DNA of 64,000 nucleotides from a virus (lineage: Duplodnaviria; Caudoviricetes). How positions within the stretch are numbered: position 1 is the stretch's first letter; every line of letters begins with the position of its first letter. The DNA is taken from positions 160,001 to 224,000 of the IMG/VR virus record IMGVR_UViG_3300037312_000330, one strand, 5' to 3'. This document shows positions 1-64,000 of this stretch, one piece after another. The position numbers and the translations under genes were made by a program. The notes under the pieces are model-generated. The model did not search any database and had not been told where the DNA came from. It was given only the letters and a program-made list of their open reading frames with translations.

Positions 1-1
1 G

Positions 2-595
2 ATCACGAAATATGACTTCGTGTCCACGCTCTTCGAGGGCAATCCGTTCATCAAGAAGTTGATGGAACCTGTCCCAGAGAACTACCGCTTCAACTATTAC
101 TATCTGGATGAGATCATCCTGTGGACACCGTATCGTGGTTCCGGTATTGGCGGAGTCGCACTGCAGAAATGGTTCTCCACGTTGAAGGCGCCTGCAGTCG
201 TTGCGCTGTCACCAGCCAGAATCGGTAATGTTCCGTATACAGCTTTGCTCCGTTTCTACAAACGGAACGGGATGAGACTGTTCAAATTTCAAGGTGATTA
301 CATGGCAATCACATTTATCAAACACCCAGACATGGCATCGTTCGTGGGTGACGAAGAAGCGGATACAGCCAACAATGGTGGGACACCGTTCTTCGACGAC
401 AAATCAGCAGCCGATCGCTACAACCTGAACAAGACCAATGTGACAGCGGATAAAGATTTTCGATCCACAAACCACAGTGTACAGCCGGGATCGGTTCGCT
501 ATCTGACATTTAAAGATTTGCGTGCCCACGCAGTCTCAGCAAATATCCGACGCATGGGACGCGTTCTTTCCTTCATAAAGGGTCAGAAGGAATGA
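2..595 (+). CDS. 5'-truncated protein with GNAT-like acetyltransferase region plus ASFVGDEEADT linker
   Basis: Frame is open from base 2 (ITKYDFVSTL...). YRGSGIG resembles the GNAT acetyl-CoA motif A and LLRFYKRNG resembles motif B. Confidence 0.55.
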   Translation: MTKYDFVSTLFEGNPFIKKLMEPVPENYRFNYYYLDEIILWTPYRGSGIGGVALQKWFSTLKAPAVVALSPARIGNVPYTALLRFYKRNGMRLFKFQGDYMAITFIKHPDMASFVGDEEADTANNGGTPFFDDKSAADRYNLNKTNVTADKDFRSTNHSVQPGSVRYLTFKDLRAHAVSANIRRMGRVLSFIKGQKE

Positions 596-615
596 TTAGT
601 TTGATTCCATATATT

Positions 616-633
616 GGCCCACACAGTTGGGCC
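616..633 (+). promoter_or_regulatory. GC-rich hairpin just upstream of the RBS of 649
   Basis: GGCCCA-cacagt-TGGGCC, followed by GAGGA RBS; no U-tract. Confidence 0.35.
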
Positions 634-648
634 TGTTGAGGATAATCT

Positions 649-1896
649 ATGGCAATCAAACGATTGTTTGGTGTTACAGAGATCGCGAGCACGCAGTTCC
701 GGTCTCTTTCTGATGCGGAACGGCACCTGAAGAAAATTCAGGAAGAGATCAAGGATGCCGCCGCGATGTTGCGTAACTATGAAGCTCAATTCGCACGCGT
801 GGAGCGCCATCCTGTCATGGCAGCCGATCTCACATTCATTATCAATAGCGGTGACGACAACAAAAAGAAGAGTGGAAAGATCGTCAGCGACCGCATCGAC
901 AAGATTGTAATTCCAAAGCTCGATACTCTTAAGAAGAACTTCGACGTAGTGGATGCCATTTCCGAGAAGATAAAAGAACTCGAGGGAATGGAAGCGAATG
1001 TTGCTGTCAACATGAAGGGAATGCGTGGTCAACCAGAACTGCTGAAAGCCATCAAGAGCACAAAGGCAGCGGCTGACGCGCAAATGAAAGCGGCGCTTGA
1101 ATATCTTGAAACGGTGGGACAGAAGTATGCCCCAACTCCGTTCAAGGAATTCCTTAAGGCCGTAAGCGCCAAACTAAACCAAGATCTCGAGTTCGACAAG
1201 TCGATCATCAGTGTGTACGCGTGGACAGCTCCTACAGAGGAGAACACGTTCACGGTGTATATCCATCTGAAAAACTTCAAAGACGACAACGGCGACATCT
1301 ATCCAGACTTCTACATTGTCTTCACTTGTGTTCTGGCTCCGATCAGCGGAGACAAGCATCAACTGAGCATCGAATACTATGTGACAGTGATGCACGATTT
1401 TGAATCTCCTGGCAAGTTCCACCAAGGACGTCGTGTCTACAACGTCAAAGAGGCGATGGTCGAAATCGGTCACCTGCTGTCCATGGAGAACATCAGTCAC
1501 TCGATCGGTACGCTGCCACACGGTCTGTATCGTCGTGATGAAGAGTTCAAGAACGCGATGAAACAGGGTGCCGGAGCCCGTGTCGACAAGGTGGAGATCG
1601 ATCCATCGTCGTTGACATTCTGGTTCTTCAAGAACGTAAAGCAAGCGGAAGCGCAGAAGCTGATGTCTAGTATGTACGTGGACGTCAAGGCTCTAATGTC
1701 GCATATCCGTGGTGCCAGTCTGAAGATGCGGCAGGTGGAAGAAGACGGCAGACTTGGTGTCAAGTTCAGCCTAATCAATCTGGCTAAGGAAGGTCAGTTG
1801 AATGTCCAAGATCTGGATTGGCTGAAGAGCACATTCAGCCTGCGTGACGATCAAGTACGTGACATCGTTAAGGTCATCAACAAATCGTCGAGGTAA
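649..1896 (+). CDS. hypothetical protein, probably virion-associated
   Basis: 415-aa ORF with RBS GAGGA and coiled-coil-like N-half; lies in the structural region. Confidence 0.6.
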   Translation: MAIKRLFGVTEIASTQFRSLSDAERHLKKIQEEIKDAAAMLRNYEAQFARVERHPVMAADLTFIINSGDDNKKKSGKIVSDRIDKIVIPKLDTLKKNFDVVDAISEKIKELEGMEANVAVNMKGMRGQPELLKAIKSTKAAADAQMKAALEYLETVGQKYAPTPFKEFLKAVSAKLNQDLEFDKSIISVYAWTAPTEENTFTVYIHLKNFKDDNGDIYPDFYIVFTCVLAPISGDKHQLSIEYYVTVMHDFESPGKFHQGRRVYNVKEAMVEIGHLLSMENISHSIGTLPHGLYRRDEEFKNAMKQGAGARVDKVEIDPSSLTFWFFKNVKQAEAQKLMSSMYVDVKALMSHIRGASLKMRQVEEDGRLGVKFSLINLAKEGQLNVQDLDWLKSTFSLRDDQVRDIVKVINKSSR

Positions 1897-1899
1897 GAT

Positions 1900-2145
1900 A
1901 TGCCCATCAAACATCGAGTGCAGGCTTTCGCGCCAAGTCCCGGATACGGTGGCGGTGGCGGAGAACCTTTCCACAAAGGACAGAAGGCTCGTGTACCTGA
2001 CATCGGAAAACTGAAGGGCGACACAGTAACAGTGGACTCCGAGTTGCAACCACCGGACAGACAGAACCCAGACGGTTGGTATTGGGTGAAGTTCAAGAAG
2101 GGTGGTCGTGTTAAGATGAAGGCGGGCGATCTGCGTCCGATCTAA
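1900..2145 (+). CDS. small SH3/KOW-like beta protein with N-terminal MPIKHRVQA signal
   Basis: FHKGQKARV...GDTVTV...WYWVKF pattern; shared N-terminal motif. Confidence 0.6.
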   Translation: MPIKHRVQAFAPSPGYGGGGGEPFHKGQKARVPDIGKLKGDTVTVDSELQPPDRQNPDGWYWVKFKKGGRVKMKAGDLRPI

Positions 2146-2146
2146 C

Positions 2147-2920
2147 ATGCCGATCCTACAACGAATACTGGCGGGCAAGTACACTTCAGACCGACTAACT
2201 CGCCAGGAAGCGAAAGACCTGATAGTCTCGCTACGCCCTTTGATACGCAAGCACTGTCAGCAGTTCGAGATCGCTGGCTCCTTCCGTCGTGGAAACACTG
2301 ACATTGGCGATCTTGACTTCGTTGTAGTCAACGCTGATACCGCTGGTCTGCTGCAAGCTCTAGTCCAATACAAGAACGCTGAGAAGGCACCCCGAGCTGG
2401 CAAGGACGTGATGACCGTCATCGTCCCATTTGGCAAGAAGAAGATTCAGGTAGAGTTTGTGAACGTGCTACCACGCGCAGTGGGCAGTGGTCTGTTGCAC
2501 AGTACCGGAAGCGGCGAGTTCAACGTTGGCCTGCGTTCGTTCGCCAAGTCTAAAGGAATGCTGCTCAATCAGCATGGTCTGTTCCGTGCAGACAATGAGC
2601 GCTTCCTTGCTGGTCGTACTGAAGAAGATGTGTTTGACAAACTGGGATTCGCGTTCATCCCGCCGAAGCAACGCAACCTCAGTTTTCTGACTCTCAAGGG
2701 CAAGTACCTTGTCGATCCGTACAAGAACAACTTCTTACTCAAGGAACCGAAAGGCGAAGGTAAGAAGTGGAAGGTCAAGTCGAAGTCTGATCCAACCAAG
2801 TTCTACTTTGTGACCTTGACTCCCAATGGTAAATGGAAGTGCACGTGTCCACAGTTCGTGTACCGCAAGCAAGAGTGTAAGCACATCCAATTCATTAAGG
2901 ACAAGAAGGGGTTGTCATGA
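2147..2920 (+). CDS. polX: minimal family X DNA polymerase fused to a C-terminal SWIM zinc finger
   Basis: IAGSFRRG..DIGDLD catalytic motif, HSTGSGEFN, AKSKGMLLNQHGLF; SWIM WKCTCPQFVYRKQECKH; no lyase or PHP domain. Confidence 0.9.
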   Translation: MPILQRILAGKYTSDRLTRQEAKDLIVSLRPLIRKHCQQFEIAGSFRRGNTDIGDLDFVVVNADTAGLLQALVQYKNAEKAPRAGKDVMTVIVPFGKKKIQVEFVNVLPRAVGSGLLHSTGSGEFNVGLRSFAKSKGMLLNQHGLFRADNERFLAGRTEEDVFDKLGFAFIPPKQRNLSFLTLKGKYLVDPYKNNFLLKEPKGEGKKWKVKSKSDPTKFYFVTLTPNGKWKCTCPQFVYRKQECKHIQFIKDKKGLS

Positions 2921-3123
2921 CCATCAGAGCAATAGCCCGACTGAAAGAGCTGGCTGCCGAGATTAAGCCCGAGAACAGAGGCAAATTGCACCGCCGGTTG
3001 GGGATCCCGGAAGATCAAGAGATACCAATGTCTCGCTTGCGTTCGGAACTCAAGAAGGCTAAGGACAGCGGTGACACAGAACTCGAGAAGATGGTGAACT
3101 TCGCTATCAATTTCAAGCACTAA
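2917..3123 (+). CDS. small basic phage protein (GxLHxxLGxP type)
   Basis: 68 aa; GKLHRRLGIPEDQEIP; ATGA overlap with polX. Confidence 0.65.
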   Translation: MTIRAIARLKELAAEIKPENRGKLHRRLGIPEDQEIPMSRLRSELKKAKDSGDTELEKMVNFAINFKH

Positions 3124-3125
3124 AC

Positions 3126-3710
3126 ATGCCGCATCCATATCTATACAAGCTGGCCCACAAGCATGGCATCTCAGTGGATGAAGCTGAGAAGCGGTGGAAT
3201 AAGGCGAAGTCCAGAGCCAAAGACGAAGGTAAGGACAAGGACTGGGTTTACATTACTGGAATCTTCAAGCGCAGTATGGGCGAGGGTGCCTCGTTCGTTG
3301 GTGATGAAGAGGCCGACACATACGATCCAGTGCTTCCTCCTGGAATGCAGCCTAACGCTTCCGTAGCCAGATTGCGTGAAGTCGCCGCGATGGCCAATCA
3401 GGCGCAGGCTAAACGATTCCTGCAGGGGATTGGGCTCCAACCTACTTCTGTAGGAATGGTTGAAGAGAACTACATCAGCTACAAGATCAAGGATCCTGGT
3501 GAGAGCAAGACGGTCAACATCATCACGCAGGCGCTCGGCGTGGCGGGTGTAAAGCAAGCGAAAGATTACGGTCCTGTAGTCAATCGCGTTACCAAGACGA
3601 TCCAATGGATCTGGCGTGTGCCGAGCCGTGGGGTCATCAAGTACTTCCCTTCTACACACAAAGTCGCGTTCATGAATCAGGAACTTGACGACAAAGGAGA
3701 GACCGTATGA
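3126..3710 (+). CDS. two-domain hypothetical protein, probable head cargo
   Basis: N-domain EAEKRWNKAK...WVYITGIFKR (ChaB-like helical), then ASFVGDEEADT linker and VARLREVAA motif. Confidence 0.65.
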   Translation: MPHPYLYKLAHKHGISVDEAEKRWNKAKSRAKDEGKDKDWVYITGIFKRSMGEGASFVGDEEADTYDPVLPPGMQPNASVARLREVAAMANQAQAKRFLQGIGLQPTSVGMVEENYISYKIKDPGESKTVNIITQALGVAGVKQAKDYGPVVNRVTKTIQWIWRVPSRGVIKYFPSTHKVAFMNQELDDKGETV

Positions 3711-4669
3711 AGACGAAAGCTGCGAAGCGTCTGCTGACAGCCGGTCGCTACGTTGGCACCCAGGAGTGGTTCCTTGGTATGCCAGAAGAGAAACAACGCG
3801 ATTATCTAGCGAAGAAACCTTGCTCCACGTTCAAGCCTGTCCACAAGGAAGTCCGTGAAACGAATGCGGACAGCAGCAAGAAGCAACAGACCAAGCTCCG
3901 CAAGCGTGCCGAGAAGCACCTGGACAACAAGACCGGACTGAGCACAGCAGCCGCGCCTAAGCTGGCCAAACCAGTGAAACTTGGCAAGACTGTAGACGGC
4001 AAGAACTACGTCTGGCGCGAAGAATGCATAATCAACCGACAAAAGGCAGAAGTCTACGTAGTCCGGAATAAGGCGGGTAAGGAGTTAGTTGCACTCAAGA
4101 ACTCTCGCGCAGCCTTCGAGTATCGACCTCTGGAGTCCAGCACCAGCACAGCGACAGCCCGTCTGCGTGAGATCGCCACGGGTCGTGGACCGGCGATTGG
4201 TGATCTCTGCAAGTTGAAGAAGCCGATTGGCGGATATTCGTACTTCCATTGCACTGGATTCGCCATCAATAAGAACAAGCAAGGTCTTGGTCCCATGGGT
4301 CTTGGAGACGGTCGCTTTCCGTTTGCTGGTGCCCAGATAGATGGGATCATTGGTAATCTGAAACCAACCCCATTGGCGACCAACGACTATGGACCCAAGA
4401 AGACTATCAAGCTAGAAGACATCGATACAGTGTTGGACGCACGCTCACGGCAACTCGAGATACAAGAATACCGTGACAAGCAACCGCTCGCCGTTGGATC
4501 AGTAGTCCGATTCAACGGACAGCTCTATACAGTGAAGAGCGGACCGCATTACGACACACCGAGACAGCGCAAGACAGACACGGCGTCCTGGTATGTGTGC
4601 GTAGACAAGAGTGGTGTCGAACACCAGATCAGCCGTGCTGCACTCGAATTCATGTACGGACCACGCTAA
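3707..4669 (+). CDS. multi-domain basic hypothetical protein, probable head cargo
   Basis: 320 aa; WFLGMPEEKQRDYLAKKP motif, internal TARLREIA, C-terminal SH3-like GSVVRFNG. Confidence 0.65.
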   Translation: MKTKAAKRLLTAGRYVGTQEWFLGMPEEKQRDYLAKKPCSTFKPVHKEVRETNADSSKKQQTKLRKRAEKHLDNKTGLSTAAAPKLAKPVKLGKTVDGKNYVWREECIINRQKAEVYVVRNKAGKELVALKNSRAAFEYRPLESSTSTATARLREIATGRGPAIGDLCKLKKPIGGYSYFHCTGFAINKNKQGLGPMGLGDGRFPFAGAQIDGIIGNLKPTPLATNDYGPKKTIKLEDIDTVLDARSRQLEIQEYRDKQPLAVGSVVRFNGQLYTVKSGPHYDTPRQRKTDTASWYVCVDKSGVEHQISRAALEFMYGPR

Positions 4670-4672
4670 GAT

Positions 4673-6157
4673 ATGGACAACTCCACAACTTTGTGCGTAA
4701 AGTTCCCCGCTGACAGTAGCAACGTCACAGTCAGCTTTGCCGACGTACTTGTGGGTGGGGAGCAGATCGTAAGCGGAGTGCTTGGCACCAGCACTCCAAC
4801 CGGGTTGACAGTCAGCAGTCTGAGTTTCACGGGCACGACCATCAGCCTGAATGTCGCTGCTGGAACAGACAAGCAAAGTTACGGGGTCCAAGTCACTGCG
4901 AATACGGACGCCGGTCACGTCTACACGAAGGTGCTTGCAGTCGTGATCAACAGTGATCTGGCTGCCGACTATCAGAACACGAACGTAGACGCGTTCCAAG
5001 CTCTGGTCGGAAAACTGGAAGCCGGAACTGCTGCCCTAGGTAAAGCCGCGTTCATGTTCCCTGGAACAGTGGATACCACATCCGGTATCGTAACGTGGGA
5101 TCTGCTGGATCAGAATGGAGTAGTGCTTGCCAACGGACAGGCGTTCGACTATCAGACGATCGCAGTAGCAAGTGGCAAGCGTGCCGAGGCACAAGCTGTT
5201 ATCACGGCTCCGTCGAACACAACGCCTACACTGGACGGACAGTCGTATCAGCTCCGTTGGACACTGACTCTCAACGGACAGCAATACTTCTCGTTCGAGA
5301 GTCTGCAAATCACCGGTCCGGCCACTGTGCCGGAAGGTGTCGAAGATGTCATCGAGATGGATGACGTTACGGCGTTCACCATCTACATGGTATCTGATCA
5401 GCCGTGGGACACCGTGACCGTCGATGTTTACGATGAGAACACCAAGATCGTTGTGGATGCACCGACTGCAGCTCCAACACAAACTGCTGACGGATGGCAG
5501 TATATGTGTCAGTTCCAGCCGGATCCAAACAACCTTATGCTGGCGCGTTTGGAAAGCTACACTGTCGTTTGGAAGACTAGCAATGTCGCGCGTCCTGGCT
5601 ATGTGGAACGACAGACAGGACGTTTGTTTGTAGTCAATGCTTCTATCATGGCTGCTGTCACAGACATGCGGACCGTGATCGCCAAGGCAGAGACAACGAT
5701 TCTGGGCACCAAAGACATCCTGTTCACGGATACGCTGCTACTTGCGTATCTGCGTCGTGGTAAAGACGCCTTCAACATCGCTTACGGTATGTTCACGGCG
5801 TTCGACATGACTAACGCACAAGGGCCGGTACGCGAATACTGGATGCGCTATTCTGAGATAACTGCACTCCGGGCTCAATTCTTGGCCGAAGGCGAGAAAG
5901 TGTTCAACTTCTCAGGACAGGCTATCCAGTTGGATTCGGATCGCACCACCTACTATCAGCAGCTCGCTGACAACATCGAGCAGCGGATCTCAGAGGAATG
6001 CAAGATGATCAAGCAAAACCTGATCAAGAAGGGTATCCTGGGTGGTGACGGAAACCTGAAGGATCTGACGGCGATGCGACATGGTTCCAACGGTGCTGTT
6101 GCCATCACGATCACGCCGGCGTCTACTCTGGGATATCGCTTTGCGCGGAGATTCTAA
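4673..6157 (+). CDS. virion structural protein, possible head-tail adaptor/neck
   Basis: Thr/Val-rich beta (Ig-like) N-part; helical C-part (LLAYLRRGKDAFN...FNFSGQAIQLDSDRTTYYQQ) resembling adaptor proteins; inference. Confidence 0.5.
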   Translation: MDNSTTLCVKFPADSSNVTVSFADVLVGGEQIVSGVLGTSTPTGLTVSSLSFTGTTISLNVAAGTDKQSYGVQVTANTDAGHVYTKVLAVVINSDLAADYQNTNVDAFQALVGKLEAGTAALGKAAFMFPGTVDTTSGIVTWDLLDQNGVVLANGQAFDYQTIAVASGKRAEAQAVITAPSNTTPTLDGQSYQLRWTLTLNGQQYFSFESLQITGPATVPEGVEDVIEMDDVTAFTIYMVSDQPWDTVTVDVYDENTKIVVDAPTAAPTQTADGWQYMCQFQPDPNNLMLARLESYTVVWKTSNVARPGYVERQTGRLFVVNASIMAAVTDMRTVIAKAETTILGTKDILFTDTLLLAYLRRGKDAFNIAYGMFTAFDMTNAQGPVREYWMRYSEITALRAQFLAEGEKVFNFSGQAIQLDSDRTTYYQQLADNIEQRISEECKMIKQNLIKKGILGGDGNLKDLTAMRHGSNGAVAITITPASTLGYRFARRF

Positions 6158-6462
6158 TGCCAATCACACATCGCATTCAAGCTGCTGCCAAGGGTGACTT
6201 CGAGAAGAAGATCCTGGAATTTCTAGAGAACAACTTCGAAGCAATGGCTGATTCTACAGGAAAACGTGGCTTCGGCAAGTACAATAAGCGAACTCAGTTG
6301 GACTACTTGATGTCGTACGTCCAGAACGACCGCGAGTACTGGAAAGAGTTCAGTGACGAAGACCCTGAGTTTGACGCTAAGCTCACGAAATGGCTCAAGC
6401 TGGCCCCACACGCGCAGTTGGAACAGCTTCTGCCGTTCTTCAACAAACTCGACTACGATTGA
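6157..6462 (+). CDS. hypothetical protein with MPITHRIQAA signal
   Basis: 101 aa; TAATG overlap with the upstream gene. Confidence 0.7.
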   Translation: MPITHRIQAAAKGDFEKKILEFLENNFEAMADSTGKRGFGKYNKRTQLDYLMSYVQNDREYWKEFSDEDPEFDAKLTKWLKLAPHAQLEQLLPFFNKLDYD

Positions 6463-6791
6463 TGTTCTTCAAACGTAACAAGTCTGGAGTCACGAAGATC
6501 GTCCGTGATAACTATCACAAAGATAAGACACGTGTTGATCTGAAGAAAGTTGGTCTGACTATCAAGGACGATTGGTACACGCTGAAGGCCCGTGTCCTAA
6601 AACGTGATAACTACCGATGTAAACAGTGCGGAACAAAACACGGTTCTGACGATCCGAAACGTCTAGGCAAGAAGATCTGGCTAGACGCACACCACATACG
6701 AGAGTTGAGTAAGGGTGGCACGACAACTATGGCAAACCTCATCAGCCTATGTCGCTATTGTCATCTAACTCGACATTCACATCATTTCTAA
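6462..6791 (+). CDS. HNH endonuclease
   Basis: RVLKRDNYRCKQC...LDAHHI..LSKGG....NLISLCRYCH; start placed at ATG 6462 (TGATG overlap). Confidence 0.9.
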   Translation: MFFKRNKSGVTKIVRDNYHKDKTRVDLKKVGLTIKDDWYTLKARVLKRDNYRCKQCGTKHGSDDPKRLGKKIWLDAHHIRELSKGGTTTMANLISLCRYCHLTRHSHHF

Positions 6792-6806
6792 GGATAAACA
6801 CACATC

Positions 6807-7253
6807 ATGGGTGCTCGTTATTTTACCAACGCGTCTCGTCCACATATGGACAGCCACAATGGTATTCGCCTGTTCACTAATGAACCACGCATCCATGTGC
6901 TGTGGGACGGCAAAGACACCAATCGCCAGAATTCCACAATGGCGGCTGGAGTTATTTGGGTGCCGCTCATGTCGCTGATGCGTCAAGGAAATAGTCTCGG
7001 ATATGGATTCCAAGTGCAGGGTTCTGGTGTCACCAAGATTGAGGGATCGATGAGTCCTGCTCGTCAGGCTCTGTACATGAAGGACAACGATACGTATTGG
7101 AACGCCATCGTCACAGCAGAGAACGCCAATTTCCAGACGATTTCTACTGCTCCAACGGCAGGCACTGTGGTTCAAAGTCTGAATTTCTACACGCTCGCCC
7201 GAATCACGTTTAGCGTGGGTACTCCATCGTCTGTCGTAATCACCACCATCTAA
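6807..7253 (+). CDS. hypothetical beta-rich protein, possibly structural
   Basis: 148-aa ORF with RBS AAGGA. Confidence 0.6.
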   Translation: MGARYFTNASRPHMDSHNGIRLFTNEPRIHVLWDGKDTNRQNSTMAAGVIWVPLMSLMRQGNSLGYGFQVQGSGVTKIEGSMSPARQALYMKDNDTYWNAIVTAENANFQTISTAPTAGTVVQSLNFYTLARITFSVGTPSSVVITTI

Positions 7254-7256
7254 TAT

Positions 7257-7280
7257 CTGAGATCGTTGCTCAGTATTTTT
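7257..7280 (+). terminator. possible intrinsic terminator
   Basis: CTGAG-atcgttg-CTCAG followed by TATTTTT. Confidence 0.4.
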
Positions 7281-7332
7281 ATGTGTAACCCGTTGAGGTC
7301 GCTTATCAAACACAATCCCATGGAGATCGCAT

Positions 7333-7788
7333 ATGTCCGACCCCACGGGGATTCTCAGCGTTTCCGTTGAGGGATCCCCGTCCAATGAGGACCCTGCTGA
7401 TGATGGTGCTTCACTAGAGGCAATTATCCAGGCGTACCTCGACGTAAATCCCACCCCAAGTGACGAACAGATTCACCATCTCGCAGCAATGCTCGGAATG
7501 ACACCCGAGTCGTTCGAGGAGGTAATCTACAAGATGTTCGGTCAATACGTGTCTGACGACATGCCAGCTATCAATGATGCGCTGACAGGTCTGAGTATGC
7601 GTGACGCACCGGAGGATCCGATTGAGGAACTGCTAGTCAAGTTCTTCGTCGCGCATCCGGAACCGTCTGACGAACAGATCCACCACCTAGCTGCGCTTAT
7701 CGGGTTTACGCCCGAGACGCTTGAGGAGCGTTTGTATTCCATGCTGTCTGATCTGGAATCAATCGATCCTACCAACCCATCCATCTGA
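7333..7788 (+). CDS. acidic protein with two tandem helical (homeodomain/HTH-like) repeats
   Basis: PSDEQIHHLAA.(L/I)G.TPE..EE..Y.M occurs twice. Confidence 0.7.
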   Translation: MSDPTGILSVSVEGSPSNEDPADDGASLEAIIQAYLDVNPTPSDEQIHHLAAMLGMTPESFEEVIYKMFGQYVSDDMPAINDALTGLSMRDAPEDPIEELLVKFFVAHPEPSDEQIHHLAALIGFTPETLEERLYSMLSDLESIDPTNPSI

Positions 7789-7796
7789 GGCCCATC

Positions 7797-8603
7797 ATGC
7801 AAGAATTCCGTTATTTCGATCTCGACAAAGTTGCTTCCCAGCTCAGCCGCTACACGGTCAGCGTTCACGACTACAAGATGATCAGCCCCACGGTAGCGCG
7901 CGTCATCCTGTCGTACACAGGCAGTGCTCCGACACAAGACGAAGTGCGCCAGCAAATCGCTTCTATCTTCCAGGGTAGTGCTGCTCCGATTGCCGGTTCG
8001 TTCCGCGAACTGACCCGTGCTGGCGACGTGAAGTCTGTCATCGGTTTCGTGAAGGCCAGTCGCGAAGTCAAGCCTTTCGAAGAAGCTGCCGCCAACGGTA
8101 AGGACTACAAGGTTATGGCTTCCAATCTGCTGATGCAGACAGCAGACGGCTCTATGTGGGAGATCAAGTCGGGTGCGATGGGCAAGTATCTGGCGAAGCA
8201 AAGCAACGACGATCTGCGTCAGCTCATCCATCTGGCGCAGAATACCTGCGCCGGCATTCCAAAGTTCAATCAGATCGCCTCGCTGGCGTCTGTGGCTGAA
8301 CCCAAGGAGTTTGCCGCGTTTGTCGACCTGAACGCTGAAGAAGTGCTGCATGGTTTCGTGGTGGCCTCCACCGAAGACAAGGTGACCGTCATTGCCAAGG
8401 AAACTGGCGAAGCTGTCGAAGTGGCTGCTGATCAGCTCGTTCACATCCAGGAAGTGAGCGCCAACGAGCTTGGTGACAAACAGATGGCTGCGGACATGAG
8501 CGATCCCAATGCGGTGATCGAATACTGGCGCTCCGTCTACCGCTACAGCCCGGAGTACATCCAGAAGATCATCGACATGGTTGGAATGCACTCGTACGCC
8601 TAA
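7797..8603 (+). CDS. hypothetical protein, probably a highly expressed head component
   Basis: 268 aa with strongly biased codons; followed by a strong terminator. Confidence 0.6.
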   Translation: MQEFRYFDLDKVASQLSRYTVSVHDYKMISPTVARVILSYTGSAPTQDEVRQQIASIFQGSAAPIAGSFRELTRAGDVKSVIGFVKASREVKPFEEAAANGKDYKVMASNLLMQTADGSMWEIKSGAMGKYLAKQSNDDLRQLIHLAQNTCAGIPKFNQIASLASVAEPKEFAAFVDLNAEEVLHGFVVASTEDKVTVIAKETGEAVEVAADQLVHIQEVSANELGDKQMAADMSDPNAVIEYWRSVYRYSPEYIQKIIDMVGMHSYA

Positions 8604-8613
8604 GAGCGCCCTA

Positions 8614-8652
8614 GGGAGCCCTGTCCGTGTGTACGGATACGGCTCCCTTTTT
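8614..8652 (+). terminator. rho-independent terminator
   Basis: GGGAGCC...TGTCCGT-gtgt-ACGGATA...GGCTCCC followed by TTTTT. Confidence 0.8.
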
Positions 8653-8668
8653 CGTTTAAGGAACACAT

Positions 8669-9064
8669 ATGGCAATTACTCATCGCATCGTGGCGGCACC
8701 TTCCAAGAAGGCGTACATGTCTTGGGCAGAAATGCAGAAGACCATGTCTAACGTGATGATGGAGCTGAGGGCAAACGGATTGAAGTTTGCTCCTGAGTAT
8801 GATTTCCTCAAAGCTCCTTCGTACGTTAGAAGAGGCTACTACAGCACAAAAGTCACTGCAAAGGAAGTCCAAGAAGTGTTGCGCAGGCGTGGCTTTCGGA
8901 TGGACAATCGCTTCGCTGTTCTCTACAAAAAGATTGGCTCCAAGTCTGTCGAGATCTCATTTGAAGAACGTGGACCAACTCTTCACATGGAACTCACCGT
9001 TTCTGACAACAATGGTCCTGAAGATCAAGATGTAGTAGGTCCAGGTCACAGCCACTATGACTAA
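8669..9064 (+). CDS. hypothetical protein with MAITHRIVAA signal
   Basis: 131 aa with RBS AAGGA. Confidence 0.7.
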   Translation: MAITHRIVAAPSKKAYMSWAEMQKTMSNVMMELRANGLKFAPEYDFLKAPSYVRRGYYSTKVTAKEVQEVLRRRGFRMDNRFAVLYKKIGSKSVEISFEERGPTLHMELTVSDNNGPEDQDVVGPGHSHYD

Positions 9065-9066
9065 GA

Positions 9067-9200
9067 ATGATCGCCAATCGCATCACGGCTGCACGAGGCA
9101 ATTGGAATCCAGACGTCATCAAGCCGGTGAAAAGACTCCAGATAACGATACCCACGCCGGGCAAATCGATTTTGATGCTGCGTGGAAGATGCAAATGTGA
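9067..9200 (+). pseudogene. micro-gene with MIANRITAA signal interrupted by a -1 frame break
   Basis: MIANRITAARGNWNPDVIKP, then the -1 frame GEKTPDNDTHAGQIDFDAAWKMQM*; its TGA overlaps the RBS of the next gene. Confidence 0.55.
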
Positions 9201-9206
9201 GGACGT

Positions 9207-9647
9207 ATGTCGATCAACAAGAAAGTAGAAGCAGCGGCGATAAGCGGAGCAGGAATTCTGTTCGTCCACGACGGGAAGATACTCCTGATCTACCGTAGTG
9301 CCGATGTAGTCGACCCCAATCTGTGGTGTGGTGCGGGTGGCAAGATCGAGCCCGGTGAAACACCGGAAGAGGCGGCGGTACGTGAAGCCAGCGAAGAGAT
9401 TGGCTATACAGAAGACGACACGCTGGAACTGATCCCGCTGTACGTCTACAACAGTGACAAGCTGGTGTTCCACAACTTTGTGGGTCTGTTGCCTCGCGAA
9501 CGCTTTCGCCCGACACTAAATTGGGAATCGGAGGGTTACGGCTGGTTCACTCTGGACAAGCTGCCGAACAACCTCCACTATGGATTCCAGGAGATCCTGG
9601 ACGATAAGGAAGCAAGCACCGTCCTCAAGGACGCGATGGAGAAGTAG
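9207..9647 (+). CDS. Nudix hydrolase with MSINKKVEAA signal-like N-terminus
   Basis: Nudix box GGKIEPGETPEEAAVREASEEIG. Confidence 0.93.
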   Translation: MSINKKVEAAAISGAGILFVHDGKILLIYRSADVVDPNLWCGAGGKIEPGETPEEAAVREASEEIGYTEDDTLELIPLYVYNSDKLVFHNFVGLLPRERFRPTLNWESEGYGWFTLDKLPNNLHYGFQEILDDKEASTVLKDAMEK

Positions 9648-9875
9648 ATGCCGGTCAAAAATCGCGTAGAAGCGGTGGGCGAGTCTGACGACGAATTGAA
9701 GGAATGGGAAGCAATCGCCAAGTTCGTGAAACGGGGCAAAGGCTCGGCCGTCAAGGACAAGGGTAAGAAGGTGCTTTCTACATACGATAAGCTTCCCAAG
9801 AGCAATCCAACAGTTCATGAGATAGAAGTAAACGGGACACGTTATGCGATCGTAAGGATCGTGAGTCTGCGATAA
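9648..9875 (+). CDS. small protein with MPVKNRVEA signal
   Basis: 75 aa, abuts the Nudix stop codon. Confidence 0.65.
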   Translation: MPVKNRVEAVGESDDELKEWEAIAKFVKRGKGSAVKDKGKKVLSTYDKLPKSNPTVHEIEVNGTRYAIVRIVSLR

Positions 9876-9899
9876 ACACTAACAACGAAGGCAACTGCA

Positions 9900-10739
9900 A
9901 TGAGAATGCGCAACGTAGGACCAAAGAACATCACGCGCTCTCTGTTGGAAGACAAGCCGCGTAAGCGCAAGAAGAAGTTGGAAGGCGACGATCTGACATT
10001 CAGGGTCCTGGCACGCAAGGACCCAGAAGACCTATCAGACGATGAACGCCGCGAGCTCAAAGATTTGCGCAAGAAGCGTAAGGAACGCAAGAAGAAGCGT
10101 GAGCTCGAAACCATGGAACAGGCTGAGCGTAACGACAGAGACTACGAAGCAGAAAAGAAAGGTCTCAAGCGCAAGGAAACAAAACTGAGCAAGAGCCGCG
10201 ATCTAGTTGTATCGGTTGGTGCAGGCAACCTGAGCACAAAGGAGCGCAAGGCACTCGAACGTCAAGCCGAGTCTTACTTCGGTGCCAACAGCGTCAAGAT
10301 CATGGACATGCTGGAGAACGGCGATGCCGACTCTGGCATCACTGTTCTCAAGAAGACACTGCTGATGACGATCATCCGCGTATTGCCGATGGCCGAAGAC
10401 ATCCTAACCAACAGCGGGACGGCAAAGGGCACCTATCAGTTCGTGACGTTGATCAGCCAGATGCGTGAACTCATGGCTGACATCCAGGCCGACAAGGACA
10501 AGCAATTCCTTGCACAGTCGATTGCTGAACAGATTATCAGACCTGCGTTCATGAACATGGCGCAAGAGATGATGATGCAACACCACACCTTCCGCAAGAA
10601 GGGTGACCTGTTCGTAGTTCCATCCAAGAATAGCTACTTCTCGGAACAACTACTGGAGTTGGGGAAGAATCTGGCTGCAATGATGCAGACAGAGTACAAG
10701 GAAGTGAGCACCAAGATCCAAGAGGCGCTCAAAAACTGA
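9900..10739 (+). CDS. hypothetical protein with a Lys/Arg-rich N-terminus and helical C-terminus
   Basis: 279-aa ORF; exact start uncertain. Confidence 0.6.
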   Translation: MRMRNVGPKNITRSLLEDKPRKRKKKLEGDDLTFRVLARKDPEDLSDDERRELKDLRKKRKERKKKRELETMEQAERNDRDYEAEKKGLKRKETKLSKSRDLVVSVGAGNLSTKERKALERQAESYFGANSVKIMDMLENGDADSGITVLKKTLLMTIIRVLPMAEDILTNSGTAKGTYQFVTLISQMRELMADIQADKDKQFLAQSIAEQIIRPAFMNMAQEMMMQHHTFRKKGDLFVVPSKNSYFSEQLLELGKNLAAMMQTEYKEVSTKIQEALKN

Positions 10740-10748
10740 GGACACATC

Positions 10749-10979
10749 ATGGAATTCATCCGTTCGTTCTACTCTGGGGTTGGCGACTTCCTAGCAGTTG
10801 GTCGCATGGCGTGGAAGCGTCTACTCCTGGTGTACGTTGTGGCAACCGTGCTTGCCTGTATCATCGGTTTCTTTATTCCGTTCGTGAACGCGCGCAACTT
10901 CGGGATTGGAACCGGTCTTGTGATCACATTCCTCCTGTGGATCCTTGGATATCTCGGGATGCGCAACAGCAACATGTAA
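10749..10979 (+). CDS. small membrane protein (2 TM)
   Basis: Two hydrophobic stretches; RBS GAGGA. Confidence 0.6.
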   Translation: MEFIRSFYSGVGDFLAVGRMAWKRLLLVYVVATVLACIIGFFIPFVNARNFGIGTGLVITFLLWILGYLGMRNSNM

Positions 10980-11085
10980 CGACTGTTACTCTGTGTTACA
11001 CAATAGGCCACTCACCTGTGTTAAGCTAGGGTAGGCGCCCACACTCTCGCACCAATTCACCATATCCTCCTATCAGGAACCACGT

Positions 11086-11268
11086 ATGGCTATTAGAAAC
11101 AGGATAACTGCTAGTGCGAAGACTTTCTATCAGGCCAACTACTCTCCGGAATGTGTACTCTTAAGCAGATCCAGGATTTCGCCACAGCTTGGAACAAATG
11201 GCGTGATGACTTCCGTAATGGAAAGAATCCGCCAGCCTTTAAATATCCATAATAGAAAACGACAATGA
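11086..11268 (+). CDS. micro-protein with MAIRNRITAS signal; probable -1 frame break
   Basis: Zero frame gives 60 aa. The -1 frame after SP reads GMCTLKQIQDFATAWNKWRDDFRNGKNPPAFKYP* (ends 11252) with better codon usage. Confidence 0.55.
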   Translation: MAIRNRITASAKTFYQANYSPECVLLSRSRISPQLGTNGVMTSVMERIRQPLNIHNRKRQ

Positions 11269-11921
11269 GACCAGAACGCAGTACCAAATGCTTCTTGCTC
11301 CAGCCTAGTGGCTTGCATCAGATACGTCTGCGACGTTTCACACGTGATGGCGGAGAGTGCCAATGCCTCGGTAACTATGGATACCACGATGCCAGCTTCA
11401 TCATCGACACACCGTTCAAGTTGACTGAGGATGAGGATGTCAACAAGAACATCCATCCAGGCGAAGTCCATGCTGGCATCGCCTACGACGATCTGCGTTG
11501 GCCCACACATTGCGCATGCGGCTACGAATTCCCCGATTCTGTAGGACGTCAGTTCTTCCCGGAAGAACTCTACGGCAGGGAAGGTACTGCTGAGCTAGTT
11601 ACGCTCCGTAATGCACCGCATGGAGCAATGTGGTATGCTACGTGGATGGAGGACTACCCCGCTATGTGTGGTCCGGATGGTAAGGCTCTGGTGGTCAAGG
11701 TACATGGACGCGAATGGCTAGTGGACAGTCGCGCCAGCAACTGCACGATGCCGGACGACAACGTACATAAATGCTGGATACGACACGGATCGCCACCGAA
11801 TGTGACTGTTGACAAGCAAGGTCATACGTGCGCGGCTGGCGCAGGATCCATATGGGTAGGAATGAACAGCCCGGACGGCTGGCACGGATTCTTACGTAAT
11901 GGGTTCCTAGAGGAGTGCTAA
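11265..11921 (+). CDS. Cys/His-rich hypothetical protein (C-terminus DUF6527-like)
   Basis: WPTHCACGY, SRASNC, TCAAGAGSI...WHGFLRNG; family name recalled from memory, unverified. Confidence 0.5.
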   Translation: MRPERSTKCFLLQPSGLHQIRLRRFTRDGGECQCLGNYGYHDASFIIDTPFKLTEDEDVNKNIHPGEVHAGIAYDDLRWPTHCACGYEFPDSVGRQFFPEELYGREGTAELVTLRNAPHGAMWYATWMEDYPAMCGPDGKALVVKVHGREWLVDSRASNCTMPDDNVHKCWIRHGSPPNVTVDKQGHTCAAGAGSIWVGMNSPDGWHGFLRNGFLEEC

Positions 11922-11922
11922 C

Positions 11923-12696
11923 ATGCCTGTCTTGCCAACGGCTCCGCCAGAAAAACCAGATCAAGACGAGAGTCTTACCGATCTCTCGGTGATTGGAGTA
12001 CCGGCGGAGTACCGAGATCAGTTTCCCCAAGTGGTCGCCTATCCATCGAAATTCAGTGACGCTGGATTCGATGTATGGAAGGCAATGCTGAAAGACCAGC
12101 GATTCACAAATCGCATGGTCAGCATGGGTACTAAGGACATGGCTTGGCATACAGCAATCCAGGAGTTCCTGCGACTGTGTGACGAGTCGAATATTGATCC
12201 GATCATCGGTGGTGCGCCAACTGCGCCAACTGCCTACTTCCACAATCAGGTGCGCAGAGGCCGCATCTTCTTGGTGGACTACGCGAACGAGATCGGCCTG
12301 TTCAAGAGGATAAAGATCCAGTTTGCTACGCGAGACATGCGAGAGTATATCCGCACAGACAACGGGTTCACTATCTACTCGTATGCTCGCATGTTTCCCG
12401 TACTGGATCCAACGCTTCCAAATTGGCTGACGAGCTTGCCGATGCCTCGCTTCATCAAACATCAGCGTACTCGCATGGTTGCTACTGTGAGACCGGGTGT
12501 CCGGTTCTGGGTCAATTGCGAGAACCTGCATCGTGTGTATGTAGGCCAAGAAATTGACGTCCCGAACAGTACGATCGACATCCCGGGCAATCACACCCCT
12601 ACGAGAGCCGAAGTGGATGCGTATATCGACTACCAGATTTGGATGCCTCTCGTCCGTTCCATCAAGTACGACGACATACCCAATAGATTATTTTGA
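11923..12696 (+). CDS. hypothetical protein
   Basis: 257-aa ORF with RBS GAGGAG. Confidence 0.65.
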   Translation: MPVLPTAPPEKPDQDESLTDLSVIGVPAEYRDQFPQVVAYPSKFSDAGFDVWKAMLKDQRFTNRMVSMGTKDMAWHTAIQEFLRLCDESNIDPIIGGAPTAPTAYFHNQVRRGRIFLVDYANEIGLFKRIKIQFATRDMREYIRTDNGFTIYSYARMFPVLDPTLPNWLTSLPMPRFIKHQRTRMVATVRPGVRFWVNCENLHRVYVGQEIDVPNSTIDIPGNHTPTRAEVDAYIDYQIWMPLVRSIKYDDIPNRLF

Positions 12697-12730
12697 TGGA
12701 AAATCATATCCTGTAAATAGGCATTATAAC
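12689..12730 (+). promoter_or_regulatory. adjacent TATTTTGATGG and TGTAAAT..TATAAC promoter-like motifs
   Basis: TATTTTGATGG 12689-12699; TGTAAAT 12712-12718; TATAAC 12725-12730; both motifs recur in other intergenic gaps. Confidence 0.5.
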
Positions 12731-12732
12731 CC

Positions 12733-12975
12733 ATGATCTACAACCAGCTAGAGTCGATGAGCGATGAGGAGATCGACAGTGCGATCGTCGACATACTCGC
12801 TCAGTTTGAGGACAACGAACGCGACTTCGGTCTGGCGTCGGTGACGTACAATTCGAAGTTCTTTTCCGATCTTCCTGCTGCGTTCAAGAAACGCGCGTGT
12901 CTTGCTCTGAAGAATCATTTCACGAATCAAACGAACAACTACTGGAATGAGCAGTCCGAAAACCAATTCATATAA
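12733..12975 (+). CDS. hypothetical protein
   Basis: 80-aa acidic ORF filling the gap. Confidence 0.5.
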   Translation: MIYNQLESMSDEEIDSAIVDILAQFEDNERDFGLASVTYNSKFFSDLPAAFKKRACLALKNHFTNQTNNYWNEQSENQFI

Positions 12976-12990
12976 ACCCCGAGGATAATA

Positions 12991-15900
12991 ATGCGACCAC
13001 TAACCAACCTTCGGCAACAGGTACAATTCAAGCTGGACAAGAAAGAGATGCGCTCCGGCTTCGTTGGCATCTTTGATCCGAAGCTGGGATCCCGCAACGT
13101 CCTGAATCAGGTATATTACTGTCTGGTGGCAGACGCCATCTGTCCGACAGTGCGCAACATCGCACCAGATGCTGATCTTGTCAAGAAGATCATGTCTCCT
13201 AGCGAGGGAGTGCCAAGCCCATTGCGAGATAAGGACCGCAAACGTGTCGTGCACTCTGTTCTGAAGAAGAACAATGCTGCTAAGCGTCTTGAGTTCCGTA
13301 CTACGCTGGGCATCGTTAGCGACAAGTACATGACCAGCTCGCTGGACATGGCTGGAGTCTTTCAAGGTCCTCTTAACATACAGGATCATGACTACCAACT
13401 GTCTGGTGACTATGCCACCAATCCGTCTATCGGCGGTGGAAAGATAATCACTGGAAAAGAAGTAGCGAGCTGGAAAAACATCCACCCGAAGGCGCGTGCG
13501 ATGTTCGAGACCTGTCTCGAGAAGATTGAAGCAACACAGTCCAACGGTCAGGTGTGGATTTGGGCAACTTGGATCATTTCCCAGAAGGAAGCCGAGTACC
13601 TGTGCAATTGCAAGTGGATGGAGTTGCGCATGAGCGACATCTATCCTACATTGATCGATTGGGTTGCTTCGATCTTTGGACGTTACACGCGTCTTCCGAA
13701 GACGATCTCCAAAGTGTCAATGATCGCGCACGAGGTCAAGGAAACTCTGGCTGCCGCGAAAGGAACGGTCAAGCCACGCGTCGGTGTTGACGGCATCGTA
13801 GCAGACATCAATGGTGGCTTCTACGTTATCCCAGAAGTTGATCAGAGTGCTCAGTATGAGCAGATGCTGATGGACTTTGGTCTCAAACCAGATGGCACCT
13901 ATTCGTGGGCACAGATCAAGAGCCTAGGAGGTCTGGGTGCTGGTGATGCCAGTCCAGTAGGTGGTGAGGATGACGACGAGGGTAACGGAGAAGGTAACGA
14001 CGATCTTCAGGAAGACAACGGAGACGAAGAGACCCTCCAGATAGACCTCAACGAAACGAAGCAGTCTGGTGGAAAGAAACTACCGGCCAACATGCCGATC
14101 TTCAGCGACTGGCTGAACGACAAGTTCGTGTATTCGAATACCGCTGGTAACTTGGCGGTCTACGATCTGTCGGACACCATGCCTGCCAAGGAGTTCCACT
14201 TCTCCGAGTGGCTGTCTACTACCATAACTGGAAATGAGCAGCGCGGATCTGGTTCTGCAGCTATCATGGCGCAGATGGTGAACGTTGCTGGACAGCTAGA
14301 CGGCACTGTATGGGATGCTCCTAAAGCCGATGATTTTGCTGGCTCTGAGATGGCGATGTCTATTCTCAGTCTGCCGAAGAATCAGGAACAACCACGTTCC
14401 TTCGCTGGTGCAATGGATATGGCGTTCCGTCTACAGACTCAGGTCTACGAAGGCGATGAAGACAAAATGCCGTATGCAGAACGCGGCACGAAGTTCTACT
14501 ACGTAAAGATCGAAGACCTTCAGCCAGAGTCGCAGTTCGATGGTTTCAAGTTCGTTGGTCGCATCCTTCTAAAAGCGGCTAAGGCCATCGAAGAGAACAT
14601 GGAGGTTCTCTACAATCGCATGTCTGTGATGTCGGCCCTCCAGTTGCTGGCCTACAGCCGTATGATCAAGCATGCTCCACACGCACATGTGATCCGCGAA
14701 CAGGACATGGCGAAGCGAGGCAAGTACATCAATCAGGCTGTAGATCCGAACTATAAGCTGAAACCTATCCCGAACATTCACGACAAGATCGTTCTGCGTC
14801 CACACCAATATAAGGTGCAGAACCTGATGCGAGAGCATCCGGAGAACGCTGCGTATCCAGTGGACGCCGGCGGTGGTAAGACGATCCTGATCCTGCTGAA
14901 CATCTTGGAAGAGATGCGAGACGGCAAGATTAAGAAGCCCATCATAGCTTGCCCAAGTACTCTGGTCGATCAGTACGTGCAGGAAGCCGTGGACCAAACG
15001 CATGGCCGAGTCAACATCATCCCTGTTACGAACCAGACAGCACGCATGCACGGTCTGGAACGTCTGCAGAAGATGATTGAGACTGCTCCGCCAAATACGA
15101 TCGTAGTCACAGACTTCGATTTCGTGAAGGGTAAGAATAAGAACGTAGCGTACGGAAACAAGTCGGTGGTCGTGTGGAACAACGCTGAATGGCTGCGTCA
15201 GTTCGAATTCGATCTGATCGCCATCGACGAAGTCCATAAGCTGAAGAACCTCGCGTCTGCACGTAGACAAGCAGTCGCGCGCCTGATGCAGGACATCCCT
15301 TATAAGCGGATCGCATCGGGAACTCTGGTAGATGATACCCTCGTCGATCTCGTGTCACAAGTAGCTTTGTTCGATCCTACGATCTTTGGATCTCAGGAGA
15401 AGTTCAAGTCTACATACGCTGCTTCTGAACGGGGTGGTAAGGTTCTGGCGTGGCGACAAGGTGCTCAGAAGGAGATCCAACAACGCATTTCCGAACATTG
15501 TATCTGGGCACAGGCGAAGCGCAAGGAATGGGCGGCTCTGCTTCCCACTCCGGTTGAGCAATTCTGGGCAGTGAACCTGACCGAAAACCAGCGACTTCTT
15601 TACGACTCGATCCTCAAGGAAACTACAGATCTGATCGAAGAGGCGATGGCCAAGAACCCGGAGCTGAAAGAGGCACTGGAGTCTGGTGATGAGACGCTGG
15701 CAGACGATCTGGAATCCATGTTGCGGCCTTACCTGTCGCGCCTGGAACGTTTCTTGTCGGCGCCTGAAGTCGACGAAGCTGCTTCTATCTTTCTCAAAAG
15801 CCCAGAAGACTTGGTTAGTCCGAAGGTGAGGAAGGTTCACGAGATATGTCGTGAACACATCGAACGGAAGATTCCTGGAAAGATCGTGATCTTCACGAAC

Positions 15901-17715
15901 TACACTGCCAGTGCAAAGGCAGTGTATGACCACGCGCCGCCGGATCTGAAGAAGTTGATGATCCACTACACGGCTGGTCGTAAGATGGAATGCCGTGCGC
16001 AGTTTGCGAAGGATGACAGGAAGCTCATCATGGTTGGTCAGTCGTCATCTATGGACACTGGCATCAACTTCCAAGTTGCAAGCCGTTTGATTCGCATGGA
16101 AACCATCTGGACTCCAGGTACTCTGGAACAAGGTAACGCGCGTATCAATCGTCCGCAGTTGAAATCTAAGGAGGCACGTACTCACGTATACTTCGATTGG
16201 TTGGCTGTAAACCGTTCGATCGACATTACAAAGATTGCACGCCTGACTGCGAAGATCATTTCGAAGGCCAAGTTCGACAACGCCAAGGAAGGAACCTACG
16301 ACAAAGTTGCCGACATGAAGGTGATCCCCATGCGGATCTCCACAATCGCGTCGAAAAACGATTTCGCAACCGACCTCAAGGATTATCTGCTAGCCTATCA
16401 GGACATGCAGAGGCTCCGAGACAAGGACTATGCTGATTACATTCGGGACAATCCCGACAAAATTGATCCAGTAGCCCAACCTCAGGGTGGAATGCTCAAG
16501 GGTTCCAAGCTGATGTCCAGAGTTCCGTATGTTCCAGGCATGACTATCTATGGTACGGAACAACTTGGGCTGGTTCGCTACGATGAATTCTGCAACATCG
16601 ACCTTGATGAACTTGAACTTGAAGACAACGAAGTTGACGAAGGCGGCAAGGACGATGAAGAGAAGGTAGCAGAAGACGACCCCAAGAAAGCAGAAAAGCT
16701 GCGTCACATCGCACAGTTGAAGCTGCGCTGGGCTGCTGAACTCGAACTGGCGATGAACATGCCGTGTCACACCGAATTCGGCGACGGAGTTATCTACGGA
16801 GCTCGCCGCAAGGTGTGGGTTCGTCTTCGCACCGGCGAAGTGCTTCGTGTTCCCAAGTTGCAGACGTTCGTCATAACACGCACGACAACTAACGCAAAGG
16901 ACATGCGTAAGGAGTTGCTGAAGGCCGTTGGCGATGTTCCTCTGACAGAACCGATCGAAGTCCCGGTAGAAGTGGGTGGTGAGACAAACAAACGCCGCAA
17001 GAAGATTGAGGACCAAGAGATCAAGAAGGGCAAACGAGGCGGAAAAATCATTGAGGAAGAACCTGAAGTCGACGAAGAGGAAGCCAAACCTCAAGCCAGC
17101 TTCCAGTTCACTGTCATCAATGACATGTTGGCGATTATGCTCGATGTTGAGAACTCCAGCGATGGAGTTGCCGAGGCGATGCAAAACTATGGCTTCAAGA
17201 TCAGCCCGGAGTATTGGTTCTGCCGCTTGAAGGGTCCGAAGATGATGCTCAAGCTGTTCAACACATTGGCGGCGAAGGGTTTTACTATCGACAAGAAGAC
17301 CAGCGACCACTTGCGTTCCATCTGGGCGTATATGGAAAAGCATGGTCGTCAGATGATCGGTCAAGTGGGGTTTGCCTCAACTCTCGACATCACGCACTTC
17401 CACAGGGAGGTCATTAAGCCAAGCTCCGATCCGAAGCACCTGAAGATCTATCCTATGGTGCAAGACGGTGTCTTGTATATGGTGGCTCCTTCTAAGGGTC
17501 AGACTGGCAACAACAAGGCTGTCCATGTACAAGTGCCGCAGATCCAGTGGAAGCGCGGTGGTGGTGCTGACGAGTTCCTGCGCTTCTGCCACAACAAGAA
17601 CGAAGCGAAGGACGTGCTGGCAAAGATCAAGGAAGATGGGTTTGAGATCCTGAATTCTGATGAACTTGGCAAGCAATGGAAGGCACTTAAGATAGGACCG
17701 CGAGTGAAATCGTAA
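12991..17715 (+). CDS. large SNF2/SF2-family helicase-like ATPase
   Basis: Motif I DAGGGKT, II IDEVH, III ASGT, V MDTGINFQ, VI EQGNARINR; about 590-aa unknown N-terminus. Confidence 0.88.
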   Translation: MRPLTNLRQQVQFKLDKKEMRSGFVGIFDPKLGSRNVLNQVYYCLVADAICPTVRNIAPDADLVKKIMSPSEGVPSPLRDKDRKRVVHSVLKKNNAAKRLEFRTTLGIVSDKYMTSSLDMAGVFQGPLNIQDHDYQLSGDYATNPSIGGGKIITGKEVASWKNIHPKARAMFETCLEKIEATQSNGQVWIWATWIISQKEAEYLCNCKWMELRMSDIYPTLIDWVASIFGRYTRLPKTISKVSMIAHEVKETLAAAKGTVKPRVGVDGIVADINGGFYVIPEVDQSAQYEQMLMDFGLKPDGTYSWAQIKSLGGLGAGDASPVGGEDDDEGNGEGNDDLQEDNGDEETLQIDLNETKQSGGKKLPANMPIFSDWLNDKFVYSNTAGNLAVYDLSDTMPAKEFHFSEWLSTTITGNEQRGSGSAAIMAQMVNVAGQLDGTVWDAPKADDFAGSEMAMSILSLPKNQEQPRSFAGAMDMAFRLQTQVYEGDEDKMPYAERGTKFYYVKIEDLQPESQFDGFKFVGRILLKAAKAIEENMEVLYNRMSVMSALQLLAYSRMIKHAPHAHVIREQDMAKRGKYINQAVDPNYKLKPIPNIHDKIVLRPHQYKVQNLMREHPENAAYPVDAGGGKTILILLNILEEMRDGKIKKPIIACPSTLVDQYVQEAVDQTHGRVNIIPVTNQTARMHGLERLQKMIETAPPNTIVVTDFDFVKGKNKNVAYGNKSVVVWNNAEWLRQFEFDLIAIDEVHKLKNLASARRQAVARLMQDIPYKRIASGTLVDDTLVDLVSQVALFDPTIFGSQEKFKSTYAASERGGKVLAWRQGAQKEIQQRISEHCIWAQAKRKEWAALLPTPVEQFWAVNLTENQRLLYDSILKETTDLIEEAMAKNPELKEALESGDETLADDLESMLRPYLSRLERFLSAPEVDEAASIFLKSPEDLVSPKVRKVHEICREHIERKIPGKIVIFTNYTASAKAVYDHAPPDLKKLMIHYTAGRKMECRAQFAKDDRKLIMVGQSSSMDTGINFQVASRLIRMETIWTPGTLEQGNARINRPQLKSKEARTHVYFDWLAVNRSIDITKIARLTAKIISKAKFDNAKEGTYDKVADMKVIPMRISTIASKNDFATDLKDYLLAYQDMQRLRDKDYADYIRDNPDKIDPVAQPQGGMLKGSKLMSRVPYVPGMTIYGTEQLGLVRYDEFCNIDLDELELEDNEVDEGGKDDEEKVAEDDPKKAEKLRHIAQLKLRWAAELELAMNMPCHTEFGDGVIYGARRKVWVRLRTGEVLRVPKLQTFVITRTTTNAKDMRKELLKAVGDVPLTEPIEVPVEVGGETNKRRKKIEDQEIKKGKRGGKIIEEEPEVDEEEAKPQASFQFTVINDMLAIMLDVENSSDGVAEAMQNYGFKISPEYWFCRLKGPKMMLKLFNTLAAKGFTIDKKTSDHLRSIWAYMEKHGRQMIGQVGFASTLDITHFHREVIKPSSDPKHLKIYPMVQDGVLYMVAPSKGQTGNNKAVHVQVPQIQWKRGGGADEFLRFCHNKNEAKDVLAKIKEDGFEILNSDELGKQWKALKIGPRVKS

Positions 17716-17719
17716 GTGG

Positions 17720-17735
17720 GTGGGCTACGGCCCAC
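17720..17735 (+). terminator. hairpin with TACG tetraloop after the helicase
   Basis: GTGGGC-tacg-GCCCAC, followed by a weak TCTCT tail. Confidence 0.45.
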
Positions 17736-17764
17736 TCTCTATTATCAACAACACAAGGCAACAT

Positions 17765-18337
17765 ATGAAATTCGAAACACAAGACGACATCCATGCTCTT
17801 CTGATCAACTATCTAGCCGGCAAGGGCTTTCTCTCTGAGAAACAAGCGGCCTCCGGATGGCATCCGGACGTTGAGAAGATCTACAAAGATTATGCACACC
17901 ATGGACTCGGAGTACCGCATCCGGTTATGGTCCCGCATGATGCATCCTTGATCCCGCAGGTGATCCTGGAAGACGCCGGTCTCGTAGGGCAGTTCGCAAA
18001 GCCGGGTGTAGCCGCTGCATCAACAATGCACTCTAGCGAAGAGCAGAATAGCACACCTGCTGAAGATGTAATTAAGGAGGATGATAACGGTGACCTATCG
18101 TTCATGCTCCAGACTGGTCTTAATCAACCGAAGGTCCCAACCGAGGGTGAGAAACTTGCTGACGTTGTGAAGACTGGCACGGAGGAAGTGGCATCCGAGC
18201 TGGAGTCTGGCGATGTAGTGACCAAGGAATCGTTGGAAACAGAGAAGAAGGTAGATGAGGAAGCAGAGTCCGATGAAGCACCTGCATCTGACGTAACTAT
18301 CGATTCTGACGACGATCTCGACTCGATCGACGCGTAA
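17765..18337 (+). CDS. acidic hypothetical protein
   Basis: Start moved to ATG 17765 (AAGG upstream); D/E-rich C-half. Confidence 0.6.
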   Translation: MKFETQDDIHALLINYLAGKGFLSEKQAASGWHPDVEKIYKDYAHHGLGVPHPVMVPHDASLIPQVILEDAGLVGQFAKPGVAAASTMHSSEEQNSTPAEDVIKEDDNGDLSFMLQTGLNQPKVPTEGEKLADVVKTGTEEVASELESGDVVTKESLETEKKVDEEAESDEAPASDVTIDSDDDLDSIDA

Positions 18338-18346
18338 GCCATCGTG

Positions 18347-18526
18347 ATGAAGATCGTGCTCCTATGCTGCTGCGCAATGGTAGTTGGGTGCGCGGTCAAG
18401 TACGAACAATGTCGTCCATCAGCTAGCGCCGAAATCAAGCAAGACTGCACCTCCAACGGGTTGCACCCAATGGAGTGCTTGGGTCAGCTTTGGATCAAGA
18501 TAACATGTCCAACGGAAAACCTTTAG
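18347..18526 (+). CDS. small lipoprotein
   Basis: MKIVLLCCCAMVVG-C signal peptide II/lipobox. Confidence 0.5.
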   Translation: MKIVLLCCCAMVVGCAVKYEQCRPSASAEIKQDCTSNGLHPMECLGQLWIKITCPTENL

Positions 18527-18533
18527 CCTAACG

Positions 18534-18890
18534 ATGAAGAACATACACTTGAACATGGAAGGCGCAAGCAGTACATGCGCCACCGCAATCGCATGTAAAT
18601 GCAGAGGCCCACAAGGTGACGACCCGTGTTGCCCGTGTGAGATGATTCATGTGCAGATCATCAATGGACGCTACATGAAAATTGTTGATCTTGGTCCTGC
18701 ACCGAGTCATCTTAAGGACAGGCCACTTCCGCAACACAAATTCTGGGGAGCTGGGGAGGCCGACTGTCCGGAAGACCTGAAAGCACCGAATGGCGAGTTG
18801 GTCGACATGCGCTGCAAGATGTGCGGCGACGGATGGCGCAAAAGCGGTGACGTATGTTGGGCGGCGTTCCAAAATCGGGGGTCGAAATGA
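18534..18890 (+). CDS. Cys-rich hypothetical protein
   Basis: CKC..PCCPCEM and CKMC motifs. Confidence 0.55.
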   Translation: MKNIHLNMEGASSTCATAIACKCRGPQGDDPCCPCEMIHVQIINGRYMKIVDLGPAPSHLKDRPLPQHKFWGAGEADCPEDLKAPNGELVDMRCKMCGDGWRKSGDVCWAAFQNRGSK

Positions 18891-18915
18891 GAGAAGGTTG
18901 GGACAGCTGAAGAGC

Positions 18916-18922
18916 TGTAAAT
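18916..18922 (+). promoter_or_regulatory. TGTAAAT motif
   Basis: Intergenic copy of the recurrent motif. Confidence 0.4.
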
Positions 18923-18923
18923 G

Positions 18924-18955
18924 AAAGGGTCGCTCCGCAAGGATCGGCCCTTTTT
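18924..18955 (+). terminator. rho-independent terminator
   Basis: AAAGGGTCG-cTCC-gcaa-GGAt-CGGCCC followed by TTTTT. Confidence 0.75.
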
Positions 18956-18973
18956 CATTTGCGGAGTCGAAAC

Positions 18974-19186
18974 GTGACCCATCCCAATAATCTAGGCATT
19001 CCAACTGATCATGGCCACCAACACACCGACGAGAACGGGATGCTTGTCAAGTGTTATCACAAGTGTCGAACGGAACTATCCAGTGCGGGGTTCTGGGTTG
19101 GAGTGACCATTAGCTTTCCGGTCGAACACTTCTTGTGGGAGAAAGTGTGGCCTCTTAAGATGATTACACATTGGCTTGGCCTATGA
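18974..19186 (+). CDS. small conserved-looking phage membrane protein
   Basis: GTG start after GGAG; VKCYHKC...FWVGVTISFPVEHFLWEKVWP. Confidence 0.6.
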   Translation: MTHPNNLGIPTDHGHQHTDENGMLVKCYHKCRTELSSAGFWVGVTISFPVEHFLWEKVWPLKMITHWLGL

Positions 19187-19203
19187 GTCAGCAAGCACCG
19201 AGC

Positions 19204-19227
19204 TGTAAATTGGTGTCTATAACAACC
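19204..19227 (+). promoter_or_regulatory. TGTAAAT-N7-TATAACAACC promoter-like element upstream of DNA polymerase
   Basis: Intergenic; recurrent motif. Confidence 0.55.
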
Positions 19228-19241
19228 CATAGAGGTCCTCC

Positions 19242-22232
19242 GTGAGTAGCTTCCTTAGCAAGCGATACACACCGGACGTACGGACGTCCAAGAATGACTA
19301 CGGCCTCAGTTGTCCAATCGACGAAGACTGGAAATCCAAGCCGCAGCGTGTCATGCTCGTCATCGAAACTATCGACAGCCAAGACCTGAAGGAAGGTCGA
19401 CTGCTGCACGAACGAGCACGCACGGTAGTCAGCAATCTCATCCAGTATTCTTGTGTCCAGGCTAAGCGGGAATTTGGATTCAAACGCAAAGAGTGCGCGT
19501 TCGCCACTGTTAATTTCAATTCGTATAAGTTCTTCGATCAGCCCAGAGAAACGTGGCCTGGACATCGCAGAAAGATGGCGAAGCGTGTCTGGGAGATCAT
19601 AGCTGATAAGCGTCCAACTCATGTGATCGTCTTTGGCGATTGGGCCATGAAGGCGATGATGCCCGGCACCGATTGGCTTGAGAAGAAGCGCGGTTGGGTG
19701 TTTGACGTCGATGATGGACACGGACATCCTATCAAGATCTGTGGCAGTCTTGATCTTCAACCACTTTACTCTACTCGCAAAGAAGACATTACCAAGGATG
19801 ACGAGGAAGACGCTGAAGAGACAGGCGACGTCTTCGGTAAGGCGAACCTGCTGTTCTATGTCTCGCGAAACGTCATAAACGGATTGGCTGGTCGTAATCT
19901 GTACGACTTGTCTCACATCAAACCAAATCCTGTAGTAGTCGACACGATTGAGAAGTTCGACAAGCTGTTCAAGAGGCTGTGTACCGAAGAAGTGGTGGCC
20001 CTGGACACCGAGACCAGAAATGGTTCGGTGAATCACAATGCAATCCACACGATGCAGTTGGCTTTCTCAGAGAAGAAGGGCTACTTGCTGCCAATAGATC
20101 ACCCTGAGACACCCTTCTCAGAGGATGAACGCAAGTATATCAAGAAGAAGCTACGCAAGTTCTTCGGAGCGCGCCCAGGAAAATACGCCCTCAAATATCT
20201 GATCACACAGTATGGCATCTTCGACCTTCGTGTCCTTCGTGTGGAATTGGGTCTGCCGCTCATTTGGCACGCTGTGTGGGAGATCATGGCAGGGGAATGG
20301 GTGCTCGACGAGAACATCAAATATCTCGCTAGCGCACCGTTCAATACACCTCAGGGTGGTCTGGACCAGATCTTCACGAATTACGGGAATGACCATTACA
20401 AGACTGCGGCCTTCGGGAAGGGCGACCGTTCGAATCCGGAGCTTACGAAGCTCTCTAATAAGGACTTCGTCGACTATGGTGTTATGGACGTCCAGTCAAT
20501 ATTCGGCATTCACCAGAAGCAGATTGAGCGTGCGTCAAACATCCTCATAGGAGACAAGCCATTCACGAAGTTCTTCAAGAGACTGATTCTTAAACAGTTC
20601 TCGAACACAGTACACGTTCTGTCGCACATGAAGCAGAACGGCAGCACTGTGGACAAGGACTACCTGAAGCTGCTAATCTCGAAAGAGAGCCCACTTCTTG
20701 ATCTAATCAAGAAGGCACGTTCAGCTCTATACACGTTCCCGCAGGTTCAGAAGGCTAATCGTCTGCTGTTGGCTGAATCTAGTGGACAACAGTCGAACAA
20801 GGGACTGTTCAACCGAGTGCAGACAGTATTCAAGTGGAACAAGAGTCCACATCTGAAAACACTGTTCTTCGGTGTTATGCAATTGAAGCCGGTCTCGTTC
20901 AGCAAGAAGACGAAGCTGCCAAGCACAGACAAGTTCTTCATCAAGGCATACGAGGAAGAGCATGAGATTGTCAAGAAGTTTGGCGAGTACCAGAAACTCA
21001 CCAAGCTATATTCCACGTATGTGAAGGGTTGGTGGAAAGTCCTGTCGAAGAACATCGACAGTTTGGCTGACTTCAAGCTACGTCCGGACTACGGTTTCTT
21101 CACAGTCGTGACTGGCCGTCTCAACTCCATGAAGCCGAGTTTGCAGCAGGTTCCAGCACACGGCGAAGTTGCGAAGTACATCAAGCGCATGTTCATCGCA
21201 CTTGAGGGTCATCTGCTAATCAAGTTCGACTATAGCGCGCACGAGATTCGATGCTGGTCCTACGTATCTGGTGATGAGATCCTTGCCGATGCCTTCCGCA
21301 TTGGTCAGAAGCTGCGGCAGTTACTGTTCCGGGCAACAGACCCTAAGAAGATTGAAGAGATCAACACAGCCCTCAAGCGTAAGGGCGACATGCACATCTA
21401 CAATGCGTTCCACTTCTTCGGCAAGTGGATCGACAAGAAGGATCCTCTGCGTGACGCCATCAAGAAGGTTGTGTTCGGTGTTATCTACGGAAAGGGTGTG
21501 AAGACGCTGGCCCGCGACATCAAGCAATCGGAAGAGATAGCGCAGGAAATCGTTGACAAGCTGTACAAGCGATTCCCAAAGGCGGGCAAATGGCTGAAGT
21601 GGTCGATGAACCATGCACTAGACTATCTGTACACGTACAGTCCGATTGGTATGCGTCGAAATCTGTTCGGTGTCATGACCGGCATCAACAGCATCGTTGC
21701 AGCTATGAAGCGACGTGCGGCCAACAGTCCTATCCAAGGCTTTGCCTCACAGATCGGTGTCACCACTGCACGCTTGATTGTAGAGCACTTGTACGAAGTC
21801 CTGATGAAGTTTGGGTACATCGACAAGAAAACGAAGCGTATGCCTGCCGACATTACGAAGGCAGTGCACGATGCGTTGCATACGGAATCACCATATGACA
21901 TCGTTCTCATCGTGACACACGTTGTCCAGTGGGTTGCCACCTACGGCGTTACCGCGTGGTATAAGGAAAACTACGGTGCGAACTTCCTTGTTGAACCTGA
22001 GATCGAGATGGAGTTTGGGGCCAGCGAGGACAAGATGTACAAATGGGATTGGACTCCGACTCAGTTGGACAAGATCCTCAAGGACAGCCTGCAGGATCAG
22101 AATAAGCTGGGTAACTGCAAGGATACGGATCTGGCATACGCATCCATAATGTCACCGTATCGCAACAAGAAACTGAAGTCGTTCCTTGAAGTCAACTATC
22201 CGATTCTAGGTGTATCACCTAAGAAGGGTTAA
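19242..22232 (+). CDS. polA: family A DNA polymerase with N-terminal UDG-like domain and 3'-5' exonuclease
   Basis: ExoI LDTET, ExoIII YGVMD; motif A DYSAHEIR, B RDAIKKVVFGVIYG, C VHDA; N-terminal RPTHVIVFGDWA. Confidence 0.95.
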   Translation: MSSFLSKRYTPDVRTSKNDYGLSCPIDEDWKSKPQRVMLVIETIDSQDLKEGRLLHERARTVVSNLIQYSCVQAKREFGFKRKECAFATVNFNSYKFFDQPRETWPGHRRKMAKRVWEIIADKRPTHVIVFGDWAMKAMMPGTDWLEKKRGWVFDVDDGHGHPIKICGSLDLQPLYSTRKEDITKDDEEDAEETGDVFGKANLLFYVSRNVINGLAGRNLYDLSHIKPNPVVVDTIEKFDKLFKRLCTEEVVALDTETRNGSVNHNAIHTMQLAFSEKKGYLLPIDHPETPFSEDERKYIKKKLRKFFGARPGKYALKYLITQYGIFDLRVLRVELGLPLIWHAVWEIMAGEWVLDENIKYLASAPFNTPQGGLDQIFTNYGNDHYKTAAFGKGDRSNPELTKLSNKDFVDYGVMDVQSIFGIHQKQIERASNILIGDKPFTKFFKRLILKQFSNTVHVLSHMKQNGSTVDKDYLKLLISKESPLLDLIKKARSALYTFPQVQKANRLLLAESSGQQSNKGLFNRVQTVFKWNKSPHLKTLFFGVMQLKPVSFSKKTKLPSTDKFFIKAYEEEHEIVKKFGEYQKLTKLYSTYVKGWWKVLSKNIDSLADFKLRPDYGFFTVVTGRLNSMKPSLQQVPAHGEVAKYIKRMFIALEGHLLIKFDYSAHEIRCWSYVSGDEILADAFRIGQKLRQLLFRATDPKKIEEINTALKRKGDMHIYNAFHFFGKWIDKKDPLRDAIKKVVFGVIYGKGVKTLARDIKQSEEIAQEIVDKLYKRFPKAGKWLKWSMNHALDYLYTYSPIGMRRNLFGVMTGINSIVAAMKRRAANSPIQGFASQIGVTTARLIVEHLYEVLMKFGYIDKKTKRMPADITKAVHDALHTESPYDIVLIVTHVVQWVATYGVTAWYKENYGANFLVEPEIEMEFGASEDKMYKWDWTPTQLDKILKDSLQDQNKLGNCKDTDLAYASIMSPYRNKKLKSFLEVNYPILGVSPKKG

Positions 22233-22233
22233 C

Positions 22234-22587
22234 ATGAAAGTCAATACAAAGCCCAAGTATCAGAGTGTGAGCATCACTTACGATCCGAATGGGCGCAATC
22301 CGAACGTGTTGTTCCATCTTAAAGGTGACTGGTCTGTTGAAGATACGGGTGTCCCTGGAATCGGAGCGAGCGGCAGCTTCGAGTTCGAGATGGCGCGCAA
22401 TCCGTTGAACAAACGATTCGAGAAGCCGCGTAAGCTAGAACTGAACGGCATCATCAACGACAACATTCCGGAAGAAGAACGCCACGCGCTTGCAAAGGCG
22501 ATCAAGTGCGACCTAAAGGACCACATCATTGCGATGCTGGAAACAGTCAACGGCGACATACGTCGCGCCGTACACGGAATCTGGTAA
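22234..22587 (+). CDS. hypothetical protein
   Basis: ATG 22234 directly after the polA stop. Confidence 0.6.
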   Translation: MKVNTKPKYQSVSITYDPNGRNPNVLFHLKGDWSVEDTGVPGIGASGSFEFEMARNPLNKRFEKPRKLELNGIINDNIPEEERHALAKAIKCDLKDHIIAMLETVNGDIRRAVHGIW

Positions 22588-22588
22588 C

Positions 22589-23239
22589 ATGGAACACAGA
22601 CAATGCCTTAGTCATCCTGAAATTGTGTGCAGGAATCGTGACTGCTTTCTGACAGAAAAAGGCTATTGCAACCACGATCCTCACGAGCGCATTTCCATCA
22701 CAACAGAGATCAAGGACATGTCAGACTTCCATCGGGGAGCGCGTGCCATGTTCGATGAGTGGATTTCTCGGGCAGCCGGTCGTTATCACGGCAATCCTGT
22801 TGTGCAGCGTATCATCGACCAAGAGAACGAACTGATATACGAATGGGCAGAGGATGCTCTGGAGACAATAAGTCCACAGTCGTATAAGCAGTGGAAAACG
22901 GCGATAGAGATGTATCGCCACGGAATCCAGACAGGCAAAAAACACCGTGATGCAGAACTAAAGGAAGAGAAGGAAGAACGACAGCGGCAGACTGACCTCA
23001 TCGCATACAACTCCTTCAAATGGATGTACGCAAGCATCTGTCTGCTTGTGACACTAGGTGCGTTGGTGGGAATCTACAAACGTTCAGTTCCAGGTATTGT
23101 TGGGTGTCTCTTAGCGGCTGTAGTCACAGGAGTAATCGCGTTCACCCTGCATGGAGCTTCCAGGGGATCTACAGAGGACAGCCAAAAGCCACCACGTAGA
23201 TCACCACCTGCAATGCCACCGGACACAAACAAGGAATAA
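22589..23239 (+). CDS. hypothetical membrane protein (2 C-terminal TM)
   Basis: ATG 22589; hydrophobic pair near the C-terminus. Confidence 0.6.
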   Translation: MEHRQCLSHPEIVCRNRDCFLTEKGYCNHDPHERISITTEIKDMSDFHRGARAMFDEWISRAAGRYHGNPVVQRIIDQENELIYEWAEDALETISPQSYKQWKTAIEMYRHGIQTGKKHRDAELKEEKEERQRQTDLIAYNSFKWMYASICLLVTLGALVGIYKRSVPGIVGCLLAAVVTGVIAFTLHGASRGSTEDSQKPPRRSPPAMPPDTNKE

Positions 23240-23243
23240 TGCA

Positions 23244-23609
23244 ATGAAACACTACGAATGCCACATCACAACTCGTACTCCTTTTGCTGTAGCGTCCACA
23301 GAAATTGCTAAGGAACTACACTGGAAGACAAGTGAGATTGCTCGTGATCCTGTCCTTGGGAACGACACTTACTTCTACCTTACCACTCATGACACCGATC
23401 TGGGTCGTATGTTGGGGCGCATGCAGACCTGTGTAGCGAGAATGAAGGAAGCTGGCGTCGAAGTTGTTCGAGAGAAGATCGAAGAGATCATCCACGATAC
23501 CAAGCTTGGATTGAGCGTTAGTGTCAATCCTTCAAGTGTTTCTTCACGCGTCAACCCAATGGCTGCGTGGCCTTTCCCAACACGGACCGGTCCGGGCATC
23601 AGTGAATGA
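23244..23609 (+). CDS. hypothetical protein
   Basis: MKHYECHIT...REKIE; ATG 23244 after AAGGA. Confidence 0.6.
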   Translation: MKHYECHITTRTPFAVASTEIAKELHWKTSEIARDPVLGNDTYFYLTTHDTDLGRMLGRMQTCVARMKEAGVEVVREKIEEIIHDTKLGLSVSVNPSSVSSRVNPMAAWPFPTRTGPGISE

Positions 23610-24316
23610 CAACGACTACAGAAGGTGAGATCCATGGAGGACTGCTGATCAGACTCTATGATCTTACAAAGATGGAGCCCATTACACTACCGTTTGGTGA
23701 AGAAACTAAACGTGGGAATCAAGTGCTAGCATATGATCCCGTAATACCACAAAAGCTGGATTACTGGCATAGCAGTTCCAAAGCAGAGAGATCAGAAGTC
23801 TTTGTTGCCGAGCGCAACATCTCTGTGGAAAGTCGAATGGTTGGGCAGAACGCGGAGCAGGTGTTGAGACACGCGCAACATCGCGTCATATCCATGAACG
23901 CAGGCCTGCGCAGAGAAGAACGCATGGACATGCTGGATCATGTAACTGCATCAGTATTGCCAACGCTAGTGACACCAGCCATGATCAGCATGGAAATGAT
24001 GTCTAGCCAACCGAAGTTCTTGTTGTTCTCGCGCGACATACCGATACATCTAAGCATCTTCTGTGATGACGCTTGCATGTTGCTAACATGGACGAACGAG
24101 TACGAGCTAGAACGAAGGATGCGTGATCATTACGGCAATCGATTCATCGTGTATCGGATGCCTTCCATTGTAAACGCTGCGTGTGTGATACAGACGCACT
24201 TTCTGAACAAGAAGCTGAAGCGTTGGATATATGAATCACGTGGCAATCATTTGAAACTGCTGAACATGCTAGAGGCGTTTATTTTTAGACGTTCCAAACA
24301 GGACACAGAGGATTGA
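23606..24316 (+). CDS. hypothetical protein
   Basis: 236 aa; ATGA overlap. Confidence 0.6.
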   Translation: MTTTTEGEIHGGLLIRLYDLTKMEPITLPFGEETKRGNQVLAYDPVIPQKLDYWHSSSKAERSEVFVAERNISVESRMVGQNAEQVLRHAQHRVISMNAGLRREERMDMLDHVTASVLPTLVTPAMISMEMMSSQPKFLLFSRDIPIHLSIFCDDACMLLTWTNEYELERRMRDHYGNRFIVYRMPSIVNAACVIQTHFLNKKLKRWIYESRGNHLKLLNMLEAFIFRRSKQDTED

Positions 24317-24319
24317 ATA

Positions 24320-24511
24320 ATGAGCTACAACCAACAACTGCGCAGCGTGTTCACGGATAAGGAACTGGAATTTCTGACGCGTGTGATTAGCGACGAACAA
24401 TTCGCTCCACTCACCATCGTGGACAAACGCACGCGACAATCAATCCAGGATAAACTGGCTGGCGCTCAGACGATCCGCAGTTCCAAAACAACCCCGCCGA
24501 GCAAGTTGTAA
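24320..24511 (+). CDS. hypothetical protein
   Basis: 63 aa; RBS GAGGA. Confidence 0.5.
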   Translation: MSYNQQLRSVFTDKELEFLTRVISDEQFAPLTIVDKRTRQSIQDKLAGAQTIRSSKTTPPSKL

Positions 24512-24540
24512 ATGAATGCGTGACAGCGTCCTATTAACCC
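24507..24540 (+). promoter_or_regulatory. TGTAAAT...TATTAACCC element upstream of SSB
   Basis: Recurrent motif overlapping the upstream stop codon. Confidence 0.5.
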
Positions 24541-24559
24541 AAGAAAGGAGAACACTGCG

Positions 24560-25780
24560 TTGAAAGCAAAATTCAAGACTCAACGCACGTTCGAAGATAC
24601 GCAGAACTTCTCGAAGGAACCGAAGGCTGAAGACATCGTTGATGTGCTGAAGCTTCCTAACGACGAGTGGCTCTCTACGCGAGCAGTTGGTCCAGTGGTC
24701 GCAGTTGGCGGACATTGGGTCAATGTGGAACCTCCCAAGAAAGACTCGAAGACGAAAGCCTTCTGGGTTCCTTGCTTGGCGTTCGACCCGCGTACTGAAG
24801 AACGTGACAGCACGAAGAAGTGTCCGTGGTGTGAAGACACTAGCGGTTGGATCCGCAGTTCCCTAGATTACTGGCAGAACATGATCGTTCGCAGTCTCGA
24901 GGAACAGGCACCTGCCAAGATGCCGGAGCCTACCAAGAAGGAAGCAAAGACCGGATTCAAGGAAAAGGGCTCCAAGACCTGGACTCCATGTCGTGCATTG
25001 CGTATCACGCCCGGTTGGATGCGTGACTTCAAGAAGCAAGCGGCTCTCAATCGCCACACTAACAAGAAGACTGGTGAGAAGAAGGCGTTCCCGCTTAGCC
25101 ACGAGAAGTACGGTGTTGACCTGGAACTCCAGTACGCGCCAGAGGAAAGCGCAGCCAAGAAGTACTCTCTGATGAAGGGTGAAAAACGCACTCCTTTGTC
25201 GGAAGAGCAGCAGGAATATCTGCTGCAGAACATCGAGAAGCTGTCGAAGGTTCTGGAGATTGAGTCTTCTGAGGATCCGGAAGCCGCACTCAAGGCTGCA
25301 CTGAAGAAGTGGCAGAAAGAGTACGAAGACTGGGCCAAACGCCAGAAGAAGAAGTGGAAAAGCAAGTTCGGCGGCGATGACTCTGATTCCGATGAGGAAG
25401 AAGAGGACGACGATGAAGATGACAAACCCAAGGGTAAAGGTAAGAAGGGCAAGAAGTCCGCACCCAAGGGTAAGTCGCGTGACGAGGACGATGATGACGA
25501 CGAATCGTCTGATGACGATGACGACGACAACGAGTTCGAGTACGACAAGAAGAAGTCCAAGAAATCTAAGAAGTCCAAGGATGAAGACGAGGACGACGAA
25601 GACGACGAGGATGAGGATTCCGACGAGGATGACGACGAAGACGAGGACGATGAGCCAAAGTCTAAGAAGAAGTCCAAGAAGGATAAGAACAAGAAATCCA
25701 AGAAGTCTCGCAGCGATGACGATGATGACGATGATGACGAGGATGAAGAAGACGAAGACGATGAGGATGACGACGATTAA
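24560..25780 (+). CDS. single-stranded DNA-binding protein (T4 gp32-like) with about 135-aa D/E/K low-complexity tail
   Basis: TTG start after AAGGAG; GHWV, CPWCE, KYGVDLELQY pattern; sits just upstream of recA; inference. Confidence 0.65.
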   Translation: MKAKFKTQRTFEDTQNFSKEPKAEDIVDVLKLPNDEWLSTRAVGPVVAVGGHWVNVEPPKKDSKTKAFWVPCLAFDPRTEERDSTKKCPWCEDTSGWIRSSLDYWQNMIVRSLEEQAPAKMPEPTKKEAKTGFKEKGSKTWTPCRALRITPGWMRDFKKQAALNRHTNKKTGEKKAFPLSHEKYGVDLELQYAPEESAAKKYSLMKGEKRTPLSEEQQEYLLQNIEKLSKVLEIESSEDPEAALKAALKKWQKEYEDWAKRQKKKWKSKFGGDDSDSDEEEEDDDEDDKPKGKGKKGKKSAPKGKSRDEDDDDDESSDDDDDDNEFEYDKKKSKKSKKSKDEDEDDEDDEDEDSDEDDDEDEDDEPKSKKKSKKDKNKKSKKSRSDDDDDDDDEDEEDEDDEDDDD

Positions 25781-25805
25781 TTAGTCGCATCGGCCCAACG
25801 GATGT

Positions 25806-25842
25806 TGTAAATGATATGCGTTGGGCAACCGCATCAACAACC
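25806..25842 (+). promoter_or_regulatory. TGTAAAT, hairpin and AACAACC element
   Basis: Intergenic copy of the motif. Confidence 0.5.
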
Positions 25843-25881
25843 TGAAACATCTTTTCTCAAACCAACGGAGTAGAAACTCAA

Positions 25882-26385
25882 ATGGCGAAAATGGACAAAG
25901 CAGTTGCGAAGCGCTTCGAAGAACTCGAAGAGAAGCTGGAAGACCTGAAGAAGGCTTACCAGAAGCTCGCGAAGGGTGGCGCGGCTGCCAAGGGTGGCAA
26001 GGGCAAAGCCAAGGACGAAGATGATGACTCGGACGATGATGACGAGGACTTCGATCTCGACGATGAAGACGAGGTGAAGCCGGCCAAGGGCAAGAAGGGT
26101 GGCAAGGCTGCTGCCAAGAAGACTGCCAAGAAGGGTGGAAAGAAGTCCAAGGACGAGGACGAAGACGAAGATGACGACGCCGATGAAGACGGCGACGACG
26201 ATTCGGACGACGAAGACGACGAGGACGAGAAGCCTTCCAAGAAGGGCGCCAAGGGCAAGAAGGGCGCTGCCAAGAAAGCCGGTAAGAAGGGTGGCAAGAA
26301 GTCCAAGGATGAAGACGAGGACGACGATGACGAGGACGACGAAGACGGCGACGATGATGACGACTTCGAAGATGACGACGAATGA
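25882..26385 (+). CDS. low-complexity Lys/Asp/Glu block protein with short N-terminal coiled coil
   Basis: KKGGKKSKDEDED repeated twice; RBS GGAG; strong codon bias. Confidence 0.75.
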   Translation: MAKMDKAVAKRFEELEEKLEDLKKAYQKLAKGGAAAKGGKGKAKDEDDDSDDDDEDFDLDDEDEVKPAKGKKGGKAAAKKTAKKGGKKSKDEDEDEDDDADEDGDDDSDDEDDEDEKPSKKGAKGKKGAAKKAGKKGGKKSKDEDEDDDDEDDEDGDDDDDFEDDDE

Positions 26386-26413
26386 TCGTCCTGCACTGAG
26401 CTGAAGTAAGATT

Positions 26414-26452
26414 AGGGGCTCGTCTGCAAACGCGGGCGAAGCCCCTTTCTTG
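26414..26452 (+). terminator. rho-independent terminator
   Basis: AGGGGCT...AGCCCCT followed by TTCTTGTTT. Confidence 0.7.
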
Positions 26453-26482
26453 TTTCTGAGAACAACCAGACGTAGGAACAGC

Positions 26483-28132
26483 ATGGCAACAAAAGCTAAG
26501 GGCAAAGGCAAGACAGAGGAAAAGGCCAAGCGACGCAAGCTGCGTGAGAAGGAGAAGGCTGCTAAAGTAAAGGCCAAGATGAAGTCAGCAAAGAAGCGTG
26601 GCGGTCGAACCGAGGCCCTTGAAGAAGGGGAGGAAGTAACTCCGGCAAAAGGCAAGAAAGACAAGAAGGTAAAAGAACACGATACTGCACCAGAAGCACG
26701 CAAGCTGGCCTACGGTCGTGGCATTAAAGAGCCTGACGCCATCCCAGGCATGGACATCGACGATGTCCTGAATGGCATCGAGAAGAAGACCGGTCTTGGG
26801 TCCACTGGTCTTGGTGGAGAGTCGGACACTCGCATGTCCACTGGTCTGCTGATGTTGGACCTGATTTCCGGAGGCGGCATTGCCCCTGGATGGTACACCA
26901 CGTTCGGTGAAGAGCAATCGTGTAAGTCGACTCTGGCTATGAGCATTGCCAGTTTCTCTGTCACACAAGATGTTCCAATCATCGTCTATGCTGACTTCGA
27001 GGGTAGCACTACACCGAACTACGTGCAGAACATCCTGAACACCCAAGGTGTGAAGGCCACGGTGGAGGATGTGTTCGGAGTCAAGGATCGAATGGGCAAC
27101 TATGTCAAGCGCCCACGCATCCGTTACTTGCCGTGCGACACCGCAGAACAGTTCTTCGACTATCTTGCAATGCTGGAGCGCACGCTTCCAGACAAGATCT
27201 ACGAAAACGGCCAATGGTGGTATGTATATGAGAACACCAACGAGAACCGCAAGCGTCTCTCTCAAAGTGGTCACGAATACGACAAGAAGCGTTTCTCCAA
27301 GTACAATAAGTTCTACGTGCCTGCCAAAGACGGAAGTCTGCAGGTACTGATGATTACGGACTCCTATCCTGCGATGTTGCCGGAGCGTCTGGACGTAGAT
27401 GAACCGGGTGCAGGTCTGGCTGCCGTAGCTCGCATGTTTGCCGAGCAATTGCCTCGCGTAAAGGGTAAGCTGCGCAAGAAGCGTATCGCGGTGATTGGCG
27501 TGAACCAACTGCGTGACGTTCCGATGGCGAAATACGGCCCTCCGAAGAAGCAAGCTGCCGGTAATGCGGTGCGCTACTATTCGGACGTTCGCTTCCAGAA
27601 CACTGCGCGTGCTCTGTCAGCAATCGCCGATGCGCGTCCCACAAAGGATAGTCCTTATGAAGTAGAAGGTAGTGTAGAATACGAAGGCAAGGACTACTAT
27701 CGCTACATCGACGTTCGTGGAGAGAAGAACAAGTACAGTCAACCAAACCTGCGCTGCTGGCTGCGTCTGTGGATTGAAGATGGAAACGGACAGGCTCGTG
27801 GATTCGATCCGGTGTGGGATACCTACGAATACTTGAAGCAGACAGGCCAGATGATTGGCAGCCGCAAGAAGAAGCTCGAAATGAAGTTGGTTGGCAACGA
27901 AGCCAAGAAGCCAATTGAGTGGGAAGAATTCAAGCGCCTGATCCTTGGCGAAAAGAAAGAGATCGCTGAGATCTGCAAGAAGATCGGCATGAAGCCGTGC
28001 TTTGTGCGTAAGATCTGTTTCAAGCAAATGGAAGCTAAGAAGGGCATCGACATGTACTTCGAGCAACGCCGCAAGAAGGCGATGGCGAAGGGCAGCGACG
28101 ATGACGATGACAGCAGAGGTAGTGAAGATTGA
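26483..28132 (+). CDS. recA: RecA/UvsX-family recombinase with Lys-rich N-terminal extension
   Basis: STGLLMLD..SGGG; Walker A GEEQSCKST; DFEG; DSYPAM; GVNQLR; GNAVRYYSDVR. Confidence 0.92.
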   Translation: MATKAKGKGKTEEKAKRRKLREKEKAAKVKAKMKSAKKRGGRTEALEEGEEVTPAKGKKDKKVKEHDTAPEARKLAYGRGIKEPDAIPGMDIDDVLNGIEKKTGLGSTGLGGESDTRMSTGLLMLDLISGGGIAPGWYTTFGEEQSCKSTLAMSIASFSVTQDVPIIVYADFEGSTTPNYVQNILNTQGVKATVEDVFGVKDRMGNYVKRPRIRYLPCDTAEQFFDYLAMLERTLPDKIYENGQWWYVYENTNENRKRLSQSGHEYDKKRFSKYNKFYVPAKDGSLQVLMITDSYPAMLPERLDVDEPGAGLAAVARMFAEQLPRVKGKLRKKRIAVIGVNQLRDVPMAKYGPPKKQAAGNAVRYYSDVRFQNTARALSAIADARPTKDSPYEVEGSVEYEGKDYYRYIDVRGEKNKYSQPNLRCWLRLWIEDGNGQARGFDPVWDTYEYLKQTGQMIGSRKKKLEMKLVGNEAKKPIEWEEFKRLILGEKKEIAEICKKIGMKPCFVRKICFKQMEAKKGIDMYFEQRRKKAMAKGSDDDDDSRGSED

Positions 28133-28135
28133 CGG

Positions 28136-28157
28136 AAGGGCCCTAGCGGCCCTTTCT
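28136..28157 (+). terminator. rho-independent terminator
   Basis: AAGGGCC-ctagc-GGCCCTT followed by TCT. Confidence 0.65.
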
Positions 28158-28184
28158 CGTCTGTAGATTCAACGGAGAACGAAC

Positions 28185-28298
28185 ATGACAGTGGCGACAG
28201 GTGCCACACAGAAGACGGCGGGCAAGGGATGGTGGATGTACTCGGTCCAGTCACTGCATCTGTACGAGCCACACATGGCGTGGGCGAAGAAGACCTGA
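28185..28298 (+). CDS. 37-aa micro-protein
   Basis: RBS GGAG and typical codons; ends just before TGTAAAT; not in the ORF track. Confidence 0.4.
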   Translation: MTVATGATQKTAGKGWWMYSVQSLHLYEPHMAWAKKT

Positions 28299-28300
28299 CC

Positions 28301-28326
28301 TGTAAATGGTTAGGCAACCAACAACC
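28301..28326 (+). promoter_or_regulatory. TGTAAAT-ggtt(aggc)aacc-AACAACC element
   Basis: Intergenic copy upstream of the kinase/sbcD genes. Confidence 0.5.
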
Positions 28327-28337
28327 TAGGAGTCGGT

Positions 28338-29027
28338 ATGAACATCATGTTCCTGAACGGAGCGGGTGGCACTGGCAAGTCCAGTATCCTGCGTGAGATC
28401 GAAGCACTGCGCCAGAAGAACGGCAAACTGCTGGTGCATACTCTGTACAGCAGCACGCGCGAATCGTATGCGCAACTTGGTATCTCCAACGAGACGTCCA
28501 GTATCGACATGGATGATGAGACGCGTATTCGCCTTCAGTTGACAATCATGGACAACGAACGTGCTGCCATCCGCAAGAAGGTAGAGGAGATCCGCGGTCG
28601 AGAGGGTTACATGGGATACGATCTGCTGGTGGTTGATCGTGGTCCGATGGACCGCATGGCCTACTACCTGCTGACCATGATGCAGTGCTCCAAAGGAGCG
28701 TGCGCTCCGTTCTTCGACATGCTACGTCGCAACGCGCAGTTCATCAAAGAACTAGCCCCAGGACACGTGATCCAAATCGACTTCACCTATCCGGTGCATT
28801 GGGACACCAAGGATGGCTTCAGGCAGGAGAACGAGTTCCAAACATTGGCGCTCAGTCTCATGACCAGCAACATCCTACAGAGATACGCGGCGGGCACTGG
28901 CTATAAGACGGCGTTCTGGTACGATCACGACTTCGCAACGCACAAGGGCGCAGAGCAGAAGGCGAAGGCCATCATGGAGCGCTACACTCACCTGTGGCCG
29001 TTCGGTCCTGACTATAGCTGGGTGTGA
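28338..29027 (+). CDS. P-loop nucleotide (dNMP/thymidylate-like) kinase
   Basis: GAGGTGKSS at the N-terminus; VVDRGPMDRMAY. Confidence 0.75.
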   Translation: MNIMFLNGAGGTGKSSILREIEALRQKNGKLLVHTLYSSTRESYAQLGISNETSSIDMDDETRIRLQLTIMDNERAAIRKKVEEIRGREGYMGYDLLVVDRGPMDRMAYYLLTMMQCSKGACAPFFDMLRRNAQFIKELAPGHVIQIDFTYPVHWDTKDGFRQENEFQTLALSLMTSNILQRYAAGTGYKTAFWYDHDFATHKGAEQKAKAIMERYTHLWPFGPDYSWV

Positions 29028-29034
29028 GGAGACT

Positions 29035-30069
29035 ATCATCGAATACATTGGCATCGGTGATCTACATGGAGACAAGATGGATGGCATTGTAGCGGATGCC
29101 AATACCAAGATCATCAAGAGCGTTCGCAAGTGCTTCAAATATGCCGTAGAACGCGGTATCCGTGATGTCATCTTCTATGGGGACTTGTGCGAGAAAGCTC
29201 GAATGAGCTACGAGTTCCAGGTTGCCCTATACACGTTGCTTCTGGATACCAAGTGGCGTGATCTGCGTATGCACTTTATCCTTGGAAACCATGACTTCCA
29301 AGAGAACGGCAGTCACAGCCTTGAAGTATTGAAGGTGGTGTCAAATCTGACAACTAACCACATCCGTGTGTACACAGAGCAAACCCTTGTGAAGATCGGT
29401 GGACGCAAGTTCAACATGATGCCGCATCCTGTTCTGGATACACGTCGGGACAGTCTGAACATCGGCCACTTTGAAGTAAAGAACAGCTACAGGGACAATG
29501 GAAGACAGATCGACCACGGATTCACCACCCCTCATAAATGCTGCGTGGGTCATCTCCACACCAACCACAGAGTGCGAAGGGTACATTACAGCGGAACGCT
29601 CTATCAGACAAACTTCGGAGAGTCGTTGCCAAAGTACTTCCATCACGTCCGGTACGAAGACGATGACCCTTACGCTGCCGAAGTTGAGAACGTACCGTTT
29701 GAGCCACCTTGGAAGCTACTCAATTTGGAGGTAGAAACCGAGGAAGATCTACTTAAGATTGAGAACGATCCAGACACTCTATATAAGCTGTTCATCCACG
29801 AAGGATTGAATCTGGACATTGATGATGTTCTGCGTGAACACCCCAACGTAGTGCGGCACAATAAATTCAAGAACAAAGAGGATCTCAAGGAGCTTATAGA
29901 ACAAGAGTGGGACTTCTCCACAAACGCTTGGGCCGAGAAGGTGGATACGCGTGAGGTTCTCACCGAATACATGACCAAGAAGTCCGGTCTGAACAAGCAA
30001 GAAGTGAAGCGTGCGTTCAAACTGTTTGACCGCATTGTGAATAAACAAGTAGCTACTGTAGAGGAATGA
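29035..30069 (+). CDS. sbcD: SbcD/Mre11-like metallophosphoesterase nuclease subunit
   Basis: IGDLH (upstream of the first ATG), YGDL, GNHD, GHFE, GHLH; start is non-canonical or frameshifted. Confidence 0.88.
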   Translation: MIEYIGIGDLHGDKMDGIVADANTKIIKSVRKCFKYAVERGIRDVIFYGDLCEKARMSYEFQVALYTLLLDTKWRDLRMHFILGNHDFQENGSHSLEVLKVVSNLTTNHIRVYTEQTLVKIGGRKFNMMPHPVLDTRRDSLNIGHFEVKNSYRDNGRQIDHGFTTPHKCCVGHLHTNHRVRRVHYSGTLYQTNFGESLPKYFHHVRYEDDDPYAAEVENVPFEPPWKLLNLEVETEEDLLKIENDPDTLYKLFIHEGLNLDIDDVLREHPNVVRHNKFKNKEDLKELIEQEWDFSTNAWAEKVDTREVLTEYMTKKSGLNKQEVKRAFKLFDRIVNKQVATVEE

Positions 30070-30380
30070 ACATGACTATCCATTGTGTTGACCCGGCTCA
30101 TATCTATGAACTCGGTGGCGGACAAACTGTGCGCTTTCTCAAGAAGGAACGTGTCTCTCCAGAGAGCACAGAGCTCCGCCTCGTGTACGACGGAACAACC
30201 AACGAGGAACTACTGGAAGTGCTGATCGATCGCACACAGACACTACAAGTCAAGTTCCCGTGCGACGAGAATCTTGCGGCCCTGACGTACATGCACAAGG
30301 CACTCGCCGCCTTCAACGAGCGCACGCGTCGACGTCAAAGCCAGAATGTCGAAGGCACGGACAATCCTCATACATCGTGA
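30066..30380 (+). CDS. tad1: Tad1-family anti-defence sponge protein
   Basis: AHIYEL..VRFLK..DGTTNEELLEVLIDR...FPCDENLAALT...ERTRRR..NVEGT matches the Tad1 consensus as recalled; start 30066 or 30072. Confidence 0.75.
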   Translation: MNMTIHCVDPAHIYELGGGQTVRFLKKERVSPESTELRLVYDGTTNEELLEVLIDRTQTLQVKFPCDENLAALTYMHKALAAFNERTRRRQSQNVEGTDNPHTS

Positions 30381-30784
30381 AACCGATAGAACATATCTGG
30401 AAGACAGTAGCACTGGCTGGTGTCTATTTCGAGTACCAGCCAGATTGCTTCTATGCTATTGAACTTCCACGTGGATTCCGGTCCGTATCAAAGCCAACGG
30501 TTACCGATCTAGGCCCAGAGATAGCAGCGGCATTGGAGCCTCTAATTGGTGGAGTTCTGGACAACATTACAGAGATCCAAATTCAGCAATCCATAGAGTA
30601 TGTGCTGCGGAAGTATCGTGAAGTAGATGCTATTCTAGTGTGGGCTGACGAAGAGAGGGCCAATCCAGTTCTGATCGACACCATCGTAATGCGCAATGAA
30701 GGTGGTGGACGACTACGTGTCAGACCGTACTTCGATCCGGCAGAGATTATGGACGAGGCACTTGCCAAGGCAGGAATACCATGA
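30377..30784 (+). CDS. hypothetical protein
   Basis: GTG start with GTGA overlap. Confidence 0.55.
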   Translation: MKPIEHIWKTVALAGVYFEYQPDCFYAIELPRGFRSVSKPTVTDLGPEIAAALEPLIGGVLDNITEIQIQQSIEYVLRKYREVDAILVWADEERANPVLIDTIVMRNEGGGRLRVRPYFDPAEIMDEALAKAGIP

Positions 30785-31026
30785 GTCGGATGAAACAACA
30801 TCCTTCACGTTCGCTAGGTTTGCAAAGCCTGTACGAAGAGTCCGCTATCGCTGTACATAAGAGGTTCAAGCATTGTGCAGAAGCAACCGGGCAACTTGCA
30901 GAGTGGGAAGCAGAAGACAAAAGGCTTCGAGAGAAGTTCCAACGGACGCGTGACTTCATCAAGAAATACGGACAGCACACTCTAACGACCAACGCAGATG
31001 GCTACTACGAAGAAGCAATCACCTGA
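30781..31026 (+). CDS. hypothetical protein
   Basis: 81 aa; ATGA overlap. Confidence 0.5.
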   Translation: MSRMKQHPSRSLGLQSLYEESAIAVHKRFKHCAEATGQLAEWEAEDKRLREKFQRTRDFIKKYGQHTLTTNADGYYEEAIT

Positions 31027-32119
31027 AAAGAGAGAATCTGTCGCAGCCGCGCAGTTCCACAACAAACACCGACCGAAGACACTGGACAGAGTGATTGGTC
31101 AGGAGGCCGCAGTCAAACGCCTGAAGGGCATCATTGAAAGTGGCAGGATCCCAAGCACCATGTTGTTCACAGGTCCACCTAGTGCGGGCAAGACCACCTT
31201 GGCGAGAGCCTTCTCAGCGGATCTGCTGGGCGTCAAGAACCTGAAGCACCACCCAGATTGGCATGAGCTAAACGGTGCTGCAGACGGTAACATTGACAAT
31301 GTCCGTAACGTGATGCGGATGGCACGATTGCGTCCCCGGCAAGGGAAGCGTCGAATCATCATGATCGACGAATGCCACGGACTGTCCGGCGCCAGTCTAG
31401 AAGCGGTGCTAAAACCTCTGGAAGAACCGAGCCCACTAACTCTGTTCATCCTGGGCACAAGCGAGCCAGAGAAACTGAAGAGCAGTTTGAAGACGCGTGG
31501 CTCACCGTTCGCACTGAAACCGTATTCGCGAGAAGAGATCACCAAATACGCCAAGAGGATCGTCAAAGCTGAAGGCATGGACTACATGTCCGACGAGTTG
31601 ATCGCAACGGCTGTGGAGAATGCCAACGGTGAACTCCGTACTCTGTGCCAGATCCTGGAAGCAGTGGTTCAGGGAGCAGGCAACAGCAAGAAGGTGTCCA
31701 AGGAAGACATCCTGCAGTCGCTGTCAACCATCGAGACAGATGACGCCAAGGTTGCAATGAACATCCTATACGAGACGTATAGCGGCAATTTGGAAGGCAT
31801 CTATAGACACCTGCTGGACACCACCGACGGATATCGGATGGTCACACTGTTGATCGGGTTCAACACATTCCTGATCAATGCCACTGTGCTCAAGGGCGAG
31901 AAGCATCGCAGCGTTTGGTGGAACAAGAACAACAAGGACATGTGGGAAGCAGTCAAGGAGATGAATGTGGGACTACGTCAAATGGCAGAAGTGCAGAGAC
32001 ATCTGCTGTCAGCGTTGGCACGACGTGGCACCTTCATGGTTCCAGAACAGCAGATTCTAGGTGACGAATTGACGCAAGCAGTCATGCTCCTGAAGACGGC
32101 TAAGAAAGCAGAGAAGTGA
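30998..32119 (+). CDS. dnaX: clamp loader AAA+ subunit (DnaX gamma/tau-like)
   Basis: KHRPKTLDRVIGQE; GPPSAGKTT; IDECH; LKPLEEP; LKTRG. Confidence 0.9.
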   Translation: MATTKKQSPEKRESVAAAQFHNKHRPKTLDRVIGQEAAVKRLKGIIESGRIPSTMLFTGPPSAGKTTLARAFSADLLGVKNLKHHPDWHELNGAADGNIDNVRNVMRMARLRPRQGKRRIIMIDECHGLSGASLEAVLKPLEEPSPLTLFILGTSEPEKLKSSLKTRGSPFALKPYSREEITKYAKRIVKAEGMDYMSDELIATAVENANGELRTLCQILEAVVQGAGNSKKVSKEDILQSLSTIETDDAKVAMNILYETYSGNLEGIYRHLLDTTDGYRMVTLLIGFNTFLINATVLKGEKHRSVWWNKNNKDMWEAVKEMNVGLRQMAEVQRHLLSALARRGTFMVPEQQILGDELTQAVMLLKTAKKAEK

Positions 32120-32619
32120 AGCAAACGCATGTAGTTGGTCCGGTGTGGTGTACTCCTCTTATGTTGGAAGAAGTTAAAAACAACTTCGATCGTAAGGCGG
32201 ATCATCATTCAACACAAGAATACTACATGCGTGGAGGGGCGCTTCGCCATGGAAGATCAGTTTGGTTGAGTCGAAGTTTTGGCGGAAAGATGGAGAACAC
32301 GGAATTGTTCCCAAACATCGACACGTTCCTGCTGGGATTCTGTTTGAGCAACAAGACACGATTGGGTAGAACATACATACACAGACTGAAGCCCAATCAA
32401 CACATCGACAAACATGCTGACGTAAACGAACCGTATTTCTTCAACGTAGCACGCTACCAGATATACTTGAACAAGCCACTTGGTGTGCGCATCGTACACG
32501 ATGGTCCAGACATTCCGGCAGGCCAGTTGATGTACTTCAACCTGTTTGAAGATCACGAATATATCAACGACTCTAACGAAGACTTCTACTTGCTGGTATT
32601 CGACGCGGAGATAACATGA
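32116..32619 (+). CDS. 2OG-Fe(II) oxygenase, Asp/Asn beta-hydroxylase-like cupin
   Basis: RLKPNQHIDKHAD (HxD), YFNLFEDHEYIN (distal H), LLVFD. Confidence 0.7.
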   Translation: MKQTHVVGPVWCTPLMLEEVKNNFDRKADHHSTQEYYMRGGALRHGRSVWLSRSFGGKMENTELFPNIDTFLLGFCLSNKTRLGRTYIHRLKPNQHIDKHADVNEPYFFNVARYQIYLNKPLGVRIVHDGPDIPAGQLMYFNLFEDHEYINDSNEDFYLLVFDAEIT

Positions 32620-32924
32620 AGTTCCGTAGAGGGGACAAGGTCTGTGCGTTATTAGTGGCGAACAAGTGGGGCATAGACTTCACAGCTTTCATGGGCAAGT
32701 TGGTGTCCGTAGAACAGACGGAATATGTGAAGAAAGCCACAATCAGGGTCACCCACTACTACAGTCTGTACTCGATGGACAAACACCAACCGAAGGAGTT
32801 CACACTTGACATACGATTGTTCAAGCTGCTGAAGTGGAATTCCACAACAAAGAAGAAGGTTGGGGACTTGCGAACAGCGTGCAGGATGCTGGATCAAATG
32901 ACAAAGAATGTGAAGAACCTATGA
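32616..32924 (+). CDS. hypothetical protein (SH3-like start)
   Basis: MKFRRGDKV; ATGA overlap. Confidence 0.55.
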   Translation: MKFRRGDKVCALLVANKWGIDFTAFMGKLVSVEQTEYVKKATIRVTHYYSLYSMDKHQPKEFTLDIRLFKLLKWNSTTKKKVGDLRTACRMLDQMTKNVKNL

Positions 32925-33352
32925 GCCTGCTATCAATACCTTGCTCTCATCTGGTGTACGTGGTGCGTAGGCCGGTTGATGAGACAAAGATCGTTGAGAT
33001 AATGCGTCCACACGAGGTAAGATCTCTAGGAATCTTTGGACCAGCAGAGGAGCCAGTTCTGATATTCCAGTACCTCGACTACGGCCCCCTGCCAGTTATG
33101 GTGTTGACAGTCCCAGAAATGTGTCTCTTAGATTGTGAGCTTTACGAGCACACTAAAGAGGTACTGGAATACGTTGGAAGGCAGATTCCAGAACACATGC
33201 CAATATATCCATTCATCATGTTGCACTCAGAGAACTGGCGTGATGTGACGTGCTTGAACGAGTTCGTGAACAAGCATTGGCCGAAGATAGGGATGTGGGT
33301 TACCGGGAACACTGACATCCCAGAAAAGCACGGTGATGTAAATGGATCTTAA
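32921..33352 (+). CDS. hypothetical protein
   Basis: ATG 32921 with ATGA overlap. Confidence 0.55.
   Translation: MSLLSIPCSHLVYVVRRPVDETKIVEIMRPHEVRSLGIFGPAEEPVLIFQYLDYGPLPVMVLTVPEMCLLDCELYEHTKEVLEYVGRQIPEHMPIYPFIMLHSENWRDVTCLNEFVNKHWPKIGMWVTGNTDIPEKHGDVNGS
33337..33343 (+). promoter_or_regulatory. TGTAAAT motif about 115 bp upstream of sbcC
   Basis: Motif copy at a gene junction. Confidence 0.3.
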
Positions 33353-33460
33353 TAGTGCCAACGAGTATGGTGTGCCACTACATGCGTGCAACGGATATCG
33401 ACAAGACGAGCACTATTGGAGCTGGCTGACACATCTCCGAATCAACAACTTGCGCCGTGA
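33342..33460 (+). CDS. micro-ORF, one base short of a GTGA-coupled stop
   Basis: MDLNSANEYG...INNLRR; as written it runs 68 nt into sbcC (to 33524). Confidence 0.35.
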
Positions 33461-35670
33461 CCAAACTCCTAGAACTACAACTCCAGAACGTATTCCCATT
33501 CAAGAAAGCAACGCTGGACCTTGACTATGAGGGTGTGACAGTAGTAAAGGGTCTGAACAAGGATGACGGCCCGAAAGCCAGCAATGCAGCGGGGAAGAGT
33601 CGTCTGGTTGGGGCACTGCCAGACCTAGTTCTGGACGAGAGCCCAACGGGAAAAGAAGACAAGAAGGCTGGGACTAAGAAGAAACGCAAACAAGCAATTC
33701 GAGTGCGTCTGCAACGTGGTTCGCACGAGTATCAGATCACGAAGACGATCGGAAAAGGAAAGAGTTACGAGATCGTCCGTGATGGGAAGTCTATAAATGT
33801 ACGGACCGTCAAGTATAGTCAGCAGAAGATCCAGGAGCTGTTCGGCTTCAGCACTGAAGACCAGTTCTACACACGATTCTACATAGACGGGACCATTCCA
33901 CACCCGCTTATTGTGGGTTCTGCCAGTCGCAGGCAGGAATACGTAGTCGATCTGTTCGATTTGAAGAACATCGACAGCATACGAAAACTACTGAATGCCG
34001 AACTCAATGCTATCAGCAAGAAGGCAATTGAGTACAAGACAGTTAAACGCACACTGGACGAGTTGCGTGAGGATCTGCTTCCCAAGGAAAAGCGTGTAGA
34101 ACTCAAGAAACGTCTTGAACACTTGAAGTCCAAGCAGGAACGACTATCAGAGGATCTGAAGGCAAGCCAGCACATAAGTCAATTGCTTACGTTCGAGCGC
34201 CAGAACAAGCAACTACTGGACAAGTGGAAAGCGTTCCGACCGAAGGGTTCAAGTATTACAGAAGATATCCAGATAGTTCGTAAGAAGATAGGCAAAATAC
34301 ATGCTGATCGCGATGCAAGCGAGCAATGGCGCGCTTACGATCGTTCATACGAATCGTGGTGGAGCAGTTACGAGCCGGTAAAGAAGAAGTTATCCAAGCT
34401 GAACTCCGATGAAGAAACCGTCCGCAAAAGATGGATGGAAGTGTCAGAATTCAAGGCAATGATCAAGTCCCAGAAAGTGGGATCTGATCCAGGGGATAAG
34501 CCAGAAGAGGTCGATGAACCGAAGCACTCGTACGATGACTGCAAGCTCAAGGTGCATCAGTTTAGAGAGGAGCTAGAACATGCCAAGCATTTCAAGTCTG
34601 GTAAGTGTCCTACGTGTGGCAGCAAGGTCAAAGCGCGCTCAACAGAAGACATTGGAGCAGATCTTCGTAAGTGGGTCAATCGCATCAATCAATGCGAGCG
34701 TCACGAGAGCTATACAAAGAAGCTTGAAACTTGGAAGCAACGACGCTCCGACTACGAAGAAACCAAACGAGTAGTATCTGACTTAGAACGGAAGATCGAG
34801 AAGCGTGCGCCGTTTGTTGCGGTGTACGAGATGCTGAAGAATGTCAGAGAAAAGCCGTCCAAGCCTATTGTTGAACGGCCTGAAGTAGAGTTCGATGCAG
34901 ACAAGCTGGAGCGACTTCAATCCAGACTAGAGCTGTTAAAGCAGTTCGCAGATGTTTACGACACGCTGCAAGATGTCGTCAAACTGAATGACGAGCAACG
35001 CGAACGTGCTGAACGTGCTGAGGAACACGTTCAGAAGCTGAACTCCATCATGGGTGAGATCAGCGATCTGACCACCAAACAAGCCCGCCAACACGAAATC
35101 ATAAGCCGATTGCGTGTCTTGAAAGAGAAGTCTGATGTACTAAAAGAGGAATGCAAGGACGAGAAGATCCTAAAGGCATTGGTAGGTGCCTATTCCACGT
35201 CTGGACTTAAGAAGTTCATGATCCAACGCTATTCCAAGATGTTGGAGCAGCAGGTAAACAAGTACCGACGTATGTTCTTCTCTGAGGACTACGAGTTCGA
35301 ATTCCGTTATGAGAGTGGTTTGAAGGTCATTGCCCATCGCCACTATGGAAAACGAACGGAGTCTTCTGATGTGCGCAAACTTTCAGGGGCGGAAAAACGG
35401 TTCTTCACGTTACTGTTGGTCGTTGCAACGAACACAATGCTTCCGGCCAAGAAGCGTATCAACGTCTTGATACTAGATGAACCAGAATCTCAGATGGGAC
35501 CTCCGGCAATCGAGAGATTTGTCAAGACATTGTCTGTGTTGAACAAGCTGGTGCCGCACATTGTGATCGTCACACCAAAGACCGACCTGGAAATTCCGGG
35601 CAGTCGTACGTTCACGGTAATTAAGCACAATGGCGTCTCAACTCTGACAAGGGACGTTGTTCAACGGTGA
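33457..35670 (+). CDS. sbcC: SbcC/Rad50-like SMC ATPase
   Basis: SNAAGKS Walker A, coiled coils, CPTC zinc hook, LSGAEK signature, LILDEP Walker B. Confidence 0.93.
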   Translation: MTKLLELQLQNVFPFKKATLDLDYEGVTVVKGLNKDDGPKASNAAGKSRLVGALPDLVLDESPTGKEDKKAGTKKKRKQAIRVRLQRGSHEYQITKTIGKGKSYEIVRDGKSINVRTVKYSQQKIQELFGFSTEDQFYTRFYIDGTIPHPLIVGSASRRQEYVVDLFDLKNIDSIRKLLNAELNAISKKAIEYKTVKRTLDELREDLLPKEKRVELKKRLEHLKSKQERLSEDLKASQHISQLLTFERQNKQLLDKWKAFRPKGSSITEDIQIVRKKIGKIHADRDASEQWRAYDRSYESWWSSYEPVKKKLSKLNSDEETVRKRWMEVSEFKAMIKSQKVGSDPGDKPEEVDEPKHSYDDCKLKVHQFREELEHAKHFKSGKCPTCGSKVKARSTEDIGADLRKWVNRINQCERHESYTKKLETWKQRRSDYEETKRVVSDLERKIEKRAPFVAVYEMLKNVREKPSKPIVERPEVEFDADKLERLQSRLELLKQFADVYDTLQDVVKLNDEQRERAERAEEHVQKLNSIMGEISDLTTKQARQHEIISRLRVLKEKSDVLKEECKDEKILKALVGAYSTSGLKKFMIQRYSKMLEQQVNKYRRMFFSEDYEFEFRYESGLKVIAHRHYGKRTESSDVRKLSGAEKRFFTLLLVVATNTMLPAKKRINVLILDEPESQMGPPAIERFVKTLSVLNKLVPHIVIVTPKTDLEIPGSRTFTVIKHNGVSTLTRDVVQR

Positions 35671-35716
35671 AGCAATTTTATGTGTCGCACTCTGGCGGCA
35701 CATGGGAGACATACAC

Positions 35717-36127
35717 ATGCAATCGCTTCACAACCTTAACATACGCCTTATCGAACACAAGAATTTCTTGTGGAATTGCACGGGTTACAACGATCCGTAC
35801 GATATTGCGGATGAGATTGCCAGCCAACGGATCGCTAGCGGGATAGTGAAGGAATGTGCCTTGGTCATGGAAGAAAATCTGTGGCTCAAGTGGATCAGCG
35901 TGGAGACGGTGAAATCATCCTTCCGTTTGAACGTGCAGGCAGAATCAGCGGCGCGTGGTGTGATGGGAGTGTGGTATGCAGCGCACTCTCAGGACGAAGT
36001 GATAGTTCTGTCTGATGCCAACGTCCATGTGCAGGACAGAATCATTTCGCATAGCAGCTACACGTTCGTCCACATATCTCAAGTCAAGTACCCCCGACAG
36101 TACGATGCTCCAGTGAGAAGGGTCTAA
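35717..36127 (+). CDS. hypothetical protein
   Basis: Start placed at ATG 35717 after GGAG; uncertain. Confidence 0.5.
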   Translation: MQSLHNLNIRLIEHKNFLWNCTGYNDPYDIADEIASQRIASGIVKECALVMEENLWLKWISVETVKSSFRLNVQAESAARGVMGVWYAAHSQDEVIVLSDANVHVQDRIISHSSYTFVHISQVKYPRQYDAPVRRV

Positions 36128-36331
36128 ATGATAGACAGCAAAATAAGAAGCGTAGTCAAAACTGCGACATGGAGACTTGTAGGAAGTGGCAGCACCATGC
36201 TAATAGCCTTCGCCATTGGAGGCAACTGGAAAGCAGCGGGGACAATCGCTGTGATACAACTAGTGACCAACACGTTGCTGTACTATGTTCACGAAAGGGC
36301 ATGGACAGAGGTGGAGTGGGGCCGCAAATGA
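36128..36331 (+). CDS. DUF2061-like small membrane protein
   Basis: RSVVKTATWRLVG...LLYYVHERAW.....G. Confidence 0.75.
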   Translation: MIDSKIRSVVKTATWRLVGSGSTMLIAFAIGGNWKAAGTIAVIQLVTNTLLYYVHERAWTEVEWGRK

Positions 36332-37074
36332 TAGTCGCACTATACGGACTTCCTGGACTTAGCTTTGCTGAGATCACATACATGCTGACGGATCTCGGTA
36401 TTGGCTTCATGGCCGTTACTGACAGACCAATAAAAGTAGGTGATCCGGATCGCAAGCACGTTGTTCCAGTAGTGTTCAACTCTGCGCGTAGCTTCCTGAT
36501 GAACCACACCAAAATCAAGTTCCGCGCTTGTGCTTTCGTGTGCGACACTTACGCTAAGCTGAAGAAGGAACATGGATGGGAAGTAGTTGGTGTAACGGAG
36601 ATTAACAAGAAGAAACACGTCTACACACAGTTCCACAAGAGAGAGCTGGCAGATCTGTTGCAACATGCGGATAAGTTGCGCGGAAAGACCTGTTATGCCA
36701 CTGAAACAAAGGTCTATGATCCTGCGTCAGATCTGATCAAGAAATTTGCTCAGTCAGCATTGGCACAGTCGCAGACCATGATGTATAAGGTAAAGAATCA
36801 AGACCTTAGGTCCAAGACCTTCGCTCTAGTCAAAGGGTGGTTCATCGGAGACGTGAAGACACAAGAGACATTGAACAGCAGGCTCAGTGCCATTCACTCT
36901 AGTGACAAATACGTCACAGACCTGATGGTGGTGTTGACTTCCGTTCATGCTTTGTCTCTTAGAAGAGTGACCATCGAAAGCAGAAAGAACCCAACTAGGA
37001 TCGAGGCGCTAACCAAGAAAGCCAACCTCAGTCCGTTTGACGTCCGTTACCTACTGAGCAAGGGGAAGCGATGA
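36328..37074 (+). CDS. hypothetical protein
   Basis: ATG 36328 with ATGA overlap; 248 aa. Confidence 0.6.
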   Translation: MIVALYGLPGLSFAEITYMLTDLGIGFMAVTDRPIKVGDPDRKHVVPVVFNSARSFLMNHTKIKFRACAFVCDTYAKLKKEHGWEVVGVTEINKKKHVYTQFHKRELADLLQHADKLRGKTCYATETKVYDPASDLIKKFAQSALAQSQTMMYKVKNQDLRSKTFALVKGWFIGDVKTQETLNSRLSAIHSSDKYVTDLMVVLTSVHALSLRRVTIESRKNPTRIEALTKKANLSPFDVRYLLSKGKR

Positions 37075-37277
37075 ACAGACAGATTGGCGAACGAGTGGCG
37101 TTCACGTGGAATGGGCGTTTCTTCCACGGAGTTATCTCTGAGATAGAGCACAGTCCACTATCCGGTGGGAACAACGTATATATCACGAACTTCGAACCAT
37201 ACGATGCAAACACACTAGTCGAGACAATAGGCTGTGTGGTGAGGAAAGAATGGCAACTGATGACAATCGTCCAGTAA
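37071..37277 (+). CDS. hypothetical SH3-like protein
   Basis: IGERVAFTW..GVISEI. Confidence 0.5.
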   Translation: MNRQIGERVAFTWNGRFFHGVISEIEHSPLSGGNNVYITNFEPYDANTLVETIGCVVRKEWQLMTIVQ

Positions 37278-37492
37278 TCGAAGGAAAACCACGTCAACAC
37301 GCGCTGATGGTAAACCCATTTACTCAACGGCGAGCCAATTCAATGTTGAAGATGCGTAGAGAAGCGCGTGTACGTCTCAGAGCACCCAACGGAGGATACT
37401 TCGCTGGTGAAATCGAGAGTGGATACTGTTTGGACAGACCGGACATCGAAGCCTCATATCTGCATATAGAAGTGTCTAGGTTGATCCTATGA
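37250..37492 (+). CDS. hypothetical protein
   Basis: RBS GAGGA. Confidence 0.5.
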   Translation: MATDDNRPVIEGKPRQHALMVNPFTQRRANSMLKMRREARVRLRAPNGGYFAGEIESGYCLDRPDIEASYLHIEVSRLIL

Positions 37493-37713
37493 ACTGGTCG
37501 CATCCAAATGGGCACTATTGGCAATACTGCGATTACTGTGAAGCTTGGATGGTGATCTGTGGTCGATGTGGGAACAATTGCTGCAATGGTGGTTATGGGG
37601 AAGAGATTGGACCCGAACCAGGAACACTGATCCAATGTCGTTTGTGTGAAGAGGCCTACGCTCTACAAGCAAGCGGTGAAGGACAACCAACACCAGACGC
37701 GCCAAAGGAATAA
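37489..37713 (+). CDS. Cys-rich small protein
   Basis: CDYC..CGRCGNNCCNGG..CRLC. Confidence 0.6.
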   Translation: MNWSHPNGHYWQYCDYCEAWMVICGRCGNNCCNGGYGEEIGPEPGTLIQCRLCEEAYALQASGEGQPTPDAPKE

Positions 37714-37715
37714 AT

Positions 37716-38066
37716 ATGAGTGAAGCGACAAATCAAGTAAAGATGACTTGGTACAGCGACCTGTCACGAGACGAGAGCAAGCTGGTGGTCAGCGAGACAG
37801 GCCTGATTGTAGCTCGTATTAAGAAAGATATTATTAGTGGAGAATGGTCGGTCAGCGTGTTTATGCAGGACGACCCGAGTCATCTCGACATGTATTCCGC
37901 CGTCTGGACACCGAAATCCAGTGGTCGTATGGTTATGAAATACATCGGTCACTACCTTAGTCAAGAACAGGCGAAACAAGCGGCAAAGCTTCGTTATCTC
38001 TCAGAGATTGAGAAAGCTGAAAGAACAAGTGACCATCAAGATAAGGGTGGCAATAGCATTGCCTAA
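37716..38066 (+). CDS. hypothetical protein
   Basis: 116 aa; RBS AAGGA. Confidence 0.55.
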   Translation: MSEATNQVKMTWYSDLSRDESKLVVSETGLIVARIKKDIISGEWSVSVFMQDDPSHLDMYSAVWTPKSSGRMVMKYIGHYLSQEQAKQAAKLRYLSEIEKAERTSDHQDKGGNSIA

Positions 38067-38076
38067 TTTGATGTCA
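38064..38076 (+). promoter_or_regulatory. TAATTTGATGTCA candidate late promoter
   Basis: Same motif at 53430(-), 55706(-) and 12689. Confidence 0.5.
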
Positions 38077-38107
38077 TCAATCGGTAACCCTCTCTAGAGG
38101 ACACAAA

Positions 38108-38785
38108 ATGGCAATCCTTTTCCGCACTACGTTCCTCCCGATTATTCGCTCTCTGACTAAGGAAGTTCTGGGCGGATATAACCTCGGAGGCTTCAAGGGA
38201 TTCGTTGGAACAGAAACCACTTGGACGCTGCCTTCCGGCAAGACCATCAATATCCAAAAGTGGACAACCACTTCTCCAAACACTTCTGGACGTCTTGCAC
38301 CGTGGGTAATGGCATCGGTAATCGATGAACCGACGTACAAGAATCAGTTCTACATGGGATATGCAGAGTGGCAGCCCGTGAGTGGAGTAATGGACAATAC
38401 GCAGTGGAACTCTTCTGCCGGTTCTCCAAACGTTCAGCAGTACACTCAAGGTACTCTGCTTTCCACGTTCTCTGCTCAGGCGACGCTGTCGCGTTCTCCA
38501 GTAAACAACGTAGCTCCGGTTCTCAGCGGTAGTACGACATCCGCATCCGGTCAAGCCACGTGCAACACTGGAACGTGGGTCGGCGGAACGATCGTCTACT
38601 CATATCAGTGGTATCTCGAATCTGGGGTTGGGACAGGTGTGTTCAATGCCGTGAACGGAGCCACCGCCTCTACATGGACGATCACTGCCAGCAACACTGG
38701 AAAGAAGATGTATTGTGCTGTCAAGGCTACGGACAGTTCTGGCAGCACCGTTGCGAACAGCAACCAAGTAGCGATCACAGGTTAA
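38108..38785 (+). CDS. virion decoration-like protein with C-terminal Ig-like domain
   Basis: VAPVLSG...TCNTGTW..YSYQWY...GATASTWT...YCAVKATD. Confidence 0.7.
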   Translation: MAILFRTTFLPIIRSLTKEVLGGYNLGGFKGFVGTETTWTLPSGKTINIQKWTTTSPNTSGRLAPWVMASVIDEPTYKNQFYMGYAEWQPVSGVMDNTQWNSSAGSPNVQQYTQGTLLSTFSAQATLSRSPVNNVAPVLSGSTTSASGQATCNTGTWVGGTIVYSYQWYLESGVGTGVFNAVNGATASTWTITASNTGKKMYCAVKATDSSGSTVANSNQVAITG

Positions 38786-38794
38786 TCTGGATAG

Positions 38795-38818
38795 TGTAAA
38801 GTAAGAACGTTAACAACT
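38795..38818 (+). promoter_or_regulatory. TGTAAAG...TTAACAAC near-match of the TGTAAAT element
   Basis: Intergenic, upstream of dUTPase. Confidence 0.4.
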
Positions 38819-38828
38819 GAGGTAAAAC

Positions 38829-39560
38829 ATGGAAGAAAGTAAAGGAGTTCGCACACCGAACTATTGCATCGAGGAGATGCTGAAGATCCAGAACGAGCTC
38901 AACATCAAGTCCTACAATGTGGCGTGGCTCGAGAAGGGCGGAACTGAAGAATTCGACTATTCGATGGCGGCAGGTGATGAAGCGCACGAGTATGCACGGA
39001 GTCTGCCGTTCGAGTGGTGGAAGAAGAACGCCCCGGATCGTCAGAACCAAGTTACTGAGATCGTTGATGCGTGGCATTTCGTCATGAGTCAATTGATCAT
39101 CGATAACATGGGGAACATTGGACGTGCGTATGCCACAGCACGTGACTCCTACCTGAGTTGGCGTGGCGTAATCACAGAACCTCTGACAGAGAAGAAAGCG
39201 ACGAAGCTGTTCGTGGCTGCCATCTATCTACGCGGTTCGCAATTCGCGTCTCCGTGCGACTACATGTCTGCTTTCTGGTCGTGGTGTGATGCAGCGAACG
39301 TGGATCTCGATCTGCTGTATGCTCGCTATATTGCCAAGGCCACACTGAACAAGTTCCGTGTGGAAAACGGCTACAAGGAAGGCAAGTACACCAAATCTTG
39401 GTGTATCGGCGACGAACGCGGCGAAGACAACTACTTCCTGTCGAAGTGGGTGGATCATCGTATCAGTATCGGACACACGCCTACTGCTGATGATGTTTCC
39501 TTGTGGCTTCCTGAGATGTACGCTCAAGTACTTCGTGCAACTGCTCCGGCGACTTCCTAA
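38829..39560 (+). CDS. dut: dimeric all-alpha dUTPase
   Basis: EIVDAWHF, KATLNKFRVENGYKEGKY, EDN motifs. Confidence 0.85.
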   Translation: MEESKGVRTPNYCIEEMLKIQNELNIKSYNVAWLEKGGTEEFDYSMAAGDEAHEYARSLPFEWWKKNAPDRQNQVTEIVDAWHFVMSQLIIDNMGNIGRAYATARDSYLSWRGVITEPLTEKKATKLFVAAIYLRGSQFASPCDYMSAFWSWCDAANVDLDLLYARYIAKATLNKFRVENGYKEGKYTKSWCIGDERGEDNYFLSKWVDHRISIGHTPTADDVSLWLPEMYAQVLRATAPATS

Positions 39561-39572
39561 CAAAACCAAATC

Positions 39573-39600
39573 AAAAGGGCCCCTAGGGGCCCTTTCTTTT
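39573..39600. terminator. bidirectional terminator at the strand switch
   Basis: AAAGGGCCCC-ta-GGGGCCCTTT flanked by A and T tracts, between convergent genes. Confidence 0.85.
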
Positions 39601-39610
39601 ACTTATCCAC

Positions 39611-40300
39611 TTAGTAAACTTCTGCTCTTGTTATCTCAATAGTCGCTGTGCCGCCAACTACGTACACGCCGTGACCAAGTCCAGTTCCACCACCGAACAC
39701 CAGACCGTCACGTCCAGTGTTATCGATCGCACCCTGGAATCCAGTAGGATTAGTCGCTTTAGATGAAGTCAGGATCGCAGTCCAGTTCTGGTCGAATCTG
39801 ACGTTGAACGAGAATGGTCCGGCTGCGATTGGGGTCATCGTCGCAAACGAGGCATACCAACGATACGCCTCGTATTCACCTTGTGCAGTCCAGTTATCAC
39901 CCTTCCGTTGGAAGTATGGTGTCATCATCGATGGGCCATTCGGTTCAGTAGTTGGCACTAGCTTGGCACCCGGAGAAAGTTTGATGTTTCCTTCGTAGAT
40001 GACACCGGTCTTTCCTGTGAGTGCCGATGAGGACTTCGTCAGATAGTGGAGACCATCTTGTGTTGGAACGTCAAATTCGAACCCGTTAGCAGTCTTGCGT
40101 ATCGTTCCCATGTTGGGGGATTCGGTCAGACCGTTTATGACTGGACCGAATTGCCAGTTTGCCGGATCCAATGGGTCGACGCTTACACCACCATCGGACA
40201 GACTATTACCACTTGAACCACTCTTGTTAGTGACAAGATAGACGACTATCCCTACCAGAGCTATGATGGCGACTATGTAGGTTGGATTTATGTTTGTCAT
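39611..40300 (-). CDS. membrane-anchored beta-rich protein
   Basis: N-terminal TM segment, Ser/Gly linker, beta-sandwich-like domain. Confidence 0.65.
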   Translation of the reverse strand: MTNINPTYIVAIIALVGIVVYLVTNKSGSSGNSLSDGGVSVDPLDPANWQFGPVINGLTESPNMGTIRKTANGFEFDVPTQDGLHYLTKSSSALTGKTGVIYEGNIKLSPGAKLVPTTEPNGPSMMTPYFQRKGDNWTAQGEYEAYRWYASFATMTPIAAGPFSFNVRFDQNWTAILTSSKATNPTGFQGAIDNTGRDGLVFGGGTGLGHGVYVVGGTATIEITRAEVY

Positions 40301-42000
40301 TCATCACCCTTCTTAGCTATCTTTTCAAGGTTCTTAGGCATACGCAGGTCCAATGCCTTATAGAATTGGATCATCACGTTTGGATCTATGTAGTTGCCCA
40401 TCGCCGTCGCTCCGGTAACCTTCTGCTGTTTGCCAACTCCACGAACGTGTCCAAGCAGCGCACCCACTTGCGTGCAGATCTCCTTGAACAGCTTGTCACC
40501 TTGAGCTTGCGTCATCGACCCGGGAGTCATCTCCTTCTTGTGTTGCGCAACTAGGTCCATGAATAGTTGCGTTCCCTTGACGTGACGTACCTTGTGCGGA
40601 GTAGACTTAGCAGGAGCACCCAGCTTTCGGAAGATACCGCGAAGCTCGCCACCAGAAATAGCATGGAGACGACCACGATCATCTTCATATTGGAACACCT
40701 TGTCATTCGGCTGCTTGTTCTTGCAGAACATGATTATGTTCGATGCCATGAACTTAGCTTCCTGACTTGCTCCACCGTTGATTACGTGTATCTGCCTTAC
40801 TGCATCTTTTCCAGGATACTGTAGCGTCACGGTGTTGCCATCGATCTTTACGTGGCGACGTTCAAGTGTCGCAATGCCGTATGTAGAAACACGTCCACGT
40901 GTCGTTTGAGTGGCGTTACCTTTAGTCCCAAGACGGGCGCCAAACGCCCACACAGTCTGTAGAACAGTCGCAGCAACACAAGCACGGCTGAAGTCATGGC
41001 GGCGCAGAAGCGGCAACCACGTCTTCTGGATCATATTGATCTTCTTCATGAGTGCCTGCACTGCAGCGAACTTCACCTCGTTAGCGCCCTTGCGATACGA
41101 CTTGGTGTAAACGTGCTGGCTTACCTTATCGTCCGACACCCTTACCGTGTTATAGACGAATTCGTTGTCTTCCTTCGGATCATAATCTGGATTCATCCGA
41201 ATCACGAAGCCACTGTCTTTTGTCGGTATGCTGCCGAGGATTGCCTTACCAGCCTTCGTGTAGATCTTCCCGTTAGCATCCATCAAACCGTCGAATCCTG
41301 GAGTCAACGGATTGTCTATCTTCTTGCTGTTCAGGTAGTTGTAGATGTCCTTATACGGAACTGCCTTCTTGCCCGATTTGTTGACAAACGCAACCAACTC
41401 ATCACGCCAAACAGCATTGTATGCAGTACGGAGGCGTTTGTACTCGCGAAATACGTCGCGATTCTTTGCCTTCAGTTTCTGCATCTCCTCCTTCGTCAAC
41501 TGTGTGCCTTTGCGTTTGCCCACAGCTTGCACGATCTTCTCTAGAGGCTTGATGAAGTCTTTTTGTGACTTCGGTTCCGGAGTAAGCACCTTGATGAATG
41601 CTTTGTCGCCTGTCTCGTTTACCAAAGTCCGCAGTTTGCGGATTGCTGGTTCGCCGTTGTTAATCAGATACGCAGTTGTGCACTTGAGAAAGTCAATTGT
41701 CGTGTGTGAAAATTTGGTGTCTGTCTTGATTTCTTCTCTGACACCGGCACGCAGCTCTTTCATGCGTGCCTTCAACTCGTCGTGATCGACTTCTTCCCCC
41801 TTTACGATACGTATAAGTGTACTCACGACGTCTACAGACATCATGGACTCAGCGCGTTTCGCACCACTGGCGACGCTGGTGGCTAGCGTCTTAAGTTCTT
41901 TGTTCGTTTCGCCGTTGCTAACCACAGCGCAGGCTGCTGTCAAAAGCTTGATCAGCGACTCCACCTGAATGGCTGGGATGGAGGCTAAAACGAATTCCAT
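40297..42000 (-). CDS. type IB DNA topoisomerase with long N-terminal extension
   Basis: KFAAV; GARLG (R); YGIATLERRHV; YPGK (K); HKVRH (R,H); LGH; NYIDP (catalytic Y). Confidence 0.88.
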   Translation of the reverse strand: MEFVLASIPAIQVESLIKLLTAACAVVSNGETNKELKTLATSVASGAKRAESMMSVDVVSTLIRIVKGEEVDHDELKARMKELRAGVREEIKTDTKFSHTTIDFLKCTTAYLINNGEPAIRKLRTLVNETGDKAFIKVLTPEPKSQKDFIKPLEKIVQAVGKRKGTQLTKEEMQKLKAKNRDVFREYKRLRTAYNAVWRDELVAFVNKSGKKAVPYKDIYNYLNSKKIDNPLTPGFDGLMDANGKIYTKAGKAILGSIPTKDSGFVIRMNPDYDPKEDNEFVYNTVRVSDDKVSQHVYTKSYRKGANEVKFAAVQALMKKINMIQKTWLPLLRRHDFSRACVAATVLQTVWAFGARLGTKGNATQTTRGRVSTYGIATLERRHVKIDGNTVTLQYPGKDAVRQIHVINGGASQEAKFMASNIIMFCKNKQPNDKVFQYEDDRGRLHAISGGELRGIFRKLGAPAKSTPHKVRHVKGTQLFMDLVAQHKKEMTPGSMTQAQGDKLFKEICTQVGALLGHVRGVGKQQKVTGATAMGNYIDPNVMIQFYKALDLRMPKNLEKIAKKGDE

Positions 42001-42025
42001 GGATTCCTCTTGTTATGGTGATATG

Positions 42026-42493
42026 TCACTGCAAAGGCGCAACTTCGTAGTTGTAGCCTGGATCTTTGTGCTGGAAGTGTGAGATCATCACACGGAACTT
42101 GTATTCCGGTATCTGACTGTCCTTGCACCATTGGATTACAGCAAACGTCAACGCTTGATCTGGACTGCGTGCCAGATGAGTTGTCGATCTGTGTTCTGTT
42201 CCCATCCAGAGTTTAACTGTATAACGACGCTGCGGGCGTTGCGCTACAGGTCGCAGAAACACTGTGAACTTGCGTCGGCCATCCGTAGTGGTCCCGTTGT
42301 AAGCAATGTTGTGCATCTGCATGAAGTTCTTGTCGATGTAGTAAGCAGCTCCGCCTATGCGGACGATTAGTGCTTTACCAGACTGCTGGAATGTCGTTGG
42401 CACCCAAATTGTCTGTCCGTCTTTAGTTACAGGGAAGTCTACTAAATCGTTTGGACGAGGTTCGAATCGTCCTGGTTTTGAAGGCTGCGCCAC
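42026..42493 (-). CDS. hypothetical protein
   Basis: GTG start after GAGGAGG. Confidence 0.6.
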   Translation of the reverse strand: MAQPSKPGRFEPRPNDLVDFPVTKDGQTIWVPTTFQQSGKALIVRIGGAAYYIDKNFMQMHNIAYNGTTTDGRRKFTVFLRPVAQRPQRRYTVKLWMGTEHRSTTHLARSPDQALTFAVIQWCKDSQIPEYKFRVMISHFQHKDPGYNYEVAPLQ

Positions 42494-42532
42494 TTTCCCT
42501 CCTCTGGCATACGCCTATCCCCATTCGTTCAC

Positions 42533-42778
42533 CTAAGTGCGATCGTTTCCGTCGCACTCGTCTTTATCTATGTCAAAGTGGAAGTGACCAGCCCCGTCGG
42601 CCAGCACATCAATGTCCTTGATGTGCCCCATATAGCAGTGTATGCGGATCTCAGCATTGGAATCTGCATTCATCACTTCCGTCTTGTTATACTTCTGCTG
42701 GACTGTGCATCCCTGCATCATGATTACAATGATAGCTGCCACTACAGCAAAAACTACCACGGCTACAAAGAACTTCAT
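42533..42778 (-). CDS. small secreted, membrane-anchored or lipoprotein
   Basis: Hydrophobic N-terminus ending MQG-C. Confidence 0.55.
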   Translation of the reverse strand: MKFFVAVVVFAVVAAIIVIMMQGCTVQQKYNKTEVMNADSNAEIRIHCYMGHIKDIDVLADGAGHFHFDIDKDECDGNDRT

Positions 42779-42789
42779 GTCTGGACTGC

Positions 42790-43620
42790 CTAGAGGTTCT
42801 GGTTTAGTTCATCTGCTTTTGCTTGCGCCGCACGATAGAGTGGGGTGCGGATCTTTAGTGGTCCTGGTATAACTAGATACCGTGTCTGGAATGTGCAACG
42901 CACATCTAGGTTGACTTTGCCGTCCTTCTTCACTTCCCACCCACTTGCATACATTCCTGGAATTCCCGGTTCAACGATAACCGGCATATCCTTCGCTTTA
43001 TCTGGATTCAGATATCGGAATACCGTGTACTTTTCTATCTTGAGTGTAGTCGGTGATTCTACTTGCTTGTCAACCAAACGTTGATTGTTTTGCAGACGCT
43101 GTCTGACTTCTTCTTCACGCTCTATCTGCTTCTTGGTCTTGAGACGTGGTCCTGTGTATTTGGCATCTGTAGTCATTCCCACGGACTGCATCACGTGCTG
43201 CCACACTGGACCATGTGCGTCCTTTTCAGGACTATGCAGTATCTCGCTCACGTATTGGTGCGCCATCTCGTGGACTAGGGTGCCCAGCAGGTCTTTCTCG
43301 CCAGTCATGCCACCGAGATCGAACATCTGTTTGCCAAACTCCATCAGGTGACTGTATGGGCGCCACAATCCTAAGATCCGCTTCTTCCTGTTGATCTTGA
43401 ATGGCGGACATTTCATTACTCCGCCATACAGATGCTTATTGAAGAATTCCCAGCGTTCCTTCAGATACTCGGTAACGTAGAAGTCATCGTTGCTTATCCC
43501 ACCAATACTGCATACAGAGTAGCTGTACTTGAACGCTGGATTGCGGATTTTTACCGCACCATGCGGCAGAACTTCAACCAACTCTGAAGTAGAGAGGTTC
43601 GCAATGTTTAGAATGGGCAT
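42790..43620 (-). CDS. SprT-like zinc metalloprotease
   Basis: FFNKHLYGG; TLVHEMAHQ (HExxH); AHGPVWQ. Confidence 0.85.
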   Translation of the reverse strand: MPILNIANLSTSELVEVLPHGAVKIRNPAFKYSYSVCSIGGISNDDFYVTEYLKERWEFFNKHLYGGVMKCPPFKINRKKRILGLWRPYSHLMEFGKQMFDLGGMTGEKDLLGTLVHEMAHQYVSEILHSPEKDAHGPVWQHVMQSVGMTTDAKYTGPRLKTKKQIEREEEVRQRLQNNQRLVDKQVESPTTLKIEKYTVFRYLNPDKAKDMPVIVEPGIPGMYASGWEVKKDGKVNLDVRCTFQTRYLVIPGPLKIRTPLYRAAQAKADELNQNL

Positions 43621-43629
43621 CTGTTGTCC

Positions 43630-44331
43630 TTAAGACGGGATCACTGATGTTCCACCCGAAATAAGATCCCAAGAGCTAGTCGGAGTAGTTCCCGAAGCAC
43701 GCAGCAGGCGTTTGTTCGTCAGATCCCATACCTTCTTGCCCTTGAACTTATTGACTGTGTTGAGCACAGACGCTGCACTTGCGATGTTTGCAGCGGTGTC
43801 TTCTACCTCTGTAACCAGCACTGCAGTCGCAGCCGCATAGCTTGCGATCAATGTAGATACAGTGTTCGTGTCTACGAATCGATATTCATAAGCGGCGACA
43901 GTAGATCCGTCGCCTTGCACCATGAATGTCGTTCCGGAAGCGGCTCCAGCAGAGACCAAAGCTGCACGCCCCAGGCTCTCGGTCAAATACATCGGAGCCA
44001 GCAAATACATCGCCGTCTGGATAGCAGCGGTTGCTGCCGCTATCTCATGATCGTAAGCGTTGGATTCGCTTATTGCTGCATTTTCCTCGCTTGTTGCGGC
44101 ATTCTGTTCAGACTGTGCAGCATTCTTCTCACTCAATGATGCAGCTTGTTGAGAGGCAGCCGCATCAGAAGCATTCTTCAGGGAGGCAGCCGCCGAATCC
44201 GTCCCTGTCTTCAACAGATCAGCAACCTCTTCTTGCGGCAAATCCTGTCCGTTGAACGGAAGTGTCGGTGTGCGGGGTCGTTGATATTGTTGCAGTAGGA
44301 CCATCCCTACTGGAATCGGAGGATTCGACAT
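43630..44331 (-). CDS. tail-fibre-associated protein
   Basis: Ala/Ser-rich AAxSExNA repeats; C-terminal NTVNKFKGKKVWDLTNKRLLRASG; start placed at MSNPP. Confidence 0.55.
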   Translation of the reverse strand: MSNPPIPVGMVLLQQYQRPRTPTLPFNGQDLPQEEVADLLKTGTDSAAASLKNASDAAASQQAASLSEKNAAQSEQNAATSEENAAISESNAYDHEIAAATAAIQTAMYLLAPMYLTESLGRAALVSAGAASGTTFMVQGDGSTVAAYEYRFVDTNTVSTLIASYAAATAVLVTEVEDTAANIASAASVLNTVNKFKGKKVWDLTNKRLLRASGTTPTSSWDLISGGTSVIPS

Positions 44332-44339
44332 TTCTACAC

Positions 44340-46214
44340 CTAGAGTTTGTACTTGCGGGAAAACTGCTCCCACGTCATAGTCGGAATTCCTTGTTGTTTA
44401 GCGATGTCGATTTTGCCACTGGATTTTCCACCCGGTCTAAACAGGAGAACAGTAGTGCGTTTCGGACTCCAGGACACAACAGAACCGCCGTTCTTGATAA
44501 CTGCCTGTTCTTGGTCCTTATCTCGATATCCAGTCCAACTGACGTTTATGCCCATCATCTTCTTGCTTGAAAGCTTGACCGACTTGGGCTTCACCACCTT
44601 GAGACCTGTGATGCGCAGCCATTTGACGAATTTTGGCAACCCTTGCGCAATCTTCTCAGCATTCGTGCGTTGGAATCCTGGAAGACCCATTACCTCGCGA
44701 ACGATTACCTTGGGAGATTGCTTCGCCAACTGCATCAAATTAAGCTGCTCGCTCAACGCAGTCAATTGCGTCTCCCCTACTCCACGTGGGAACATAGAGC
44801 TCGCGTTCATCAATTGAGGTAACGTAAATCCTGCGTCTGTCTTCTCATGGATAGCCCGGTATAGCTTGTCCGCGCTGGTTTTCTTGAATCCAGGCACAGA
44901 CTCGAAATCCTTGGCCGAAGCGCGCAAGATTTTCGTTACGCTGTCCAGTCCAATGTCCATCAGACGTTGGATAGTTTTCCCACGTAGGAAATCTACATCG
45001 AGTTTGAGGAACGTGCGAGCGATTCGCTGAACACGGAACTCGGCACTGGCCTTGGGATCATCCAGAACAATGTTCACACCGTTCTTGTCCCAATGGTAAT
45101 TGCCAATGACATCCGGATCTGGCAACTTGGCCTTCACCTTCTTGTCGACACCGATGATGTCTGGAATAATGTCGCCACTGCGCACCAGACGGACCACTGC
45201 ACCTGGACCGATGCCCATCGACATCATCAGCTTGGCATTCTTTGCGGCCGCAAATCTGATTGTAGCTCCTGACAACTTGGTAGGCTCGATTTCCACACGC
45301 GGGATTAGATATCCATGTGGACTAACCTTCCAATGCATCTTTACTACGCGAGCAGTCGGGGCATCTTCGATTTCTACAGTCTCTTTAAACGCTACTCCCC
45401 AGTCTGGATTGCCAGACTTCGGCAACACAAGCTTCTTGTTCTGCACCAGCACCAGACCGTCACACTCGAACTGGCTGTTAGTCTTTCGTTTCTGTAGCAA
45501 CTGAGCTAGACGGTTGAACGTCAGTTCCGCGCTCTTTACCACTCGATATGAAACTACGCGAAACCCTGATCGCTCCAGGAACTTGAGGCCTGCCGAGAAC
45601 TTCGGTGGATTCGGGTCCAGTAGCTGAAGCGCCACCACCTGTAGATCTTTTAGGGAGTGGTGTACGTCTGTTCGATTCAGAATGCCCGACGCAGCATTAC
45701 GAGCAGCATCGAAGTCTTTGGTGTATTTCTGGAACGCAGCTTTCGTGAAGATGCCCTCACAACGAACGATCACGCGTTTCTTGGTGCTCAGCTTCTTCGG
45801 GATGCCACGCAGATGTGGAATCAGATAGCTAACATCCCCACCAATCTTCCCGTTGCCTCTTGTGTAGAGCTTTATCGGCACTCCTTCGTACACGAGTTCC
45901 AGAGCTGCCCCATCTAGCTTGTCCATGATGACCACTTCATCAGGACTATGCTCCAACCAATTCGCCACCTGTTCTGGCTTCTTGATTTTGTCTAGAGAGA
46001 AAATGGGAACCGGCAACTGCGCCTTGGTCTTCTTGTTCTTTACCGGAGCACCCGCTTTGAAGCCGCTCCAATTCGGAACCTGTTCTTTCAGATAGTCTTC
46101 AAGCCTATCGAAGTCCGCGTCCGACATGATTGGCTTGTCGTTGTAATACGCGTCCTTAGCACGCCGGTAAAGAATTTTTAGCTGTGCTACAGGGAGCTTG
46201 AGGTTAGGCTTCAT
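44340..46214 (-). CDS. ligA: NAD+-dependent DNA ligase with C-terminal BRCT
   Basis: YY..KPIMSDADFD, KLDG, RGNG, ARNAASG, DGLV, RSGDIIP; BRCT GGSVVSWS. Confidence 0.95.
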   Translation of the reverse strand: MKPNLKLPVAQLKILYRRAKDAYYNDKPIMSDADFDRLEDYLKEQVPNWSGFKAGAPVKNKKTKAQLPVPIFSLDKIKKPEQVANWLEHSPDEVVIMDKLDGAALELVYEGVPIKLYTRGNGKIGGDVSYLIPHLRGIPKKLSTKKRVIVRCEGIFTKAAFQKYTKDFDAARNAASGILNRTDVHHSLKDLQVVALQLLDPNPPKFSAGLKFLERSGFRVVSYRVVKSAELTFNRLAQLLQKRKTNSQFECDGLVLVQNKKLVLPKSGNPDWGVAFKETVEIEDAPTARVVKMHWKVSPHGYLIPRVEIEPTKLSGATIRFAAAKNAKLMMSMGIGPGAVVRLVRSGDIIPDIIGVDKKVKAKLPDPDVIGNYHWDKNGVNIVLDDPKASAEFRVQRIARTFLKLDVDFLRGKTIQRLMDIGLDSVTKILRASAKDFESVPGFKKTSADKLYRAIHEKTDAGFTLPQLMNASSMFPRGVGETQLTALSEQLNLMQLAKQSPKVIVREVMGLPGFQRTNAEKIAQGLPKFVKWLRITGLKVVKPKSVKLSSKKMMGINVSWTGYRDKDQEQAVIKNGGSVVSWSPKRTTVLLFRPGGKSSGKIDIAKQQGIPTMTWEQFSRKYKL

Positions 46215-46744
46215 GTCTGTGCTGCCAGTCTAGTCATATCCAACAGTCGGATGGTGTCTGGCACCTGTGGATCCCACTCAAATGGTTGTGCGTTCCCCAC
46301 GTGACGACCCTGATGGCTTTCGATCTTCTCACGAGGAACCTTAAGCGTATCGAACAAAACCTGCATCGTATGATAGTGCGATACGATCAACACGTTGCCA
46401 CTAGTCCAAGTGTGCAGAAGATTGTTCATTCCGTCACGTACACGCGCTTGCTCTAGCTCGCTCTCTGGATTAGCCAACTCATTGAAGGCAGGCAGGTTGA
46501 TCCAGTGCCTCTGCCAACCAACTTCATACAGGAGGCAAGCCATCGTGTGACGCGCTCTCGTGAGATTGGAAGAATAGAGATGTTCGAACTCAATTCCAGC
46601 GCGCATGAAGTAATGGCCGCACACGGCGGCCTGTCTTACTCCATACGGTGAAAGGAAGTTGCACTCGTCAGAACGATAGGCAGGTTTCCACACATTGCCC
46701 ATGGACTCGCCATGACGCACCATATAGAGCTTGCCTCTGGTCAT
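46211..46744 (-). CDS. histidine phosphatase (phosphoglycerate mutase-like)
   Basis: VRHGES, SSNLTRARHT, VSH. Confidence 0.88.
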   Translation of the reverse strand: MTRGKLYMVRHGESMGNVWKPAYRSDECNFLSPYGVRQAAVCGHYFMRAGIEFEHLYSSNLTRARHTMACLLYEVGWQRHWINLPAFNELANPESELEQARVRDGMNNLLHTWTSGNVLIVSHYHTMQVLFDTLKVPREKIESHQGRHVGNAQPFEWDPQVPDTIRLLDMTRLAAQT

Positions 46745-46986
46745 CGGAAGTTGTCCACGAAGTTGCGTGTCTCGGACAGAATGTCCTTCGATTTCTCGAT
46801 TGTGATGGTGATGTGGATGAACGGCACCGGAATCGGGAGAGTCACGTACAGCACACCCTTTTCTATATCAGAGTTCACCTTCATAGAACTGTAGTCAGGC
46901 CTGAACGTGTGGATCTGACTTACTGGTGCCTTCAGTGGTTCCACAGGACAGTCTTCGAATGGAATGACGTCAGGTGATGGTATCAT
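46741..46986 (-). CDS. hypothetical protein
   Basis: 81 aa; ATGA overlaps on both sides. Confidence 0.5.
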   Translation of the reverse strand: MIPSPDVIPFEDCPVEPLKAPVSQIHTFRPDYSSMKVNSDIEKGVLYVTLPIPVPFIHITITIEKSKDILSETRNFVDNFR

Positions 46987-47252
46987 CCTGGATACCCTCC
47001 GTGAGCGGGGCGATACGTAATGGCGGTCTGACGTTTGCGCATTTCTTCAGCTTGATACGCAGCCATCTCCTTTGCTATAAGCTGGAAAGTCTTTTTCCAG
47101 CCTCCTATGCAGCACGGCATAACATGCATCATGCGCGGCATGCCGCATCTAAACGATCGGTGACAAGCACAATGGCACGGTTCCCAATCTCCAGGTTCGC
47201 CGTTTGGACGCCAGCGAAAAGATTCGAACTCTTCGTCGTAATGTTCCAACAT
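46983..47252 (-). CDS. hypothetical Cys-containing protein
   Basis: RBS AAGGAG; PCHCACH. Confidence 0.55.
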   Translation of the reverse strand: MLEHYDEEFESFRWRPNGEPGDWEPCHCACHRSFRCGMPRMMHVMPCCIGGWKKTFQLIAKEMAAYQAEEMRKRQTAITYRPAHGGYPG

Positions 47253-47271
47253 TTCAGGTTCTCCTTTGTGG

Positions 47272-48075
47272 TTATTCGTCCGGTGATTCGTCTTCGTGCA
47301 CTATCTTCAACGCGGCAGGTGGAATGTGTGTGTATGTCCACACGGCGTTTTCTTCTGCAGAGTCCTGGAAGAACTTTGTCCCCGGTCTACAGGAAGCTAC
47401 GTTGATCTCAAAGATCACAAGCGGCATGTTCATGTCGGCACCACCATAATAGAGCTTCTCTATACCAATGTCCTGGTTGAAGATATGGTACGCTAGTTCG
47501 CGTATCATTGGCATATCCATTTCTTTCAACAGGAACACACGAGGTGGGTACTTGAAGTCACTGTGTCGGCCGTCGTTTGTGCCTTTAGGAATAAGTCCCT
47601 TTCGGACTATCCTATCCTTGTTGTAGAACGGACTAAAGTGATAGAGTTTGGGTGGAGGTGTGACTTGTTCTTGATACTTGAGCGCTTCAAGAACGTATTT
47701 GCTACTTCTAGAGGCGACGAACCATCCGTGCTGATTGAACATCTTGTTCAACCATCGTTCTAGAACTTCTGCGCGAGTGTTTGCGTCCTGCCATTCCCAT
47801 ATCTCAAGCCCGAACAATTTGCGCGTCACGCCAGCCATCAGTTGTTCGAACGGAGCGCGTTGAAATGCGACGTGATCACTGAACTCGGCTAATTTCAGTC
47901 GATCTAGAAGGAAGTCTTGCCATTCCTCAAGCGACATGAAGTGATGGTCGACGTCTTCCTTCTTGCGCTTCTCTGTGAGAATGTTCTTCTTGATCCACCC
48001 TGTTAGCAGTTCAGCCACTTGCTGTGCCTTAATGCTCTTGCGCGTGGCACTTGTTACTCTGTTCTCTATTGACAT
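47272..48075 (-). CDS. Tpt1/KptA-like ADP-ribosyltransferase-fold protein with MSIENRVTSA signal
   Basis: C-domain LYHFS....IVRKGLIP..RVFL..VIFEI..AVWTYTHIPPAAL. Confidence 0.65.
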   Translation of the reverse strand: MSIENRVTSATRKSIKAQQVAELLTGWIKKNILTEKRKKEDVDHHFMSLEEWQDFLLDRLKLAEFSDHVAFQRAPFEQLMAGVTRKLFGLEIWEWQDANTRAEVLERWLNKMFNQHGWFVASRSSKYVLEALKYQEQVTPPPKLYHFSPFYNKDRIVRKGLIPKGTNDGRHSDFKYPPRVFLLKEMDMPMIRELAYHIFNQDIGIEKLYYGGADMNMPLVIFEINVASCRPGTKFFQDSAEENAVWTYTHIPPAALKIVHEDESPDE

Positions 48076-48081
48076 GATCGA

Positions 48082-48564
48082 TCAGAACAACTCGTCCGTC
48101 CAGCCCTTATTCTTGAGCCATTCAGGGGGTGGACGATCCAGATCGATGATCGGTGGAATCATTTCCACGTCAGGATTGGTGTGGTCGAGAGCAGCATACG
48201 GGTCTTCGTCATTGATGATGAGACCCGGGAGCTCACGTCCCTTATTAATCTCGACGATCTCATAGTCCACCCCCTCAGGCAGCCTGTCTAGGACTGCCAT
48301 TGGATCAGCCACGTCACTGTCAGAAGCGATCTTGTTGTCGTAGTCGATATAAACTCGGTACGTGTCGCAGTTCAGTATGTCTGGGACAAAAGTGACACTA
48401 GTCACGCCAGAGAACAGGGTAGCCAAATCAGCATTCGAGCCCACTGTCAACTGGATGCCACTCTTTCGTGCCAACCTATCCAACGTGAGGATGTCGCGGA
48501 GTACACGGTTCTTCACCATGGAGGTCCACGTATCGCTCACAAGACCAATTTTGAAGATCTCCAT
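48082..48564 (-). CDS. acidic hypothetical protein
   Basis: 160 aa; RBS AAGGA. Confidence 0.6.
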   Translation of the reverse strand: MEIFKIGLVSDTWTSMVKNRVLRDILTLDRLARKSGIQLTVGSNADLATLFSGVTSVTFVPDILNCDTYRVYIDYDNKIASDSDVADPMAVLDRLPEGVDYEIVEINKGRELPGLIINDEDPYAALDHTNPDVEMIPPIIDLDRPPPEWLKNKGWTDELF

Positions 48565-48573
48565 GGTTATTCC

Positions 48574-51057
48574 TTAGCCTTCGTCCTGCTCGTCTTCACC
48601 TTCATCGGATGGCTTTTCCTTTCCACCCTTGAAGCCCTTCTTATTTACAGGCTTTTGATCGGGCTCTTTTCCGGAAGGTGCTTCCTCGTCATCATCCTCG
48701 TCATCAGCATCTTCTTCGCCCGGGTCTTCGTCAGTACCGTCGTCGTCAGCTTCGTCTTCGTTCTCTTCACCGAGATCGGAGCTTTCGCCTTCGTCGTCCT
48801 CATCATTGTCGTCTTCCTCGTCCTTGTCGCTGCTATCTTCATCAGAGTCAGATTCGTCGACACCTTCGTCGTGCAATTCCTGCTCGCCGTCTTGGTTGTC
48901 GTCTTCCTCATCGTCATCTGTGTTCAGCAGCTCGTACAGACTGAGGCCATTGTACCCGTCGTCAGGACCGATATCACCTCCAAAGCCGTCACCGAGGTCA
49001 ACGTCAGGCTCTTCATCATCGAGGAAACCTTCGTCTGAGTCTAGGTCTTCAACGCCTTCTTCTTCAGAATCGTCTTCACCCTCGTCCTCATCGTCGTCTA
49101 CGCCATCGTCTTCCTCGTCATAGCCTTCGGTTCCGTCGTCACCGTCACCGCTATCGTCTTCGCTGTCGTTTAGATTTTCGCCGTCAGATTCTTCGTAATC
49201 GTCACCGGGACTGTCTTCCGAATCGTCTTCGTCTCCAGACTCGTCGTCAGCGTCTTCTTCATTGTCGTTTACTTCGTCTGAGTCGTCTTCGTCCGAGCTG
49301 GAGTCTTCAGAGTCGTCTCCGTCATCTCCTTCAGAATCCTCCTCCTCTCCAGATCCTCTTTCATCATCCGAGCTTTCTCCATCATCTGATGTATCTTGCT
49401 CGTCCTCGGAATCGTTCTCAGTGTCAGCATCGTCATCCCCATCGTCGTCTACAGAATCGTCGTCTACAGAATCGTCGTCTACAGAATCGTCGTCTACAGA
49501 ATCGTCGTCTACAGAATCGTCGTCTACAGAATCGTCGTCTACAGAATCGTCGTCCGATTCGTCCGATTCGTCCGATCCACTGTCAGAGTCCGAGTCCATC
49601 TGAGTGTCGGAATTGTCATCATCTTCCGAAGGGTCGCTGTCGTCTGAGTCAGATTCATCGGAGCTATCATCGTTCTCATCTGCATCTGAGCCATCTTCGT
49701 TGCTATCTTCTCCATCAGATCCTTCTGAATCGTCAGATCCGTCGTCATCTGATTCTTCATCATCTGATTCGTCTTCAGAATCGCTTCCGTCGTCACTTGG
49801 CTCCGATTCGTCGTCCTCGTCGTCTGAGTCGGATTCACTGTCCGAATCATCCGAGCTATCGTCGTCAGAATCTTCGTCCACACTGTCGGTGTTTTTGCCG
49901 TCATCACTGGAGTCATCTTCATCGTTGTTCTCCGAGCTGTCTTCGCCGTCGCTGTCTTCATCCGACAAGTCACCGTCCACATCGGACTGGTCTTCATCGT
50001 CGTCCAAATCATCGTCTTCTGGCGCGCTATCGTCAGAATCAGAATCTTCATCCGATTGCAACAACTTATCGACAGTGTTCATGTCTTCGTCACTGTCATC
50101 ATCGGAGTCATCATCGTCTGACTCGTCTGAATCGTCATCTGAGTCATCGTCATCGTCATCGGCACTCAGATCTAGCAGGTCGTCATCACCGTCTTCGCCG
50201 TCTTTGTCTTCTGGGTGCAGACCCTTAGCAGCTTTAATCCAAGCATCCTTCGGGATCTTTCCGCTACCGAGGTAGTCACCGAGGGCTTCGATAATCTTCT
50301 GGAGCATCACATCGTCAACGTCTTGACCACCGGCATCATCAGCCAGTTCGAGACGCCTAGCAATCACGCGATTGATTGCAGAATGTTCTATACCTTGAAC
50401 TGCTTCTGTTCCGAGACCAACCAGTCCGTGCGAAAGTGCTTTGGTAATACCATCCTTGGCAACGTCGAAAGCAACGTGACGGAGCGCCAGAACCACACCA
50501 TGAGCCAATCCGCCCATGATTGCAACACCGGCAGTCGCGGCTAGTGCATCAGCAACTAGAGCCTTTACGGCATGCTTATCATGTTCTGTCAGAGGCTGGC
50601 GTTTGAGCAGTTTCTTGAAACCAACTACTCCGTCTTTCCACTCTTTCACCTGATGCTTCAGCATCTTGGCAATGGTGCCAGACTTCTTCTTCACATGGTG
50701 CGCCAGTTTCTTCCGTTGTGGCGAGTTCGGTTTGTCGCCACCAGATTGGAAGAACTTCTGCACATCAGGGTGCGTACCGTTCAAATGCTTCTTGACATCA
50801 GGATCGTGCTTCAACAGATCGGGATGTTGTTGCTTTTCCTCGTGATCTTGCAGACTCTTGTGAGAAGGACGTGTCTCACGAGCCTGCTTCATTTTCTCGT
50901 GAATTTCTTTAGCCTTCTTACTGTCTGGGTGTTCAGAAAGATATTCAGCCTGACCCTCAGGACTGAGCTCAGCCCACCAATCGGCCGTCTCAAGCTGGCG
51001 TCCACTCATCTGGTTGACAGCCACAAGACGGTCTCGAACGTTTGTCTTGTATTCCAT
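48574..51057 (-). CDS. 827-aa protein with about 520-aa Asp/Glu/Ser-rich disordered region
   Basis: Folded-looking N-terminal ~280 aa (WWAELSPEGQAEYLSEHP), then a polyacidic tract; immediately downstream of the portal gene. Confidence 0.8.
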   Translation of the reverse strand: MEYKTNVRDRLVAVNQMSGRQLETADWWAELSPEGQAEYLSEHPDSKKAKEIHEKMKQARETRPSHKSLQDHEEKQQHPDLLKHDPDVKKHLNGTHPDVQKFFQSGGDKPNSPQRKKLAHHVKKKSGTIAKMLKHQVKEWKDGVVGFKKLLKRQPLTEHDKHAVKALVADALAATAGVAIMGGLAHGVVLALRHVAFDVAKDGITKALSHGLVGLGTEAVQGIEHSAINRVIARRLELADDAGGQDVDDVMLQKIIEALGDYLGSGKIPKDAWIKAAKGLHPEDKDGEDGDDDLLDLSADDDDDDSDDDSDESDDDDSDDDSDEDMNTVDKLLQSDEDSDSDDSAPEDDDLDDDEDQSDVDGDLSDEDSDGEDSSENNDEDDSSDDGKNTDSVDEDSDDDSSDDSDSESDSDDEDDESEPSDDGSDSEDESDDEESDDDGSDDSEGSDGEDSNEDGSDADENDDSSDESDSDDSDPSEDDDNSDTQMDSDSDSGSDESDESDDDSVDDDSVDDDSVDDDSVDDDSVDDDSVDDDSVDDDGDDDADTENDSEDEQDTSDDGESSDDERGSGEEEDSEGDDGDDSEDSSSDEDDSDEVNDNEEDADDESGDEDDSEDSPGDDYEESDGENLNDSEDDSGDGDDGTEGYDEEDDGVDDDEDEGEDDSEEEGVEDLDSDEGFLDDEEPDVDLGDGFGGDIGPDDGYNGLSLYELLNTDDDEEDDNQDGEQELHDEGVDESDSDEDSSDKDEEDDNDEDDEGESSDLGEENEDEADDDGTDEDPGEEDADDEDDDEEAPSGKEPDQKPVNKKGFKGGKEKPSDEGEDEQDEG
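49441..49554. repeat. perfect 15-bp tandem repeat, 7.6 copies (SVDDD x7)
   Basis: ATCGTCGTCTACAGA x7 plus 9 bp, with no synonymous variation. Confidence 0.95.
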
Positions 51058-51066
51058 GTGTTCCTC

Positions 51067-53052
51067 TTACACCAATTTGGGGACTCGACCACCGTTCATG
51101 GCCTTGACGCGACGCAATACTTCGCGACGCTTGTCTGGATCTTGCAACGCAACCATTGCTTTCACAATACTGTGATTCAGCTTGTCGCGTGCTGCCTTCT
51201 GCATGTGCTGTGGGATTGCTTTGCGCTTTCCAGTCTTGGTTCGTGCGGAGACTTCGTTATCCCGTTCAAACTGGCGCGCTAGTAGAGGCACCTTCTTCAG
51301 ACGACCAGCAGCCGTTAGTGCTGCCATCAGCATACGTGCTTCTTCCTTTTCGTCGGTGCCACCGAATCCGGCACCAGAACTCATGTCTGCTGGTTTCGTC
51401 TTCTTGGGAGTGGTGTCTTCATCGTCATCATCGTCGTCGAAGCTACTGGAGCTATCGTCGTCACCATCGGCGCCACCGCCCCAATCACCGCCACCACCGC
51501 CGTCTGCACCACCTACGCTGTCCGGGTCACCGGGTTGTGCGACACCAATCTGATCTTCTGGAAGACCAGACAGTTTAGCAAGTTTCTCCTTGATCAGCTT
51601 GTCCTGTTCCAAGTCTTGGTACAGAGTGTTCAGATCTACCTTCGCAGCAGCCGCCCACATGCGAAGAGGAATAGGGAAACCTTTCTCGCTGAGAGAAGTC
51701 AGAAGTTCCATCATGGATTCTTCTGGCTTGACTTCCAGCCGCTTGTGCCATCGCACAGTCGGGATGTCCAGGTCGTGGTGGTTCGACAACTGGAACTGCA
51801 TCCGCTTACGGCTCTCAGTGTCTACTTGCTTTCCCGGCTTGAAGAAGTCATTAGCAACCGCAACGATCGGGAAGATCTTGTTTGTCAGGATCTCATACGT
51901 CATGTTGGAGCGTAGCGTATCTGTGTTCTCCATGAACACGGACATGCCGGTTTCCACGTTCGAGTACGTGCTGTCACCAGACAGGAACGCCTCACTGATG
52001 CCGAGGGCACGCAGCTTGAACGGCGTCAGCGTGTCGATGTTGTCGGTCCATTTCCAGAAGTCACCGCCTTGGCGCACTTCCTGCACTTGCACGTTGTTCC
52101 GTGTACCAATGATGGCACCAAGGGGATCCTGGTCGCCCATCTGGAATTGGTTTACGGTTTCAGCCATTTCTTCTGGCGTGAACTCGTGCAGATCGTCGCC
52201 CATCGCAATGTGCAACATCGAACGCTGGCGACGTTGAGCCTCCACGAGTGTTCCGCGATAGAGAGTGCGCTCTATCAAATACACTGGAAGCATGCGCTTC
52301 AGCCAGCTAATCGGCTCAGCTCCTGGAATCGTGCGACGCGCAACATACAAAGCAGTCAGCGGATCGAGCTCAAATGCTGGCTCTTGGAGCACTTGCAACA
52401 GAGACGGCGGAAGCATCTGGCGCATTGCTCGTGCTTGCCTGCTCTGAGATGTGATGAACTTGCGCAGCATCTCATTGGTCTTGACGGTTATCGTCGGATC
52501 AAGACCCATGAACGCAGTGTGCTCGACACGACAATCATCAACCGGGTAGTTTATCAGATCGATGAATACCTTGTCACGCTGATTGAAGATCAGCGACGAG
52601 CAATACTCACCATCGACCAGAAACCCTAGAGTGACCTGCGGCATCAACTGTCGGATATTCAGTCTCACCATCGACTCTGTGTACTTGTCGATGCGATTCT
52701 GTTCAACGCCAGTCAATGTGTATTCCGAATACGGGAAAGTGGAAAGCATGTCTGCTGCACTGCCACCAACTGCATCGTAATAGTAGATGTCGCGGTAGAA
52801 CTTACGTAGGACCTGCTCGTTCTGTGGGATAAGACCCGACAGCAGACCCATCTGCGGAATGAAGCCACCGCTGGTGACCTGCAGACTGGAGTTACCGGCG
52901 TTGAAGCCAAGACCCAGACCAGCAGCACCACCGTAGATGAAAGCTTCTTCCTTAGCACTGGAACGCACGGTTGTCCTGCGAGGACGCTCTTGCGCGCGAG
53001 TGCTTGTCATTCGTTTTCCCGTTACACTGTAACGGCGTCCTTCTGAGAACAT
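51067..53052 (-). CDS. portal protein
   Basis: 661 aa near terL; YRDIYYYDAVGGSAADML, portal-like helical pattern, WLKRMLPVY; acidic/Gly C-terminal insert. Confidence 0.7.
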   Translation of the reverse strand: MFSEGRRYSVTGKRMTSTRAQERPRRTTVRSSAKEEAFIYGGAAGLGLGFNAGNSSLQVTSGGFIPQMGLLSGLIPQNEQVLRKFYRDIYYYDAVGGSAADMLSTFPYSEYTLTGVEQNRIDKYTESMVRLNIRQLMPQVTLGFLVDGEYCSSLIFNQRDKVFIDLINYPVDDCRVEHTAFMGLDPTITVKTNEMLRKFITSQSRQARAMRQMLPPSLLQVLQEPAFELDPLTALYVARRTIPGAEPISWLKRMLPVYLIERTLYRGTLVEAQRRQRSMLHIAMGDDLHEFTPEEMAETVNQFQMGDQDPLGAIIGTRNNVQVQEVRQGGDFWKWTDNIDTLTPFKLRALGISEAFLSGDSTYSNVETGMSVFMENTDTLRSNMTYEILTNKIFPIVAVANDFFKPGKQVDTESRKRMQFQLSNHHDLDIPTVRWHKRLEVKPEESMMELLTSLSEKGFPIPLRMWAAAAKVDLNTLYQDLEQDKLIKEKLAKLSGLPEDQIGVAQPGDPDSVGGADGGGGGDWGGGADGDDDSSSSFDDDDDDEDTTPKKTKPADMSSGAGFGGTDEKEEARMLMAALTAAGRLKKVPLLARQFERDNEVSARTKTGKRKAIPQHMQKAARDKLNHSIVKAMVALQDPDKRREVLRRVKAMNGGRVPKLV

Positions 53053-53055
53053 GAT

Positions 53056-53415
53056 TTAGATTGGTGTTGGATCGCGAAGTGGCATTACTACGGAATGCTG
53101 CATACAGACGTGGACAGGAATACCATTAGCAGACGACAGACGCATCTGTGTGCCGCACGACGGACATGCGCCTTCCACCACGTTTTCCACGCGAGCAGTG
53201 GTCTGAGTCTTTGCGTAGACTGCAGATGCACTGGCATACTTATGGCCGTTCTCGCAGATGTCGTTACCGTTGGGACGCTTCTCGCGCATCTTTCCTGCAG
53301 CACCGCACTCTGGACAGTTTCCGTATGGCGAAGCCTTTTCGCCAGTGGCAGTAGCCGATTCTGTCTTCGGATGTTCTTTCATCACGTCTGGGATAATGCG
53401 CTGAACTGGCATCAT
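53056..53415 (-). CDS. double zinc-ribbon protein
   Basis: CPECG..CENGH and CPSCG..CMQH. Confidence 0.65.
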   Translation of the reverse strand: MMPVQRIIPDVMKEHPKTESATATGEKASPYGNCPECGAAGKMREKRPNGNDICENGHKYASASAVYAKTQTTARVENVVEGACPSCGTQMRLSSANGIPVHVCMQHSVVMPLRDPTPI

Positions 53416-53429
53416 TCTCTCCTGAATAT

Positions 53430-53444
53430 TGTCACATCAAATTA
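53430..53444 (-). promoter_or_regulatory. TAATTTGATGTGACA candidate late promoter
   Basis: Overlaps the terL stop; upstream of the Zn-ribbon and portal genes. Confidence 0.5.
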
Positions 53445-55685
53445 ACTGCGTCCAACTCGAACCACAGCAGAATTCTTGCTTACGTGTGGACGTCCGTCGC
53501 TCAACATGCGTGTGGCGGTGCTTCCAATCGCATATGTATGAACTGGATTACTGACCATTCCCGCAGGAGTACTTCGACCCCCAGCAATAGCGCCAGTCAA
53601 ACGTGGTCGTGTCACCAACGCACTCATGCGCAAGATTTCCGGCTTGATTTTGTCGTCCAGAATTCGAGACACACCGAGCACCAGAGCACGGAAAATATCG
53701 TCCGTGTATCCGTCGCCCTTTGTCACTGTCTTGCCCATGTCCTTAACAGTAATCATCTGGAACAACAAGTGTGCAACAGGTTTTCCAAGGAAATATTCCG
53801 GATAGCTATCTACACGACGGATCTTGTCGCTATCCATTTCCAATTTTGGCAGGATAAGTTTCCCTTCCTCTGCATATGACTTTGTTTGGACGAAGTCCGC
53901 GTATCGTACGCTGTATTGATCGGCAACCAGCTTCTCGGCAGCGAAGTCTTCCATCGCAGTATCGAGCGTAGTGATCGAGTTCCAACGGTCAGCAAACAAG
54001 TAACGCACATTGAAATCCTTTATCAGAGGTTTCAGCACGTTCTTGTAGATCATCGGATAGTGGAGCTTGTGACCCTTACGTGGTTGGATTTCGAGCACCA
54101 CGGGTACGTTTACGACAATGCTCTCTTTCTTTCCGACTACCAACTCTTGGAGTTGCAAGATAGTAACCGCAAAGCTGTTGTTCGTCAATCCGGCATCCAA
54201 CGACATCAGGCTTGCTGGACACGGGGCCGGTGGGCCACTCGCTTCTATCTTTCCACCTTGACGCATCAGATTGTTGATGCGTTTGGTCATAGACACGACA
54301 GATGCACGATTCGGACCCACAAACGCACGCTCGGCGTCTTCCTGCATGATGAACGCAGCCGCGTTCAGTGGAGGATTGGCACCATAGTCTCGTTCGGCAG
54401 CAACTGGATCCTTGCGATAAGCGTTGACAATACGCTTCGAGGTACGAGGAAGGAACGGACTGATTTCCCACGTTGGAAGCCGAAGCGCCAAGTTGGTGTC
54501 GCTGTCCTTGTTCTCTTCTACTAGACGCGTGATCTTGTCGGCCTGACTGGACGGCGAAGATACGTTGATCGCGTAAGCCTGCAGGAATCGGTTGTGTCCT
54601 CTGGAATATAGGTGGCTGAATTCTTCACGTAGCGTAAGGAGAGAACGGTCCAAAGCATCGTACACACCGTCGGCGTTAGCACGTTCACGTCCGTCTTCAT
54701 CGTTAGGATTACCACCCTTCTTGACTGCTTCTGCAATCGGGAACCAACCAAGTTCGTCGATACATGAGAGCCATCGTGTGCGTCCACGAAGACCTCGTTT
54801 CGACGGGCCCATTGGTGCCATTTCCAGATTCTTGTGGGCGTACCGCAGATACTCGTCTTTCTGGCGATAGAACTCCATACCATGAAGTTCACCATAGTGA
54901 TCGAGCATCTTGTGATATTCAGTGAACCAGGGACTGTCGTTAATCGCATCAATCACTGGTTTCCACAGAAGCATTGCAGCGTCTGAGAATCGGAAACCAA
55001 CGAACGTGGCTACCAATGGAGTCGCCGATGATACGCCGCGACAGATACCTGCCAGACGCGGATACATCAAATATTTGTGAGTCAGATATTCGGTTCCAGC
55101 AGCGGTAGTCGTCGACTTACCAGCTCGCTGACCAATACACAGATTCATTTCAACGTATTCGTTGATCTCCCTTTGACGTATGAACTCGTGCTTCTGACCT
55201 CCACATCGTGGACACTTCCCATATTCCAGTAGCTGAACATGGTTAATCATTTCGTGACCGTCAAGGTCAACCGGGATGTTGAGGATACTCTTGATTCGTG
55301 GTTTGGGAGTGCAGCGAGGGCACATTTCGCCGAACAGGCTCAGCATCAACCACATTTGCCGGCTGAACGGGAACTTGGCGTCTGGTCCACGGAAGCTAGT
55401 GCAGAACTCGAAGAAGTTCTTTGCTTCCTTGAAATCACCTTCCGGCAGCTTGATATCGCGCGGAACGCCAGTCAGTGGGTCGATGGCCTTACCCACGAGT
55501 TTGACCAGATCGAACTCGCTTTCTTCCTCGATCCTGTCGAAAGGATCGTAGTCGTCTGGTCTATTTGAGAAATCCATATCAGAACCAGGATCCTCGTTTA
55601 CGCCAAACAAATTATTGACGTAACTGTGGACCCGGTCCTCGATATTTTGCTTCTTAGCCTTCTTCTTTATGCCGTCTGTTGCCAT
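53442..55685 (-). CDS. terL: terminase large subunit
   Basis: GQRAGKST Walker A, CIDELG Walker B, VSS; nuclease SLDAG, ADRWNS, DDIFRA. Confidence 0.9.
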   Translation of the reverse strand: MATDGIKKKAKKQNIEDRVHSYVNNLFGVNEDPGSDMDFSNRPDDYDPFDRIEEESEFDLVKLVGKAIDPLTGVPRDIKLPEGDFKEAKNFFEFCTSFRGPDAKFPFSRQMWLMLSLFGEMCPRCTPKPRIKSILNIPVDLDGHEMINHVQLLEYGKCPRCGGQKHEFIRQREINEYVEMNLCIGQRAGKSTTTAAGTEYLTHKYLMYPRLAGICRGVSSATPLVATFVGFRFSDAAMLLWKPVIDAINDSPWFTEYHKMLDHYGELHGMEFYRQKDEYLRYAHKNLEMAPMGPSKRGLRGRTRWLSCIDELGWFPIAEAVKKGGNPNDEDGRERANADGVYDALDRSLLTLREEFSHLYSRGHNRFLQAYAINVSSPSSQADKITRLVEENKDSDTNLALRLPTWEISPFLPRTSKRIVNAYRKDPVAAERDYGANPPLNAAAFIMQEDAERAFVGPNRASVVSMTKRINNLMRQGGKIEASGPPAPCPASLMSLDAGLTNNSFAVTILQLQELVVGKKESIVVNVPVVLEIQPRKGHKLHYPMIYKNVLKPLIKDFNVRYLFADRWNSITTLDTAMEDFAAEKLVADQYSVRYADFVQTKSYAEEGKLILPKLEMDSDKIRRVDSYPEYFLGKPVAHLLFQMITVKDMGKTVTKGDGYTDDIFRALVLGVSRILDDKIKPEILRMSALVTRPRLTGAIAGGRSTPAGMVSNPVHTYAIGSTATRMLSDGRPHVSKNSAVVRVGRS

Positions 55686-55705
55686 TTGATTTTACCTTCT
55701 TGGGG

Positions 55706-55718
55706 TGACACATCAAAA
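55706..55718 (-). promoter_or_regulatory. TATTTTGATGTCA candidate late promoter
   Basis: Directly upstream of terL; overlaps the upstream stop. Confidence 0.5.
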
Positions 55719-56357
55719 TAGCGGCGGCGTCATCTTGGCGATAAACTCGGATCGCATGAGACGAGCTTCGTTCTTCGTCAATCCGTATTGATCTGCCAGG
55801 AAACGGATAATTCGAAGATTGATGGCCTCACGACTCTTGGCTTTGATGAATTCGATCGGCAACTGTGCTTGTTCGTCAGTAAGCTGCTGCATCACCTCGT
55901 CCACATTGGACATGGCCGTCATCAGTGCCTGCGAACGTGGCAGTATCTCCTCAAGAAAGAATTTGGACGTCAAATCGATGTTTGCGCCTAGAGTAGACGC
56001 GAACTTCACTTTCTGACTGGCCGATATCTTGTTCTTCAGATTGACTATCTTCTTGTCAATCTTTGGCGTTTCTTTCCTCAGCTTTGGTGGTCTGATCCTG
56101 TAGAACACGAATCGACTATTGCCGTTGAGAAATGGGTGTCTGTCGCGTCCACTATGTTCGGCTTCGAAATCCATATACTGGATTCGCCGGTACACATCAC
56201 TTAGCTTGCGTGTACGTTTCCCATCCACCTTCTTCTGTTTGAGAAGATCCCGTACAATGGCCTTGCGTGCTCGTCTGAAACCCGATCCAATGTCTTCCTT
56301 ATTAGCGTTAGACCAGATAGTAGAGAGCGGCTTCCCTGTATTGTCTTCGATTGTCAT
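55713..56357 (-). CDS. basic hypothetical protein
   Basis: 214 aa, upstream of terL. Confidence 0.6.
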   Translation of the reverse strand: MTIEDNTGKPLSTIWSNANKEDIGSGFRRARKAIVRDLLKQKKVDGKRTRKLSDVYRRIQYMDFEAEHSGRDRHPFLNGNSRFVFYRIRPPKLRKETPKIDKKIVNLKNKISASQKVKFASTLGANIDLTSKFFLEEILPRSQALMTAMSNVDEVMQQLTDEQAQLPIEFIKAKSREAINLRIIRFLADQYGLTKNEARLMRSEFIAKMTPPLF

Positions 56358-56400
56358 TTGCCATCAGTTGACTGGACCTCTAGGGTATTATCCATGTTTA

Positions 56401-56796
56401 TCAGTGCTTCGTTTCCGGCAGGAATTCAGTCTCTTCACCGTTCTGGTGCAAAACAGCTTTCGTTCCAATCACTGTGGCAAGCTCCTGAATCTCTTCACTT
56501 AGAGACAGTGCAGGTAGAGTTGAGGCTTGCCGCTTCGCCTCTCTGGCAATCGCTTGAACGACTGCAGGACTATCGTATCCTGGTTGGTCAGACTTCGCAC
56601 ACTGACCCGCCCATTGACTGGCCCACATGAACAGGATGCGCCATTCGTGGTTTGTCATCGTGAGCGTGCTCTTGTCATTTGGATCAGCAGGAACTCCCTT
56701 GTTACCACATTGTGGACAACACGTTAGTCCTTCTGTCGATTCCACCATGTGTCTGCAGATTACACACATGGCCGCGTATTTCTTTTCACTGTCCAT
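56401..56796 (-). CDS. zinc-finger hypothetical protein
   Basis: CVIC..CPQC; start placed at MDSEKK. Confidence 0.6.
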   Translation of the reverse strand: MDSEKKYAAMCVICRHMVESTEGLTCCPQCGNKGVPADPNDKSTLTMTNHEWRILFMWASQWAGQCAKSDQPGYDSPAVVQAIAREAKRQASTLPALSLSEEIQELATVIGTKAVLHQNGEETEFLPETKH

Positions 56797-56938
56797 TGTT
56801 AGCTCCAGTATCATATCGTTCTACGTGCTTGATAAGCGAGTTCAGTTGGTGTGCAACGATGGTGGTCCTACCACTATCAAGCACTTCTTGGATATCGCGT
56901 AATGCAGCCAGTAGTTCCTGTTTGTACTCTTCGCTCAT
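56786..56938 (-). CDS. 50-aa helical micro-protein
   Basis: MSEEYKQELLAALRDIQEVL...; fills the gap after dnaB; not in the ORF track. Confidence 0.5.
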   Translation of the reverse strand: MSEEYKQELLAALRDIQEVLDSGRTTIVAHQLNSLIKHVERYDTGANNGQ

Positions 56939-56941
56939 CGG

Positions 56942-58315
56942 CTAATCCTCGTCAGATATATCCTTCAGGTACTTGGGCTCTGCACCGTCTTTGCCGTCCT
57001 TCTTAGACTTCTTCTTAGTTGTCAGACTGGCGCTCGACTGAGCGTTGCGTTCCTCTTCTGTCATGCTTCGGATGCGCATGACGTCGAGTCTAGTCTTCAG
57101 ATTGAAGTCGTACATCTCACCGTTACGTGCCTTTAGCTGTGTGATGCTAAGGATACCAGCTTCCCGGCTTTCCTTCGTCGACACGAACGTCCAACAGTAG
57201 TTCGAATGTTCTTTGATAGCTTGTGCGTAGCGAATTTTGCCCTCCTCAGACACCTGACACAGCAGGACGATGATGACGTTATGTGTCTCGGCATACACCT
57301 TGCAATAACGAGCCACTGCACCAAGCTTCTGCCATTGATCGTCACCATCTACACCCTTCAAAAGGGAGATGTAGTCGATAACAATGACCTTTGGTCCAAG
57401 CGTGTAGGTACACGCTAGGATCTCCTCGATTGTCATATCGGACTTTGGTTTGAAGAACGACAGGCTTCCGCCCTTGTCCTTCCGCTTGGTCACAAACTTC
57501 CGATACGCACGTTTGTACTTCTTCTCCTCGTCCTCACTTAGCTTGCGGAACAGTATCTTTCTGACATCCAGCTCGGCTGCGTTAGCCATCAGGCGAGCTG
57601 TCATTTCTTCTGTGGTCATTTCGAGCGGGACCATGCATACGTCCTCGCCCATCTCAGACCAATTGATTGCTAGCTGCGCCGCCAGCGTTGACTTTCCACC
57701 ACCGGAAGAACCACCGATGGTGAAGAGGTTGCCCCAGCCGATCCCACCGTTCTTAGAATCGAACTCGTCAAAGCCGGTTGGTATGAAGTTGATGTAGTCC
57801 TTGCGGAGCAACTTCTTGACGATTTTGTCGGCGTTGTTACCCGTTCCGAACCGAACAATTTCAGCATCTTCAGACCTCGATTGGCGCAGTGTAACGATCT
57901 CTTCGCCAGTCTCATTCAGCAGATCGTCGATGCTAACCTTTCCCTTGCGCAACTTCTTTACGATATTGTCACTAAGGGAAAACATGCCACGCATCTGACG
58001 GTACTCGTTCAGTTGCCTGACAGCGCGCAATGCTTCCTTGCGCGACTTGATGGGATCTATATCATTCTTGGCGTACTTCTTGAGACGATCCCGCGTCTCT
58101 TCGCTGAGCTTTGGATCTTCGCACAGTTCCCGCCAAGTTGGGAGCTCACCGTTACGTTTCAGATAACGCTGGATACGGTGGAAGGTTTCCTGGCTACTCT
58201 CGCTATAGAAATACGACTCGTCCAATCCACTAAGGGATGTGCCGCTAATGGACGGATTTTTGTGCGTCGCTGCCTTTAGGACGGCCAGCTCTGTACGCGG
58301 TGAGACGAGACGCAC
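56942..58315 (-). CDS. dnaB: DnaB-like replicative helicase
   Basis: PTGFDEFD, GSSGGGKST, PLEM, IDYISL, LCQ, KARNG. Confidence 0.93.
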   Translation of the reverse strand: MRLVSPRTELAVLKAATHKNPSISGTSLSGLDESYFYSESSQETFHRIQRYLKRNGELPTWRELCEDPKLSEETRDRLKKYAKNDIDPIKSRKEALRAVRQLNEYRQMRGMFSLSDNIVKKLRKGKVSIDDLLNETGEEIVTLRQSRSEDAEIVRFGTGNNADKIVKKLLRKDYINFIPTGFDEFDSKNGGIGWGNLFTIGGSSGGGKSTLAAQLAINWSEMGEDVCMVPLEMTTEEMTARLMANAAELDVRKILFRKLSEDEEKKYKRAYRKFVTKRKDKGGSLSFFKPKSDMTIEEILACTYTLGPKVIVIDYISLLKGVDGDDQWQKLGAVARYCKVYAETHNVIIVLLCQVSEEGKIRYAQAIKEHSNYCWTFVSTKESREAGILSITQLKARNGEMYDFNLKTRLDVMRIRSMTEEERNAQSSASLTTKKKSKKDGKDGAEPKYLKDISDED

Positions 58316-58329
58316 GCCTAACTCCTGGT

Positions 58330-58352
58330 TATTCTACTACTGTCCATTTACA
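58330..58352 (-). promoter_or_regulatory. TGTAAAT...AATAACC element upstream of dnaB
   Basis: ATTTACA at 58346-58352 on the + strand; intergenic. Confidence 0.5.
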
Positions 58353-58354
58353 AG

Positions 58355-58732
58355 CTAGAAGGGGTAAGTCATGCAACGATGTGTCATATCGCCATTCACC
58401 TTGTCTGCAAGTCCATTCTCTTCTAGGATCTTGTAGAGAGCTTTGCGATCTGAGTCGGCTTCTGACAATTGCAGCATGTACTTGGTGCGATAGTCTTTGC
58501 CTGGATTTCCCTTAGCGAACAAGGCAATCCACATATTCGCACGCTCCGCGTAGTCTAGTCCACTGAGATACGGAGGCATCTTGATGAAGTCTGTTGCGTG
58601 TGCAAAATCGTAGGCACATCGTCGAGCCAAACGGATTAGTGTCTCGTAGTCCTCACGGAAGTGGTCACTAGGACTAGTGTCTATCCCATGTAATTTGCGA
58701 TAGAGCCAGTTACGTAGATTTCGGATCAGCAT
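58355..58732 (-). CDS. hypothetical protein
   Basis: Start placed at MLIRNLR. Confidence 0.55.
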   Translation of the reverse strand: MLIRNLRNWLYRKLHGIDTSPSDHFREDYETLIRLARRCAYDFAHATDFIKMPPYLSGLDYAERANMWIALFAKGNPGKDYRTKYMLQLSEADSDRKALYKILEENGLADKVNGDMTHRCMTYPF

Positions 58733-58928
58733 CTTGCTCTTCCTCTTCATTACGCATGGTGACCAACTCTTCAACCGAAGCACGCGCCTTCTTGCCGGGT
58801 TCCCAAGTGTTCTTGAGGTTGGACCACTCGCCAATGTCTGGATACTTAATGCCATAGTGATCGCAAATGGCATACACCTGCGTCTGCCACGTATTGCTCT
58901 CGATCATGTATTCTACAGGATCATTCAT
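58710..58928 (-). CDS. hypothetical protein
   Basis: 72 aa; ATGA overlap. Confidence 0.5.
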   Translation of the reverse strand: MNDPVEYMIESNTWQTQVYAICDHYGIKYPDIGEWSNLKNTWEPGKKARASVEELVTMRNEEEEQDADPKST

Positions 58929-59173
58929 TTGACCACCACAGGAATTAGCTCTTGCAATGTGCTGATGTGGATGTCAGACAAGTTCACAGTGTCGGATGGC
59001 AGTGACACTGCGCCTGTGGGACGGATTAGAGTAGCTGAATCCTTGTAGACACGCGCCAGTCGGCAGTGTTCCCACACCATTGGCTTGCCGCCACTGTACA
59101 TGACTTTGTAGACTATGTTCGCCCCTTCATCGTTGACACGACGTCTGACGTATTCGATCTCTTCTTTGGTCAC
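58925..59173 (-). CDS. hypothetical protein
   Basis: GTG start with GTGA overlap. Confidence 0.5.
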   Translation of the reverse strand: MTKEEIEYVRRRVNDEGANIVYKVMYSGGKPMVWEHCRLARVYKDSATLIRPTGAVSLPSDTVNLSDIHISTLQELIPVVVK

Positions 59174-59451
59174 AGAGGCACCAACTTCAGGTTCTTGTTG
59201 ATAAGGAAGAGGCCTTCCTTTTCGTTCCAGTAGACATCCTTCTTCCAACTTCCTACCATTCTGTAGACATCGTACTTGTTCCAATAATTCTTATTATGAT
59301 AGATATAGTCGTATGCCGCAAGCAGGTTTGGGAACGCAAAGCCACCCGGATACAGGTCATCTCTTGACGGTCCGAGTTTATATGCAGGATTGTGCTTGCT
59401 ATCACGCGTTGAAATATCGTATGTCTCTTTAAGACCGATTGTGTAGATCAT
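59170..59451 (-). CDS. hypothetical protein
   Basis: MIYTIG..YKLG..YPGGFAF. Confidence 0.55.
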   Translation of the reverse strand: MIYTIGLKETYDISTRDSKHNPAYKLGPSRDDLYPGGFAFPNLLAAYDYIYHNKNYWNKYDVYRMVGSWKKDVYWNEKEGLFLINKNLKLVPL

Positions 59452-59452
59452 C

Positions 59453-59599
59453 CTAGTCTTTCTCAATTCGTTCTTTGATGCGGCAGTTCCAGCACTGCTG
59501 CACCCAATGGGAAGGACATGTATAGACAACCCACCAGCTATGGTCGCAGCTCTTCTGTTCCTGTGTCGGTTCTGGATCCACGTGCTCTTGGTTGTTCAC
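59453..59599 (-). CDS. 48-aa zinc-ribbon micro-protein
   Basis: CDHSW..CWNC; GTGA overlap. Confidence 0.45.
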   Translation of the reverse strand: MNNQEHVDPEPTQEQKSCDHSWWVVYTCPSHWVQQCWNCRIKERIEKD

Positions 59600-59793
59600 A
59601 GTCCTGCTCCCAACATTGCAACACCCATCTTGAATCCAGTTACTACACCAGATACAAACGAACCGATCAGCCACCCGAAGAACGTGAGCAGGAAGCAACA
59701 GATGCCGAACACGACTGCGAACGCGATAATAACTCCTATCACACACCCCAAGATAATGAACAAGAGCTTGAAGAAATCGACTACGTCTTTCAT
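59596..59793 (-). CDS. small membrane protein
   Basis: Almost entirely hydrophobic. Confidence 0.55.
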   Translation of the reverse strand: MKDVVDFFKLLFIILGCVIGVIIAFAVVFGICCFLLTFFGWLIGSFVSGVVTGFKMGVAMLGAGL

Positions 59794-60362
59794 ATCTCAA
59801 TCCCCTTTACGGCAGCATTTGTCATGTAGCATAGTCCTTGGATAGGCATCCGCATGTGGACGGTGAAGAACGTGTATGGCTCGCAACCGTTGACGACCAC
59901 GATCTTAGGAATGTCCGCATACACTGTCAACAAGTCACGCAGCTTTTCCTTCTTGGTCTGACTGCTGTCAGGTGCCACGTTGTTTAACACCAGCAGACTA
60001 ATGTTGGCACGTTCGTCCAGCAGCGGACAATCGAATCCGCCAGTGACATCGTACCATTTCATGACTGTGCCACCAGATCTATAGTGCTCCTGCATCATGT
60101 ATGCGGCCAAGAGCATGGACTTCGCATCCGTCGGTGCGCTATTGACGGCGAACGTCCCCGGAGATGGATCCTGGAGCCACTGCTCCAACATCTTTGTCTG
60201 GTCCTGCTGTGTGAACCGCTTTGGCTTGAGGCCGTCCACCTTCGAAACGAATGTAGTAGGCAGGAAGTCGAATGGCTTCGCTGCCCCGGCTGCCCAATTC
60301 ATCCCCTGCGACTTGAGTACTGGCACCAACGACGGATCCAGTTTGATCTTTAGTTTGTTCAC
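59790..60362 (-). CDS. degenerate DnaC/IstB-like protein
   Basis: Fold-like order FAVNSAP..AAYMM, LLVLNNV, IPKIVVVNG; no intact Walker A. Confidence 0.4.
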   Translation of the reverse strand: MNKLKIKLDPSLVPVLKSQGMNWAAGAAKPFDFLPTTFVSKVDGLKPKRFTQQDQTKMLEQWLQDPSPGTFAVNSAPTDAKSMLLAAYMMQEHYRSGGTVMKWYDVTGGFDCPLLDERANISLLVLNNVAPDSSQTKKEKLRDLLTVYADIPKIVVVNGCEPYTFFTVHMRMPIQGLCYMTNAAVKGIEI

Positions 60363-60549
60363 GCTTCCACTTTTCTGAATGTCTTTGTTTCAAGCTGCGT
60401 GCGTGTTCCCCATAACAGTCGACGTAATTGTACACGCGTCCGTCTCTTTCTGATTCCCACTGGAAATACTGTACTGTCTCCCTGTACTCCTTGCACAGAG
60501 AAATGTACTCGTCTTCAGCATCAGATATTGTTTTGCGTCCGTCGCTCAT
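60359..60549 (-). CDS. micro-ORF, one base short of a GTGA-coupled stop
   Basis: MSDGRKTISDAEDEY...SEKWKR; as written it overlaps the next gene by 224 nt. Confidence 0.4.
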
Positions 60550-60721
60550 TGTATCCCTTCCATTCTTCACAACGCACTCCGTCGTCGATATCACAACTGT
60601 CGAAAGGACAGACTACAGGGAGCGCTCCAGGTTCATTCAGATTGGCTGCCAGACACACTTCACTTTCACCATTCTGGCAATGTCTCAGCGGCAGCTTAGA
60701 TGTATCCACCTGCGTATTCAT
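60521..60721 (-). CDS. Cys-rich small protein
   Basis: 66 aa with 5 Cys. Confidence 0.45.
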   Translation of the reverse strand: MNTQVDTSKLPLRHCQNGESEVCLAANLNEPGALPVVCPFDSCDIDDGVRCEEWKGYNERRTQNNI

Positions 60722-62234
60722 TAGGTCCTCTAGACTTTCTGTTTCGGAAGTAGTCGTCCAACTTCTGTTTCGTTTTCGGGTCGATTAGCGGCCTGAACGT
60801 GGGCCAAACCACTCCAAAATGCTCTGCTCTCATGCAATTGCGGACTACATCCAGATCGTCTGCGAAGTACTTGAACACTGGCTGTGGCTTGTCTTCGCAC
60901 GGGGTTAGGACGCGTGAGAACCTCTGATCCGCTTTCGGCAGATTGTTGGTTGGCGTTACCTGATAGAGCATTGAAGCGGGTGGGATGTTGATGCCAGTGC
61001 TTAGGAGTCTATGCTGTCCTACAAAACATCGCAGTTTACGCTTCCGCATCTTGTCGATCAGTTCCTTGCGATTGCCCTTCTGTTTTTGATTCTTGGGAGT
61101 GCCACCGTGGAACGCCGCTGCCACATTCTTGTCCATCATGCGGTTGATGGCTTCTGTTAGAGCCTTGATGACAGGAATGCGTTGCAGCGGTATGAGTACC
61201 GTATGACCAGCCTTGATGTCCTTCACTGCTTCCTTGGCAATGAACTTCAACCTTTCTGGATGTTTCTCAATCTTGTTGATCAGATACGTCCAGGACTGAG
61301 GTAGTTTTCCCACATGCGGCGGATGCACGACTTCGATACGAGGCTTCAGGCGTTGCACCCTGTTCTCGTAGAAGATACTACCCATCAGTTTATAGATCAC
61401 CCATTCCAGAGTGTCCTTGCGTTCTGGAGTACCAGACAAACCGAATTTATAGCGACAGTTGAAGGCAGACAGCACACGGCTGAACTCCAATGCTGCCGAG
61501 AACTGCACTTCGTCCAGTACCAACACACTGAACATGCTGCTGATTTTCTTGAGAAGCTTCTTGCCCTTGGCGCTCAGGAACGTCTGATAGGTTGCCAACG
61601 CTACATCCAGGCGTTCGAAGTCTTCCAACTTCTTCGCCATGCCAACTCTCTTCTGGCTGGCATTCGTCATCGCTTCTTGAGTGTCGCTACCGATGAATGT
61701 CTCGAGGAAATTGTCCAACCAGTCCTGTTGACTAGCTAGAATGATCGTCTTCAGGCCCAACTTGCAGATTGCAGCGGCTGCCATAACCGTCTTGCCGCTA
61801 CGTGGAGGGCTCTTTAGAACACCGCTCCGCGTCTTCACCATCTTTGCAACTGCTGGCACCTGATCTGGCTTAAGCGTAGCCTTCATCTTGATAGGCTTAC
61901 GCATCGGAATGTCAGGTGTCAGGTCAACGATCTTCAGATCTTCACCGAAGATCTTCTTAACAGCCTTGCGGTCACCATACGGGAGCCGAAGGCAATCCTT
62001 ACCTTTGAACTCGACGGTTTTGTGAAGCTTGTATAGTCCCTTGTAGTTGGGACAACCCTCACAAACATCCGTTGGGCGTTCGCCAAAGTACTCGCACCGT
62101 TCGCAGGTCTGCTCCTTTAGATAGATGTGCTTCTCAAACCGTTTCTCCACTCTATCCAGTGCAGCATCTGTGACATACTTCATTGGTACGTAGAGACCGT
62201 CGCGGACGTACACTTTCACGGGTTGTTCTGCCAT
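60696..62234 (-). CDS. uvsW: SF2 helicase, UvsW-like
   Basis: LKPDQ, SPPRSGKT, DEVQ, SGTP, STGINIP, QRFSRV; N-terminal CERC..CEGC. Confidence 0.85.
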   Translation of the reverse strand: MAEQPVKVYVRDGLYVPMKYVTDAALDRVEKRFEKHIYLKEQTCERCEYFGERPTDVCEGCPNYKGLYKLHKTVEFKGKDCLRLPYGDRKAVKKIFGEDLKIVDLTPDIPMRKPIKMKATLKPDQVPAVAKMVKTRSGVLKSPPRSGKTVMAAAAICKLGLKTIILASQQDWLDNFLETFIGSDTQEAMTNASQKRVGMAKKLEDFERLDVALATYQTFLSAKGKKLLKKISSMFSVLVLDEVQFSAALEFSRVLSAFNCRYKFGLSGTPERKDTLEWVIYKLMGSIFYENRVQRLKPRIEVVHPPHVGKLPQSWTYLINKIEKHPERLKFIAKEAVKDIKAGHTVLIPLQRIPVIKALTEAINRMMDKNVAAAFHGGTPKNQKQKGNRKELIDKMRKRKLRCFVGQHRLLSTGINIPPASMLYQVTPTNNLPKADQRFSRVLTPCEDKPQPVFKYFADDLDVVRNCMRAEHFGVVWPTFRPLIDPKTKQKLDDYFRNRKSRGPNEYAGGYI

Positions 62235-62404
62235 GCTCTGTCGTAATAGTTATTCAGCTCACCGGCGCTCGCTGCAAAGAACGTCAAGAAGAACACTGTC
62301 CATCCTGGATCTTGACGATAACCAAACACAATGGCACCTACAAGTCCTATTAACAGCACTAGAACTAGTACGACTGTCGTAAGCAGCCTACGGTTGTAGT
62401 CCAT
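62216..62404 (-). CDS. small membrane protein
   Basis: Two hydrophobic segments; start placed at MDYNRR. Confidence 0.5.
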   Translation of the reverse strand: MDYNRRLLTTVVLVLVLLIGLVGAIVFGYRQDPGWTVFFLTFFAASAGELNNYYDRAWQNNP

Positions 62405-62573
62405 CTTTCTCGTCTCCAATGCCAAAGATTTCATTGAAGGCCTTGCGCATCTTCTTGTCTGTTTCTGAACGAGCAGTCTCGTTCAACGGCAGATTGCGTC
62501 TCAGCATCTCGCAGTAGCAGTATGGTTCGTCGTACATAGGGCCCATGCACGCGCACATTCCAACATCTTCCAT
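62388..62573 (-). CDS. hypothetical protein
   Basis: CACMGP..PYCYCEM; RBS GGAG. Confidence 0.55.
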   Translation of the reverse strand: MEDVGMCACMGPMYDEPYCYCEMLRRNLPLNETARSETDKKMRKAFNEIFGIGDEKDGLQP

Positions 62574-62582
62574 GTGTGACTC

Positions 62583-63104
62583 CTAGATGTTCTTCTTGTC
62601 GTTCTTGTGCGAGTACAAGATTTCCAAGGACTTGAGAGTGTTCTTGAAAGAGTAGCCAGTCTGGTCAATATCCTTGATGAGAACGTCAGCAGTCGAGATC
62701 AGACGCTTGAGAGCGTGCTTGAGAGCCAGACCGCCAGTTATGTACTGATCTGCGAACGACACGCGCTCACCCTTAGTGCGCAACCCTTCCACGCTATCGT
62801 GGTATTCATGCAGGATGTGCTTACGGATCTTGTCGATTGCTTCGTCTAGCAGACCTAGCTGATACTCGGTCTCAACGTAGATCTCTGCCATGCGGCTTCG
62901 ATACGCACTATCTTGCAAGTTGGCTTCGTTAACAGTGTCTACACCAGGACGGCTGAGAAACAGTGTTCTGCTTTTACGTCCCGCATGCAAGCGCAGGAGT
63001 TCAGCACGCAGCTTCTCGATGTTGATAGATTGCTGTACGTTCTTGACGATGCGCCGGTACGACTTGTAGCGCTCATCAGTCTTTAATGTTTCTTTGAAGC
63101 TCAT
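62583..63104 (-). CDS. helical protein, possibly a UvsY-like recombination mediator
   Basis: All-alpha 173 aa near uvsW; function is inference only. Confidence 0.45.
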   Translation of the reverse strand: MSFKETLKTDERYKSYRRIVKNVQQSINIEKLRAELLRLHAGRKSRTLFLSRPGVDTVNEANLQDSAYRSRMAEIYVETEYQLGLLDEAIDKIRKHILHEYHDSVEGLRTKGERVSFADQYITGGLALKHALKRLISTADVLIKDIDQTGYSFKNTLKSLEILYSHKNDKKNI

Positions 63105-63446
63105 GTTCCTGCCAATTTTGCGCTTGTGTAGTGACCGTCTGCGTCTATTTCCACAACGATCTTCACCCTCTGTCCTGGCATCTGTGGATAAGATGGTTTA
63201 CCACTATCTACTACGAATATGCCGATGTCTGTTTCTACTAACAGACGCTGTCTGTTCTCGATCACTACACCGTCTAGAGTGTATTTCATCTTCCCCTCCA
63301 GTGTTCCAGTTGCCTCTGCCTTGGGTGGCATCCCATATTGAACAGTTCCGCGTCCTGTTTCACAATTAGTAACAGATGAGGCGAGCAATACACCACGGTA
63401 ACGACCCCGCTATTACTACACCTAAGAGCAGCTTGATGAGAGACAT
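63101..63446 (-). pseudogene. membrane-anchored protein gene broken by one or two -1 frame breaks
   Basis: ATG 63446 (TAATG overlap) MSLIKLLLGVVIAG stops after 26 codons, while the downstream frames read as protein; an intact ORF exists from 63289. Confidence 0.45.
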
Positions 63447-63871
63447 TAGATCTCCAAGTTTGCTTTGATAGATGAGTGGATAGCAGGGCTGATGACTAGC
63501 GTAGCCTTGTTCTTCTGATGGAACATATGGAAGCCCTTGTCCTTTACTACTAGGTCCATCTGGAACGCCGAGGGTATCGAACGTTGCGCTTGTTCCCTGA
63601 ACACTCCGCTGTAGGCCATCAGGAACGATCCTTCGCATCGGCAATTCACCTGTGTCCAGAAGATGTTGCCAACAACACGCTGTCTCGTGTCATCCACTTT
63701 TTGCACTATCTCTCCGACCTGGAAATACGTGCTAACTCGATAGGCAGTGTCTCGAACAAAGAACGGCCCAGATTCGCACTCACGCCGGAACAAGAGGTAG
63801 TATTGCACCCCTCTTTGAATATACGGGGTGATGACGTTCAGGTTGAACGACCGCTCTACTTCGAGTTGCAT
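63446..63871 (-). CDS. hypothetical protein
   Basis: 141-aa ORF. Confidence 0.6.
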   Translation of the reverse strand: MQLEVERSFNLNVITPYIQRGVQYYLLFRRECESGPFFVRDTAYRVSTYFQVGEIVQKVDDTRQRVVGNIFWTQVNCRCEGSFLMAYSGVFREQAQRSIPSAFQMDLVVKDKGFHMFHQKNKATLVISPAIHSSIKANLEI

Positions 63872-63873
63872 GT

Positions 63874-63999
63874 TTAGTAGGATACGCCTTGGAGGGCAAT
63901 ATGCATGAACTTTGGATTGTGGTTCAGAGCGAACATCATCGTGGTGTTCACTTGGTGGAATTCCAAGAAAGGCCCTTCCACTTCCTTGCCACGGACTGT
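63874..63999 (-). CDS. 3' end of a gene entering from the right edge
   Basis: TVRGKEVEGPFLEFHQVN...LQGVSY*. Confidence 0.55.
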   Translation of the reverse strand, partial: TVRGKEVEGPFLEFHQVNTTMMFALNHNPKFMHIALQGVSY

Positions 64000-64000
64000 T

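Follow-up and report, generated by a model that had tools for sequence, protein, structure and literature searches.

An identical 11-residue peptide at the module junctions of two otherwise unrelated proteins of a soil jumbo phage: a candidate docking motif

Why would two proteins with no other resemblance carry the same 11 residues? The question is raised by a 64,000-nucleotide stretch of DNA (positions 160,001 to 224,000 of the IMG/VR record IMGVR_UViG_3300037312_000330; hereafter the window, to which coordinates refer unless marked as genome) from an uncultured soil jumbo phage with a genome of 248,884 bp and 305 predicted proteins. The peptide ASFVGDEEADT is encoded on the + strand at 335..367, where it forms residues 156-166 of protein A, and again on the + strand at 3288..3320, where it forms residues 55-65 of protein B. 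The initial annotation of this DNA reported these two 33-nt stretches, described six silent third-position differences between them and regarded their flanks as unrelated, and our analysis bears out all three points. Both stretches translate to ASFVGDEEADT, and they differ at 6 of 33 bases, with every difference at a third codon position and synonymous. Three of the six four-fold and three of the five two-fold degenerate sites have changed, i.e., the synonymous sites are near saturation, and these 6 changes in 11 synonymous sites compare with 0 changes in 11 residues. Outside the peptide the two proteins could not be aligned, with BLASTP returning the peptide region only and hhalign giving a probability of 0.4%.

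A search of every module of the two proteins with phmmer against the six-frame translated genome returned only the module itself, demonstrating that the genome contains no paralogue of any of them. On this evidence, together with the BLASTP and hhalign results, we reject a whole-gene or domain duplication; full-length homology indicating a simple duplication, which the initial annotation had named as refuting its proposal, was not found. The 2.9 kb between the two copies encode a 415-aa protein, an 81-aa protein, a PolX-SWIM protein and a 68-aa protein, and no endonuclease ORF is present among these four genes. G001, a relative, encodes recognizable homologues of the 415-aa, PolX and 68-aa proteins, arranged in the same order. 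A recoded duplicate carried on a homing-endonuclease cassette was also rejected, since there is no endonuclease, the copies lie in different genes and most of the intervening genes keep their order in G001.

Our six-frame scan of the whole genome found exactly two copies of ASFVGDEEADT, and a six-frame regex scan found no looser variant in a real gene, so that the genome-wide search proposed in the initial annotation yields the two known copies only. The other long exact peptide repeats in this genome are all paralogues, internal repeats or low-complexity tracts. The back-translated 11-mer had no true copy in three public collections covering viruses, metagenomes and genomes. Relaxed 8-9-mer scans of these collections gave eight matches, all of which we judged spurious: one agrees with 10 of the 11 residues yet is antisense to a DNA ligase gene (L014), three lie inside long open frames of doubtful protein character (L013, L007 and L012), one is in an open frame of 18 codons (L011), one is at the end of another of 857 codons (L009), and two are Gfo/Idh/MocA oxidoreductases (L008 and L010).

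A chance match between the two proteins can be excluded on two grounds. When each of the 305 predicted proteins was shuffled internally, the longest shared peptide in 60 such rounds was 7-9 residues long, and under neutral change six randomly placed substitutions would spare every residue of the peptide with a probability of 4e-5 to 1.5e-4. Judged from these sequence comparisons, ASFVGDEEADT is under protein-level constraint, because all six differences are silent and an identity of 11 residues exceeds anything seen in the shuffled proteomes; with only two copies available, this constraint rests on a single comparison.

Protein A (P0001, 241 aa) is encoded by a long ORF on the + strand at -130 to 595 (genome 159870-160595). 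Its residues 1-151 form a GNAT-fold acetyltransferase module, which occupies 1..322 of the window; the gene begins at genome position 159870, 130 nt before the window. This module contains an RGSGIGG CoA-loop-like motif, and a fold search confirmed the GNAT fold, with best structural matches that include Naa60, Naa50 and NatC and that are weak (E about 5e-4, TM 0.3-0.45) and indicate the generic GNAT fold only. The GNAT homologues P0010, P0011 and the copy in G001 all stop at ...TFIK(A/S)(K), just before the position of the peptide; IMG/VR and metagenome scans with the GNAT as query identified no closer relative. The remainder of the protein, residues 167-241 plus the stop codon (368..595, + strand), is a tail module that we delimited by homology to P0014 and by AlphaFold2. 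Residues 156-241 have a pLDDT below 50, and the 75-residue tail is predicted to be disordered apart from a C-terminal helix. P0014 is a free-standing protein of 95 aa that aligns only from the residue after the peptide, and its N-terminus, MTSKRKRKRAN, stands where this phage has M-ASFVGDEEADT. The tail family, in which ANNGGTPFF, SVRYLT and IRR[LM]GRV stand out as short conserved islands, has the look of a disordered protein composed of such stretches.

Protein B (P0002, 194 aa) is likewise encoded by a long ORF on the + strand, at 3126-3710, and consists of three parts, all on this strand. The N-module, defined by homologues in other phages, comprises three helices (residues 1-53, 3126..3284); it occurs alone in Vibrio phage phiKT1024, as a protein of 73 aa, and in Achromobacter phage Motura it is joined to a NUDIX domain. 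The linker (residues 54-87, 3285..3386) is predicted to be disordered, with pLDDT below 50, and contains in order the peptide, the island YDPVLPPGMQPN, which is common to P0003 and P0004, and the start of a tag-like segment, ARLREVAA. The C-module is a conserved alpha/beta domain that, on the basis of its homologues, runs from this segment at residue 81 to the stop codon (3366..3710). In four homologues (P0006-P0009) the C-module makes up the entire protein, which begins immediately ahead of the ARL motif; ARLREVAA is N-terminal in these C-module-only proteins and 15 residues downstream of the peptide in protein B. Foldseek and VIA-align gave no clear PDB fold for protein B (best Z 6.4, within noise), its matches in BFVD are uncharacterized phage proteins only, including those of Motura and phiRSL1, and neither protein A nor protein B received a PHROG or Pfam assignment. 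As read from homologue ends and AlphaFold2 predictions, both proteins are composites with the peptide at the seam of modules that are separate in relatives, which agrees with the domain-boundary placement in the initial annotation.

The peptide itself is not shared with these relatives. ASFVGDEEADT is absent from all seven protein-B homologues (P0003-P0009), from L002 of IMG/VR, from the GNAT homologues P0010, P0011 and that of G001, and from P0014; of these, P0003, P0004, P0010, P0011 and P0014 are encoded on Logan contigs, and IMG/VR scans with protein B, the 415-aa neighbor and the connector as queries returned only one related contig. Partial matches are limited to P0004 (EEADA) and P0003 (KADA), the latter being 64% identical to protein B with an 8-residue gap at the peptide site. 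The fused orthologues L002 and P0005 have linkers quite different from that of protein B, and linkers vary freely in length and sequence among relatives. The search of related phages, suggested along with the genome-wide one, thus returned no orthologue with the full peptide, and a lack of conservation in orthologues, which the initial annotation named as evidence against its proposal, is largely what we observe. ASFVGDEEADT is therefore lineage-specific, and it looks selected for.

The best reading of these observations, which we hold tentatively, is that ASFVGDEEADT is a short linear recognition motif read by one common putative partner, with docking a more likely role than cleavage; we infer both the common partner and binding over cleavage. 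The initial annotation had proposed a protease site or a docking motif, and of this proposal the protein-level constraint, the true module boundaries and the lack of a whole-gene duplication stand, whereas conservation in orthologues does not. The peptide would be exposed at the junctions, predicted to be disordered, of two composite proteins that are otherwise unrelated. There it may bind a folded protein of phage or host and thereby recruit the two carriers to one site or complex, and purifying selection would keep the copies identical because the same partner reads both. Eleven invariant residues exceed the 4-5 residues specified by known phage maturation proteases (PMC10052503), which fits an extended binding interface, and short conserved islands in disorder, as in the tail family, are the usual setting for linear motifs. 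As expected of such a motif, both copies lie in accessible segments predicted to be disordered (pLDDT below 50) and form islands conserved at 11 of 11 residues between unalignable flanks. Against it, the conservation in orthologues that is also expected was not found, and the AlphaFold2 models showed no confident intramolecular contact.

Known docking tails offer a parallel. T7 gp2.5 and SSB have acidic, aromatic C-terminal tails, and T4 gp43, gp33 and gp55 have clamp-binding tails, in each case docking one partner. These are likewise shared by unrelated proteins of one genome, and ASFVGDEEADT resembles them in being about 10 residues long, acidic with one aromatic residue, located in a disordered region and constrained at the protein level only. 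It differs from them in that it is internal rather than C-terminal, has two carriers and is absent from related phages, and its sequence matches none of these motifs. As to origin, the EEAD(A/T)-YDPVLP part, seen in P0003 and P0004, is ancestral to the protein-B linker, so that the 33-nt unit most likely arose in that linker after insertion of ASFVGD. A short patch would then have been copied to the 5′ end of a small gene behind the GNAT gene, replacing its basic N-terminus, and this small tail gene would now be fused in frame to the GNAT.

Protease processing, which we consider possible but unlikely, would explain the same placement by a small-scale polyprotein strategy, in which fused precursors are cut within the peptide, e.g., behind V-G-D-E, either by a maturation protease of the phage or by a protease of the host, releasing the modules. 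The phiKZ gp175 protease follows the cleavage rule S/A/G-X-E, which we take V-G-D-E/E (the slash marking the cut) to resemble. Both copies are in exposed, disordered segments exactly at the seams of modules that stand alone elsewhere, and the presence of the flanking modules as separate genes or proteins in relatives lends the polyprotein idea some indirect support. A cut in protein B would, in addition, bring the tag-like ARLREVAA close to the N-terminus. The site has Val as its P4 residue, a small residue at P3 and Glu at P1, and in this it resembles those of SPN3US gp245, an enzyme that cleaves behind A-X-E with a preference for Val at P4 (PMC10052503). It also fits the general prohead pattern of a small or aliphatic P3 and Glu at P1 (A/S/G-X-E or L/I-X-E; PMC10052503), which is not discriminating, A/S/G-X-E being so short that a match has little weight. 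A maturation protease normally acts on many substrates through a motif of 3-5 residues, whereas here 11 residues are frozen at two sites only. The genome yielded no S77, S78, ClpP or S49 protease, as searches with PF03420, PF04586, PF00574 and PF01343 gave no prohead protease candidate at E up to 1, although a divergent protease is possible. Neither carrier is a known head protein, and processing in the fused P0003, P0005 and L002 cannot depend on the peptide because these orthologues lack it. The likeness to the sites of SPN3US, phiKZ and T4 gp21 thus extends to the P4, P3 and P1 pattern and to an exposed position upstream of a module able to exist alone, as in the head proteins of giant phages such as SPN3US and phiKZ, from which N-terminal parts of 20-250 residues are removed; it does not extend to a detected gp21- or gp175-type protease, to the 11 frozen residues at two sites, or to the fused orthologues without the site. 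A T4-like N-terminal capsid targeting sequence was rejected, since neither copy is N-terminal. RNA-virus polyproteins similarly have the same peptide between functional units of one ORF, and differ in that here there are two junctions only, in a dsDNA phage, with units that are separate genes in relatives and with a cleavage that is conjectural. It is more doubtful still that the 11-mer is a portable junction cassette, spread by short-patch recombination, by which neighboring genes are fused and their products separated or co-delivered via one dedicated protease or receptor; if true, this would mean polyprotein-like expression in a dsDNA phage beyond the classical head-maturation substrates.

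The peptide might instead be a functionless relic, an explanation to which we give a low probability, in which a short-patch ectopic copy or gene conversion put 33 nt into two tolerant linkers and the silent-only pattern reflects luck or weak general constraint. Its absence from all orthologues, its location in hypervariable linkers and the earlier existence of the EEADT half in the protein-B linker (EEADA in P0004, KADA in P0003) are consistent with this, but six silent changes out of six have a probability of about 1e-4, and a neutral relic old enough for near-saturated synonymous sites should have decayed like the flanks, which retain no similarity, rather than keep all 11 residues. We regard it as highly improbable that the peptide is a substrate or regulatory peptide of the adjacent GNAT, which would target an Ala-Ser-Phe N-terminus in both proteins, exposed by cleavage or by Met removal after a start at the in-frame ATG at 332-334. 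The structural matches of the GNAT include the N-terminal acetyltransferases Naa60, Naa50 and NatC, this ATG is directly 5′ of copy A, and Ala at position 2 permits Met removal (cf. PMC10052503); however, these matches are weak and of the generic fold only, no Shine-Dalgarno sequence is seen before this ATG, and copy B is internal with no start codon directly before it. Equally improbable is a link with bacterial Gfo/Idh/MocA oxidoreductases, by capture from, or homology with, their C-terminal beta-hairpin and helix, which would make the peptide a structural element. SFVGDEEAD is present in two Acidobacteriota oxidoreductases, with (D/N)P before it and with RMGRVLEF or QLGRSLEF 5 residues upstream, and protein A contains HPDM-ASFVGDEEAD and the C-terminal end RRMGRVLSF. 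A BLAST search in a tiny space gave the second match, that of RMGRVLEF, an E of 0.24, which is not significant; protein A has the two elements in the opposite order, and PF19051 matches neither protein A nor protein B even at E of 10. Furthermore, this family is so large (9 paralogues in one genome, with the consensus E-x-F-[VI]-x-D-x-EAN) that exact 9-mers are expected by chance.

The wider value of the finding is limited by the confinement of the peptide to one uncultured genome. For annotation, our analysis indicates that each of the two carriers is a gene fusion, joining modules that relatives keep apart, and it defines their domain boundaries. It also suggests that shared signals for addressing or processing can be acquired in the disordered linkers of phage proteins. 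If ASFVGDEEADT is a true recognition motif, it would provide a testable handle on two proteins in the poorly known phiRSL1-like lineage of soil jumbo phages.

We observe that the 11-residue peptide ASFVGDEEADT is encoded at exactly two sites in the genome, at 335-367 in protein A (copy A, GCATCGTTCGTGGGTGACGAAGAAGCGGATACA) and at 3288-3320 in protein B (copy B, GCCTCGTTCGTTGGTGATGAAGAGGCCGACACA), with no relaxed variant found in a real gene across the genome. As the initial annotation reported, both 33-nt sites translate to the same peptide, and their 6 differences are all at third positions and all silent (6/6). These differences fall at 3 of 6 four-fold and 3 of 5 two-fold synonymous sites, i.e., synonymous divergence is near saturation with no residue changed, and the peptide survives simulated neutral substitution in 4e-5 to 1.5e-4 of trials. 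After shuffling (60 within-protein shuffles, 305 predicted proteins), the longest peptide common to two proteins was 7-9 residues, and the remaining long exact repeats in the whole genome all come from paralogues, internal duplications or low-complexity tracts. All 11 residues are constrained at the protein level.

Our comparison of the two carriers bore out the earlier view that they are unrelated: the BLASTP alignment of protein A with protein B is limited to the peptide region, their profile-profile comparison gives a probability of 0.4%, and no paralogue of any carrier module is present anywhere in the genome, which together exclude a simple duplication. Protein A (P0001, 241 aa) starts at genome 159870, 130 nt ahead of the window, and its residues 1-151 are predicted to adopt a GNAT fold, with N-terminal acetyltransferases (Naa60, Naa50, NatC) as top PDB matches, at weak scores. 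This module is followed by HPDM, the peptide (156-166) and a 75-residue tail with pLDDT <50. The only sequence homologues of the GNAT module, namely P0010, P0011 and a copy carried by the related contig G001, terminate at ...TFIK(A/S)(K), directly N-terminal of the peptide position. Searched exhaustively with HMMER, 1.84 billion representatives yielded a single genuine relative of the tail: P0014, a stand-alone protein of 95 aa whose alignment (E = 4.9e-6) runs from ANNGGTPFF, right after the peptide, to the C-terminus, and whose N-terminus reads MTSKRKRKRAN versus M-ASFVGDEEADT in this phage. In G001, a stop codon ends the GNAT gene and a small, independent ORF comes next, which has only the island ANIRRLGRIL in common with the tail. 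Since the GNAT homologues end before the peptide, P0014 stands alone and the G001 genes are split, protein A is a lineage-specific, in-frame fusion of a GNAT gene with a downstream gene for a small disordered protein whose N-terminal segment is the peptide.

The N-terminal three-helix module of protein B (P0002, 194 aa) comprises residues 1-53 (3126-3284). It is a helical domain that is mobile among jumbo phages, found alone as a 73-aa protein in Vibrio phage phiKT1024 and joined to NUDIX in Achromobacter phage Motura; its coordinates outside this phage are L003:3001-3165 and L004:2501-2719. The Motura gene is annotated as adenine glycosylase, and its linker start, G-A-S-A-F-S-D, faintly resembles G-A-S-F-V-G-D of this phage. 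Residues 54-87 are modeled as a low-confidence linker containing the peptide, and a conserved alpha/beta domain begins at ~residue 81; four homologues (P0006-P0009) consist of this C-module only, starting just ahead of the ARL motif. The domain-boundary placement proposed initially is thus upheld for both proteins: the peptide lies in disordered sequence, at the joint of each of two independent fusions.

Fused homologues differ widely in this hypervariable linker, which is unrelated and 50 residues long in an IMG/VR relative (L002) and short in P0005. In P0003, the closest homologue at 64% identity, EGASFVGD falls opposite a gap of 8 residues and QKADAYDPVLP is retained; P0004 reads EG-EEADAYDPVLP. 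The peptide is therefore not conserved in protein-B homologues, a result that the initial annotation had listed as counting against its reading. From these sequences, EEAD(A/T)-YDPVLP is the ancestral part of the linker in this sub-lineage and ASFVGD a later insertion. Because EEAD(A/T) is the older part, the full unit probably formed first in the protein-B linker, a short patch then probably being copied to the 5′ terminus of the small gene that follows GNAT; copying in reverse, primed on EEADT microhomology, is possible. A cassette-borne, recoded duplicate was rejected, since most genes that separate the copies are conserved and collinear in G001, with no endonuclease gene present.

Several further features were observed around these loci. 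The island (A/S)(N/Q)(I/S)IRR[LM]GR[VI][LI] (524-592; L006:1892-1945, in the GNAT locus of G001; P0014 residues 79-95) is C-terminal in the protein-A tail and P0014 and N-terminal in the G001 small ORF, and this small-protein family seems to be assembled from shuffled short islands. The intergenic element TTTGATTCCATA(T/C)A, at 598-625 after protein A and L006:2150-2175 after the G001 small ORF, persists although the adjacent coding sequence has diverged, and may be a phage promoter or other regulatory signal. Upstream of the window, ~575 nt (L001:4296-4870; genome 159296-159870) with only a low-scoring ORF separate the 420-aa and GNAT genes, whose G001 counterparts abut without a spacer; the interval could represent a degenerate gene or a non-coding element. 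Between its small ORF and a 435-aa gene, G001 carries a 193-aa ORF (L006:2249-2830) with a protein-kinase-like glycine loop (GDGAFGTV...VAVKV), with no gene at the matching position here.

Many neighboring genes open with M-[PAST]-I-x-x-[RK]-[IV]-x-A (e.g., MPIKHRVQA, MPITHRIQA, MAITHRIVA, MSINKKVEA), at 1900, 2147, 2917, 6157, 8669, 9207 and 9648 on the plus strand, at 48075 on the minus strand, and also at the protein A start (L001:4870), in L002 and in L006. A regex census counted 8 clear instances, concentrated around genome positions 159.8-169.9 kb and 207 kb; G001 genes share this habit, and the related ARLREVAA opens the protein-B C-module. A 151-aa protein (gene 7333-7788) is internally duplicated, with PSDEQIHHLAA at 7456-7488 and 7663-7695 (8 nucleotide differences) as part of a longer repeat. 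The lysine/acid-rich peptide KKTAKKGGKKSKDEDED is encoded by the same DNA in a window gene (25882-26385; sites 26116-26166 and 26284-26328) and in a gene 62 kb away (genome 124025-124081), with a further occurrence at 4 differences inside the window copy.

The source is an uncultured, phiRSL1-like jumbo phage, represented by a single viral contig (248,884 bp, G+C 51%), of which the window spans bases 160001-224000, with identifiable connector, portal and large terminase. Among cultured phages, it matches at the DNA level only Ralstonia phage phiRSL1, over a short part of the head-tail connector gene, and the nearest relatives are Logan contigs. The peptide is lineage-specific: searching IMG/VR, JGI metagenomes and 185,579 species genomes with the back-translated 11-mer returned nothing, and relaxed 8-9-mer scans gave spurious matches only, the best (L014, 10/11 residues) being antisense to a DNA ligase gene. 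Two others were Acidobacteriota Gfo/Idh/MocA oxidoreductases, a family that shares the C-terminal consensus E-x-F-[VI]-x-D-x-EAN, with SFVGDEEAD among its variants (nine paralogues in one genome). RMGRVLEF in this family also resembles RRMGRVLSF, with which protein A ends, so we tested homology; E was 0.24 in a tiny search space (not significant), the two elements occur in reversed order, and PF19051 matched neither phage protein, making a related structural hairpin very improbable.

The most parsimonious interpretation is a short linear motif recognized by a single partner. The initial annotation offered a protease site or a docking motif; constraint at module seams favors this pair, and the peptide-less orthologues weigh against it. 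Giant-phage maturation proteases offer a precedent for cleavage, as SPN3US gp245 cleaves after A-X-E and favors Val at P4 (PMC10052503). V-G-D-E|E agrees with this P4/P3/P1 rule, each neighboring module is an independent gene elsewhere, and the tag-like ARLREVAA, N-terminal in C-module-only homologues, lies just downstream of the peptide in protein B. However, 11 frozen residues exceed the documented 4-5 residue specificity (PMC10052503), the genome offers two sites only, no S77, S78, ClpP or S49 protease was detected in it with four Pfam models, and fused orthologues do without the peptide; we therefore tentatively prefer docking and consider cleavage less likely, though still attractive. A neutral relic, for which the two-copy limit and absence from orthologues leave room, is a little less probable still, as a silent-only statistic of 1e-4 is hard to square with it, and we give very little weight to a role as substrate peptide for the neighboring GNAT. 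The observation is real and statistically clean: a shared linear motif in disordered linkers, itself uncharacterized, belonging to the already known class of linear motifs.

What the first reader, a model, noticed from the sequence alone, without database searches (positions are those of the whole stretch)
1900..48075. Shared N-terminal peptide on at least 9 unrelated proteins: candidate capsid-targeting/injection signal system
Seen: MPIKHRVQA (1900), MPILQRILA (PolX 2147), MPITHRIQA (6157), MAITHRIVA (8669), MIANRITA (9067), MSINKKVEA (Nudix 9207), MPVKNRVEA (9648), MAIRNRITA (11086) and MSIENRVTS (ART-like, starts 48075 on -). Consensus is M-[PAS]-[IV]-x-[HNQK]-[RK]-[IV]-x-[AS]. The proteins share nothing after this peptide. 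Codons vary synonymously (Arg as CGA, CGC, AGG, AGA), so the constraint acts on the peptide, not on DNA or RNA. None of the core replication proteins in the window carries it. Known: T4 internal proteins share a 10-aa N-terminal capsid-targeting sequence that prohead protease gp21 removes. Inference: this is a portable address tag that loads enzymes (PolX, Nudix, ART) and micro-proteins into the head for co-injection with DNA, probably cleaved near the Ala.
Basis: partly seen in the sequence, partly recalled or inferred. Interest (0 to 1): 0.88.

Follow-up and report, generated by a model that had tools for sequence, protein, structure and literature searches.

The report
Shared N-terminal address tag, jumbo phage
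About a dozen unrelated genes of this 249-kb phage begin with the same nine-residue peptide, a local dialect of an address tag found across phiRSL1-like jumbo phages; it probably marks enzymes for loading into the phage head, but that role is untested.

Summary
All nine listed ORFs begin with M-[PAS]-[IV]-x-[HNQK]-[RK]-[IV]-x-[AS]. The genome has 10 such ORFs against 0.03 in shuffled genomes. The proteins share nothing after the peptide. Arg, Ile and Ala codons vary freely, so selection acts on the peptide.

The window lies in a 248,884-bp phiRSL1/BcepSauron/Motura-like jumbo phage. The peptide is a shortened dialect of a tag found across that clade, consensus M-K-[IL]-[ENQ]-A-A-x-R-L-x-A-[TSA]. 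In 35 related loci this core sits in residues 1-20 of 17% of ORFs and in 1-2% of any later 20-residue window. Each genome has its own dialect. The short form occurs only here and in the closest relative.

Tagged genes lie in tight operons with the head-tail connector, portal, protease/scaffold and tail genes. A promoter-like motif seen before the sheath, baseplate and portal operons also precedes the tagged cluster. Tagged proteins are basic. Their domains (GNAT, Nudix, PolX, Tpt1-like ART fold, metalloproteases, Zeta kinase, topoisomerase IB) match those of proteins that phages inject.

Head loading is the best reading (about 0.4) but indirect. No conserved cleavage site follows the tag, and no receptor was identified.

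This scan found the same tag family earlier in another genome (e1-5344466). I found no published description.

The parts
1..595 (+). 3' part of a 241-aa weakly GNAT-like gene. It starts 130 nt before the window (genome 159870) with the near-tag MTINKRAQT. A tag-like peptide ANIRRMGRVLSF lies near its C-terminus (window 539-574).
   Evidence: The L001 orthologue is split into two genes, and the second begins with the tag-like peptide.
597..605 (+). TAGTTTGAT, a one-mismatch copy of the promoter-like motif TAATTTGAT, 52 nt upstream of the 415-aa gene.
649..1896 (+). 415-aa conserved neighbour (BcepSauron gp094-like) with a weak tag-like start MAIKRLFGV. It is the first gene of the tight operon.
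1900..2145 (+). Tagged 81-aa protein (MPIKHRVQA).
2147..2920 (+). Tagged minimal PolX-like protein with a SWIM finger (MPILQRILA). The Pfam domains start at residue 18.
   Evidence: The L001 orthologue carries the long dialect MKLQALARLLSLAG.
2917..3123 (+). 68-aa protein with the long-dialect tag MTIRAIARLKELAAE.
3126..3710 (+). 194-aa two-module protein. An internal tag-like peptide ASVARLREVAAMA lies at nt 3357-3395, at the start of its second module. The shared peptide ASFVGDEEADT lies at nt 3288-3320.
3707..4669 (+). 320-aa protein with the long-dialect tag MKTKAAKRLLTAG. A second tag-like peptide ATARLREIATG lies at nt 4151-4183.
4673..6157 (+). Head-tail connector protein, untagged. It anchors the tagged cluster to virion genes.
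   Evidence: phrog_17327 at E 2e-56 and Pfam Gp77; 37-39% identical to the phiRSL1 and BcepSauron connectors.
6157..6462 (+). Tagged 101-aa protein (MPITHRIQA). Its ATG overlaps the connector's stop codon (TAATG).
8669..9064 (+). Tagged 131-aa protein (MAITHRIVA).
9067..9228 (+). Short tagged ORF (MIANRITA, 53 aa). Its coding status is uncertain.
9207..9647 (+). Tagged Nudix hydrolase (MSINKKVEA). The Pfam domain starts at residue 14.
   Evidence: Orthologues in phiRSL1 (ORF109) and BcepSauron (gp099) carry the long dialect.
9648..9875 (+). Tagged 75-aa protein (MPVKNRVEA).
11086..11268 (+). Short tagged ORF (MAIRNRITA, 60 aa). Its coding status is uncertain.
12712..12719 (+). TGTAAATA, the first copy of the motif found upstream of replication genes. 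It marks the downstream end of the tagged cluster, just before the helicase block.
47272..48075 (-). Tagged 267-aa protein (MSIENRVTS) with a C-terminal Tpt1/KptA-like ADP-ribosyltransferase fold. It is the third gene downstream of the portal.
48574..51057 (-). 827-aa protein directly downstream of the portal, with a degenerate tag-like start (MEYKTNVRDRLVAV).
51067..52968 (-). Portal protein (context).
   Evidence: phrog_16240 at E 1e-144
53436..53444 (-). Exact TAATTTGAT promoter-like motif, 29 nt upstream of the 119-aa gene that heads the portal operon.
53442..55685 (-). Large terminase (context). A one-mismatch motif TATTTTGAT lies at 55720-55712, 35 nt upstream.

Best explanation
The peptide is a portable N-terminal address tag read as protein by one phage-encoded partner. 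It is this phage's short dialect (mature form x-I-x-[N/H]-R-[I/V]-x-A) of a 12-residue tag used throughout the phiRSL1-like jumbo phages (M-K-[IL]-[ENQ]-A-A-x-R-L-x-A-[TSA]). The most likely role is to dock late-made accessory proteins onto the assembling prohead (scaffold core, inner capsid wall or portal), so that they are enclosed with the DNA and delivered into the next host. These proteins include a minimal PolX, Nudix, a Tpt1-like ART-fold enzyme, GNATs and many small basic proteins. SHOWN: the tag exists; it is N-terminal; it lies outside the folded domains; it is under peptide-level selection; it is clade-wide with genome-specific dialects; its genes are interleaved with virion genes. 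INFERRED: late expression, a single receptor, encapsidation and injection. UNSUPPORTED: proteolytic removal of the tag.
For: (1) Not chance and not a DNA or RNA element: 10 hits against 0.03 in shuffles. In three relatives the invariant Arg uses codons from both families (CGN and AGR), Leu uses CTN and TTR, and Ala uses all four codons. (2) Clade-wide and position-specific: the core A-x-x-R-[LIM]...[ASTG] occurs in residues 1-20 of 154/893 ORFs in 35 related loci, against 1-1.8% in each later 20-residue window. Arg is at residue 8 in 70 of 131 cases. (3) Each genome has its own dialect at the non-core positions while synonymous sites are scrambled, which fits co-evolution with a genome-specific reader. 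(4) Dialects are interchangeable on orthologues. PolX starts MPILQRILA here and MKLQALARLL in L001. Nudix is tagged here and in phiRSL1 and BcepSauron. (5) The tag is an appendage: Pfam domains start at residues 14 (Nudix) and 18 (PolX), and residues 1-12 of the ART-like model have pLDDT 29. (6) Virion context: the tagged genes form a stop/start-coupled operon with the head-tail connector. The ART-like gene lies in the portal operon. In relatives, tagged genes sit between protease and scaffold, after the portal (BcepSauron gp253) and after the tail tube. In Motura, 10 of 12 strict tags lie within 11 kb around the connector. (7) Shared promoter-like motif: TAATTTGAT lies 29-83 nt upstream of the sheath, a 591-aa tail-module gene (probably baseplate; not family-tested) and the portal operon. 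One-mismatch copies precede TerL and a tail fibre. An exact copy lies 53 nt upstream of the first tagged gene (genome 157694). The replication genes carry a different motif, TGTAAAT. The close relative has TAATTTGAT before its sheath gene and before a tagged gene. (8) Cargo-like properties: among 131 tagged proteins the recognisable domains are GNAT (7), Nudix (4), PolX (2), SprT-like and lethal-factor-like metalloproteases (2 each), Zeta kinase, topoisomerase IB and nucleases. These are the classes listed for injected polyvalent proteins (PMC5512222). The Nudix also matches a PHROG of portal proteins that carry a fused Nudix. Tagged proteins of 100 aa or more are basic: median pI 8.0-8.7 against 5.3-6.1 for length-matched neighbours, p down to 1e-6. 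Few have membrane-like segments (5/208). [quoted passage not shown]
Against: There is no direct evidence that any tagged protein is in a virion. The phiRSL1 virion proteome paper is not held in the library, and the Matilda study did not analyse virions. No receptor was identified; the one complex prediction gave no verdict. No conserved protease site follows the tag, unlike T4. Some tagged enzymes (homospermidine synthase, topoisomerase IB, a globin with a tag-like start) would be expected to act in the cytoplasm during infection. The cluster is flanked by replication genes as well as by the connector. The 'late' label for TAATTTGAT rests only on its association with structural genes, and one-mismatch copies also precede ribonucleotide reductase genes. 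Tag-like peptides also occur internally, at module junctions of fused proteins. In similar shared-tag cases in this scan, later checks priced the bold reading at 5-18% in most and 45% in one.
Confidence: 0.42

Rival explanations
1. The tag docks proteins onto a different phage hub without enclosing them in the virion. One candidate is the portal/terminase packaging motor or a DNA-maturation complex, which would recruit repair and processing enzymes (PolX, topoisomerase IB, HNH, nucleases, Nudix) to DNA just before or during packaging.
For: Several tagged enzymes act on DNA. Tagged proteins are basic, as nucleic-acid binders are. The cluster lies between the connector and the helicase/polymerase block. 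The TerL N-terminus contains a tag-like NIEDRVHS.
Against: Most tagged proteins are small and of unknown function. Others are protein-modifying effectors (GNAT, metalloproteases, Zeta kinase, ART fold) with no obvious role at a packaging motor. Twelve portal subunits offer few sites for 15-20 client types.
Confidence: 0.18
2. The tag is an N-terminal degron or unfoldase-recognition signal, read by host ClpXP/Lon or a phage AAA+ enzyme, that limits the lifetime of a set of accessory proteins.
For: The strict N-terminal position and the hydrophobic-basic-hydrophobic core resemble ClpX N-terminal recognition motifs (recalled from the literature, not tested here). The genome encodes two AAA+ family proteins.
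Against: The genome has no ClpP. One AAA+ hit lies in the replication block (possibly a clamp loader; not family-tested), and the other has no assigned role. Genome-specific dialects argue for a phage-encoded, co-evolving reader rather than a conserved host protease. It is hard to see why 13 of 30 genes around a connector gene would need one degron.
Confidence: 0.1
3. The tag is a recognition leader for a modifying enzyme, for example a phage GNAT that acetylates the N-terminus or a RiPP-like maturase, and not a sorting signal.
For: Position 2 of the short dialect is always P/A/S/T, so Met would be removed, or else Met directly precedes Ile. Exactly one residue therefore precedes the Ile. That suggests a reader that needs the free N-terminus. 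The genome encodes several GNATs and a large biosynthetic-like operon (an unchecked note).
Against: No modifying enzyme co-occurs consistently with the tagged clusters in the 35 loci inspected. Tagged proteins are full-size folded enzymes, not short precursors.
Confidence: 0.07
4. The tag plugs accessory proteins onto the outside of the virion, as a decoration or tail-accessory docking peptide.
For: Tagged genes also lie after tail sheath and tube genes in relatives. An N-terminal docking peptide of this kind was proposed for another giant phage in this scan (item 8; unchecked here).
Against: The recognisable tagged domains act on intracellular substrates: DNA, nucleotides, NAD and proteins. 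None resembles an adhesin, depolymerase or Ig-like decoration.
Confidence: 0.06
5. The conservation acts on nucleic acid: a translation-initiation element, or a 5' recombination cassette that shuffles gene bodies.
For: Gene fusions and fissions occur at tag positions between this phage and L001. Lys as second codon, as in the long dialect, is common in well-expressed genes (general knowledge).
Against: Synonymous sites are scrambled at every conserved residue, including switches between Arg and Leu codon families. Upstream DNA is unrelated.
Confidence: 0.03

Closest known systems
Capsid-targeting sequence (CTS) of phage T4 internal proteins IPI-III and Alt
   Same: A roughly 10-residue peptide at the extreme N-terminus of otherwise unrelated proteins, including an ART-fold enzyme. 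In T4 it directs them into the scaffolding core of the prohead (PMC3012670). The cargo is diverse and conflict-related.
   Different: There is no sequence similarity. No conserved protease site ends the tag, whereas the T4 CTS is removed by gp21. Many more client genes carry it per genome (about 12-20), including sizeable enzymes. Dialects are genome-specific and two dialects coexist in this phage. Encapsidation is not shown here.
N-terminal packaging signal of phage P1 DarB
   Same: An N-terminal stretch of more than 9 and at most 30 residues is sufficient to send a reporter into the capsid (PMC9024508). The cargo is an anti-defence enzyme.
   Different: In P1 the signal was mapped on DarB alone, and assembly is stepwise through other Dar proteins. 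Here one short peptide is shared by many genes.
Encapsulin cargo-loading peptides
   Same: A short terminal peptide on diverse enzymes that, in encapsulins, binds the inner face of an HK97-fold shell (general knowledge). The logic of a portable tag with one shell-side receptor is the same.
   Different: Encapsulin tags are usually C-terminal with a different motif. Binding of the present tag to the capsid protein is untested, and the complex prediction gave no answer.
Polyvalent proteins of phages and conjugative elements (Iyer et al. 2017, PMC5512222)
   Same: The same classes of catalytic domains (GNAT, ART, zincin metallopeptidase, Pol-beta-type nucleotidyltransferase; also Nudix, which that paper mentions only once, linked to another domain) are predicted there to be packaged and injected.
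   Different: Polyvalent proteins string the domains into one giant polypeptide. Here each domain is a separate small gene with its own copy of the tag.
MKIEAxxRL tag reported by this scan in another phiRSL1-like genome (e1-5344466)
   Same: The same tag family and the same reading. My loci L013, L066 and L010 show that dialect.
   Different: The present window carries a shortened dialect, two residues shorter with Arg at residue 6, found only here and in its closest relative. It sits alongside a few long-dialect genes.

Membership tests
T4-type capsid-targeting sequence | Short peptide at the extreme N-terminus shared by otherwise unrelated proteins | tested here: met
T4-type capsid-targeting sequence | Tagged proteins are present inside mature heads and are injected | not testable with these tools
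   No virion proteome of this clade could be read.
T4-type capsid-targeting sequence | The tag ends in a prohead-protease site and is removed | tested here: not met
   Nothing is conserved beyond +4 from the Arg. [AGS]-x-E follows the tag in 24% of cases against 13-14% in controls. A head maturation protease does exist (genome 12582-13388; phrog_18299).
T4-type capsid-targeting sequence | The tag alone carries a foreign protein into the capsid | not testable with these tools
   Needs a reporter-fusion experiment.
T4-type capsid-targeting sequence | Client genes are expressed with the head genes | tested here: inconclusive
   Stop/start-coupled operon with the connector. Shared TAATTTGAT motif with the sheath, baseplate and portal operons. 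No expression data.
Encapsulin-like cargo-loading peptide | The peptide binds the inner surface of the HK97-fold shell protein | tested here: inconclusive
   Complex prediction of capsid protein, scaffold-position protein and a tagged protein gave no verdict.
Polyvalent proteins | Two to fifteen effector domains in one polypeptide | tested here: not met
   Tagged proteins have a median length of 138 aa and mostly one domain.
Polyvalent proteins | Repertoire of GNAT, ART, metallopeptidase, Pol-beta NTase, kinase and nuclease domains | tested here: met
DNA polymerase X (window 2147-2920) | Pol-beta palm and thumb domains | tested here: met
   Thumb 76.7 bits (cut-off 25); palm 24.3 bits, just under the cut-off of 25; no 8-kDa or fingers domain was detected. 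It is therefore a minimal PolX-like enzyme.
Nudix hydrolase (window 9207-9647) | Nudix domain above the Pfam cut-off | tested here: met
   71.6 bits against a cut-off of 21.1
Tpt1/KptA ADP-ribosyltransferase fold (window 47272-48075) | ART fold with the Tpt1 catalytic residues | tested here: inconclusive
   Foldseek E 1e-6 and probability 1.0 to Tpt1/KptA structures, but TM only 0.31/0.44. One homologue is named Tpt1/KptA by its source. Catalytic residues were not mapped.
ClpX N-terminal degron | Near-N-terminal hydrophobic-basic-hydrophobic motif that is recognised and degraded by ClpXP | not testable with these tools
   The resemblance is recalled from memory only. The phage has no ClpP.

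The most novel reading that the evidence does not exclude
A whole clade of jumbo phages runs a programmable cargo-loading system. A 9-12-residue N-terminal tag, in genome-specific dialects that co-evolve with a procapsid receptor, loads about 12-20 separate enzymes and small basic proteins per genome into the head for injection. This would be a 'disaggregated polyvalent protein' and a phage counterpart of encapsulin cargo tags. In this phage two dialects coexist (Arg at residue 6 and Arg at residue 8) and may address different sites or loading steps.
Probability: 0.3. Interest if true: 0.82.

Novelty: new variant of a known kind. Interest (0 to 1): 0.66.

Why it matters
If the tag is a head-loading signal, it would name the injected protein set of an entire jumbo-phage clade from sequence alone. 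That set would include a minimal PolX, Nudix, a Tpt1-like ART-fold enzyme, GNATs, metalloproteases, a Zeta-type kinase and topoisomerase IB. Each would become a testable candidate for first-minute counter-defence or DNA repair. It would also give a 9-12-residue handle for packaging chosen proteins into large capsids, as the T4 CTS has been used. The genome-specific dialects offer a natural experiment on how a sorting signal and its receptor co-evolve. Even if the destination is not the capsid, one peptide shared by about a sixth of the genes around the head genes of many phages points to an undescribed hub protein. The cultured relatives phiRSL1, BcepSauron, Motura and Matilda make the question directly testable.

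Tried and rejected
1. Complex prediction with the capsid protein (alignment A5), the C-terminal part of the scaffold-position protein (A6, residues 256-525) and the tagged 131-aa protein (A8) returned 'no answer' with score 0.00. This is not evidence either way.
2. A cleavage site after the tag was tested and not found. [AGS]-x-E is only weakly enriched, and no residue is conserved beyond +4.
3. The phiRSL1 virion proteome paper (Yamada 2010) is not held in the library. Searches for phiRSL1 or Motura virion proteomics found nothing usable. The Matilda preprint states that virion composition was not determined.
4. The more distant relative PaBG shows no such tags around its connector, so the tag is limited to the phiRSL1-like branch.
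5. The structure model of the conserved 420-aa neighbour (phiRSL1 ORF115-like) was poor (pLDDT 50). It gave only generic jelly-roll matches at Z 7.
6. The generic sigma-70 and terminator scan was not enriched over shuffles. The useful motifs came from k-mer enrichment instead.
7. PF00574 (ClpP) is absent from the genome. AAA+ hits are present but give no link to the tag.
8. The idea that the tag copies the capsid protein's N-terminus was dropped. phiRSL1 and BcepSauron capsid proteins start MVRQKVKIAA and MRTNKIQVTA, but this phage's capsid protein lacks that stretch.
9. The conserved segment G-N-R-I-V-A-T in the scaffold-position protein fits the tag core R-[IL]-x-A-[ST]. The motif is short enough to occur by chance, so I keep this only as a lead.

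Full report
**What the window is.** The 64-kb window is bases 160001-224000 of a single 248,884-bp virus record. Its DNA polymerase, portal and head-tail connector are 37-43% identical to those of Ralstonia phage phiRSL1, Burkholderia phages BcepSauron and BcepSaruman, and Achromobacter phage Motura. It is therefore an uncultivated phiRSL1-like jumbo myovirus. The window holds:
- a head-tail connector at 4673-6157 (phrog_17327, E 2e-56);
- a 1574-aa helicase, DNA polymerase I, SSB, UvsX, SbcC and NAD ligase;
- on the minus strand, the large terminase (53442-55685) and the portal (51067-52968).

The capsid protein, scaffold-position protein, sheath and head maturation protease lie elsewhere in the genome.

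**Checking the observation.** Across the genome, ten ATG-started ORFs of at least 50 codons fit the pattern, against a mean of 0.03 in 60 Markov-shuffled genomes. The tenth (MSIRNRIVA) lies 2.3 kb upstream of the window. Near-matches start a weakly GNAT-like gene that runs into the window (MTINKRAQT) and a bacterial-type globin 73 kb away (MAIRRILAG).

With the first 12 residues removed, the tagged proteins have no significant similarity to each other. Codons vary at every conserved residue and the upstream DNA is unrelated. The constraint therefore acts on the peptide.

In all strict matches the Ile is residue 3 and residue 2 is P, A, S or T. By the known rules of methionine aminopeptidase, the Met would be removed. 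In the two exceptions (MIANRITA here, MITNRIQA in the relative) Met itself precedes the Ile. The mature N-terminus would then always have exactly one residue before the Ile. This last point is an inference.

The ORFs at 9067 and 11086 are short and may not be genes.

**The wider picture.** The closest relative found is an IMG/VR contig (L001) with 68% identity at the connector. It has about a dozen genes with the same short tag. It also has six genes that start with a longer peptide such as MKLQALARLL or MRIQAVARLKEAA.

Two window genes also carry the long form: 2917 (MTIRAIARLKELA) and 3707 (MKTKAAKRLLTAG). The PolX orthologue in L001 carries the long form where the window gene carries the short one. 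The Nudix orthologues of phiRSL1 (ORF109) and BcepSauron (gp099) carry long forms too. The two forms are therefore interchangeable on the same protein. The short form looks like the long one minus two residues: compare MAIKSLSRLQT in L009 with MAIKNRIQAT in L001.

A profile search with the connector brought in 35 related loci. In these loci the core A-x-x-R-[LIM]...[ASTG] occurs in residues 1-20 of 154 of 893 ORFs (17%). It occurs in only 1-1.8% of ORFs in each later 20-residue window.

Aligned on the Arg, the consensus is M-K-[IL]-[ENQ]-A-A-x-R-L-x-A-[TSA]. Arg is residue 8 in 70 of 131 cases, and nothing is conserved after +4.

Each genome has its own dialect:
- MKIEAAxRL in L013 and L010;
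- MKVKLNAAxRL in L036;
- MxIQAxxRL in Motura, on 13 of 30 ORFs around the connector;
- MxFKIEAxxRIQA in L017.

Within each genome the invariant Arg uses codons from both families (CGN and AGR), Leu uses both families, and Ala uses all four codons. Uniform peptides over scrambled synonymous sites point to a genome-specific protein reader, not to recent gene conversion. The short dialect occurs only in this genome and in L001. In the complete Motura genome a strict DNA pattern for the tag hits 12 times, all on one strand, against 0 for the reversed control. Ten of the 12 lie within 11 kb around the connector.

**Anatomy.** The tag is an appendage. The Nudix domain starts at residue 14 and the PolX palm at residue 18. 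In the model of the 267-aa protein, residues 1-12 have pLDDT 29 while the body is confident. That body matches Tpt1/KptA structures at Foldseek E 1e-6, with ART toxins next, so 'ART-like' is fair. One homologue is named Tpt1/KptA by its source.

Tag-like peptides also sit inside two window proteins (nt 3357-3395 and 4151-4183) and near the C-terminus of the GNAT-like protein. Comparison with L001 shows these are module junctions that are separate genes in one phage and fused in the other.

**Context.** From 649 to at least 6791, and again from 8669 to 9875, the genes are joined by overlaps or gaps of one to three bases (TAATG, ATGA, TAGATG). The tagged genes and the connector are therefore almost certainly co-transcribed.

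The Tpt1-like gene is the third gene after the portal. In BcepSauron, a tagged gene (gp253) is the second gene after the portal. In relatives, tagged genes also sit between protease and scaffold-position protein (phiRSL1 ORF133, L066) and after the tail tube.

K-mer enrichment in upstream gaps gave two motifs.
- TGTAAAT lies 20-130 nt upstream of DNA polymerase, SSB, SbcC, ribonucleotide reductase, a 457-aa gene (genome 216942-218315; probably a replicative helicase/primase, not family-tested) and many small genes.
- TAATTTGAT lies 29-83 nt upstream of the sheath, a 591-aa tail-module gene (probably baseplate; not family-tested) and the portal operon. One-mismatch copies precede TerL and a tail fibre. 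An exact copy lies 53 nt upstream of the first tagged gene (genome 157694), and a one-mismatch copy precedes the gene at window 649.

No TGTAAAT occurs inside the tagged cluster; the first is at window 12712, just before the helicase block. In the close relative, TAATTTGAT again precedes the sheath gene and a tagged gene. I read TAATTTGAT as a late-type promoter element. That reading is an inference from the genes it accompanies, and one-mismatch copies also precede ribonucleotide reductase genes.

**What is tagged.** Among 131 tagged proteins of 110 aa or more from all loci, Pfam recognises the following:
- GNAT acetyltransferases (7);
- Nudix (4);
- homospermidine synthase (2);
- PolX (2);
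- SprT-like metalloproteases (2) and anthrax-lethal-factor-like metalloproteases (2);
- one each of Zeta toxin kinase, topoisomerase IB, HNH, RNase T and PD-(D/E)XK nuclease.

Peptidases, ARTs, kinases, GNATs and Pol-beta-type nucleotidyltransferases are the commonest catalytic domains of the 'polyvalent proteins' that phages are predicted to package and inject (PMC5512222). The window's Nudix also matches a PHROG of portal proteins that carry a fused Nudix domain.

Tagged proteins are basic. For those of 100 aa or more, median pI is 8.0-8.7, against 5.3-6.1 for length-matched untagged neighbours. Few have membrane-like segments. These comparisons use crude gene calls and non-independent orthologues.

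**Most likely mechanism.** Taken together, the tag behaves as an address label read by one phage protein. The clients look like late-made effectors and DNA-handling enzymes that would be most useful at the very start of the next infection.

The closest precedents are two. The T4 capsid-targeting sequence is the only feature shared by a diverse set of internal defence proteins (PMC3012670). The N-terminal 30 residues of P1 DarB suffice to send a reporter into the capsid (PMC9024508). phiRSL1 capsids are reported to have internal densities under the vertices (PMC5646251).

I therefore rate head loading as the best single reading, at about 0.4. The more general statement, a protein-level docking tag with a co-evolving phage reader, I rate at about 0.8.

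**What does not fit or is missing.**
- No virion proteome for this clade could be read.
- Some clients (homospermidine synthase, topoisomerase IB, a globin) would be expected to work in the cytoplasm.

Rivals therefore remain open: docking onto the packaging or replication machinery, a degron, a modification leader, or external attachment. A nucleic-acid-level explanation is essentially excluded by the codon data.

**Novelty.** I found no description of this tag in the jumbo-phage comparative paper that covers Motura and phiRSL1, or in the other papers searched. The same scan did report the MKIEAxxRL dialect in another genome on the same day (e1-5344466), and my independent analysis agrees with it.

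New here are:
- the short dialect and its coexistence with the long one;
- the exchange of dialects on orthologous PolX and Nudix;
- the promoter-motif link to structural operons;
- the effector-like domain census and the basic charge of the clients.

Noticed in passing
window 335-367 and 3288-3320: A second shared peptide, ASFVGDEEADT, is identical in two otherwise unrelated proteins: the GNAT-like protein and the 194-aa two-module protein. Six of its 11 codons differ synonymously, so it too is kept at the peptide level. In both proteins it lies just before a module junction. It was not found in the relatives. It could be a linker, a cleavage site or a second docking motif.
   Followed up: partly
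whole genome; window 597-605, 12689-12697, 12712-12719, 53436-53444, 55712-55720: Two promoter-like motifs partition the genome. TGTAAAT(A/G) lies upstream of replication and nucleotide-metabolism genes. TAATTTGAT(G) lies upstream of the sheath, baseplate, portal and terminase operons and of the tagged cluster. A divergent pair of TAATTTGATGCAG copies forms an inverted repeat at genome 157641-157680.
   Followed up: partly
genome 158033-159295 (L002:8033-9295), 0.7 kb upstream of the window: A conserved 420-aa neighbour of the connector (phiRSL1 ORF115-like). Its N-terminus, MP-x(3-5)-S-N-N-R-I-L-P-A-N-A-R-A-x-D-V-A, is the best-conserved part across 11 genomes, and it resembles the short tag (MPIxNRIxA). 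The protein has conserved Cys pairs and a jelly-roll domain at residues about 200-310. The model was poor (pLDDT 50).
   Followed up: partly
genome 87162-87611 (L004:3162-3611): A phage-encoded bacterial-like (truncated) globin (Pfam Bac_globin, 36.7 bits). The domain starts at residue 14, behind a tag-like extension MAIRRILAGNEDK. It lies far from the tagged cluster.
   Followed up: partly
genome 63649-65226 (L003:8649-10226, minus strand): The scaffold-position protein (phiRSL1 ORF134-like; PHROG label 'ATPase') has zinc-ribbon-like N-terminal repeats and a long acidic stretch. Its conserved block contains G-N-R-I-V-A-T, which fits the tag core R-[IL]-x-A-[ST]. Its C-terminus reads PELARLLG. 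This may be mimicry by the tags or may be chance.
   Followed up: partly
window 7333-7788: A 151-aa protein with an internal tandem duplication of a roughly 50-residue unit (NPxPSDEQIHHLAAxxGxTPExxEE). The unit is homologous to the N-terminus of phiRSL1 ORF125 and BcepSauron gp090. Pfam gives a weak homeodomain-like hit.
   Followed up: no
window 2917-4669 versus L001:7285-9526: Gene fusions and fissions occur at tag positions between the two closest relatives. The 68-aa gene at 2917 is fused to a further tagged module in L001. The GNAT-like gene is fused here and split in L001. The N-terminal segment (about residues 10-50) of the 3707 protein corresponds to the C-terminal part of L001:8894.
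   Followed up: partly
window 53442-55685 (TerL) and 48574-51057: The large terminase has NIEDRVHS at residues 15-22, close to the tag of the Tpt1-like protein (MSIENRVTS). The 827-aa protein after the portal starts MEYKTNVRDRLVAV. Either could be chance.
   Followed up: no
window 3126-3290 and relatives: A small conserved module, MPxxYIKKLxxxGKGSxxxLExxWxxAK, is present in all phiRSL1-like genomes inspected (phiRSL1 ORF112, BcepSauron gp098). Here it is fused in front of a tagged module. Its function is unknown.
   Followed up: no
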